The notes beneath the pieces were generated by a model. It saw only the letters and a list, made by a program, of their open reading frames with translations, searched no databases and was not told the origin of the DNA. Shown here piece after piece: positions 1 through 64,000 of a stretch of 64,000 bases of DNA. Numbering within the stretch: the stretch's first letter is position 1; the number at the start of each line of letters is the position of its first letter. Source of the stretch: Octopus bimaculoides (lineage: Eukaryota); assembly GCF_001194135.2 (NCBI RefSeq), contig NC_068987.1:3287008-3351007 (forward strand), in the 5' to 3' direction. Made by a program: the position numbers and the translations under genes.

Positions 1-22751: not shown

Positions 22752-25700
22752 TTTTCCATAAACAAAAATTGTTTGAATGTTTAAGTAGTCATCAAGATTT
22801 AGGGAAAATTAGGGGCATTAGAATTTCAGCCCTTTTACAGTGAAGCTGTCATCAAAAAAAGGTTCTTATAGTTCTTCCGTAACGTAAATCACCAAAACTC
22901 TCAGGCACCCAACAAATTACGCTGCTCTAATGCAAGTCTTAGCAAGTTTATTTCAGAGTAATATAAACGTGTTACGGAAAAATGTTGCATACATACATTT
23001 GTACATATGTGCGTATATTATATATACACATATATATAACACTTATATATTTCAAATTTACATGCATATATATCTTTATCTTCATATGCATATATTAATA
23101 CATTTTTTTTTCTCCCAATCATTTTAGTTTTTTTTTTTTTCTCATCTTATACGGTATTTATTCTCACCATGTTTTATAGAATTTTTCTGGTGCAGAATTT
23201 ATATAACTGGATACACTTCCTGATATCAGGTCTTCAATGATAGACGAGAGATATCTTCCATTTAGTTGCCAATTGCAACACACTGGTTGGACAACCTTAC
23301 TATTCTAAACTGGTATCCATATATATATATACAAATGTTTATACATATATGAATATAGATATACAGACAGAGACACACATATATGTATATGTTTATATAC
23401 ATAGCAGATCAAAAATAGCATAACGTTCTAGTTTTGCTACCAAAGACAGCTTCCTCAACTTGCTTCTCAATCCAGCGTAACTGAATGAGGTAACAAAGTC
23501 TATAACAAATCATTCAAATTAATCCAGTAACATCAGTTATTCTGTAAGAGCACAGAAAATTTAACATGCCTGAGAGATGCTTTTTAATTACGTTTTCTTG
23601 GTTCTTTAGTTGGTGCAATATACATCTGAAATGAAACGAATGCATTTGTGTTAATGTTAGTAAATAAGGAGGAGGAGGAGGAGGNNNNNNNNNNNNNNNN
23701 NNNNNNNNNNNNNNNNNNNNNNNNNNNNNNNNNNNNNNNNNNNNNNNNNNNNNNNNNNNNNNNNNNNNNNNNNNNNNNNNNNNNNNNNNNNNNNNNNNNN
23801 NNNNNNNNNNNNNNNNNNNNNNNNNNNNNNNNNNNNNNNNNNNNNNNNNNNNNNNNNNNNNNNNNNNNNNNNNNNNNNNNNNNNNNNNNNNNNNNNNNNN
23901 NNNNNNNNNNNNNNNNNNNNNNNNNNNNNNNNNNNNNNNNNNNNNNNNNNNNNNNNNNNNNNNNNNNNNNNNNNNNNNNNNNNNNNNNNNNNNNNNNNNN
24001 NNNNNNNNNNNNNNNNNNNNNNNNNNNNNNNNNNNNNNNNNNNNNNNNNNNNNNNNNNNNNNNNNNNNNNNNNNNNNNNNNNNNNNNNNNNNNNNNNNNN
24101 NNNNNNNNNNNNNNNNNNNNNCCTGCAATGTTATTCTAAAAATAAACAGTGATGTCATTGAAACCTTGATGCTATGAGATAATCCTTTCTACTACAGGTA
24201 CAAGGCCTGAAATTTGGGGGAAGAGAGTAAGTCGATTACATCGACCCCGGTAGTCAGCTAGTACTTATTTTACCAACCCCAAAAGGATGAAATGCAAAGT
24301 CAACCTTGGCAGAATTTGAACTCAGAACATAGCTGCAGATGAAATACCACTAAGCCTTTTTGTCCCAGCGTGCTAATGATTCTTCCAGTTCTCTGCCTTG
24401 CTATGAGATAATGCAGGATTAATTCAAAACAGTATGAGTAATTAAGCATTAGATTTGACAGATTAGATTTGACAAGCATAAGAGAAATTAATAAGATAGT
24501 GTGCCATATTTGATGGCATAAAAGATGCATGGGTCTGTTAGATGGACCTCAATTTCAGCAGCACATGTGCAGGTAAAAAGATTTTAATGCATTAAAGATT
24601 CTGACATTGGACCAACTCAGTATATTATGGAAGGCCCTGGGGTGGTTTTTTGAGACTTTTTATTGGAAAAAAGGTACATCTTATAAGTCATCAAATAAAG
24701 GATGTTAAATGATGTTTTTCGCATGCCTAAAGCCTACCATAGTGCAGCTACTGCCTATCCGTGCCAAAACTACTCAGATCAAAATATATGCAATGATGCA
24801 GAAATTGTTCTTTAACTATTAATAAATTTATAAAATTGTTTCACTAGTTACATGTCATTTCAATACAGTCTTTTTTTTAAAAAAGGATGTGAGAAATATA
24901 ACAAAGAATATGGGAACCATGGAAATTTTCTCCTTCCCACCTTCCCTTTTGAATTTCTGTTAGTGAAATAAATTTGCAAATCAAAAGTATTGATTAAGAA
25001 TTCACAGAACAAGAATATTCATTGATGAGGCAATTATAGTAATAACCAGACACCCTTCTATGTTCAGTATCAATCATTAGTAAATAAAAGCAGTGTTGAG
25101 CTACAATTAAAAGGAGAGATTACCAAAGTACATGGCCTGAGATTGTTTAAACGATAGCTGTTTCACATTAGTAGTGCAGTCTGTTAATCCTAAAGCAATT
25201 TTACATAAACATAAATGTGACACACAGACACACATACACACCAGATTGAATCACATTATAATTATGTAAATTGATGTAAGCTTGTATACATCAATTTACA
25301 TATTATTTGAATATGAAATGTATGAAAACATTTAGTAAGAATTGAATTAAACATTTACTGCTGACGAAGCAAAGATACAAACTGTTAAAATTGTAATCAC
25401 ATTTGGAATTTTGAAGAAATGCTTTGAGTGTCACCATAAAAGAAATATACACAGAATATATTACATTTAACCATATTAGAGGCACTTAGGGAATCATGCA
25501 CAAAGATTGAAAACGTTAACAATAACAAAACGGGCTGATATAATCACTGCTTTACACAAAAGGGGCTTCGACTCAGCAACAGACCCAGATGGCTTCCCTA
25601 TAATTCTTCTAAAATCAGACAAATAAGCTGTAGCTAAACTACTTCTGTTACTTTTCCAAAGGTTCTTTGGCCCTGGTATGTTCTGCAAGACAATGACAAT

Positions 25701-25794
25701 AGATATTCTGTCCTCTTGATCAGAGAGGAATCAGGACAAATGCTACAAAACAACAGGCCTTTTAAACTGAATCACAGCTATGTCTTTAACTCTG

Positions 25795-26140
25795 TGTGTG
25801 TGTGTGTGTGTGTGTGGTGAAGGCACATAGTTATGTGGTTAGAGTATTTGGCTGATGGTCCTAAAGTCATGAGTTCAATTCCTGGGGGTGCATCATGTCC
25901 TTGAGCAAGATACTTTACTTCATGTTGCTCCAGTCCACTCAGCTGGCATGAATGGGTTGTACCTGTAATTAAAAGGGTTACCCTTGTCATGTTCTGTGTC
26001 ATGTTGAATCTCCCTGAGAACTACACTAAGGGTACGCGTGTCTGTGGAGTACTCAGCCACTTGCGCATTAATTTCACAAGCAAGCTGTTCCATTGATTGG
26101 CTCAAACTTGAAACCCTTGTCCCTGTGACCAACTGGGTCC
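25795..26140 (-). mobile_element. tRNA-derived SINE, family D (caagtggctgagtactccacagacacg core)
   Basis: Related copies at 13130-13210, 36500-36660 and 60735-61040. Confidence 0.7.
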
Positions 26141-27264
26141 CAGTTTTTATTTATGTTACGTATATATGTATGTAACTTCAAATGTGATGAAGAATTTCTG
26201 TTTGGATTCCTGAGACGATTGTCGTTATCTAAGCATATCAGACAAAATGGCTCAGAGGCATCTCCTCCGGCTCTTTACTTTCTGAGTTCAAATTCTGGGA
26301 TAAACTGTGCTTTTCATTCTGTGAGGGTTGGTAAAGTAAAACACCAGGTAAGCATGTGGTTGATGCAATCAACTAAGCTCCTCTTCAGAAATTGCTGGCC
26401 TTGAGCGAAAATTTGAAAGCACTGATCTATCATGGATGGTGCCCTCATCTGTTAGAATTTAATAATAAAGGATTCAAATTTTGGTACAAGGCCAGCAATT
26501 TCGGGGGAGGGGCCAAGTCGATTATATTGACCCCAGTGCATGACTGGTACTTATTCTATTGACCCTGAAAGAATGAAAGGAAAAGTTGGCCTCAGTGGAA
26601 TTTGAACTCAGAATATAAAGACAGATGAAATGCTGCATTTGTCTGGTGTGCTAATGGTTCTGCCAGAAAATAATAATAATGGTAATGACTAATGAGTGTA
26701 ATCTTCATAATTAAAAAATGTATGGTTATTAATGAAGTGGAGATAGATTGGGAGATGTAGATACATTAAAGCCTTGCTCAAGGGAAAGAGAACCTTATTT
26801 ATGTGTGGATTGAGAGGGAATGCATGCAGGGTGAATGCAGGAAATATTTTGACAAAAATAAAAAAATATTTATTTCGTTTTTTTTCTTTTTTACATGAGA
26901 AGGTGATAAGTGAGAGGCAAGACGAAATTGTTGCTTCTTTTAAAAATAGAAAATGAAATTCAAGAAAAATAAATTTCTTTCGTTTTATAAATATAAACTC
27001 TAATAAATGAAAATGAAACTGAGACATGAATAAAAAAGCAAAAAATTTCATTAATCACAACAATAATAAGGAATTATTTTAGAGTGATATCTCGTTTTNN
27101 NNNNNNNNNNNNNNNNNNNNNNNNNNNNNNNNNNNNNNNNNNNNNNNNNNNNNNNNNNNNNNNNNNNNNNNNNNNNNNNNNNNNNNNNNNNNNNNNNNNN
27201 NNNNNNNNNNNNNNNNNNNNNNNNNNNNNNNNNNNNNNNNNNNNNNNNNNNNNNTATATGTATA

Positions 27265-27299
<35 letters not shown>

Positions 27300-27497
27300 A
27301 TGTATATGTATGTGTGGCACGTAAAAAGCACCCACTACACTCTCGGAATGGTTGGCATTAGGAAGGGCATCCAGCTGTAGAAATTCTGCCAGATCAGATT
27401 GGAGTCTGGTGAAGCCATCTGGTTCGCCAGTCCCCAGTCAAATCGTCCAACCCATGCTAGCATGGAAAGTGGACATTAAACGATGATGATGATGATG

Positions 27498-27537
<40 letters not shown>

Positions 27538-27909
27538 GTACACATATATATTTGAACTAAGAACCTTATTAAAGTCGATAACATTCAGTCCAGTAGCCAA
27601 TGAGACAAGTACATTCATCAGAAGTTGAGTGAATATGAGCTTTATTTTTATTAGTTTCTTGTTCAAATGTGGATCCTCAAGTAGTTTGCCATCCAGTCAT
27701 ATGGAAATGTTATATGTACGATGGGGTGCTGAAAAGTTACTGGAGAATCAATTCATTATTATTTTAATCAAAATATTCCCCTTTCAGATTCGCACACTTA
27801 TTGCAGCAGTCCTTCAGTTTTTCAAAGCTCTGTAAAAGAACTTGGAAGGTTGGACATCTAACTAGGCTTTTGCGATACCTTTAAAGCCAGGAACTTTTCA
27901 ACACTCAAT

Positions 27910-27948
<39 letters not shown>

Positions 27949-28345
27949 ACTTTAGAAAGACCTTCAACAATTATGTTGCATCATCTTGGTGTAGTTGAAA
28001 GACTTGAAAAGTGACTGAATGACTTGTTTAAGAGTCATAAGAGAAGTTCTTGCAGCCAACAGTGGTTATTTGGAAGATTCTTTCATAAAGAATAAAAAGT
28101 CAGTAGATTTTGATGGCAAAATGAAATGCAATAAAAACTAATTCCAGTTACTTCACAGAGATGAAGGAGAACAATTTTTACAGATTCTATCTTATATAAA
28201 TTTTACAGAATTCAAATTGTTCAATTGAATTCTGAGATGTATTTTAGAGAATAAAGTTTACATAATAGTTTATACAATTCCATGATTTATTTTTAAATGA
28301 TATAAAGATGTATTTGAAGATTGTATAATCACAAAATTAACTCAC

Positions 28346-28483
28346 AATTCTGGGTTACATTGGCTAGGAATTTCAAGACGTTTATCAGACATGAGATGGT
28401 CGAGCAGTTCTTGCCGACTCATTTCACCATAAGGTACTCCTCCAACAGTAATTATTTCCCAAAGTAACACACCATAAGACCAT
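28346..28483 (-). CDS. Kinase exon 6 (138 nt, phase 2-2): WSYGVLLWEIITVGGVPYGEMSRQELLDHLMSDKRLEIPSQCNPE(L)
   Basis: Subdomain IX-X motif WSYGVLLWEI; atttcag|A acceptor, TT|gtgagt donor. Confidence 0.94.
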
Positions 28484-28865
28484 CTGAAATTATAAAGCAA
28501 CAGTTAGTATTATTCTTTGACAACTTTTTACAAGTAAATTATTATCATGAAATATTATTGTAGTAAACAGAAAAATAAAGACATTTTAAGAGTAAATTTA
28601 ATCTAAGTTGGATATAAAAATTTATGTCGTTTTTGATTCTGGACCAAATGACCTGTGAGATTTATGACATTGCAGTCATGTTTCAGATCTTTGTGATATC
28701 TTTGAATGGCTAACAGACTTGGTTATTTATAGTTGAGTTTCATGGACACAGTGTGCAACTGGAGACAGAATATGAACCATTGACCATTGGAATACTTGAA
28801 GTGAGAGTATTATTATTTTTATTATTATTAGTTTGTCTATTGTTGACAATGACAAAGGACATTAT

Positions 28866-29132
28866 TTGGGAGAAGACGAAGGGCCACAGTGTGTCCAGCT
28901 GTGGCCAATCAGTCCAATGCTTTCTGAGAAGGCTCTGCCACAGGTCCAGGCACTGGTGGTCTGTTGGGACTGAAAGCAAGGAGCTGGCTCTGGACTTGCA
29001 TAGTCCATGTTTTCTTTGTGCCCCTGCAATCCCATTCTGCTCATAAGAGATGGTGCCTCTATTGCTGCAGCTTCAGTGGTCTTGTGCTTGCATTTCCCAG
29101 GTGCCACTGTTGATCTCAAAGCTCTTCAGGGA
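28866..29132 (-). mobile_element. RTE-clade LINE 3' fragment (C-terminal zinc-finger region)
   Basis: EAAAIEA...WTCGRAFSESIGLIGHSWTH matches the RTE/BovB-type CxxCxRxFxxxIGLxxHxRxH end. Confidence 0.75.
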
Positions 29133-29308
29133 GGCTTGGAGTAAATGAGAGTAATAAGCAGTAATCAGTGGGTTCAAAGTTATTGCCTCCTTAAAAAACA
29201 GGACACAGTATCATGGGCAACCTTTTCGAGAAGCAGACTGCATGAAACAGGGCTCAACATCAGGCAAGCCACACTACTAAAACAATCAAGTAACTTTCCG
29301 TTAGTCAT

Positions 29309-29536
29309 GTCATTCAGAGAGTCATTCAGAGAGTCATTCAGAGAGTCATTCAGTGAGTCATTCAGTGAGTTATTCAGTGAGTCATTCAGAGAGTCATTCA
29401 GTGAGTCGTTCAGTGAGTCGTTCAGAGAGTCATTCAGAGAGTCATTCAGTGAGTCATTCAGAGAGTCATTCAGTGAGTCGTTCAGTGAGTTGTTCAGAGA
29501 GTCATTCAGAGAGTCATTCAGAGAGTCATTCAGAGA
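29309..29536. repeat. 12-bp VNTR, 19 units of GTCATTCAG(A/T)GA
   Basis: Units counted directly; three TGAGTCA junction motifs. Confidence 0.95.
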
Positions 29537-29636
29537 GTCCTGCAGGTCAAAGTTGATTTATGCTAACTCAGTTTATTTAATAATTTTAACATATTAAGAA
29601 ATTTAGAATTATATACATATTAAAGTTTTAACTTAC

Positions 29637-29701
29637 AAATCACTCATAGTACTTGTCCAACCTGTTTTCAGTGTTTCAATTGCTTGCCACTTATATTCGT
29701 C
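29637..29701 (-). CDS. Kinase exon 5 (65 nt, phase 0-2): DEYKWQAIETLKTGWTSTMSD(L)
   Basis: KWQAIETL matches Tie/RET KWMAIESL; tgtttcag|GAC acceptor, TT|gtaagt donor. Confidence 0.9.
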
Positions 29702-30169
29702 CTGAAACAAAACAATCAATAAATGAAAAACAATTTCTCCCAGATCAACATTTTGTTTTTAGGTATAAAAAAAATTTGCGAATTTTCAAAATATTTAATC
29801 TGAACTGATAATCCAGTATAAACAAAAGATAATCTCATTAACCTGAAAAGAGAAGGAAAATGAAGGTGGGGTCCACTGTTTGTATCCTCTCTTATATTCA
29901 CCAACTTGTTAAACGATGATGATGATCATGATGATGATGATGATGATGATGATGATCCCTTCATCAGAGACAATGTGAGAAAATGATTAAGCAATAGTTA
30001 ATTTAGATAAGATACGAAATAGAGAGTAAAGTGGAGGAATGAAAATAGATGTGAGATATGCAGGGATATTGCATTTGTAGATCCATTATTTAGGCAGAAT
30101 GGTATACATATAAGATTCCTATACCATTTTCTTTTTCTTTTTGAATAATTAGGCCATTTTTTCTGGAAC

Positions 30170-30487
30170 AAAAAGCAAATTTGCACAATTTTCTTATTCC
30201 AGTTCAAGCTAGGCCGTAAAGCTGCTGAAACAGCTCGCAATATCAACGATGCATTTGGCCCAGGAACCACTAATGAACGTACAGCACAATGGTGGTTCAA
30301 GAAATTTTGTAGTGGTGACGAGAGTCTTGAAGATGATAAGTGTAGAGGTCGGCCATCAGATGTTTACAATGATCAACTAAGAGCCTTAGTCGAAGCCAAT
30401 CCATGCACAACTGTTCGAGAGCTTGCTTCTGAATTAGACGTCATGTATACGACAATTTCCAATCACTTGAAAGAGATTGGAAAAAAA
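30170..30487 (+). mobile_element. Mariner (cecropia/Hsmar1-like) transposase N-terminal fragment
   Basis: KKQICTIFLFQFKLGRKAAETARNINDAFGPGTTNERTAQWWFKKFCSGDESLEDDKCRGRPSDVYNDQLRALVEANPCTTVRELASELDVMYTTISNHLKEIGK, stop-free but truncated. Confidence 0.92.
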
Positions 30488-30797
30488 TATGTGCATCTGA
30501 ATTTAAAGGTTAAAAACCGTAAGAACTTTCTTGACAACCTAATAGATAAACCAAGGCTTATATTTTTTTAAGAAAAATAAGAAAATGGAGAAACATCAAT
30601 TAATAAGTATATTTGTTAACTAAAAAAATAAACATGATCTCTAACAGCTGTTATGATTCATACTTTAAAGATTATAATTGTATTAATTAAATCATTTTAT
30701 AAAGCAGAATATCCTCTGAGGCAGAAAAAAAAATTATACCAGTGTATTATTAGTTGTTAATTACATGGAACATTAACAGCAAATAATATATACATAC

Positions 30798-30896
30798 CTT
30801 CATTACGGCTGGTTTTGTGAAACCAAAACCTCCAATTTTGGCACGTAATATCTCATCAAGGTATATGTTCTGTGCACATAAATTACCATGGATTGT
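30798..30896 (-). CDS. Kinase exon 4 (99 nt, phase 0-0), catalytic loop and DFG region: TIHGNLCAQNIYLDEILRAKIGGFGFTKPAVMK
   Basis: Aligns to IHRDLAARNxLV...KIxDFGL with HRD>HGN and DFG>GFG; ttccag|ACA acceptor, AAG|gtatgt donor. Confidence 0.93.
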
Positions 30897-31051
30897 CTGG
30901 AAATGAAAATACTTAGCATGAATATGAAACCCAGAGGAGAGTAACATCACAAACAGACACGGAAATGACAGTGCTCAATAGCTGTAGTTACTGAGTCAGT
31001 TGGGAAGATGTGAACAAGATCTCAAACCTCTGGCATGCTGTAATGAGTCTG

Positions 31052-31210
31052 GGACATTTACCCCCTAGGGACAATAACCCACCAAGGACAATTACCCCCG
31101 AGGACAACAGATGATGATTTAAAACTTCTTAATATATTGGAGAGGGGGTAATTAACCAAGGGGGATAGTTGTTGTTGGGGGTAGTTGTTGTTGGGGGTAA
31201 TTGTCCTGAT
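31052..31210. mobile_element. Small fold-back/MITE-like element with inverted arrays of GGACAATTACCCCC
   Basis: ggacatttacccc, ggacaataaccc and ggacaattacccc on the left; gggggtaattgtcc-type units on the right. Confidence 0.55.
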
Positions 31211-33267
31211 ATGGTTGTAATATCTCTCGTAAGATCCTAAACTGCTGAGATACTGATGCAAGGCAATCAATAGTTTTGATTTTGCGGTCCATCATCAAAG
31301 AATCCCACCCACCCAAAACCATGGTCATGCTATTGTTTCTTGCTAATTTTCAAATACTTTACATAAGATACAAACTTGTTACCAGTTCAAAATATGCTTG
31401 AGACATATTTGAACCATCCACAAAATAGCCATCCACTGTATTTTGTCACAGATAACATTTCTCAACATAGACAAATAGGAGTAAAAACACTGGGTCAGTT
31501 CACAGTGCTTGCAACCCCTGTATTTTACACAAGATACACGTCCGGGCTTATAAACATGGTCTCTAGATGGTTCTTACCAGTAACTGTCTATGCTTAGAGG
31601 CATTTGTTCAAGAAGTCCACAGAGAAAACTTGGGCTAACATTGATTTGTATTATGAAAGCGGCAAGAATTGATCTGAATATAATTACAACTAGTTCAATA
31701 GCAACATGCTGTCTCTTGTGTTGGATGTAAAATATATTGACAAAATGGTTCTTCATCATAATTACTCTGCTGTCGATTATTTACAGCATAACCTTTGTCA
31801 CACATTGTTATAGGGACAGACTGTGCACTGCACTATGGCAAGGTACCCAGCAGCATCTACTGAAATATTAAAAAAGCCTTGGAATCTCTCCTTAACCCTT
31901 TCCTGTTTAGACTGGCCAAAATTTTCTACCAGTTTTATGTTCAAACTAGCTAGATCCAATGTTTCACACCTACCCTACAATGTCATTCTAAAACTAGACT
32001 TACATAATTTATTGTATAGTGAAATTGTACACCCTCCCAGTAAAAATTGGTAGTAGTCAGCCATTATAAATAAACCAGTAGCCAGTTGTCAAGAGAAGGT
32101 TGAGAAGGTCGAGAGTATGTGTGGACTGTGTTGATAGTTGTGTCTGTGCTGATATAGTAATCATACTGTGATATTGAATGGACGTTATAAACGATCCAAC
32201 CTTTTGAGGATAATAACACTGTAGGACTGGGGGTCATACAGTGCCAGATAAAAACATTCTATTGACGACTTTAGAATATAACAATCTCTGTCAGAGCGAC
32301 AACCATCGTCAAAAGACAGATACAAAAGTGGCAAAAAGAGCTCTTTACAACATAATTGAAATCTTGAAGCTACGAGATGATGCACAATTAATTTAAAACA
32401 ATGTGGATAAATAAACATTATATTTGACATAGTAACTGGAATGTGAAAGGGTTAACGCTACACCAATACTCGTCAATAATTGGTCGTTATTAATGACTGA
32501 TGTACCATTTAAACCTAGCTATTAGGTACGGTATTATTGCTCACTATGAAGACAGTCAATGGCTGCAGCTTTCAGCTCTCAATAAACTTCTTAATTATAT
32601 TTCTCTGTAGAAACTATCCATATCAATTATCTCAAAGATAATAGATTACCAATCCTAATATCTTATGATATTTTTGGAGAATTCTGTGGTGGTTATTTTA
32701 CTGCTAGAAAATTACATTTTCTCATTCAACAATGCAGAAACAAGCTACACATTTTCAGTAATCAAAAGAAGAACCATTCTATTTTTTTTTTTTTATATAT
32801 GAATTAGAGTGATTACTGAGATGGCAATATTGACTGGGTCGTATCTCCCTGGAGCAAATCAGTTTTGTCAAATTCCATTAGTTCTAGAAGTTTAGATATT
32901 GAAAAGTAGAGAAAAAACAAACAGTAATAACAAAAGAAAGAAGACAATAAAAATATATGCATTTGTGGTAGTATTTTAACAAAACCAAGGTACCTAAAAC
33001 CTATTTTGAAGTGGTGGGCATTAGGAAGGGCATCTAGCTGAAGAAACCACAGCGAAACAGACATTGGAACTTGGAGCAGTCCTTTGACTTGCCAACTCCT
33101 GTCAAACCATCCAACCCATGCCAGCATAGAAAACGGGCATTAAATGACAACACATAATGATGATGATGATAATGATGATGATAATGATGATATCTATAAT
33201 ATTTCAAACTAACTAAAGAACATGTTAGTATAAAAAAATAGGTGCAAACAATAAATTTATTAAATAC

Positions 33268-33440
33268 CTGATGATTAGAAAGATATAGCAAGCCACAGGC
33301 AATTTCAGCGGCAATATATAGCAATTTCACTTGGAAGAAAACCAAAACGTTGGGTTCTTTGTCTGTTCCTTTACGCATCTTTAACAAGTAAGATCTTAAA
33401 TCTCCACTTTCAGCATAATCCAGGGCAATGTAATGCCGGT
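33268..33440 (-). CDS. Kinase exon 3 (173 nt, phase 1-0): DRHYIALDYAESGDLRSYLLKMRKGTDKEPNVLVFFQVKLLYIAAEIACGLLYLSNHQ
   Basis: Hinge YIALDYAESGDLRSYL and alphaE IACGLLYL; catcag|AC acceptor, CAG|gtattt donor. Confidence 0.93.
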
Positions 33441-33649
33441 CTGATGAATATTAGGAATGGTAAAATGCATAAACAAGTCATGAATTTTAAACAGTAACAA
33501 TAGATAATGAATAAAAGTGATTACATGTAAAATAAACATCATACTTGTATCATAAAAGAAAACTTTTCCATATCTACTTTTATTATTATTATCACCATTA
33601 TTATTATTATCTATTATTATTATTATTATTGTTATCATCATCATCATGA

Positions 33650-33958
33650 TAGCACGTAGAAAGCACCATTGGTGTGTGGCCCATGCCAGTGGTGCCTGAC
33701 TGGCACCCGTGCCGGTGGCATGTAAAAAGCACCATTGGAGTGTGACCGATGCCAGTACCACCTGACTGGCACCCGTGCCATATATTCATCACGTAAAAAG
33801 CACCCCCTATACTCTTGGAGTGGTTGGCATTAGGAAGGGCATCCATCTGTAGAAACCTTGCCAAATCAGATTCAAGCTTGGTGCAGCTTCCTGCTTGCCG
33901 TCCAACACATGCCAGCATGGAAAGCGGACGTTAAACGACGACGACAATGATGATGATG

Positions 33959-33960
<2 letters not shown>
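33650..33960 (+). mobile_element. Family C retroposon with internal approx. 65-bp tandem units and (GAT)n tail
   Basis: gcacc...gatgccagtgg/accacctgactggcacccgtgcc units, then ggttggcattaggaagggcatcc tail. Confidence 0.8.
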
Positions 33961-34007
<47 letters not shown>

Positions 34008-34013
<6 letters not shown>

Positions 34014-34330
34014 TCACTGCCTGGAATCGAACTCGGAATCTTGGGGTTAGTAGCCCGCGCTCTTAACCACTATGCCATATGCCCCAAGATTCCAAGTTCA
34101 ATTCCAGGCAGTGGCCTGAATAATATTAATAACAACAACAGCAACAGCAGCAACAACAACAACAAATACCTTAAGAATGAAAACCCAGGTTCGAAATTTC
34201 CCCAAGACACCTGATGAAGGCTGGAGGGTATATCAACCGAAAAGTTGTGTTAACAACAAATAAGAGGAGGACAAGTATCCGTCAAATGTAAATAATGTAC
34301 ATAATTCTTCATCTCTCAAATATAGAACTG
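34008..34330. mobile_element. Head-to-head fold-back copy of the tRNA-head/Penelope-tail composite, with degenerate hammerhead (34206-34251, +)
   Basis: 34008-34046 is the reverse complement of 34082-34120; tail matches 6258-6395. Confidence 0.78.
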
Positions 34331-34376
34331 TATAATTTTAAAGTATCTGAAAATAAAATAAAATAGAATTACAAAC

Positions 34377-34487
34377 CATTAGCTACAGCATCAGTTATAA
34401 AACTGAGGATGTTAGGATGCTGCCCAAGCGCTTCGGCCATAGCTTTTGCTTCCTTTAAATCTCCTCTTTCGTCATCGGATAAACCAT
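34377..34487 (-). CDS. Kinase exon 2 (111 nt, phase 1-1), alphaC-beta4: DGLSDDERGDLKEAKAMAEALGQHPNILSFITDAVAN
   Basis: LGQHPNIL matches RTK LGxHPNII; ttttacag|AT acceptor, G|gtttgt donor. Confidence 0.9.
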
Positions 34488-35633
34488 CTGTAAAATAAGA
34501 GGAATATAGATTATGATTTTGATATTGGTAAAATACAAGATGCAATCAAAATGAATAAAGAAATTACTTAGCCAACCAAATGCCAGTTGTTTGTTGTATT
34601 TCAAGTGAATTGCTTACGGACATTGCATTTGAAGAGGTGTGATTAACGATATTTAGTCGTTAAAGGTTGTCATTATTAGCTCTGGTTAATTCTAGAGGAC
34701 ATTTTAAGTCATAAATCGCAATTTTTAAACTACAAAAATATCGACTGTTTTGAAAACGTTTTTTTGTTTGTTTTTTTTTTGCATTTCCCATCAAAATATC
34801 ATTCATTGATATTTCATACACCTTCGCATTTGATACTATAGTTTCAAAAAAAACTAAAATGTTTATTATTTCAATTGAATAGAAAAGGATAAATATGCTT
34901 GTTTTTCAGTGATCCACATTTGGGACTTTTCGGAAAATTTATCATACTTTCCAAAAGAATTCACATATGAAGAAAATTTAAATACTATATATTATTCTAA
35001 CCCCCAAGACACCTGGCAAATCCAAAAAATGTAAATAAAAGAATTTGGCAGTTAATGGGTTAACAACACAGCTGAATCTACACCTCATGGCTAGAATAGT
35101 AATTACATGTTTTGTTTTGTTCAATAGAAACAAACACAAGGCATTTTGGTTTAGCCTTCTTGCTTGTTCTCCTTTTCAGTGACTAGTTTCAGTTATTGGA
35201 TTACAGCCAAGACACGTCACAGCCGACAGAGACCATCACCATCTCCTCCCCGCCACCACTGTTGCCGCCATCACCACCACCTCTTCAACAGTGTTTCAGG
35301 AACACGTTTATTTAATCAATCTATATTTTATTGATTAGTTGAGTTACCATATTCTGACACAAAGCAGCTTATTTTTCACAAAAGCCATTGTGTCAAATGC
35401 ATAAACACAAACATGGAATACCACAAGCGAAAACATGTACGCTTGTTTGTGTGTGTCTATACACACACACACACACACACACATAAACATATATAAAGAC
35501 ATACACACATAAACGTACATAAAAACATACATAACATAGATATATATATGTATACGTATATGTGTGTGTGTGTATGCATATCTATTCATCTGTATTATAT
35601 TATCTATATTAAATGTATGTGCATGTGTATGTT

Positions 35634-35691
<58 letters not shown>

Positions 35692-35955
35692 CACTCACAC
35701 ATACACACATACATAAATACAAATATATATATATATATAATATAGATAAATCGATAGATAGATAGATAGATAGATAGCAAGAGAGATAGCTAGATAGATA
35801 GATAGATAGGTAGAGAGAGAGAGAGAGAGAGAGAGATATGCATACACACACAAACACAACTATGCTTCTGCACAGTTTCTGTCAACCACATTCCACACAC
35901 ACTCTCTCTCTCTCTCTCTCTCTCTCTNNNNNNNNNNTCAACCACATTCCACACA

Positions 35956-36012
<57 letters not shown>

Positions 36013-37546
36013 CCTCTCATACAGAGGAGATTCATTGTCATATTCAGTGCAGCACATTTTGACTGTTGTCGTCACAGTGGCACCTTGTGAGCATGCCAAA
36101 GTGTCTCCTCTCTCCCACACAAAGATGCAACAAAAGATCTCAATTAAATTAATAACGAGCTGTTGTTAAGGCAGTGAGTGAGATGGCAGGATCCCCAGCA
36201 GACTGGGCAAGATGCTTAGCAGCATTTCATCTGTCACTAGGTTCTGAGTTCAAATTCTGCTGAGGTTGACTTTTCCTTTCATTCTCTCGGGGTCGATAAA
36301 ACAAGCACCAAATGAACACTTACCCACTTCCCCAAAAAAATTGCTGGCCTTGTGCCAAAATTTGAAACAATGGCAAGAGTGGATGGTACCTCTCTAAATG
36401 TACACCAGTGAGTCGGAGAGAAGGAATTGGAGAGGGTACTTGCTCCAGGGGTTACAGGGAAATCTCAGACAGTGGGGTTCCTCGATTATCCCTAGAGGCC
36501 TTCCTGTATCGGAAGATATGGAATCTCCATGAGAACTACATTAAGGGTACACATGTCAATGGGGTGCTGAACCCCTTGCATGTTAATGTCACAAGCAGGC
36601 TGTTCCGTTGATCAAATCAGCTGGAAGCTTCATCATTGTCATAACCGACAGATTGCTCAGCCTTGTCTATGAGGAGAGAAAATACCCAACATTGCTTTAC
36701 TCAGTAATGCCCAAGGTAAAACTATCAGGTGCATTGAGGATAAAGATACAGCATAATCTACTGATCAGAATCTCAATTTGGTTCCTTAGCAACCATTTCT
36801 GCTAGCCATCACATTCATGTTTTCAGTATTAAGCTTTGCCTTCTTCCCTATGAACAAGTTTGATTGATTTTTAATCTGTTCCTTCATTTCATCTTATCTT
36901 TTCACTTACACCCCTCCCAACTTTAATTTATATTCATTTCTCTCTCTCTCTCTCTCTGCCTTTGTTCCTTCTTCCTTCTTCTACCTCACTTAAAGAAAGT
37001 CTTTTTATTATTATATTTTTCTCCTTCTAATTTTCTGATAACAGTCTCAGCCGAAGTTACAAGACCTATTCTCTTTGGCAAACGAATATACTTCATTTTT
37101 TAAAATCTTTCCACTGCATCGATTCTTAATGATGCTAAGCTCAGTAAATCATACCAAATTATATTGATTACATTTGTTTCGTTCATGCTGATTGATAAGG
37201 AACCGCTTCTTGCAGTATTTCAACAATTCAGATTGTTAAAAAGACTGATAAAAATAATTGAAAACTTAAAAGAAAAATCAAATAAAACAGTAAAAAAATT
37301 AATCATTATTAAGCTGTTTCATTTATGATAAAATAAATAAAAATAGGCATAAAATAATAATGATGATGGTTTTATTAACTGTGGCAATGGTTAAAAGCTT
37401 GCTTCCAAAATATGTGGTCTTGAGTTCAGTCCCACTGCATGGTACCTTGGGCAAGTGTTTTCTACTATAGCCCCAAATCAAACAAAGTCTTTTGAATGAA
37501 TTTGGTAAACTACAACTAAAATTGTGTATATGTATGTGTGTGTATA

Positions 37547-37578
<32 letters not shown>

Positions 37579-37594
37579 AATCAAAATGGAAGTT

Positions 37595-38020
37595 GTAGTT
37601 ATGGCTGATGCCAGTGCCACCTGAATGGCTCCTGTGCTGGTGGCATGCAATAAGCACAATTCATGCGTAGGTCATTGCCAGTGTCACCTGACTGGCTCCC
37701 CATGCTGGTGGCACGTAAAAAGCACCATCTGAACATGATTGATGCCAGTCCCCCACACCAACTGGTTCCTGTGCCAGTAGCACGTAAAAACCACCATCCA
37801 AATGTGGCCGATGCCAGTGCCACCTGACTAGCTCCTGTGCCGGTGGCCCATAAAAAGCACCCACTACACTTTTGGAGTGGTTGGCATTAGGAAAAGCATC
37901 TAGATGTAGAAACTTTGCCAAATTAGATTGGAGCCTGGCACAGCCTTCTGGCTTGCCAGTCCTCAGTCAAACCGTCAAACCCATGCCAGCATGGAAAATG
38001 GACATTAAATGATGATGATC
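37595..38020 (+). mobile_element. Family C retroposon with four approx. 67-bp tandem units
   Basis: Units start near 37601, 37667, 37735 and 37804; family C tail follows. Confidence 0.82.
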
Positions 38021-38290
38021 ATAATAATATATATGCATGAATGTATGTGTATGTCTGTTTGTGTGTAGTCTTGTCTTGTTATCATGTGATGGCTGTAAAT
38101 GAGCATCACTGTCATGCAAACGAGGTTGTTTGTATCAAGTCTTTCATGCAAAATAGGTCTGGCCACGGGGAAATATTACCTTGCTTGGAAAGAGGTGAGG
38201 GTTGGTGACAGGAAGGGCATCCAGCCACAGAAAATCTGCCTCCGTAAATTCTGTATGACCCATGCAAGCACGGAAAAAAATGGATGTTAA

Positions 38291-38327
<37 letters not shown>

Positions 38328-38403
38328 CGACAACAACGATGACAACAATGACAACCATAAAATTAGAATGACAACATAAGAAGAATTTAAATAAAAGCCT
38401 CAC

Positions 38404-38572
38404 CTTTAACGATTAGTAAAGCTACTTCAGTAGTATTGTCCCAACTACTTAAACTTCTTGCTTTCCAAATATCTCCAAAACATCCAGTGTTTAATTTGCG
38501 ATCCGTGATACCAACAACTAATTCTCCAATGGCAATCAATTGGTGTTTAGATTGAGGAATAATCAACTCTTG
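38404..38572 (-). CDS. Kinase exon 1 (169 nt, phase 0-1), subdomains I-II: QELIIPQSKHQLIAIGELVVGITDRKLNTGCFGDIWKARSLSSWDNTTEVALLIVK
   Basis: G-loop LNTGCFGDIW; VALLIVK aligns to VAVKxLK; ttacag|CAA acceptor, G|gtgagg donor. Confidence 0.9.
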
Positions 38573-39393
38573 CTGTAAGTAGGAACAGAAAGGAAAAGAA
38601 ATTAAATTACAAAAAAAAAAAGACATGAATTTATTAAATATCCAAGTTGAACCTGGTGCAGCCTCCTGGCTTGCCAGTCCTTAGTCAAACCATCCAATCC
38701 ATGCCAGCAAGGAAAGCAGATGTTAAATGATGATGATGATGATGATGATGATATATATATGGTGCTTAGGTGCACAACAACTGATCAGAAAATGCAGTAG
38801 AAAAGTGCATAAAAGACAAAAGTGCATAAAATAGCTAAAAGTGCATTTCTCTATTAAACAAATAATATTCACATTTTTTCCAAAATGTTAAGACATAATT
38901 TTGTGAATGGTTTTTCAGCTTTCTTATGAAATGGTTCAAATGTAAAAAATACAAAGAAACAAAAAACGAAAATCAACAACAATACCTTACTGCTACAATT
39001 TACATTCAGGAAATTGCTTTTTTTAAAGATAAATAGGCATGACTGTGTGATTCAGAAGTTCACTTTGCAACCCCATGATTTCAGGTTCAATCACACCACA
39101 TGGCACCAGAAATGTCTTCTGCTAGAGTGCTTATAGCCTCATGAGTAAATTTTGATGGATAGAAATTGTGTGGAAGCCTGTCATATACTCAGGCACGACA
39201 GAAGTAAATAGACACCCCATAAAACATCGTTTTTACATTTGTTCTAATTTGTAATGGTTTATATTTTTTTATTAATTGACATTTTTCAGACAGACAGAGA
39301 CAGAGACAGGACAGAAAAAGAGAGAGAGAGATAGAGAGATAGAGATGTCACAAAAAGCAATAGGCTGGAGAGACAAGCAATCGGTGCCCCTAC

Positions 39394-39578
39394 CTTGTCA
39401 TCTGTGACTTCTGGTGCTTCATCATCCCGTGTGATGATAGTTTTATCTTTTTTCTTTTTGCTCACCAGCAACATAATAGCCATTAAGATGATACAAGTGA
39501 AAGTAAATAATCCAGTGAAAACTGCCAGAGCTATGGCCAAATTCTTCATGAGTTTTCGATAATCTTCTGCTAGTAATC
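39394..39578 (-). CDS. Transmembrane exon (185 nt, phase 1-0): RLLAEDYRKLMKNLAIALAVFTGLFTFTCIILMAIMLLVSKKKKDKTIITRDDEAPEVTDDK
   Basis: About 26-residue hydrophobic stretch followed by a KKKK stop-transfer cluster; cgttcag|GA acceptor, AAG|gtaggg donor. Confidence 0.92.
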
Positions 39579-39993
39579 CTGAACGAAAATTAATGAACTT
39601 GTTAATAATTCTTCACACATTTATGGAATTGAATGAAATTAATTAATGATTATAATTAGTTTGCAAGTTTCTTCTACTAGGCCTTGTGAGTGAATTAGGT
39701 AGATGGAAACTGAATGAAACCTGCCATATGTGTGGTGTGTGTATATGTGTGTGGATGTGTGTATATGTGTGTGGATGTGTGTATATGTATGTGTGTGTGT
39801 ATGTGTGTGTTTGCATATGTTTGTGCATGTGTGTGTATGTGTGTGCATATGGCATGTGTGTGTGTGTGTGGTGCATGTGTACTTGTCTGCATGTGTGTGT
39901 GTACATGTGCGTGCGTGTACATATGCATGTGCATGCAGGTGTACACGCATGTGTGTGGTACATGTGTGTGTGTGAGTGAGTGAGTGAGTGAAT

Positions 39994-40057
<64 letters not shown>

Positions 40058-40346
40058 TGCTTTTATATTGCACAATGGTTGTAAACAAGAATTCCTGTCA
40101 TACAATTATTGTCATTCATTTCCAATATTCAGTGGAAACATCTGGTCACAAGGAAAATATTATTTTACATGGAAACAGGTGAGGGTTGATGACAGGAAAG
40201 GCATCTGGCAGTAGAAAACCTGCCTCAGTGAACTCCATCCAACCCATGCAAACATGGAAAAGTAGACACTGCAATGATGAAGATGATGATGATGATATAC
40301 AGGAGCAAGGGTTAGCAGAGTGCGATTGACCAACACATAAATTACT

Positions 40347-40636
40347 AGAGTAAAGATTATTTGCCAACATAACATGGTTTAGGACGAATGTTGCTGTAAT
40401 TTAGCCCTAGGAGACATCGTCTCCAGCTGGCTATACGACACAATCAGTGTCCTTATATTTTCAAACAAGGGAATCTAGCACCCCCACTCAGCTCAAAACA
40501 ATATCTGTGTATCGTGATTTCCGGGTTATTTCCCTTCATCAGCACAGAATACATGATGTCTCCTGGGGCTAAATTACAGCAACATTCGTCCTAAACCAGG
40601 ACTGCCATGTTATGTTGGGAAACAATCTTTACTCCA
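40347..40636. mobile_element. Penelope-type fold-back element, arms 40347-40418 / 40555-40635
   Basis: tggtttaggacgaatgttgctgtaatttagccctaggagacatc versus gatgtctcctggggctaaattacagcaacattcgtcctaaacca. Confidence 0.8.
40504..40548 (-). ncRNA. Type-I hammerhead ribozyme motif, sense to the receptor intron between EGF9 and the TM exon
   Basis: UCUGUG-CUGAUGA-A-GGG(aaauaa)CCC-G-GAAA-UC(ac)GA-UA-CACAGA; 6-bp helix I, AUA triplet; an A.G juxtaposition replaces the usual G10.1-C11.1 pair. Confidence 0.68.
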
Positions 40637-41174
40637 AAGTCCTGTTGCTGAATATCTCTCGTTGTGAGATTTACAAATAGTAATTTTCTATTACATAAAT
40701 TACTTTTTATGTTTTAACTTTTCAACTGATGAGAAGGAAGTGATGTATTTGGTGTACAGACAATTATTAGTAGCAGTGAATGGAAAATATAAAGAAACTA
40801 GAAAGGGTTAATCTTTTCTACTCTAGGCACAAGGCCCGAAATGTTTTGGGAAGGGGCCAGTTGATTAGATCGAACCCAGTACGCAACGTTTCTGCCGGAT
40901 TGCCACCTTATGAGAAAGGGTTAATGAAAATGGACTGAGTCGGTCAATTGCTCTCATCTAAGTGTAGCTAATCTATAAAAGAAACTGTAACAGAAACAAA
41001 TGCTGTTAAAGATTACGGTAAAAGTTTAGTGGTTGTGAAGCACTAGTAGTGATAGTGCTTATGATGATGATGATGATGGTGGTGGTGATGATGATGATGA
41101 TGCCACTGGCGCCACTGATGGCAATGGGTTGGAATAAGTATTAATGTGAAAAAGTAAAAATTTCAAGGGCTTAC

Positions 41175-41312
41175 GTTTGTCGCAAACACTGCCAATGTAT
41201 CCACCCAAACAGCCATCAGGGCATGTTCCGTTGAAGGGATTGCATGTTTTATTATTGGCACAAAATCCACAGACAGTTGAGCAGTTGAAGCCATAAAAAC
41301 CAGGCTCACATT
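41175..41312 (-). CDS. EGF-like exon 9 (138 nt): ECEPGFYGFNCSTVCGFCANNKTCNPFNGTCPDGCLGGYIGSVCDK
   Basis: 8-Cys module; tttag|AA acceptor, C|gtaagc donor. Confidence 0.93.
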
Positions 41313-42094
41313 CTAAATACAAGAAAAAATGAGTGAAAAATTTAATTTTCAAAAATAAGCTTTTTGTTTATTGTTTGGAATAAAGCAAAAATTCTTGTCT
41401 AAGTTTAATATTTAGTTTAAAAAGGTTCATTAATTTTTTTCTTAATTTATTAAAATCCACTCAGTTTTAGAACTGATTAAACAAAGTTTCAGAGATTATT
41501 AAATAATTTAAACAATGCATCTATCCATCCATTTTCTCCAACCACTATTACCGAGGGGGTCATAGGGGTACAATCCTCAGGGTACAATCTCCCCGTAGGG
41601 TCCTGTCAGAAGCAACTACCATTACATTTTCTGGTTGGATTCCCAAGCATGACTAACTAAGACTTGGGATATTATCCAACCATTTTGCTCTTGGTTTACT
41701 TCTGCCAGTTGGCTTGGCTTGAAGAATGCATTTTGTGATTCTAATCATACATTCATAGAATTGGAACTGTGACCTTTCTCTACAGAGAAGTAATGGTTTG
41801 ACTTGGAGAAAATCTCTGATCTCTCAGCCATGCTCTCAGTTGAGCAATGATACTCCAGATACCCTTTGGTGGAACCTCATTCCAGCCAATTGTTTTCTCT
41901 TTTGGTTCTTGCCCAACATTCATGACCATAAATAAAGATTGGCATGGAAACCAAACTGAAGAAAACGATAATCATATTTAAGAACATCTCAATACTTAAC
42001 ATTATTAATTCATTAATAATAATAATTCATTTATTAAACAACTTAATTTCGCAGCAGTTTATCATTCCAACAAGATATAATCTTGTTATCTTAC

Positions 42095-42235
42095 CTTCAG
42101 TGCACATATCTCCAGTCCATCCATTTTCACAATGATTTTTGGGACAGAAACCTTCCACAGAGTCACAAGTTACTCCGTCTTTGCAGAAACCACAATAGTA
42201 GGAACAGTTTAATCCAAAGGTGCCATGTTCACAAT
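42095..42235 (-). CDS. EGF-like exon 8 (141 nt): YCEHGTFGLNCSYYCGFCKDGVTCDSVEGFCPKNHCENGWTGDMCTE
   Basis: 8-Cys module; gaccag|AT acceptor, G|gtaaga donor; absent from the ORF track. Confidence 0.92.
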
Positions 42236-43264
42236 CTGGTCAAAACATTTCAAAAGAACATTTTATTATTTCTTTTATTCTGCTTATTTTGAAAAGCAAT
42301 ATTTGTGTAAAAAATACTTTTTTTTACATGCTTAAAAAAATAAATATCAATTGTTAGTGATGTCAGTGCTTCTTACTGTCAGATCATTTCAAAAAGAAAA
42401 TATTCTTTTCTACTCTACAATGATTACAATGATGATGATGGTAATGATGGTGATAGTGGTAGTGGTAGTGATGAGAATGATGATGGTAATGATAGTGATG
42501 ATAATGGTGGTGGTGGTGGTGGTAACGGTGGTGAGAACATGCCTGTATTTCAATCAGTGTTATTTGAGTTCAAGTTTACCAAAGTAGACCAGTGTTGTGC
42601 CTCGTTTATATCAAAGCCTAACTTCACAATTAAAACCACAAAAATAAAGGTTTGTCAAATAAATACCAGATTAAAAATAAGTAGCGAGATTAATATAAAT
42701 CACAAACACTCATGAAAGTAAGTGCTCCAGCATGGCCACAGTCTAATAACTGAAACCCCCGTAGAAAAATAACAATAAAACAATTGTGCAAGTTTTGCAT
42801 AATTCAGTCTTCTGTATTTTGTGAAAAGTCTATTTTAGAAGTCTCTTTGTAAAGCACTTAATGTGTGTGTGTGTGTGTATGTGTGTGTTTGTGTGTGTAT
42901 GTGTGTGAGGTACACACTCGATTTATTTCTATTCAATTTCATACTTGGATGGTTTACAATAAAAGTAGCTTTCATAAATATTGCATCAAAAAGATTTTGT
43001 TAATTTATTACCTAGGAAGCCATAAATGAATAAATGAAAGAGAATTTCTATGAAGTGAGAACTGGTATCAACAACACCCAGCACTTGAGACACATAAGTA
43101 CTATTCAGTCGTATTAGTGTTTAAGCTCAATTGATGTTATCGATCCGTTCAGTGTTCAATTTCTCATATATTATCTTCATGTCGCTTTCACTGTGTTAAA
43201 TCATATCATCAACAAAATGGCATCGAAAGAAGATCGAGGCATTTTTTATTCTTCTGTCAGTGCC

Positions 43265-43645
43265 ATGTAAGAAAGCACTTGTGCTGGTACCACATGAAAA
43301 AGCACCTGTGTTGGTACCGCATAAAAAACACCTGTGCTGGTACCACATAAAAGAGGACCTGCGCTGGTACCACATAAAAAAAGCACCTGTGCTGGTACCA
43401 CATAAAAAACACCTGTGCTGGTACCACATAAAAAAAGGACTTGTGCTGGTACCACATAAAAAAAGCACCTGTGCTGGCGCTATGTCAAAAGTACCGAGTA
43501 CACTCAGTAAATTGATTGGTGTTAGGAAGGGCATCCAATCATAGAAAACATGTCGAAACAGATCACTGGGGCCTGGTGCAGCCCTCTGGCTAACCAGCTC
43601 CTATCAAACTGTCCAACCCATACCAACATGGAAAACAGACATTAA

Positions 43646-43677
<32 letters not shown>

Positions 43678-43700
43678 GAAGATGAGGATGAGGATGACCA
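43265..43700 (+). mobile_element. Family C retroposon whose internal array is an approx. 29-bp repeat (CACCTGTGCTGGTACCACATAAAAAAG, about 8 units, 43268-43480)
   Basis: Tandem units read directly, followed by the family C tail and (GAT)n. Confidence 0.82.
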
Positions 43701-44516
43701 CTCCCTGTATCTCTCTCCAGCCATCAGCCATCAAGCATTTACCTCTCACACCCACCACAAATCTTATTTACCTACCCACGTCACTTCTCTTTCTTGTAAC
43801 TTGAGCGTATGCCCTGATAAATCTTCTCCGCCATCCCCCTTCCCTTCTAAACGGGGTAACCACATATTTCCTCCTACAGCAAGATTCCTGTTTCAGGCCC
43901 TCTTTCATATTTTAACATCTCATCAGCCGGCACAAAGACCCCCCCCCCCTCTCAATATTACTTCTCCATCTTCAATTGAGTGGGGGTGGTCTTGTCTTGC
44001 AAGTCAGTTGGTGACCTCACTAGTGCTGGCGCCACATGAAGAGCCCCCTGTCCACACACTGTAAAGTGGTTGATACTAGTAAGGTCTCCAGCCCCAGAAA
44101 CCATGCCAAGGCAGACACTGGAGCTTGCCAACGTCTGTCAATCTGTCCAACCCATACACCATCATCATCATCATCAGAATGGAAAATAGATGATGATGAT
44201 GGTGATGGTGATGGTGGTTGGTGATGGATAAACGCTATGTAGAAACACTGTCTTCAAAGACCTAGACAATTTCATTGACCACAATACTAGTAGACTAGTT
44301 ACAGACTGAAAAGCCTGTTATATTAAAAATTCATGTTACACACAATGAGAGTTAATAAAGAACAGGTGAACTACTTTGTAGTAAAAACATGGAAACATTG
44401 CATGTGTTCAGCAGATCACCAGTTCAAGCCTGTGTCACTGGGGTTAGGATGCTTAGGTAATACATATATGTGTATGTACACATACATAAATACACACACA
44501 CACACACATATATATA

Positions 44517-44689
44517 TAGGTGCAGGAGTGGCTGTGTGGTAAGAAGCTTGCTTCCCAACCACATGGTTCCGGGTCCAGTCCCACTACATGGCACCTTGGG
44601 CAAGTATCTTCTACTATAACCTTGGACCAACCAAAGCCTCGTGAGTGGATTTGGTAGATGGAAACTGAAAGAAGCCTGTCGTATATATG

Positions 44690-44740
<51 letters not shown>

Positions 44741-44995
44741 GTGTGTGTGAGCGTGTGTGTTAGTGTGTACTCGTCTTGACATCTTGTGATGGTTGTAAAT
44801 GAGCATCACTGTCATACAAGTGAGGTTGTTTACTTGCAGTCTTCCATGAAAAACATGTCTAGCTATGGGAAAATATTACTTGGAAACAGGTGAAGATTGG
44901 TGGCAGGAAGGACAAGCAATCATGGAAAATCTGGCTGGACTAATTCTGTCTGACCCATGCAAGCATTGAAAAGTAGACAGTAAATGATGATGATG
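44517..44995 (+). mobile_element. SINE family B head + (GT)n + alternative (GAT)n-ending tail
   Basis: ggtgcaggagtggctgtgtggtaagaagc head; tail similar to 38050-38340 and 40060-40300. Confidence 0.75.
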
Positions 44996-45206
44996 ATGAG
45001 GTATGTATACTGTATACTAAGACAAAAATGTGATTAGTTGATGCTTGCTACAATACGTGCAACTTACATACAAATCTGACATAAGCCTAGGGATTGTCTA
45101 TATTTGATCTATTTTCAGTTCCAAGTTATTGTCTTTGGTTTTCAATTCAGGCAACATTGACACCACTAGCACAAGGATTCTTAAGATACGTCAGTTATAT
45201 ACTTAC

Positions 45207-45344
45207 AAAGTGAGCAGTTTGCGCCTCTCCAGCCTGTCTGACAACTGCTAACACACACACCAGTTGATTTATTGCAAACTTCGCTCTCATCAATACAACG
45301 GCATTTCTCTTGACAGTTTGGTCCAAAGGTATAATCATCACATT
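45207..45344 (-). CDS. EGF-like exon 7 (138 nt): ECDDYTFGPNCQEKCRCIDESEVCNKSTGVCVSSCQTGWRGANCSL
   Basis: 8-Cys module; ttccag|AA acceptor, T|gtaagt donor. Confidence 0.93.
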
Positions 45345-45592
45345 CTGGAAGATGAATAAAAGACATTAAATACTGATTTCAAATTTTTATTACAAAGCCA
45401 GCAATTTTGGGGAGGAGGAGGAGGCAAGTCCATTATATCGACTCCAGTGTTTAACTGGTACTTATTTTATCAATCTCAAAAGGATGAAAGGCAAAGTTAA
45501 CCTCAGCAGAATGTGAACACAGAACATAAAGACCGATGAAATGCTGTGAAGCATTTTGCCCCAACATGCCAATAATTCTGCCAGTTCACTAC

Positions 45593-45823
45593 CTTAACCC
45601 TTTCAATACCAACCTGACTGAAACTGCCCCTGGCTCTGTAGTACAAATGTCTTGTTTTCATAAGTTTTGAATTAAAATCTTCCACCAAACCTTAGTCACA
45701 ATTTATGTTCCTAACACTAGCTTCATGATAACTAAGTTATTTTACTAAATTCTTTGTTATATTTAAAATTAATTGAAAGAAACCCAGAGCATCTCAAAAT
45801 AAATACAGTAACAAAAGGGTCAA
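45593..45823. mobile_element. piggyBac-like MITE, family 2
   Basis: ttaaccctttcaatacc...aaaagggtcaa; matching end ggtatcaaaagggttaa at about 50670-50686. Confidence 0.65.
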
Positions 45824-45894
45824 GGTCATTAAATATTAAAAGAAAGAAATAAAGAAAACTAAAATTGATAAAAAAAAAACTGAAACAAATGCCT

Positions 45895-46490
45895 GGTCTT
45901 GTTTAGAATGAAAAAAGATAATTTTTTCCCCTTGGTTCATATCAAACTTGGCTTGAAGAAACAGTCCATGAAGATCTTAAATACTGAGAGTCCTTATTTT
46001 CAATATATGGTTTCTGCTTTTCCTGCTTTGTCTTTGAAGAAGATCAAAACAAGTGTGTTCAATGGTGCTTACATTCATGCTCTTGTGTTGAGACAAGGAA
46101 TTTGTTTGGAAAACAGATGACAAGGAGAAAGCAGCATAGTTGTCTTTTATGGCACATGTATGAAACTTTTGGGGGAACAACAAGGCAGAGAACTACAAAA
46201 TTATGTTTACTAGAATGCTGCTGGCTTTTCACAATCTTGGATGCAACACGAGTGTCTGGTTCCATTTCCTGAACAGTCACTTTGATCAATTCCCAGAGAA
46301 TCTTGGGACTGTAAGTAATGAACAAGGAAAGGGCTTTCATCTGAGCCTCATAACCATAGAAGAGCACTACCAAGGGCAATGGCAGAAAATATGGTGGCAG
46401 ATTCCTGCTGGAGCATCAAATTGGATTGCCCTGAAGGAGTCCACAAATGCAAAATCTATAAGTGCAAACTTGCCTGAATAGCACCTATCG
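45895..46490 (+). mobile_element. Degenerate DNA-transposase C-terminal fragment of a widespread invertebrate family (superfamily not assigned)
   Basis: PLVHIKLGLKKQ...FPALSLKKIKTSVFNG and frameshifted LGCNTSVWFHFLNSHFDQFPENLGTVSNEQGKGFH...EEHYQGQW. Confidence 0.75.
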
Positions 46491-46844
46491 GAATTTTGTA
46501 TTCCATCTTTATCAATAGTTCTGAATCACTTATCAGCTTTATGCCCCAGGGTCCCAGGACATGCATCAGTTGCACACCCACCCTATGCCTTCCAGAATAA
46601 GTTGCAGGCTTATTTTTGGTTATACTGGCATTGAGTGGAGACTGCAATATATTTTTTGAATGAACCCCTCTCCCTAAGATTTGAACTAGTCCCTTGTTGA
46701 CCTGCATGACAGAAGGTGCAATATGATTATTCTTTCAAACCCTTTTTCATATTTGTAGATTTTGGTGTCTTATTCTCACCGGGCACCAAGTTGTCACTTA
46801 ATGACAACCTTTGTAGCTAATTAAAATAGAAAGTTTACAAATAA

Positions 46845-47005
46845 ATGCAGGAGTGGCCGTGTGGTAAGTAGCTTGCTTACCAACCACATGATTCCTGGTT
46901 CAGTCCCACTGCATGGCACCTTGGGCAAGTGTCTTCTACTATAGCCTTGGGCCAACCAAAGCCTTGTGAGTGGATTTGGTAGAAGGAAACTGGAAGAAGC
47001 CCGTC

Positions 47006-47041
<36 letters not shown>

Positions 47042-47255
47042 GTGTGTATATGTTTGTGTGTGTCCCCAACATCACTTGACAACCAATGCTGGTGTGTTTA
47101 TGTCCCCATAAGTTAGCAGTTCGGCAAAAGAGACCGATAGAATAAGTACTAGGCTTACAAAGAATAAGTCCTGGGGTCGATTTGCTTGACTAAAGGCAGT
47201 GCTCCAGCATGGCCGCAGTCAACATGACTGAAACAAGTAAAAGAGTAAAAGAGTA
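46845..47255 (+). mobile_element. Full-length tRNA-derived SINE, family B
   Basis: tRNA-like head (A/B boxes), body, (TA/TG)n and tail ending gagtaaaagagtaaa, about 20 nt from the EGF6 donor. Confidence 0.85.
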
Positions 47256-47274
47256 AATATGTAATTAACATTAC

Positions 47275-47412
47275 CTTCATTGCAATGACCACCTTGGAAA
47301 CCTGGTTTGCAGCCTATTTTGCAATAACCATTATACCATTCACAGACGCTGTCAATGCAGTTGGGATTGCAAGTTTTATTACAGTCAGGTCCATATGTTC
47401 CAGCATAGCATT
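47275..47412 (-). CDS. EGF-like exon 6 (138 nt): ECYAGTYGPDCNKTCNPNCIDSVCEWYNGYCKIGCKPGFQGGHCNE
   Basis: 8-Cys module; acag|AA acceptor, G|gtaatg donor. Confidence 0.93.
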
Positions 47413-47630
47413 CTGTCGAAAAAACATTTAAGAAATTGTAACAAATTACACAAGTTATATGTAATACATCTAATATATTCTCGTTAGCTAAATAACACAT
47501 CATAACAGGTAAAGTAGAGTTAAGTAATTTCAAAGCAGAAACATAATAAAAAAAAATTTCTTTTAGGTACAAACGCAAAAAATTATTATTATTATTATTT
47601 TTATTACTAATATTATTACTATTATTATTA

Positions 47631-47758
47631 TTCAGGTCACTTCCTGGAATCGAACTTGGAATCTTGGGGTTAATAGCCCGTGCTCTTAACCACTACGCCA
47701 TATGCCCATGGGGATATGGCGTAGTGGTTAAAAAACGTAAATAATGTAAATAATGTAC
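47631..47758. mobile_element. Fold-back remnant of the tRNA-head/Penelope-tail composite
   Basis: Reverse head plus a 21-nt palindromic turn (47687-47730) and the aatgtaaataatgta tail remnant. Confidence 0.7.
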
Positions 47759-47893
47759 CTAGCATACAGCCACTTCTCTCTCTACTCTACTCACACTCAG
47801 TTTAAGGGTTAACTTTAATCCTGTGAGATAAGATGATGACTTCATCGGTGCCGGTGCCATGCAAAAAGCTAAAAGACAAAAGATACAACTTGC

Positions 47894-48034
47894 CTTCGTC
47901 ACATTTGTCTCCTCGGTGTCCCTGGATGCATCCTGACATGCACTTGCCTGTTATGCGGTCGCATTTTTGATTCTTACAATAATGGCTGCAACGTTTCTTG
48001 CAGCTAAATCCATAACGACTGGTTTCCGCACAAT
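47894..48034 (-). CDS. EGF-like exon 5 (141 nt): DCAETSRYGFSCKKRCSHYCKNQKCDRITGKCMSGCIQGHRGDKCDE
   Basis: 8-Cys module; ctgaag|AT acceptor; phase-1 donor is non-canonical GAAG|gcaagt. Confidence 0.88.
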
Positions 48035-49317
48035 CTTCAGAAGCAAAAGTAAAGAAAAAAAAAAGACATTCCATGAACTACTTTTAAACATTTAAATTTC
48101 AAGAAAAGAATTAAAAAAATTTGGCAAAATATTAAGAAATCAGTGAAAGTGACAAATTAGGAACTTGTCCCAACCCCCTCCAAAAATCAATAAAATGGAT
48201 ACAGATAACAAATTCTTGAATGAAATTTGTTTATTTTAATAATTGTTCAATATTAAAACTTTAAATGTATCTCTGAGTTTAGCCATTAAGCCTCACCAGC
48301 ATTTTGTTCGGTTGCTTTGTCTCATTAATTATTTCACTTAATTATTATTGATAAGTTTTTAAAAATTTTTCTGTAATTTCAGCTCAGAGCTGTGGCCATG
48401 CTGGAGCACCGCCGTTTAATAATTAAACAAGAACAGATGTTATAAATTTGCAAAATCTAGTCATTATCCTTCATTTCTAAAACATAAATCATGTATAATA
48501 ACGACTGAGTTCATTAAATTATCAGTTTTTTAAATTTTAAAAATTTATACTGTGTATTAATAGTGGTACATGATGCAGGTTGGGACAGTTACGCATGTAG
48601 CGTATATGGCGCACGATGTGGTTAAAGTGCTAAGTTAGGAAATCCAAAGTTATTTTAGCAATGTGTTTGTGGATAGTTAATGGGTTGGATGTAATACTGA
48701 CGAAAGAGCAAGAACTTTTGAAATAGGTATATACACCCAATGCCTATTTTTCTAGCTTTGATCGCATTGTTTGCATAGATGTATTCGTATATGAAACATT
48801 GTTTCTTTCAGTACTGGCTCTAAATTTTATAGACAATCTGTAGAGACACCCTTAAAAAAAATGTTAGCTGATGCCATTGAAGATTAGCTCATAACCACAC
48901 AGTTTGTTACTTGAGTGGATTCTTAACAATCGTAACTGAAAAGTATGGACGACGTATTTCTAAAGCATCTGGATCTTTTGTTATATTTCTTGCAGGGATG
49001 TTAAGGATTTGGCAGCAATAATATCACAAGTTGAATCTATTTTAAATATGTTCTATTCTTGTATTGTAGCAAAGTATTACACTCTTATGACTGTCTGGAA
49101 ACAACAGAGAAAGCCCAGGGTTACAATAAAAATCTCTTACCCAAGGTGTCGACAGTAGGATTGAACTTGAAACCACATGGTTTGGAAGTGAACATTTTCA
49201 TCATACAGCATTACCTAAGTCTGTATATGCCTGAATATTTATTTATTTAAAACATAGTCTTGCTTTGGAATAAGACTCAGAGGATATCCTTCAAAGTTAT
49301 TGGCATCATCTACTAAC

Positions 49318-49455
49318 CTTCTTGACAATCTTCTCCTTTCCAACCTGGCGCACACAAAGTGCGGCATCGGCCAGATTTCTTGTCACATGATTCACTTTTA
49401 TCCCGGCATCGGCAATCCTTTGTGCAATTAATTCCAAATTTAAAATCTTCACATG
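49318..49455 (-). CDS. EGF-like exon 4 (138 nt): ACEDFKFGINCTKDCRCRDKSESCDKKSGRCRTLCAPGWKGEDCQE
   Basis: 8-Cys module; tttacag|CA acceptor, G|gttagt donor. Confidence 0.93.
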
Positions 49456-50749
49456 CTGTAAAAACAATTCAAAAATAAAAACAATACATTAACAACATAA
49501 ATATATATATATATATATATATATTCTTTTATTCTTTCATTTCTACTTGTTTAAGTCATGCTGGAGCACCACCTTTAGTCAAACAAATAGACCCAGGACT
49601 TATTCTTTGTAAGCCTAGTACTTATACTATTGATCCCTTTTGCTGAACTTCTGGGGATGTAAACACAACAACATCAGTTGTCAAGTGATGGTGGTGGTGG
49701 TGGTGGGGAGTTAAAATAAGGACAGAACCAATTATTTCTTCCAATGGAAAGAAATTATAAGATTACACACACACTTTCTTTATAATTTAGGGGAAAAAGG
49801 ATGGAAATTAGTTTTAAGAATTTTCCCATCAGTTTTTCTTTTCATTTTGTATACACACTGTCAGTAGGCCAGTTATTGCAGTATTTGTCCTGAGGTAACT
49901 TCTCAGATGGACATGTTGTGTTAAAAACACAATAAATATCAGAGGCAGAAGAAAATTCATCCTAGCAACAACCAGCAAGAACACCAGATGCATTTGGGTC
50001 TTTTGCGGCCTTTACAATGGTGCATATTCACAGCCAGCCACATATTCAGATGAGAATCTGTTACTTCAGAAATAGGGAACAGTGACTAAGACATTCACTG
50101 ATGTGAATAGCTGTCTGGCTGAATACGAATCTGGTATACACAATTGAGGCAGTATTAAATCAAAATAGTTATCTATATATCATACTTAATGTATACACAC
50201 TGCCAATAGAATAGTCTAATTACTGCAGTATTTGTTCTACCAACTACATATTGTAATGTACCTAAAACATTCAGTAAAACTGGGAAAAATCAAAATTCTG
50301 AGTTCAAGATGTGTTAAGGCAAGTAGAATTCTTAAGCCCCAGTACAAAACTGGTACTTATTTCATCGACCCCGAAAGGATGAAAGACAAAGCTGACCTCA
50401 GTAACATGAACTCAGAATGTAAAGACGGACGAAGTGCCACTAAACATTTTGTCCAGCATGCTAACGAGACTGCCAGCTCACTGCCTTAATTTTGGAAATA
50501 ATTAAAAATCTATTAAAATAACTTTGTCATTATTAGTCAGGTGTTGGAACATAAATTAACATAAAATTTGGGACATAAATTAACATAAAATTTTGATAGA
50601 AGGCTTTAATTTCGATCCCTTTAAAATAGGGAATCTTTATCATAGAAGAAAGGGCAACCTCAGGCAAGTTGGTATCAAAAGGGTTAAGTTGTGCTGAATG
50701 AGATGAGAAATTACAATAAAGATATTTTTAAAAATTGGTAAAAGCTCAC

Positions 50750-50887
50750 CTTGCTGGCAATTTTCTCCAAGCCAACCTGCTGAACAACCACTCTTACACA
50801 CTCCAGTTATTTTATCACATCTTTCTTCTCTTTTTTTGCAGTGACATTTTTTAGAACACCTCTCTCCAAACCTGGTAAAATCACATT
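50750..50887 (-). CDS. EGF-like exon 3 (138 nt): ECDFTRFGERCSKKCHCKKREERCDKITGVCKSGCSAGWLGENCQQ
   Basis: 8-Cys module with C-x-C; ttcag|AA acceptor, G|gtgagc donor. Confidence 0.93.
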
Positions 50888-51413
50888 CTGAAGTAATAAA
50901 AGATAGTTTGTTTGTCTTTTTTTTTTAAAGATAAGAGAAATTATTCTAAAATTTAAACATTTCAAAATTCAAAAACATATTCTAAATCAAAATTAACTTT
51001 AACCCTTTAACATTTAAGACTGCCAAATCTGGCCCCAAACATTCAACCATTTTATGTTCAAATGCTCAGACACCTAACACAATATATAGCAAAAGCAACT
51101 TTTTGCTTAATACAAATGAAAATGGAATAATATATCAGGTAGTGTTTGGAAATTTTGAAGGAATCGTTTTAATGAAAATTATATCTGGGAACAAAGAATC
51201 ACAGAAAAAAAAAAGCCCTCAGTGATTTAGAATTCATACATTTGAAACGACTTGCCATTAAGCCTGCAACTACAAACAGAACAAGCTGGATTCAATAAAA
51301 AGAATACATGTGACTAAAGATTAAAGACAATACAAATACTGAAAAGAAAAAAATAAACAAATAATCAATCATATTAATCATAATTTGTAATAGATTGGTA
51401 AGTTGATCGTTAC

Positions 51414-51551
51414 CTTCATTACACTTCTTTCCCTGGAATCCTGGTTTACATCCAGAGTGACAACTACCATTATTTGAAAAGCAGCCTGGTATTATACACA
51501 TAGGACTACATGTCTTAGTGCATCCTTTACCATATTTTCCATCGGGGCATG
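51414..51551 (-). CDS. EGF-like exon 2 (138 nt): ACPDGKYGKGCTKTCSPMCIIPGCFSNNGSCHSGCKPGFQGKKCNE
   Basis: 8-Cys module; gtag|CA acceptor, G|gtaacg donor. Confidence 0.92.
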
Positions 51552-52159
51552 CTACAACACGAAAATAAGGGAGTGATTTACATTTTTTTTTTACCTCAGT
51601 GAGAAATGTAACATGTAGATAAGGATTAATGGATTGTGGCTGCAGGTTAATGAGGAGAAAGACTTGAGCAAATGACAGGTAGGAGAAAGACAATATTTAA
51701 GGAGCAGAGGTCACTGTAGTAGCTATAGAAAAAGCAGTGAGAGGGGGCAACATGTTTGTTGGGCAGAGGTTTAGTGTGTCTGTCAGGGACTTTATGCAAA
51801 TTAGTTGAATGGCCTTCCTTTGGGTGAAGTCTAGAATGTCTATATATATATGTGTATAGCATCAGCAGCAACATCCCAGATGTGGGAGCAGTATTCCCCT
51901 TGTGGACCTCACTTGAATTTCATAAAGGATCAGTAGTTGTTGGCCCCGAAGAGGAATGCCAATCTTTGTGATAAAGCCTATAAGTTGAGGATATGGATTT
52001 GGCAGGAAGATAACCAGTAATGGTGAAACCTAGCATGTGTAGTGACCTTGGAGTTCTTAGTGGGATGTTGTTCATATATAGCTGGGGTGAAAGACAGGTA
52101 ATGAGGGGAAAGACAGGTAATGTTCTATGTGTCGAGAATGTGTCTTTGTGCTGCATGAG

Positions 52160-52480
52160 GGCGCATGACTAAGTGGTTAGGGCATGCTGGCATGGGTTGG
52201 ATGGTTCGACTGGGGTCTGGAAAGCCAGAAGGCTGTACCAGGCTCCAATCTGATCTGGCAGAGTTTCTACAGTTGGATGCCCTCCCTAACACCAACCACT
52301 CTGAGAGTGTAGTGGGTGCTTTTCTTATGTGCCACCAGCACAGGAGCCAGAGGGGGCTGGCATCGATCACAATTGGATGGTGCTTTTCATGTGCCACCGG
52401 CATGGAAGCCAGTCAAGGCGGCGCTGGCATCAGCCACATTCGGATGGTGCTTTTTACATGCCACCGGCACAGGGATCACA
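52160..52480 (-). mobile_element. Family C retroposon with two internal units
   Basis: Reverse complement of 33650-33960. Confidence 0.8.
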
Positions 52481-53490
52481 TCTACAATTTCCATTTGATT
52501 GTGATTTGATTTGATTTTGATGTACTTGACTCAATAAGTCTCCTCAAGCATGGCATGTCGCCCTACGATCCAAGCTACTTTTTGAGTGGGCTGGTTATGC
52601 GACACTGGTGTAGGTTACAGCTGTGAACTCACTTTATTTGATAAATAGGTAATACAAGTGAATAATGAGAGTTAGATACAAAAATATTGTATACTGTAAG
52701 TGGAGGGTTCTTGAGAGGGAGAAAAAATTACTCTTGGAAGGAAAGAATAAGGTCAGATCTTGGAATATGAGAAAAGAAGGAAAGGATTGGCAATAAGCTA
52801 TATGTCAAACTCGTCAATCGCATGTCAACATGGAAAAATGGACATTAAAATAATGGTTATGATAATGATGAGTTTTAATGAATTCTTTGCCACAAATAAT
52901 TACAAAATATTGATTACATTTGAATTCTTGTTGCATCTCTTAATATGAGAAGGAAGGAATGTATAGCCTTAAGGCAGAACTGATTGATTTACTGGTGTAA
53001 TAGATTGAAGAGAACTGCTATTTCTAAAAATATAAAATTTCAAAAAAAAAAACCAACCTTACGAAGCAGCTCCAGGTTCAAGAAAATGAGAATAGTAACA
53101 AAATATCAAATGACTCTAAACTAGTTTGATTGTCATGTTACAGAAAAGGATGATACAGTGGAAATGTTTTATCAAATTTCAGGACAAAAGAATGTAAATT
53201 TGAAAATGTTTAAAGCAAAAGGGAAGAAGTGAGAAAAGAATGTTTCATTTATTTTATGACTGTTATGTTTGTCTTCCACCTTAACAGCTTGGTATTACAC
53301 CATTCCTTGCTTTACAAAAAAGAGAAAATTCTATAGAATTACTTCTCACGAGTCCAGTTGATATCTGGTTATTTTATGTAAAAAGCCGTAATGTAGGTTG
53401 AATGGTTGAACATTAAATCAATAAAAAAAGAAAGGTAGAAAGGAATGAGGTGGAGAAATGTTTTAAATATAAATATACAATATCAACAAA

Positions 53491-53682
53491 GAAAAAATGG
53501 ACTAATATCTGTTGTAATTTGGTTATCTATAGTCCGATGATATTTCGGAATTACAATTCCTTCTTCAGATCTTCTTAGATGGAGTCTCTGCTATAAACTG
53601 TTTTCCAATGGTTTTCTTTTTTTCCAAAATATCATCGGACTATAGATAACCAAATTACAACAGGTATATAGTCCATTTTTTG
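53491..53682. mobile_element. Penelope-type fold-back element, approx. 60-bp arms 53491-53550 / 53622-53682
   Basis: aaaaaatggactaatatctgttgtaatttggttatctatagtccgatgatatttcggaa versus ttccaaaatatcatcggactatagataaccaaattacaacaggtatatagtccattttt. Confidence 0.8.
53536..53571 (-). ncRNA. Minimal type-I hammerhead motif, sense to the receptor intron after EGF exon 1
   Basis: GAU-CUGAAGA-A-GGAAU(ugua)AUUCC-GAAA-UAU-C-AUC; palindromic AUAU helix III, AUC triplet, only 3-bp helix I. Confidence 0.62.
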
Positions 53683-53838
53683 TTTTATAGTGCATTGTTG
53701 TATCATTCTAAACTTTTTATTCTTTACAAACAACACACAATGCTTCAAGCAAATTACAATACTCTCCTATCAACAAAGAAGTTTTGTTTAAAACTCATTC
53801 ACGTATAATGAATTTTTGAAAGAACAAAGTCAACCTAC

Positions 53839-53979
53839 TTTGGTCGCATTTCTTCCCCCTGTACCCTGGCAGGCATCCTTCTGAACAATCTCCAGTATAT
53901 TCATCACATTTTCCTTTGTTACAGCTTTGTGGACAATCTTCGAGGCAATCAGGAGGTAGATAAGTTCCAATTGGACATT
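53839..53979 (-). CDS. EGF-like exon 1 (141 nt, phase 1-1): ECPIGTYLPPDCLEDCPQSCNKGKCDEYTGDCSEGCLPGYRGKKCDQ
   Basis: 8 Cys in laminin/MEGF10 spacing; acag|AATGT acceptor, A|gtaggt donor; absent from the ORF track. Confidence 0.9.
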
Positions 53980-54162
53980 CTGTATCTGTTAATTAAATCA
54001 GTTCATCGTTATGTAGACTATAATTTTAACAACTGTTTCTGAAATGAAACTTAAAAATTCATATTACATTATAAGACAGATTTTTGTTGTACTTTGGGAG
54101 GGTCAAATACACACACACTGGTTCTATTTTACTTTGTTTATTATTATTATTAGTCTATTGGA

Positions 54163-54380
54163 TAACCCTTTAGCATTCCAACCAGCACAAATATTCTACC
54201 TGTTTTATGTTCAAATTGGCCAGATGCAACCTCTCACACCTACCCGTCATTGTCATTCTAAAAATAAATAATCACATCATTGAAATCTTGAAGCTAGGAG
54301 AGAGTGCATTGATTAGTTTTTAAAAATGTGGATAAATAAGTATTACATTTGATAAATTAATCTGAATGCTAAAGGGTTAA
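54163..54380. mobile_element. piggyBac-like MITE, family 1, flanked by additional inverted arms (54074-54163 / 54381-54482)
   Basis: ataaccctttagcatt...aatgctaaagggttaa; outer arms are reverse-complementary. Confidence 0.72.
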
Positions 54381-54959
54381 TAATTAATCTATCGACTGAT
54401 AATAATAAAGAAGTGAAACAGAACCAGCGCATAAGTTTATTATTGGCATAATGACCCTCCCAAGATACAACAAAATCTGTTTCAACACATGGCTTCATAT
54501 CAAGAATCTTGCAAACCAAATACAAAAGCAAAATATTCTAAGACATAGTTGTTGATAATGATGTCAGCAATGTTTGGTGGATTGGAAAAACTTATTGTTC
54601 AGAGATAAAATAAAATATGGCATTGTTCTGCTAAACATAGATCTTCAGGAATTTTTTTAAAGAGAGCACTTAGTCGAGAGCTCATTATGTCATTTTGGGG
54701 TCATCCTTACCACTTTTTTTTTTATATGAATACATGCTTAACAAGTAATGTGTTATTTTCTCTTGATTTCTTTAAATGGTTTTCAAGCCTTGAAGGCTTC
54801 TTCCTCCTAGATACATGGGACTGATGTGGTACAGGTTCAGCTCAAACATCTGTGGAACATTATGTGAAAGAAAAACACAGGCTGGAGCATATTTTAAAAA
54901 TGTATTGCTCTGAAGGAAATGACTGTACAAAGTGTTCAATGCAGGAACTGGGGTGCACC

Positions 54960-55098
54960 AGCATAGCTGGGGAGGGAGGGTTCTTTCACTCGTTGGTCAC
55001 ATATAACTCATAAACAAACTTGACAAAATGCATTCATCACAAAAATAGAAAAATCACAAAAATTAACAAGGGTATGAATAATTTTGAGGACAACTGTA
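54960..55098. mobile_element. Possible Tc1-like terminus
   Basis: Ends aataattttgaggacaactg-TA, resembling a Tc1 TIR plus TA target; internal homology weak. Confidence 0.35.
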
Positions 55099-55106
55099 TG
55101 TGTGTG

Positions 55107-55172
<66 letters not shown>

Positions 55173-56071
55173 CATTTACATACCATACTTAAACATACAC
55201 ACACACACATACATGTATACATACACACTACTCTTTCTGATCATTACTGTTTTGTTTGAAGCTGTTCTAGAAATGCCCATCCCACTTGATTCATGATATT
55301 TAGTTACTGCTTTATTTACTCAACCAAACAACTGCCTGAATGTATGGACTAATTAATAAGTCCCCCTTCAAAATTACTCCTATCAAATAGTGCTCAATAT
55401 TTTTCGTCCTCTCTGCCTCTTTAACCTTTCTTTTATTTGCGGGTCAAAGTGGATGCTTCCTCACTACAAAAATATTGGATCCTCTCACCAAATTGTCTGT
55501 ATCTACATAAAGGGGAATTCACCCAAGCTCCTTTATATTAACCTTTAGCACACTGAAGGCAAATCCTGTCACCATACAAGTTTTCTTCCCCATAGCTGCA
55601 GGTACAGTGTGTCGCATCAAGAGGGGAGAAAACTCATACAGTAACATGATTCACCTTCAACATGCTAAAGGTTAAATTATTCATTTGGCCATGAAGAAAT
55701 GACTGTGGGTTATAATGATTTACTATTACATAATCATCAAGACAGAAAGCTGGCAGAATCATTAGCAAAATGCTTAGTGGCATTTCGTCTATTTTTACAT
55801 TCTGAGTTCAAATTCCACTGAGGTTGACCTTGTCTTTAATTCCTTTGGGGATTGATAAATGAAGTACCAGTTGAGTACTGGGGTCGATGTAATCCACTCG
55901 CCCCCTCCACCAAAATTACACAAACATTGTTGATATTCATGTTTTCTATATTGTTAAATGATTTGTCTGACCTATATCATATTGAGACAATTGTAACCAA
56001 AGAATAAATGTGATACCAGTAGCTCTGTTTTTTTTTTACTTGTTATTTAATACTCTGTGGTTAATGAAAAC

Positions 56072-56172
56072 CTCCTGGATTTGCAGTTTGCATCAAACAC
56101 TTCTCTTCTACGGAACAACTAGCGTTTGCAGCAGGAGTACTGACTTGGGTTCTGGGATAACTACCGAGATTT
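56072..56172 (-). CDS. Tentative second exon (phase 2-1): NLGSYPRTQVSTPAANASCSVEEKCLMQTANPG
   Basis: Phases bridge the tentative exon 1 (phase 2) and EGF exon 1 (phase 1) in frame, but both splice sites are weak. Confidence 0.2.
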
Positions 56173-56256
56173 CTGAATCCTTTTACAATAGCTATGTATG
56201 TTTACACACACACACACACACACACACACAGATTTATACACTTATACATATAAAGG

Positions 56257-56339
<83 letters not shown>

Positions 56340-56380
56340 CACACATTCATATGCATGTACATTTACATATATAGACACAC

Positions 56381-56441
<61 letters not shown>

Positions 56442-57124
56442 TGTATACAACAAGAAATAATATTTGTCTCTTCTAATAGAAACAAAAAGGTTTATAGGAC
56501 TGTAAAAGAAGTGCTCAAATATACATATATATACATATATGTATGTGTGCGTGTGTGTGTGTATATACACACACACACATACACACATGTACTTATATAC
56601 ATATTCACACACACACACACACACAGATCATATATATACACACACAAATATATATCCTTGATGTTTGCATCCCTAGAGAATATCGCTTTTCAGGAAACCC
56701 AATTCTATCCAGGGAATTGTAGACAATAGCTCCAAGAGCTGCATGCCACTCACAAGAGAGAGTCTTGCCAATGGCGTTAAATAGAAATTGCATTTCTAAA
56801 TATCAAAGTATATAACAAGCTGATCAGGATGGATGTACATGGTTACGTGACCTGCTAGAAATAGCAACTAAACTTCAACTGGGCACTTTCTCTGTTGGCC
56901 ACTGTAGCTGAACCCCTAAGCTACAGGGGCATAAAGAAAGCAGTCACAAGAGACAAACACAAAGATACACACACACAGACATACACGCGCACACACATGC
57001 ACACATACACACACACACATCTATTCATCTATGTATCTATACATATAGATATGTGTGTGCATGCGTATATATGTATGTATGTATGTATGTGTGTATGTAT
57101 GTATGTGTGTATGTATGTATATAT

Positions 57125-57284
57125 GGGCGCAGGAGTGGCTGCGTGGTAAGAAGCTTGCTTCCCAACCACATGGTTCTGGGTTCAGTCCCACAGCATGGCA
57201 CATTGGGCAAGTGTTTTTTGCTATAGCCTCGGGCTGACCAAAGCTTTTTGAGTGGATTTGGTAGACAGAAACTGAAAGAAGCCC

Positions 57285-57318
<34 letters not shown>

Positions 57319-57715
57319 TCCTCCCCAGTATTGCTTTACAACCGATGTTGGTGTGTTTACGTACCTATAACTTAGCAGTTTGGCAAGTGTGACTGATAGA
57401 ATAAGTACTAGGCTCACAAAGAATAAGTCCTGGGGTCAATTTGTTTGACTAAAGGTGGTGCTCCAGCATGGCCACAGGCAAATGACTGAAGCAAGTAAAA
57501 GAAAAAGAAAGAAATATACATACATATACATATATATTTGCACATATGTATATAACAGGCTTCCATACAGTTTCCATGTACTAAATTCACTCAGAATGCA
57601 TTGGTCAACCCCAGGCTCTAGCAGAAGATACTTGCCCAAAATGCTGTACAGTGGTATTGAACCCCAAACCACATGGTTGCAGAGTAAGCTTCTTATTCAT
57701 AAAGCCATGCCTGTG
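57125..57715. mobile_element. Inverted pair of SINE family B copies (57125-57510 +; 57555-57715 -)
   Basis: Head and body of the second copy are the reverse complement of the first. Confidence 0.75.
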
Positions 57716-60120
57716 AATAGTTTCTGCCTATCTAAATCCCGATCTCTGGCTGTCAGAAAACAAGTTGGATACTTAATGGAATAAAATGCACTAAAGTCAG
57801 TCATGCAAGACTGTAACATATTCAACATGTTAAACTTGTCAGCGCCATTTTATTGTTCAAATGTATCCACAAACAACAACAACAAATAACCTCATAAGCT
57901 GCATCCAGAAAAAGCCACTCGCTCAACCGGTAACATTTGGATAATATCAATGGCTTATTACAGCAGATATTATGACTTGCTGGCTTGTAGACTATGTCTA
58001 AAACAATAGATATAATTCTTGATCTTAATGAACTACACAGATCCGGAACTTCCTTTAACATTAATCACAATTTTTTTCCAATAATTTCATCCTTATATTT
58101 TGGTAAATTACCAACATTGCTTTTGTGGTTTGATCAATAAACGTACTTGGAGTAAACCCTTGGATTAACAGATCCTGATTTAATGGACAGATATTTTTTG
58201 AGAAAGAGAGAAGGGCAGACAGACATGGAAAGGGAGAGAGAGAAGAGGAAAAACTGTTCCATGTGGAAAGGGGGAAGAGAATAAAGCCTAAAATAGATGA
58301 AAAAGGGAAGAGAAATGAAATAGGGAAAATGAGAGACATCACTGAAGTGGTTGGAAAATAGGTTAAAGGATGACTGAGATAAAAGCAAGAAAGGATGAGA
58401 GAGAACGTCTATAAAGGAGGCGGGTTTGGGTGTGGAGAATGGGAAGAAGACAAGAGAAGTCTTGGAGAGTTGTAAATTGAAAGATGGCTATCGTTGCTAA
58501 GGTATCAGTTTCACTTTATCAAACTGTCACTGCTTTCACGGTGGTGACCAACATGTTTCCATCAGAGATGTTGCTGTTGTTGTTGTTGTTACTGTTGGAT
58601 TGGGTTTTTTGTGTTGTTATTGAATTACTTTGTGCATTGGTGTTGTTGTTGTTGTTTTGTTGTGTATGAGAATGTTGAAAAATAAGTTGACAACACTTTT
58701 TGATGGAAAAACTATCCGGTTGCATGAAATATTCTCATGAAACTCTTGGAAATGACATGGGACTCAATGTTCAAGCAAAAGATGAATGGCCGAAGCATTT
58801 TAGAAAAAAAAGGTATGATATTGTAAACAAGAAAACCAGAGGTGAATTTTTAAATGCTAACACTTCACAAGTTCAGCCATTTAGAAAATTTCTAGACTTA
58901 ATAGATGTGAGGGCTTTTGTTTGACCACAGGCTAACACGGTTAATGAAACTGGTTTATTCTATTGTGCTGTTCCTAAAAATACTTTGGCCTACGAACATA
59001 AACCCTTCGCTAGGAGTTAAATGAGGAATAAATTTCTGCCTTCATCATCATCATCATCATTATCATTTAACATCTGTTTTCCATGCTAGCATGGGTTGAA
59101 TGGTCAAATAGGATCCCAGCAAGTCACAAGGCTGCATTGAACTCTTATGTCTGCTGTGGTAAGGTTTCTACAATTGGATGCACTTCCTAAAGCCAAGCAC
59201 AGTTTACAAATTGCACTAGTACTTGGTTCTTTCCGACTGACCCTGGTGAGGTTGCCATGTAAAAGAACAAGAAAAGGGAAGAAACCCTCTTGGCTAAGTG
59301 TGAGGAAGAGGAGAAGGGAGGAGGAGCAGGAGCAGGAGGAGGAGGAGCNNNNNNNNNNNNNNNNNNNNNNNNNNNNNNNNNNNNNNNNNNNNNNNNNNNN
59401 NNNNNNNNNNNNNNNNNNNNNNNNNNNNNNNNNNNNNNNNNNNNNNNNNNNNNNNNNNNNNNNNNNNNNNNNNNNNNNNNNNNNNNNNNNNNNNNNNNNN
59501 NNNNNNNNNNNNNNNNNNNNNNNNNNNNNNNNNNNNNNNNNNNNNNNNNNNNNNNNNNNNNNNNNNNNNNNNNNNNNNNNNNNNNNNNNNNNNNNNNNNN
59601 NNNNNNNNNNNNNNNNNNNNNNNNNNNNNNNNNNNNNNNNNNNNNNNNNNNNNNNNNNNNNNNNNNNNNNNNNNNNNNNNNNNNNNNNNNNNNNNNNNNN
59701 NNNNNNNNNNNNNNNNNNNNNNNNNNNNNNNNNNNNNNNNNNNNNNNNNNNNNNNNNNNNNNNNNNNNNNNNNNNNNNNNNNNNNNNNNNNNNNNNNNNN
59801 NNNNNNNNNNNNNNNNNNNNNNNNNNNNNNNNNNNNNNNNNNNNNNNNNNNNNNNNNNNNNNNNNNNNNNNNNNNNNNNNNNNNNNNNNNNNNNNNNNNN
59901 NNNNNNNNNNNNNNNNNNNNNNNNNNNNNNNNNNNNNNNNNNNNNNNNNNNNNNNNNNNNNNNNNNATAGTCCTGAAAAATAAGACAAATTGATTACCAA
60001 TCGTAATTCTTTAATCATAATCTTCTCAGTCAGAGCTGACATGGCACAACACAATCTTATTGATAATCAATTTAATATTTGAATAGTGTGTCAGCTCTCA
60101 GCTATTTTCCTGATACTTAC

Positions 60121-60152
60121 TTGAAGAACCAGAAAATAATAAAAAAAACCAT
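60121..60152 (-). CDS. Tentative first coding exon of the receptor: MVFFIIFWFF(K), possible signal-peptide start
   Basis: ATG, short hydrophobic run and strong AA|gtaagt donor near a small CpG patch; a competing donor (gtaaga) lies 6 nt upstream of the ATG. Confidence 0.3.
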
Positions 60153-60734
60153 TCTTACTTTCCTGCGACGCTTTTTTTCTTTTCTTTTCTCGTTTTTTTT
60201 TACCTAAGTTAGCTAGAGGAGGAGGAGGAGGAGGAAGAGGGAGGAGGAGGAAGAGGAGGAGGAAGAGGGAGGAGGGGAGAGGGGGTAGGACATGAGGGCA
60301 ATGCCCATGGCATTTTCAGGTTCTCAACAGCTGGGGAGTTTCAACATGCATGGGTCCACTGTCTGCAGGGAAAATGATGTGAATCAGAAATTCAAATTCC
60401 TGTGAACTGGAAACTCCCAGATCCTGCAGGAAATACTGTTTTCGGAACTCCTTCTCGTTATACAACATACTGGAACAGTATTTCTTGCAGGATCTGCAAT
60501 GTAAGGATACAGTGAGGGTGACAGGAAGAGACAAATGAGTAAAAGGAAAGCAGATGCTGCAGCAGAAACAATTGGGGAGACAATGAGAGAAGGTTGTGTC
60601 TATGAATTGGTGCTTGAAACATTATGTTGTGAGTAAATCCTTAGCAATCGGTAGATAATAAGACTTCTTTTGTATATTTGCGTGTAATTGCAGCAGCACT
60701 GTCTTATTTATGTTAAAAAGGAACACTCCATCGG

Positions 60735-61040
60735 TTGCTATGACAACAAGGGTCCCAGCTGATATGATCAACGGAACAGCTCACTTGTGAAATTAACATG
60801 CAAGTGGCTGAGTACTCCACAGACACGTGCACCCTTAACGTAGTTCTCAGGGAGATTCAGCATGACACAGAGTGTGACAAGGCTGGCTTCTTTCAAATAC
60901 AGGTACGACTCAGTTTTGCCAGCAGAGTGGATTGGAGCAATGTCTTGCTCAAGAGAAACAACGCGCTGCCAGGAATTGAACTCATGACCTTACAATCGTG
61001 AGCCAAATGCCCTAACCACTGAGCCATGCACCTTCACTAC
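60735..61040 (-). mobile_element. tRNA-derived SINE, family D
   Basis: tRNA-like head near 61040, core caagtggctgagtactccacagacacg; arrangement mirrors 25795-26140, family strand not firmly established. Confidence 0.6.
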
Positions 61041-63101
61041 TTATGTTAATAACAATCTAATGTATCAATATTTGAGCTACTTAAATTTTCATTAATTGAT
61101 CAGGGCTTAAGTATATTCGGACAGTTATTGTGCTGATGGCTATTGAGACAGAAACACATGTCCATCACTGTCCTCCTATCTCCAGACAATAAGCTGGTCC
61201 TTTCCCTTGATGGCATCTCAACTCTGGAGAATTCTTGATTCTTGAGATGATCACCCCTCCACACCTGCAGCTGATCTTAATTACTATTTGATAATTATAG
61301 CACATTGTCTGGAGGTAGAGATAATTTTAATAAACCAAGAATTAATGTTGTATGGCATTTGACATACCTGTATTTGTTTATGTTGTTCAAACACATACCA
61401 CTGACCACTCTGAGTCATTTGCCTTTACTCATTTCTGTTTAACCCTTTTCTGTTCAGTTTACTTTGTCAAACATAATTCTTATTTATTCACATTGTTTTG
61501 AATTAAGCATGCATTATCCTGTAGCTGACAGTTTAGGGTAGGTGTAAGAGGCAGGACCTGGCTAATTTGAATATAAAGCAGACAGTATATTCTGATCAGA
61601 TATCACCGGTTTAAACTCTAAAGGGTAAAATATATTACTGACCATAAAGAGGGATAGTCTTGGTGTTTGTAAAGTAAGTTTTTGCAATGCTATTTGAGAG
61701 GACACCATGGGAGATCACAGAATGTAAAGTAAAAACAAATGTAGAAGACATTTTTGTATTGTTCATGACCAAAAAGGATGAAATACAAGTCTTTTTGTTT
61801 AATATGTGTAGTGACTGTGTCTCTATGCTACTGAAGGAGAGAGACTCACTTGTCATTCTCCATTGAAAGATGAGCTCATTTATTATTCAAGCAGTGTGTG
61901 GCTATCATGGAGTGATTGAGTTGTATGTGCAAAGTTAAGAAGTGCAGGTTAATATCTTTTCTACTATAGGCACAAGACCTGGATTTTTGTAGGAAGGGGG
62001 ACAATCGATCACATTGACCCCAATGTTTCACTGGTACTTAATTTATCGACCCTGAAAGGATGAAAGGCAAAGTTGACTTCAGTGGAATTTGAGCTCAGAA
62101 CATAGCAGCAGACGAAATACTGCTAAGCATTTTGCTCAGCATGCTAACGATTCTGCCAGCTTGCAGTCTTGGAGTACAGGTTAATATCATCTGCATTGGA
62201 ACGTGCAATTAACTTACAAAGGGAAGAGTGGAGCAGACACTTCTGAACTTTGGAGTATAGCAAAGTCAGAGAAGAGCCTTCAGTACATGTTACAGTGGGT
62301 CAGTTTAGCAGGAAGCTTCTGTTCCAAAAAAATGGAAAACAGACATAAACCATAAATTGCTGTCTTAGCTAGGTCGATCAAGTGAAAACTTTAATGTCAT
62401 CAAGTCCAACAAAAGTGATTTTGCTTCATGTTGCCCTGAACTTGAAATACAGAATAAAATTATTTCAAGTTGATATTTACAAATGAAACAATTCTTTCAC
62501 TGAATTTATGTATTTTTTTTTTTTAAAGTTGAAGGTCTCAGCTAAAGTTTGAAAAGAGGAATAGTTATAATACAAAGCACCAGAAGCAGTACATGTGAGA
62601 TAGTATGTTATGAGTAACATTTTTCCTCAGATAAAACTTATTTACATTCCATAGGAAAGTATCAACTGTTTATGATATCTATGTAAACAAATAACATTAG
62701 AAAGATGGAAATAAGAAATATTTATCACATTTTTTTAAGGACCCTGATTCAAGAAAAATTTATTTTACGGAGACAGATGGTATTTCTCAATATATATGAA
62801 TAATTGTTTATAATATGCGATTAAATGCACACATGCACACTCACAATATCACAAATATTTTCTTTTAATAGCTTCAGTCCCTGGACCGCAGTTACAGTGG
62901 GACACCGCCCACAATGGTGATGGGATGCCATGTTGGTTCTAACAGCTATTTCTGTCCGGTTCATATTTTATCAATTTTATCAATCTTTGTTTATCAAATT
63001 GCTAAGTAAATCATATTACACAATGCCAACATTGACTGACACTGGCAAACATAAATGCATGCATGTGCATACAACATGCACACACACACATATGCATACA
63101 T

Positions 63102-63135
<34 letters not shown>

Positions 63136-63654
63136 GCCCATGGCTTAGTGGTTAGGGTGTTGCATACATGTTCATAAGATTGTGATTTTGATTCCTGGAC
63201 TGAGCACAATGCATTGTGTTCTTGAGCAAAACCTTCATTTCCCGTTACTCCAGTTCACTCAGCTGGAAGGAATGAGTAATCCTGCAATGGACTGGCATCC
63301 TGTCCCAGGCGGAGGTGGGACGGGATGCCAGTCCACAGAAACCAATCCAAGAAACCAGCTCATGAGCCTTGGTTCATGAAGGACCTTTGGATTATCAATC
63401 CAGGCAAGATACTCCATAAGCTCTTTGATGGCACACCAGGTTAACAAACTTTCCAGAAATGGCACTCACACAAGTAGCATTAATTTTATTGGGTCATTCA
63501 ATTTGCCTCAGTTGATCAATAGACCAACTAAGTAAACCTATCAGTAACACACCTATAATGACTACTGGAAACAGCTGTAAGCCACACTTGCTCCAATAAA
63601 GGAAGTATATGGAATGACCATTATTTTTAACTTGTTTCTTTTATATTTATATAT

Positions 63655-64000
63655 ATCATCATCATCATCATCATCGTTTAACGTCCGCTTTCCATGCTAG
63701 CATGGGTTGGACGATTTGACTGAGGACTGGTGAAACCGGATGGCAACACCAGGCTCCAGTCTGATTTGGCAGAGTTTCTACAGCTGGATGCCCTTCCTAA
63801 CGCCAACCACTCAGAGAGTGTAGTGGGTGCTTTTACGTGTCACCCGCACGAAAACGGCCACGCTCGAAATGGTGTCTTTTATGTGCCACCCGCACAAGCC
63901 AGTCCAGGGGCACTGGCAACGATCTCGCTCGAAAATCCTACAGGAGCCAGTCAGGCGGTACTGGCAATGGCCACGCTCAAAATGGTGCATCTCATGTGCC
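63655..64000 (-). mobile_element. Family C retroposon with internal tandem units, running off the window end
   Basis: (CAT)n, tail, then repeated gccacgctcgaaatggtg units. Confidence 0.82.

What the first reader, a model, noticed from the sequence alone, without database searches (positions are those of the whole stretch)
28346..53979. EGF-array receptor with a dead Tie/RET/FGFR-type kinase: candidate new receptor pseudokinase
Seen: one reading frame joins nine MEGF10/SCARF-type 8-Cys EGF modules, a single TM helix and a complete-looking tyrosine-kinase fold. The juxtamembrane segment has no Tyr, so no NPxY/ITAM as in Draper/MEGF10. Established: metazoan receptor pseudokinases (PTK7, ROR, RYK, ErbB3, EphA10/B6) use other ectodomains, and Tie receptors combine EGF with Ig and FN3. 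Inference: an EGF-array pseudo-RTK could be a lineage-specific decoy or co-receptor acting through an active partner.
Basis: partly seen in the sequence, partly recalled or inferred. Interest (0 to 1): 0.88.

Follow-up and report, generated by a model that had tools for sequence, protein, structure and literature searches.

The report
Octopus EGF-repeat receptor, dead kinase
This is a real, strongly conserved octopus gene for a cell-surface receptor with nine EGF repeats outside the cell and a kinase-like domain inside that has lost all three key catalytic residues; databases already hold it under misleading automatic names, but I found no paper describing it as a pseudokinase.

Summary
On the minus strand, 16 exons with standard splice sites join nine 8-Cys EGF modules, one TM helix and a tyrosine-kinase-like domain. 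That domain has lost the β3 Lys (→Leu), HRD (→HGN) and DFG (→GFG).

The flagged gap at 35928-35937 lies in an intron and is harmless. A different gap (27099-27254) hides the penultimate exon, and the last exon lies at 23625-23584, outside the finding.

The window is Octopus bimaculoides, and the product is identical to XP_014773562.1 ("angiopoietin-1 receptor"). Orthologues with the same dead motifs occur in O. sinensis, O. vulgaris, Argonauta and cuttlefish, and full-length spliced transcripts exist.

The pseudokinase domain is the most constrained part. Its dN/dS is 0.02-0.03, and it is 90% identical between octopus and cuttlefish, against 67% for the ectodomain.

There are no Ig or FN3 domains, so it is not a true Tie. 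The architecture itself is not unique: a family found in bivalves, gastropods, a chiton and octopods has the same EGF-array ectodomain with an active Tie-like kinase.

The most likely role is a non-catalytic co-receptor or scaffold. This makes it a new, uncharacterised member of the receptor pseudokinases, of moderate interest.

The parts
53839..53985 (-). EGF exon 1 (8-Cys module). Its acceptor is in phase 1, so the signal-peptide exon lies upstream of the window.
   Evidence: 100% identical to XP_014773562.1
51414..51551 (-). EGF exon 2
50750..50887 (-). EGF exon 3
49318..49455 (-). EGF exon 4
47894..48034 (-). EGF exon 5, followed by a GC-AG intron (donor GCAAGT). The donor is also GC in O. 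sinensis and GT in Argonauta.
47275..47412 (-). EGF exon 6
45207..45344 (-). EGF exon 7
42095..42235 (-). EGF exon 8
41175..41312 (-). EGF exon 9
39394..39578 (-). Exon with the transmembrane helix (LAIALAVFTGLFTFTCIILMAIMLLV) and a Tyr-free juxtamembrane segment
38404..38572 (-). Kinase exon K1: degenerate G-loop NTGCFG and VALLIVK (β3 Lys replaced by Leu, codon CTA)
   Evidence: 91% aa but 78% nt identity in a decapodiform contig
35928..35937 (.). The flagged assembly gap. It is intronic (K1-K2 intron), inside a (CT)n microsatellite, and the same sequence is repeated on both flanks. It has no effect on the coding frame.
34377..34487 (-). Kinase exon K2 (alphaC region). Protein is identical in O. 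sinensis and Argonauta.
33268..33440 (-). Kinase exon K3 (hinge, shortened alphaD-alphaE insert, alphaE)
30798..30896 (-). Kinase exon K4: catalytic loop IHGNLCAQN (HRD replaced by HGN) and GFG in place of DFG
29637..29701 (-). Kinase exon K5: the rest of an activation segment that is 7 aa shorter than in the active family and has no invariant Tyr, plus WQAIE (the APE equivalent)
28346..28483 (-). Kinase exon K6 (WSYGVLLWEI ... CNPEL). Its phase-2 donor marks the end of the finding's span.
27099..27254 (-). Assembly gap that hides exon K7 (ESLIKNCWKENERERTPSDLMHEKLLEMASEGE in orthologues). The O. sinensis alignment resumes at 27098, a few bases after that exon's donor.
23584..23625 (-). Terminal exon K8: MYIAPTKEPRKRN then stop, after a tttcag acceptor. 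It carries the single conserved C-tail Tyr.

Best explanation
Exons 2-16 and the last exon of the Octopus bimaculoides gene for XP_014773562.1 lie here. The gene encodes a type I membrane protein: signal peptide, nine 8-Cys EGF modules, one TM helix, and a tyrosine-kinase-fold domain of the Tie/FGFR/RET group that is catalytically dead. The gene is shared by octopods and cuttlefish-type cephalopods.

Shown:
- the gene structure;
- loss of the β3 Lys, the HRD Asp and the DFG Asp in every orthologue;
- very strong purifying selection, strongest on the pseudokinase domain;
- a preserved kinase fold;
- spliced full-length mRNAs in a decapodiform;
- an active paralogue-like receptor with the same architecture in octopods.

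Inferred mechanism: the EGF array binds a ligand or a cell-surface partner. The pseudokinase domain does not phosphorylate. Instead it serves as a dimerisation or allosteric scaffold for an active kinase, and the active EGF-array receptor of the same animals is the obvious candidate, by analogy with ErbB3-ErbB2 or Tie1-Tie2. That partner would phosphorylate the one conserved tail tyrosine (EMYIAP) to recruit SH2 proteins. Alternative 3' ends, with or without this tail, would tune the output.
For: Gene model and dead motifs:
- Gene model with compatible phases; 100% identity to XP_014773562.1 over 732 aa.
- Dead motifs NTG[CY]FG, VALLIV[KR], HGN and GFG are identical in O. sinensis, O. vulgaris, Argonauta and Acanthosepion.

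Selection:
- dN/dS for the kinase domain is 0.032 against O. sinensis and 0.018 against Argonauta (dS about 1). For the ectodomain it is 0.096 and 0.068.
- Octopus versus cuttlefish amino-acid identity is 90% for kinase plus tail and 67% for the ectodomain.

Expression and fold:
- Thirteen transcript-sized contigs of 2-5 kb were found; the four fetched are 4.2-4.3 kb, come from four separate sequencing runs, and each carries an uninterrupted 823-aa ORF.
- AlphaFold2 gives pTM 0.69 with the full two-lobe fold. Foldseek matches FGFR1/3 and Eph kinases at TM about 0.72-0.85.
- The HRD His and DFG Phe (regulatory-spine residues), the APE Glu, and the DxWSxG and CW motifs are invariant.

Link to the active family:
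- An active receptor with an EGF-array ectodomain exists in O. vulgaris and Argonauta.
- All six kinase-domain intron positions and phases match between the two genes in Argonauta.
- The tail Tyr aligns with the pYxN Tyr of the active family.
- Isoforms with and without the tail occur in O. vulgaris and Acanthosepion.
Against: - No biochemical, expression or interaction data exist; the partner and the ligand are guesses.
- The kinase-domain NJ tree does not place the pseudokinase clade with the active EGF-array family (0 of 100 bootstraps). The branch is very long, so this placement is unreliable, and profile scores did not discriminate either.
- Ectodomain similarity to the active family (243 bits) is only slightly better than to MEGF10-like proteins (227 bits).
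- Some kinases lacking canonical residues still bind ATP or catalyse weakly.
- A-to-I editing could turn the HGN Asn codon (AAT) into Asp. It cannot restore the Lys (codon CTA) or the DFG Asp (codon GGT).
Confidence: 0.6

Rival explanations
1. Pure decoy or adhesion receptor: only the EGF ectodomain matters, as a ligand sink or a MEGF10/Draper-like cell-cell recognition module, and the intracellular domain is an inert remnant.
For: The ectodomain is of the MEGF10/PEAR1/SCARF module type. All catalytic residues are lost. There is no juxtamembrane Tyr, NPxY or ITAM.
Against: The intracellular domain is the most constrained part of the protein: dN/dS 0.018-0.032 against 0.07-0.10, and 90% against 67% identity between octopus and cuttlefish. 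An inert remnant would drift or be lost over that time.
Confidence: 0.1
2. Atypical but active kinase, comparable to WNK, to weak HER3 activity, or to an enzyme rescued by RNA editing, that still phosphorylates substrates.
For: The fold and the spine residues His and Phe are kept. Conservation is extreme. Coleoids recode many mRNAs by A-to-I editing (established knowledge), and the Asn codon AAT could become Asp.
Against: Three independent catalytic residues are gone, and the G-loop has lost its first Gly. Editing cannot recreate Lys from CTA or Asp from GGT. The activation loop is shortened and has no invariant Tyr. The AF2 model is least confident at the catalytic loop.
Confidence: 0.07
3. 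Ordinary Tie orthologue whose Ig and FN3 exons were missed, or a decaying pseudogene or annotation artefact.
For: Automatic names say "angiopoietin-1 receptor". Tie2 is the best PDB sequence hit. The first exon is outside the window.
Against: Full-length models in five species and the 4.3-kb mRNAs go from the signal peptide directly to EGF1. Pfam finds no Ig or FN3 in this protein, whereas a protein with the full Tie architecture (P0095) shows Ig_Tie2_1, Ig and fn3. There are no stops or frameshifts, and dN/dS is about 0.02-0.1.
Confidence: 0.03

Closest known systems
Molluscan EGF-array receptor tyrosine kinases. Automatic names include "angiopoietin-1 receptor-like", "TIE1", "Tie-1-like", "Ret-like" and "draper-like". 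Examples: Mytilus edulis XP_071120919.1; Argonauta and O. vulgaris P0238 and P0240.
   Same: Signal peptide, array of 8-Cys EGF modules (seven in the Mytilus member), one TM helix and a Tie-like kinase domain. One EGF module per exon. All six kinase-domain intron positions and phases are identical. A C-tail Tyr sits at the same aligned position.
   Different: Those proteins keep GxGxFG, VAVK, HRD and DFG, a juxtamembrane YEQ, an activation-loop DTYVK and tail YMN/YAEI motifs. The octopus protein has lost all of these except the one tail Tyr. Kinase identity to them is only about 31%, and the NJ tree does not group them.
Tie1/Tie2 (angiopoietin receptors)
   Same: Tie2 is the best solved-structure sequence match to the kinase domain (6e-28). 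Both have EGF modules in the ectodomain. The Tie1-Tie2 pair is a precedent for a signalling-poor partner modulating an active one (established knowledge).
   Different: No Ig_Tie2_1, Ig or FN3 domains. Tie1 and Tie2 are catalytically competent. Orthology is not supported by the tree.
Receptor pseudokinases ErbB3/HER3, PTK7/CCK4, RYK, ROR, EphB6/EphA10
   Same: Single-pass receptors with a conserved kinase fold that lacks catalytic residues. They act as allosteric or scaffolding partners of active kinases or other co-receptors (established knowledge).
   Different: Different ectodomains and different kinase subfamilies. This protein has lost Lys, the HRD Asp and the DFG Asp together, which is more extreme than HER3. 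It is restricted to coleoid cephalopods.
MEGF10/MEGF11/Draper/PEAR1/SCARF
   Same: Same type of 8-Cys EGF module array and single TM helix. Pfam matches are EGF_PEAR1L, EGF_laminin and EGF_STAB1-2. These are close ectodomain matches.
   Different: No EMI domain was detected. There is no NPxY or ITAM tail. Those proteins have no kinase domain.

Membership tests
Receptor (tyrosine) pseudokinase | Recognisable, complete protein-kinase fold | tested here: met
   Pfam PK_Tyr_Ser-Thr 4.5e-45. AF2 pTM 0.69 and Foldseek TM 0.72-0.85 to FGFR and Eph kinases, using the complete Argonauta orthologue.
Receptor (tyrosine) pseudokinase | Loss of at least one of the β3 Lys, the HRD Asp and the DFG Asp | tested here: met
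   All three are lost: Lys to Leu, HRD to HGN, DFG to GFG, in all orthologues.
Receptor (tyrosine) pseudokinase | Maintained by selection, not a pseudogene | tested here: met
   dN/dS 0.018-0.032 for the kinase domain. Spliced full-length mRNAs exist.
Receptor (tyrosine) pseudokinase | No phosphotransfer activity or nucleotide binding | not testable with these tools
   Needs recombinant protein assays.
Tie family (Tie1/Tie2) | Ectodomain of Ig (Ig_Tie2_1), three EGF, Ig and three FN3 domains | tested here: not met
   Pfam on the O. bimaculoides protein finds only EGF and kinase domains. A protein with the full Tie architecture in the same hit list (P0095) shows Ig_Tie2_1, I-set and fn3.
Tie family (Tie1/Tie2) | Kinase domain groups with Tie kinases | tested here: inconclusive
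   Tie2 is the best PDB hit. The NJ tree puts the clade on a long branch outside Tie and Tie-like groups. Profile scores do not discriminate.
Molluscan EGF-array RTK family | Signal peptide, 8-Cys EGF array, TM helix and a Tie-like kinase; one EGF module per exon | tested here: met
Molluscan EGF-array RTK family | Kinase domain inside the family's clade | tested here: not met
   The active clade has 100% bootstrap without the pseudokinases; the union has 0%. Long-branch attraction cannot be excluded.
Molluscan EGF-array RTK family | Shared kinase-domain intron positions and tail Tyr position | tested here: met
   Six of six intron positions and phases are shared in Argonauta. The tail Tyr column is invariant. 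These introns may be older than the family (PMC8662651 notes a shared phase-2 alphaH intron).
MEGF10/Draper/PEAR1 | N-terminal EMI domain, and a cytoplasmic NPxY or ITAM tail with no kinase | tested here: not met
   No EMI hit. No juxtamembrane Tyr. A kinase-fold domain is present.

The most novel reading that the evidence does not exclude
A receptor pseudokinase found only in coleoid cephalopods arose by duplication of the molluscan EGF-array receptor kinase. It now works as an obligate allosteric partner of that active paralogue, in the manner of ErbB3. Its pseudokinase surface has been almost frozen since before octopods and cuttlefish diverged, and a single docking tyrosine is switched on or off by alternative 3' exons. 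That would be a new receptor/pseudo-receptor pair tied to cephalopod-specific biology.
Probability: 0.3. Interest if true: 0.6.

Novelty: new member of a known kind. Interest (0 to 1): 0.42.

Why it matters
- It would add a family to the short list of metazoan receptor pseudokinases, with an ectodomain type (MEGF-like EGF array) not seen among the described ones.
- It comes with a natural active counterpart in the same animals, which makes the catalytic-to-scaffold transition directly comparable.
- Its intracellular domain is far more conserved than its ectodomain, which points to an important but unknown intracellular partner in coleoid cephalopods.
- Practically, the public names ("angiopoietin-1 receptor", "MEGF6") are misleading.
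- The O. bimaculoides RefSeq model has a wrong C-terminus caused by an assembly gap.

Tried and rejected
1. My first guess for the activation-segment exon (about 30428-30340, KQALEQLCMDWLRLRLL...) aligned without gaps to Tie2 but has no usable donor. Enumerating all phase-compatible exons gave the true K5 at 29701-29637, which the orthologues confirmed.

2. I first took an ORF at 27878-27764 (YRKSLVRCPTFQVLL...) as the last exon, which implied an 8-aa deletion of the CW...RP motif. The orthologues show this is intronic. The real exon is hidden in the gap at 27099-27254, and the terminal exon is at 23625-23584.

3. I searched 54000-64000 for a signal-peptide exon and found no convincing candidate. 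In O. sinensis intron 1 is 35 kb, which puts exon 1 beyond the window.

4. The word-indexed protein search with the kinase domain returned only one ORF fragment. The exhaustive HMMER search was needed to find the orthologues.

6. The NJ phylogeny and family-profile scoring failed to resolve the origin of the kinase domain.

7. RNA-editing rescue of catalysis was considered and rejected from the codons.

8. Six literature searches found no description of this receptor or of the molluscan EGF-array kinase family.


Full report
**1. What is in the sequence**

The window is AT-rich, repeat-rich animal DNA. The feature lies on the minus strand.

Stop-free segments and a tblastn with the first EGF exons revealed nine 8-Cys EGF modules and no further ones in the window. 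Each module occupies its own exon of 138-147 nt in phase 1-1. Downstream come an exon with a 26-residue hydrophobic helix and six kinase-domain exons.

With exact splice sites, 16 exons (53985 to 28346) join into 732 codons without a stop. All acceptors are AG. Fifteen donors are GT and one is GC (GCAAGT). Nine equally phased EGF exons followed by phase-compatible TM and kinase exons cannot be chance.

Pfam gives PK_Tyr_Ser-Thr at 4.5e-45, plus EGF_laminin, EGF_PEAR1L and EGF_STAB1-2.

**2. The gaps**

The flagged gap (35928-35937) sits in the K1-K2 intron, in a (CT)n microsatellite. The same sequence is repeated on both flanks, so it is probably an unmerged contig overlap. A collinear alignment to the O. 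sinensis locus spans it. It does not touch the frame.

A different gap matters. The O. sinensis exon ESLIKNCWKENERERTPSDLMHEKLLEMASEGE ends a few bases before the point where alignment with the window resumes at 27098. That exon is therefore hidden in the Ns at 27099-27254.

The terminal exon (tttcag | ATG TAT ATT GCA ... = MYIAPTKEPRKRN, then stop) is readable at 23625-23584. The gene therefore extends beyond the finding on both sides. In O. sinensis the signal-peptide exon lies 35 kb upstream of EGF1, which is outside the window here.

**3. Identity**

An exhaustive HMMER search of 1.84 billion representative proteins gave one close hit at 96% identity. Everything else was at or below 39%.

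The cluster holds these entries:
- Argonauta hians GAB1599948.1, "angiopoietin-1 receptor-like isoform X2"
- O. sinensis XP_029638806.2, "multiple EGF-like domains protein 6"
- O. vulgaris CAI9725145.1 and CAI9725146.1
- O. bimaculoides XP_014773562.1, "angiopoietin-1 receptor"

The window's 732 residues are 100% identical to the last of these, so the window is O. bimaculoides. That RefSeq model ends in CIEIEAKRIEISALLCEGHKSDIAKRLNVSRVTVHRVVERLRNREDLKDRP. This peptide maps to 7434-7586 and matches several helix-turn-helix Pfam families. It is a chimeric C-terminus created because the true exon is in the gap.

A search with the ectodomain added a cuttlefish orthologue, Acanthosepion pharaonis CAE1241733.1 and its isoforms. 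An unannotated ENA contig carries a K1 exon whose protein is identical to the cuttlefish one.

Thirteen Logan contigs of 2-5 kb carry the full-length protein. The four I fetched are 4.2-4.3 kb, come from separate sequencing runs, and each holds an uninterrupted 823-aa ORF running from the signal peptide through the nine EGF modules, TM helix and kinase to the YIAP tail. The gene spans 30-95 kb in genomes, so these are spliced mRNAs.

**4. Dead kinase, live gene**

The evidence comes from alignments to Tie2, to the active molluscan relatives, and from the codons:
- G-loop is NTGCFG.
- The β3 Lys is replaced by Leu (VALLIVK, codon CTA).
- HRD is replaced by HGN (Asn codon AAT).
- DFG is replaced by GFG (codon GGT).
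- The activation loop is 7 residues shorter and has no invariant Tyr; its one remaining Tyr (DEYKW) is Phe in O. sinensis and O. vulgaris.
- The juxtamembrane Tyr (YEQ in the active relatives) is absent.
- The alphaC Glu is ambiguous. A Glu lies one position before the aligned site.

These states are identical from Octopus to cuttlefish.

Selection is very strong. For the kinase domain, dN/dS is 0.032 against O. sinensis and 0.018 against Argonauta (dS about 1). For the ectodomain it is 0.096 and 0.068. Octopus versus cuttlefish identity is 90% for kinase plus tail and 67% for the ectodomain. Introns align at only 82-92% between the two Octopus species and did not align at all with the decapodiform contig, where only the two exons matched.

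An AlphaFold2 model of the complete Argonauta intracellular region has pTM 0.69 and all kinase secondary-structure elements. Its lowest confidence is at the catalytic loop and the insert. Foldseek matches FGFR1/3 and Eph kinases at TM 0.72-0.85.

A-to-I editing could make Asn into Asp. It cannot recreate Lys from CTA or Asp from GGT.

**5. Relatives**

A search with the Mytilus hit showed a widespread molluscan family with the same architecture and an intact kinase. It occurs in bivalves, gastropods, a chiton, and also in Argonauta and O. vulgaris. Its automatic names are wildly inconsistent: TIE1, Ret-like, EGFR-like, VEGFR2, draper-like.

In Argonauta the pseudokinase gene and the active gene share all six kinase-domain intron positions and phases. 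The pseudokinase's tail Tyr (EMYIAP) aligns with the family's QVYMN Tyr.

The NJ tree recovers the active family at 100% and the pseudokinase clade at 100%. It places the pseudokinases on a very long branch elsewhere, and profile scores were uninformative.

The origin, whether a coleoid duplicate of the active family or an older orphan, is therefore probable but not shown.

True Tie membership fails, because there are no Ig or FN3 domains.

**6. Mechanism**

The conservation pattern argues against an inert tail and therefore against a pure decoy. The loss of three catalytic residues argues against catalysis.

The best-supported reading is a non-catalytic co-receptor or scaffold. Its pseudokinase domain would engage an active kinase, with the active EGF-array receptor as the candidate. 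Its conserved tail Tyr, present or absent according to the 3' exon used, would serve as a docking site. This last step is inference by analogy with ErbB3 and Tie1.

**7. Novelty**

The gene models are public and the architecture is shared with an active molluscan family. I found no paper describing either the family or this pseudokinase.

It is a new, uncharacterised member of the receptor pseudokinases.

Noticed in passing
window 7434-7586 (-): The RefSeq O. bimaculoides protein XP_014773562.1 ends in a 51-aa peptide encoded here, about 21 kb downstream of exon K6. The peptide matches several helix-turn-helix Pfam families and sits among other short unclassified ORFs, which suggests a transposon remnant. 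It is a chimeric C-terminus caused by the true exon lying in an assembly gap.
   Followed up: yes
window 27099-27254: This 156-N gap hides the penultimate coding exon (alphaH-alphaI of the kinase fold). In O. sinensis the corresponding interval is about 3.2 kb, so the estimated gap length is much too short.
   Followed up: yes
window 35876-35990: The 10-N gap is flanked on both sides by the same sequence (tcaaccacattccacacacac(tc)n). It looks like an unmerged overlap of contig ends in a microsatellite.
   Followed up: partly
window 47882-47893 (-), intron after EGF exon 5: This is a GC-AG intron (donor GCAAGT). The donor is also GC in O. sinensis but GT (GTAAGT) in Argonauta.
   Followed up: yes
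L002 101110-101240; O. vulgaris X2 and X3 isoforms; Acanthosepion P0163 versus P0198: Two kinds of 3' end exist. Splicing to the last exon gives the tail with the conserved Tyr (MYIAPTKE[PS]RKRN). Reading through the donor, or using another exon, gives a short tail without it.
   Followed up: partly
proteins P0167 (O. vulgaris), P0170, P0181, P0245: Molluscs also join the same MEGF-type EGF array to a tyrosine-phosphatase domain (PF00102). The same ectodomain type is therefore paired with a kinase, a pseudokinase, a phosphatase, or a Draper-like tail.
   Followed up: no
proteins P0003-P0034: Many top-scoring hits from ENA assemblies are long proteins with 2-10 tandem tyrosine-kinase-like domains and no TM helix or EGF. 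Some domains carry HGN, HGD or HCD in place of HRD. Their organisms are unknown.
   Followed up: no
window 30300-30440 (-): An intronic ORF (KQALEQLCMDWLRLRLLVDHCKHLMADL) aligns without gaps to the Tie2 activation segment purely by chance. It has no usable splice donor. It is a caution for reading exons by eye.
   Followed up: yes
window 33600-34250, 37600-38400, 57000-57500, 63650-64000 and elsewhere: Introns and flanks are full of copies of the same short interspersed repeat, which has many matches across the O. sinensis locus. They also contain long microsatellites and eight N gaps.
   Followed up: no

What the first reader, a model, noticed from the sequence alone, without database searches (positions are those of the whole stretch)
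28346..38572. Three catalytic motifs lost together while the fold is preserved
Seen: G-loop LNTGCFG (first Gly>Asn), beta3 VALL in place of VAxK, HRD>HGN, DFG>GFG and APE>AIE. The alphaC Glu position appears to be Ala by my alignment. Structural motifs (HPNI, hinge, KW, SDxWSYGVLLWEI, PY, C-x-x-EL), the frame and all splice sites are intact. This pattern suggests purifying selection on a catalytically dead scaffold, not a decaying pseudogene, and predicts little or no Mg-ATP binding.
Basis: partly seen in the sequence, partly recalled or inferred. Interest (0 to 1): 0.82.

Follow-up and report, generated by a model that had tools for sequence, protein, structure and literature searches.

The report
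Conserved dead-kinase receptor in cephalopods
The octopus gene annotated as "angiopoietin-1 receptor" encodes a cell-surface receptor whose kinase domain has lost every residue needed for catalysis, yet it has been kept almost unchanged in octopuses, argonauts and cuttlefish, so it is a working non-enzymatic signalling receptor and not a dying gene.

Summary
It lies on the minus strand, in exons 12-17 of a 19-exon Octopus bimaculoides gene (RefSeq XP_014773562.1).

**What is lost**
- G-loop Gly1, the beta3 Lys (VALL), the alphaC Glu, the HRD Asp (HGN) and the DFG Asp (GFG).
- A 7-residue deletion also removes the activation-loop Tyr segment.
- "APE>AIE" is not a loss: active Tie2 and its relatives read AIE.

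**Assembly gaps**
- The flagged gap (35928-35937) is an intronic (CT)n join with 46 identical bases on both flanks. It has no effect on the frame.
- A different gap (27099-27254) hides exon 18.

**Evidence the gene is functional**
- Orthologues in O. sinensis, O. vulgaris, Argonauta hians and a cuttlefish share all the dead motifs; exon lengths and phases, checked in O. sinensis and A. hians, match.
- Spliced full-length mRNAs occur in 13 RNA-seq assemblies.
- dN/dS of the dead domain is 0.02-0.04. That is lower than the ectodomain (0.07-0.10) and equal to the catalytically intact paralogue (0.018).
- AlphaFold gives a confident kinase fold (pLDDT 87).

**Conclusion**
It is a duplicate of the pan-molluscan EGF-repeat Tie-like RTK and a new receptor pseudokinase, seen so far only in coleoids. 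The co-receptor or scaffold mechanism is inferred, and ATP binding cannot be predicted from sequence.

The parts
53839..53985 (-). exon 2: end of the signal-peptide region plus EGF repeat 1 (exon 1 lies upstream of the window)
   Evidence: Exact match to P0274 and conserved in the orthologues. The acceptor is ttaattaacag|.
41175..51551 (-). exons 3-10, one 8-Cys MEGF/laminin-type EGF repeat each: 51551-51414, 50887-50750, 49455-49318, 48034-47894, 47412-47275, 45344-45207, 42235-42095, 41312-41175
   Evidence: All are phase 1, 138 or 141 nt long, identical in length to O. sinensis and A. hians. Pfam EGF_laminin and EGF_PEAR1L hits are weak.
39394..39578 (-). exon 11: transmembrane helix (LAIALAVFTGLFTFTCIILMAIMLLV) plus the juxtamembrane segment
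38404..38572 (-). exon 12: degenerate G-loop (LNTGCFG) and beta3 (VALLIVK, catalytic Lys>Leu)
35928..35937 (.). the flagged assembly gap; it lies in intron 12 inside a (CT)n microsatellite
   Evidence: 46 identical bases flank it on both sides, and it has no coding effect.
34377..34487 (-). exon 13: alphaC helix (Glu>Ala) and the HPNI motif
33268..33440 (-). exon 14: beta5, hinge, alphaD and alphaE
30798..30896 (-). exon 15: catalytic loop IHGNLCAQN (HRD>HGN) and GGFGF (DFG>GFG), plus the start of the shortened activation loop
29637..29701 (-). exon 16: the rest of the activation loop and KWQAIETL (AIE is normal for the family)
28346..28483 (-). exon 17: alphaF-alphaG (WSYGVLLWEI ... CNPEL)
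27099..27254 (.). assembly gap that hides exon 18 (100 nt; alphaH/alphaI, ESLIKNCWKENERERTPSDL...)
   Evidence: The O. sinensis intron alignment resumes 8 nt after its exon 18, exactly at window 27098.
23584..23625 (-). exon 19: C-terminal tail MYIAPTKEPRKRN plus the stop codon, carrying the only conserved non-core intracellular Tyr

Best explanation
**What it is.** This is a functional, expressed receptor pseudokinase, found so far only in coleoid cephalopods. It is a type I membrane protein. It has a signal peptide, nine 8-Cys EGF repeats, one transmembrane helix and a Tie-like tyrosine-kinase fold.

**What is shown.**
- The kinase fold has lost G-loop Gly1, the beta3 Lys, the alphaC Glu, the catalytic Asp and the Mg-binding Asp.
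- It has also lost the activation-loop Tyr segment.
- The gene arose by duplication of the pan-molluscan EGF-repeat Tie-like receptor kinase; the two genes share intron positions and phases.
- The duplicate diverged to about 32% identity with every active relative.
- It has since been held almost unchanged for the whole history of octopods and cuttlefish.
- The dead domain is under purifying selection as strong as that on the live paralogue's kinase domain, and stronger than that on its own ectodomain.

**What is inferred.**
- It cannot transfer phosphate.
- It signals through its conserved pseudokinase surface, as an allosteric partner, scaffold or substrate of an active kinase. The most economical candidate partner is the active paralogue, which has the same kind of ectodomain. 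HER3 with HER2, and EphB6 with EphB4, are the precedents.
- The conserved C-tail Tyr (M-Y-I-A-P) may act as a docking site. Read-through of the last intron gives an isoform without this tail, which could tune signalling.
For: **Motif losses:**. The triple loss is unique to this clade among the 190 relatives' domains in which all three positions could be read.

**Orthologues with the same motifs:** O. sinensis, O. vulgaris, A. hians, Acanthosepion pharaonis and another decapodiform contig.

**Gene structure:** the same 19 exons and phases in O. sinensis and A. hians (lengths identical except exons 2 and 11). The window holds 16 of the 19.

**Expression:** an uninterrupted 823-aa ORF sits on 3.3-4.3-kb contigs from 13 SRA-run assemblies, which can only be spliced mRNA.

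**dN/dS:**
- kinase-like domain 0.016-0.046; ectodomain 0.067-0.097 by NG86 and ML (YN00 gives 0.16-0.23)
- decapodiform pair 0.014
- active paralogue's kinase domain 0.018

**Octopus-cuttlefish identity:** 0.90-0.91 for the pseudokinase domain against 0.66-0.69 for the ectodomain.

**Shared intron phases and exon lengths with the active paralogue:**. The pan-molluscan distribution of that paralogue.

**Structure:** AlphaFold mean pLDDT 86.8, pTM 0.83. Foldseek top hits are FGFR, EphB4 and RET kinase domains, probability 1.0.

**Tail:** conserved Tyr and a read-through isoform.
Against: - No biochemical data exist. Catalytic inactivity, nucleotide binding and the partner are all inferred from sequence.
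- Exon 18 of the O. bimaculoides copy is unread because it lies in a gap. Its integrity in this species is inferred from flanking synteny and from the orthologues.
- Direct transcript evidence comes from a cuttlefish species, not from an octopus.
- Whether Nautilus has the gene is unknown.
- The pTyr-docking reading of the tail rests on one conserved residue.
Confidence: 0.8

Rival explanations
1. It is a decaying pseudogene: a dead copy of a Tie-like kinase gene drifting neutrally.
For: Five catalytic residues are lost. The domain is only about 32% identical to active relatives. The RefSeq model of the O. bimaculoides copy has an aberrant C-terminus, and one exon is not readable in the window.
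Against: - omega is 0.02-0.04, with Fisher p down to 1e-60.
- No stops or frameshifts occur in the annotated orthologues of five species, or in the two exons read from a sixth-species contig, and the exon structure is the same in O. sinensis and A. hians.
- Spliced mRNAs exist.
- The substituted residues are themselves invariant.
- The missing exon falls exactly in an N gap, and the odd C-terminus is a transposon-like exon 20 kb away.
Confidence: 0.01
2. It is still an active kinase that uses a non-canonical catalytic arrangement, such as a relocated Lys as in WNK, or Mg-independent transfer as claimed for CASK.
For: Very strong constraint on the domain. The catalytic-loop Asn, the HxN His and the DFG Phe/Gly are retained. 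A Lys follows four residues after the lost one (LIVK) in octopods.
Against: - That Lys is Arg in the cuttlefish.
- The third G-loop Gly is kept, so there is no WNK-type Lys.
- Both the catalytic base and the metal-binding Asp are gone, with no acidic replacement nearby.
- The activation-loop Tyr segment is deleted.
- Equal constraint is also expected for a scaffold.
Confidence: 0.05
3. It is a decoy or adhesion receptor. Only the EGF ectodomain matters (ligand sink or homophilic adhesion) and the intracellular part is a passive anchor.
For: MEGF/PEAR1-type EGF ectodomains mediate contact-dependent recognition; this rests on established knowledge and was not tested here. PTK7 and EphB6 have adhesion roles.
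Against: The intracellular domain is 3-4 times more constrained than the ectodomain. dN between octopus and cuttlefish is 0.055 against 0.23, Fisher p=1e-17. A passive anchor would not be held at 90% identity.
Confidence: 0.08
4. It is a nucleotide-binding conformational switch. The domain still binds ATP without metal and uses this to toggle partner binding. This is a refinement of the main explanation and not an alternative to it.
For: EphB6 and EphA10 lack the same three residues yet bind ATP with a KD of about 95 uM, and Mg destabilises them. The regulatory-spine residues His and Phe are kept.
Against: G-loop Gly1 is also lost here. Among the human receptor pseudokinases, the four scored (PTK7, ROR1, ROR2, RYK) that have a substituted G-loop glycine all have occluded sites (Table 2). 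There are no coordinates or assays to judge the pocket.
Confidence: 0.3

Closest known systems
Pan-molluscan EGF-repeat Tie-like receptor tyrosine kinase (A. hians GAB1609011.1 = P0159; O. vulgaris CAI9740443.1; orthologues in Littorina, Patella, Haliotis, Crassostrea, Pomacea and others)
   Same: Same architecture: EGF repeats, transmembrane helix, Tie-like kinase fold. Same intron phases and near-identical exon lengths through the kinase region. A C-tail Tyr at the same position.
   Different: The paralogue keeps GxGxxG, VAVK, the alphaC Glu, HRD, DFG, the activation-loop Tyr and a Y-x-N tail. It is 65-67% identical across molluscan classes, whereas the pseudokinase is 31-35% identical to all of them.
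HER3/ERBB3
   Same: A receptor pseudokinase derived from an active family. It works as an allosteric activator and phospho-Tyr scaffold for an active paralogue.
   Different: HER3 keeps the beta3 Lys and DFG, binds ATP, has a different ectodomain and carries many YxxM sites. Here all three catalytic residues are gone and only one tail Tyr is conserved.
EphB6 and EphA10
   Same: They have lost the beta3 Lys, the HRD Asp and the DFG Asp together; EphA10 even reads HRG...GFG. They sit within an otherwise active family, and EphB6 is trans-phosphorylated by an active paralogue and recruits SH2 proteins.
   Different: Both keep an intact GxGxxG, and EphA10 keeps the alphaC Glu. The Eph ectodomain and SAM domain are absent here. 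Both are vertebrate genes.
Vertebrate Tie1/Tie2
   Same: Tie2 is the best solved-structure sequence match (E=3.5e-34). It shares HPNI and WMAIESL-type motifs and has EGF repeats in its ectodomain. The Tie1-modulates-Tie2 pairing is a functional analogy drawn from established knowledge.
   Different: Tie receptors are catalytically competent and have Ig and FN3 domains. Pfam finds neither domain here. No Tie-family member is among the known receptor pseudokinases.
PTK7, RYK, ROR1/2
   Same: Receptor pseudokinases that act as co-receptors and scaffolds, some with altered G-loops and occluded ATP sites.
   Different: They belong to pseudokinase-only families conserved across animals, act as Wnt co-receptors, keep the beta3 Lys and the HxD Asp, and have different ectodomains.

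Membership tests
Protein tyrosine kinase fold (Pfam PF07714) | Significant full-length match to the kinase-domain profile | tested here: met
   E=4e-46 over profile positions 4-235 for the window exons. E=2.6e-51 over positions 4-257 of 258 when exon 18 is included. AlphaFold pLDDT 86.8, with Foldseek hits to FGFR, Eph and RET kinases.
Pseudokinase (sequence definition) | Absence of at least one of the beta3 Lys, the HRD Asp or the DFG Asp | tested here: met
   All three are absent: Leu, Asn and Gly respectively. G-loop Gly1 and the alphaC Glu are also absent.
Pseudokinase (functional definition) | No phosphotransfer activity | not testable with these tools
   Requires a biochemical assay.
Receptor tyrosine pseudokinase | Single-pass membrane receptor with an ectodomain, a transmembrane helix and an intracellular pseudokinase domain | tested here: met
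   Nine EGF exons, a hydrophobic transmembrane exon and the kinase exons lie in one conserved gene model. The signal peptide is present in the orthologues.
Functional gene under purifying selection (as opposed to a unitary pseudogene) | dN/dS well below 1, intact frames in orthologues, and transcription | tested here: met
   omega 0.016-0.046. Intact 19-exon structure in O. sinensis and A. hians. Spliced mRNA contigs.
Tie receptor family (strict sense) | Ig-EGF-Ig-FN3 ectodomain | tested here: not met
   Pfam finds only EGF-type repeats, with no Ig or FN3 domain.
Tie receptor family (strict sense) | Kinase domain closest to Tie among solved structures | tested here: met
   Tie2 chains are the top four PDB sequence hits. 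Foldseek, however, ranks FGFR first.
Tie receptor family (strict sense) | Binds angiopoietins | not testable with these tools
   No ligand data.
MEGF10 / Draper / PEAR1 family | EMI domain, EGF_PEAR1L repeats and a non-kinase tail with NPxY or ITAM motifs | tested here: not met
   EGF_PEAR1L scores 28.9 bits, below the 37.5 cut-off. There is no EMI hit, and the tail is a kinase fold. The O. sinensis name 'MEGF6' is an automatic label.
Nucleotide-free (class 1) pseudokinase | No ATP or cation binding | not testable with these tools
   Sequence is not predictive. EphB6 and EphA10 lack the same residues but bind ATP.

The most novel reading that the evidence does not exclude
The dead receptor is a coleoid-cephalopod innovation that forms an obligate pair with the ancestral EGF-repeat Tie-like kinase. 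This would be a convergent counterpart of the vertebrate Tie1/Tie2 or HER3/HER2 modules, recruited in the lineage that independently evolved a closed, endothelium-lined circulation. A squid cell atlas already reports an 'angiopoietin-1 receptor' transcript as a marker of putative circulatory smooth-muscle-like cells, but which paralogue that transcript represents is unknown.
Probability: 0.12. Interest if true: 0.75.

Novelty: new member of a known kind. Interest (0 to 1): 0.45.

Why it matters
**For the pseudokinase field**
- Receptor pseudokinases are a small, well-studied class. The eight human ones come from the Eph, HER, PTK7, ROR, RYK and STYK families, and none is Tie-like.
- This gene adds a lineage-restricted, very degenerate example whose active parent gene still sits in the same genome.
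- Its history is clean: duplication, a burst of change to about 32% identity, then stasis at about 90% identity between octopods and cuttlefish.
- That makes it a natural system for asking what a kinase fold is selected for once catalysis is gone.

**For genome users**
- The names 'angiopoietin-1 receptor' and 'MEGF6' wrongly imply either an active Tie kinase or a MEGF protein.
- The O. bimaculoides RefSeq model has an artefactual C-terminus caused by an assembly gap.

Tried and rejected
- **Provisional last exon.** I first took 27877-27767 (YRKSLVRCPTFQVLLQSFEKL...) as the last exon because it resembles helix alphaI. I rejected it because no orthologue uses it, and the true exons 18 and 19 are different.
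- **Possible frameshifted relic near 28090-27990** ('NHCW' / 'RTSLMTLKQVIQSL'). This was considered and dropped for the same reason.
- **First word-indexed protein search.** It found only one exon-sized ENA ORF and a nematode kinase. The exhaustive HMMER search was needed to find the orthologue.
- **Multi-domain HMMER hits P0004-P0006.** These are unnamed metagenome proteins whose scores are inflated by many kinase repeats, so they are not relevant.
- **AlphaFold with a 6-sequence alignment.** It gave pLDDT 53 and was discarded. A 62-sequence alignment gave 86.8.
- **Missing genomic DNA.** None was on record for the cuttlefish proteins P0153 and P0276 or for O. vulgaris P0295. I used the cuttlefish mRNA contigs and P0316 instead.
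- **Cuttlefish comparisons.** dS against the cuttlefish is saturated, so only dN and identity are quoted for them.
- **Octopus counterpart of the cuttlefish 23-aa juxtamembrane insert.** I looked in the intron between the transmembrane exon and exon 12 and found nothing convincing.
- **Bacterial promoter/terminator scan.** I ran it by mistake on eukaryotic sequence, so it is uninformative.
- **Literature searches.** Cephalopod or mollusc RTK pseudokinases, an octopus kinome and the accession number returned nothing on this gene.

Full report
**1. What is at the coordinates**

The window has 34% G+C and contains eight N gaps. I reconstructed six exons with canonical AG/GT sites, good polypyrimidine tracts and mutually consistent phases:
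- 38572-38404
- 34487-34377
- 33440-33268
- 30896-30798
- 29701-29637
- 28483-28346

Their joined translation matches Pfam PK_Tyr_Ser-Thr at E=4e-46. Among solved structures it matches the Tie2 kinase domain best, at E=3.5e-34.

**2. The flagged gap**

- Positions 35928-35937 lie in the intron between the first two of these exons, inside a (CT)n microsatellite.
- The 46 bases on either side of the Ns are identical. The gap is therefore a join of two overlapping contig ends.
- The exons on either side join in phase 1 to give ...LIVK-D-GLSDD..., exactly as in every orthologue and in mRNA.
- The gap has no bearing on the reading frame.

**3. The motif claims**

Alignment to Tie2 and to the four closest catalytically intact relatives gives:

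| Motif | Canonical | This gene |
|---|---|---|
| G-loop | GxGxxG | NTGCFG |
| beta3 strand | VA[IV]K | VALL |
| alphaC helix | Glu | Ala (a Glu sits one residue earlier) |
| Catalytic loop | HRDxAARN | HGNLCAQN |
| Activation loop start | DFG | GFG |

- 'APE>AIE' is not a loss. Active Tie2 reads WMAIESL, and Ile is the middle residue in 83 of 302 aligned relatives.

Among the 190 aligned kinase domains drawn from the 150 best hits of an exhaustive search and the cluster members in which all three positions could be read, the combination Lys>Leu, Asp>Asn, Asp>Gly occurs only in this orthologue group, in 20 sequences.

**4. The whole gene**

- An exhaustive HMMER search of 1.84 billion representative proteins found one protein 97% identical over the query. 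Every other hit was 41% identical or less.
- That protein is 'angiopoietin-1 receptor-like' of Argonauta hians.
- Its 90% cluster holds O. sinensis ('MEGF6'), two O. vulgaris isoforms, and O. bimaculoides XP_014773562.1 'angiopoietin-1 receptor'.
- XP_014773562.1 matches the window exons residue for residue, so the window is O. bimaculoides.
- A second cluster, 75% identical over 98% of the length, comes from the cuttlefish Acanthosepion pharaonis.
- Mapping the proteins to their genomes gives 19 exons in O. sinensis and A. hians, with the same phases throughout and the same lengths except exons 2 and 11. The window carries exons 2-17 and 19 with matching lengths.
- The protein has a signal peptide, nine 8-Cys EGF repeats (one per exon), a transmembrane helix, the pseudokinase domain and a short tail.

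**5. The missing exon**

- Exon 18 (100 nt, helices alphaH/alphaI...ESLIKNCWKENERERTPSDL...) is not in the readable sequence.
- Aligning the O. sinensis intron sequence to the window shows that homology resumes 8 nt after O. sinensis exon 18. It resumes exactly at window 27098, the edge of the N gap 27099-27254.
- The exon is therefore hidden by the assembly and has not been lost.
- The RefSeq model fills the hole by splicing to an exon at 7587-7434, which gives a helix-turn-helix-like C-terminus. That is an annotation artefact.

**6. Is it decaying?**

All dead motifs are shared by octopods, the argonaut, the cuttlefish and a further decapodiform genome contig.

Codon-level dN/dS:

| Comparison | Pseudokinase domain | Ectodomain |
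|---|---|---|
| O. bimaculoides - O. sinensis (NG86) | 0.032 | 0.097 |
| O. bimaculoides - A. hians (NG86) | 0.021 | 0.067 |
| O. sinensis - A. hians (NG86) | 0.021 | 0.083 |
| Same three pairs, ML estimates | 0.016-0.042 | 0.068-0.095 |

- The tests of nonsynonymous against synonymous changes give Fisher p from 1e-13 to 1e-60.
- An independent decapodiform pair, covering exons 12-13 only, shows 17 synonymous changes and 1 nonsynonymous change, for omega 0.014.
- Octopus-cuttlefish amino-acid identity is 0.90-0.91 in the pseudokinase domain and 0.66-0.69 in the ectodomain.
- As a yardstick, the catalytically intact paralogue over a comparable species pair (A. hians vs O. vulgaris) has kinase omega 0.018 and 95.4% identity. 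The dead domain has 0.019 and 96.8%.
- The same 823-aa ORF is uninterrupted on 3.3-4.3-kb contigs assembled from 13 sequencing runs. For a 19-exon gene that spans tens of kilobases, this can only be spliced mRNA.

The pseudogene reading is excluded.

**7. Origin**

- The active paralogue is a pan-molluscan gene with the same EGF-repeat plus Tie-like architecture. It occurs in gastropods, bivalves and cephalopods at 44-55% identity in the best local alignments.
- Through the kinase region the two genes have the same intron phases and nearly the same exon lengths: 169/111/173/99/65/138 against 166/111/188/114/71/138. The length differences account for the activation-loop deletion.
- The pseudokinase is therefore a duplicate of that gene.
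- Active relatives are 65-67% identical across molluscan classes. The pseudokinase is 31-35% identical to all of them. Of 103 columns invariant in four active relatives, it keeps 56.
- No orthologue outside coleoids appeared in either search. Nautilus could not be assessed.

**8. Fold**

- With a 62-sequence alignment, AlphaFold gives mean pLDDT 86.8 and pTM 0.83. All canonical kinase secondary-structure elements are present. Confidence is low only in the juxtamembrane segment, the kinase insert, the activation loop and the tail.
- Foldseek's top matches are FGFR1-4, EphB4 and RET kinase domains, at probability 1.0 and target TM 0.73-0.86.

**9. Mechanism**

*Shown:*
- The catalytic residues are absent.
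- No Lys is conserved as a substitute. The K of LIVK is Arg in the cuttlefish, and the third G-loop Gly is kept.
- The domain is under constraint as strong as that on a working kinase.
- The only conserved intracellular Tyr outside the kinase core is in the tail (M-Y-I-A-P). Active relatives have Y-[IM]-N-[IV] at that position.
- Read-through of the last intron gives a conserved isoform without that tail.

*Inferred:*
- The receptor signals without catalysis, through its pseudokinase surface and tail.
- The most likely mode is as a partner of an active kinase, with the paralogue as the obvious candidate.
- HER3 and EphB6 are the precedents.

*ATP binding:*
- ATP binding as such cannot be predicted. 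EphB6 and EphA10 lack the same three residues and bind ATP at about 95 uM. On the other hand, the four human receptor pseudokinases with an altered G-loop glycine whose ATP sites have been scored all have occluded sites (Table 2).

**10. Novelty**

- The gene models exist in public databases under automatic names.
- None of my searches of the held literature found any description of this gene, of a Tie-like pseudokinase, or of cephalopod receptor pseudokinases.
- A 2026 review lists eight human receptor pseudokinases, none of them Tie-like.
- I rate this as a new member of a known kind. The finding is solid and tidy, and moderately interesting.

Noticed in passing
window 7434-7587 (minus strand): This exon supplies the last 51 residues of RefSeq XP_014773562.1 (CIEIEAKRIEISALLCEGHKSDIAKRLNVSRVTVHRVVERL...). 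It looks like the helix-turn-helix of a Tc1/mariner-type transposase and is spliced in only because the true exon 18 is in a gap.
   Followed up: partly
window 47894 side of intron 6 (donor GCAAGT): The intron after exon 6 uses a GC donor in both O. bimaculoides and O. sinensis, but GT in A. hians.
   Followed up: no
L003 92209 onward; L002 90499 onward: The alternative C-terminus of 'isoform X3' (EVCEKEISL*) is simple read-through of intron 18. The first residues (VCE) are conserved in O. sinensis, A. hians and cuttlefish transcripts, and this isoform lacks the tail Tyr.
   Followed up: partly
L004-L009 (cuttlefish mRNA contigs), between the transmembrane exon and the first kinase exon: Cuttlefish transcripts occur with and without a 23-residue juxtamembrane insert (TDYPHVYPACPVRVTRHSCTGQG) that contains two Tyr. 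I found no counterpart in the octopus intron.
   Followed up: partly
window 27767-27877 (minus strand): An open frame reading YRKSLVRCPTFQVLLQSFEKL resembles kinase helix alphaI but is not used in any orthologue model. It is probably a chance resemblance.
   Followed up: partly
window introns, e.g. 38018-37926, 33139-33060, 27475-27338, 4164-4060 (minus strand): Many copies of one interspersed repeat, whose translation reads ...FN[VI]HFPCWHGLDGLT.DWQARRL..., sit in the introns, alongside abundant (AC)n, (CT)n and (AT)n microsatellites.
   Followed up: no
related proteins (oysters, abalone, snails): The same MEGF-type EGF ectodomain is joined in other molluscs to tyrosine-phosphatase domains as well as to kinase domains. 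One ectodomain type has therefore been combined with opposing enzymatic tails.
   Followed up: no
L001 (ENA ERZ21867824 ctg111309l) 3952-4120 and about 10277-10387: A contig filed under a metagenome-style ENA assembly accession carries exons 12-13 of a decapodiform orthologue (LTTGYFG, VALLIVK). It is 93.6% identical in DNA to the cuttlefish transcript, so it is cephalopod genomic DNA of a second decapodiform species.
   Followed up: partly
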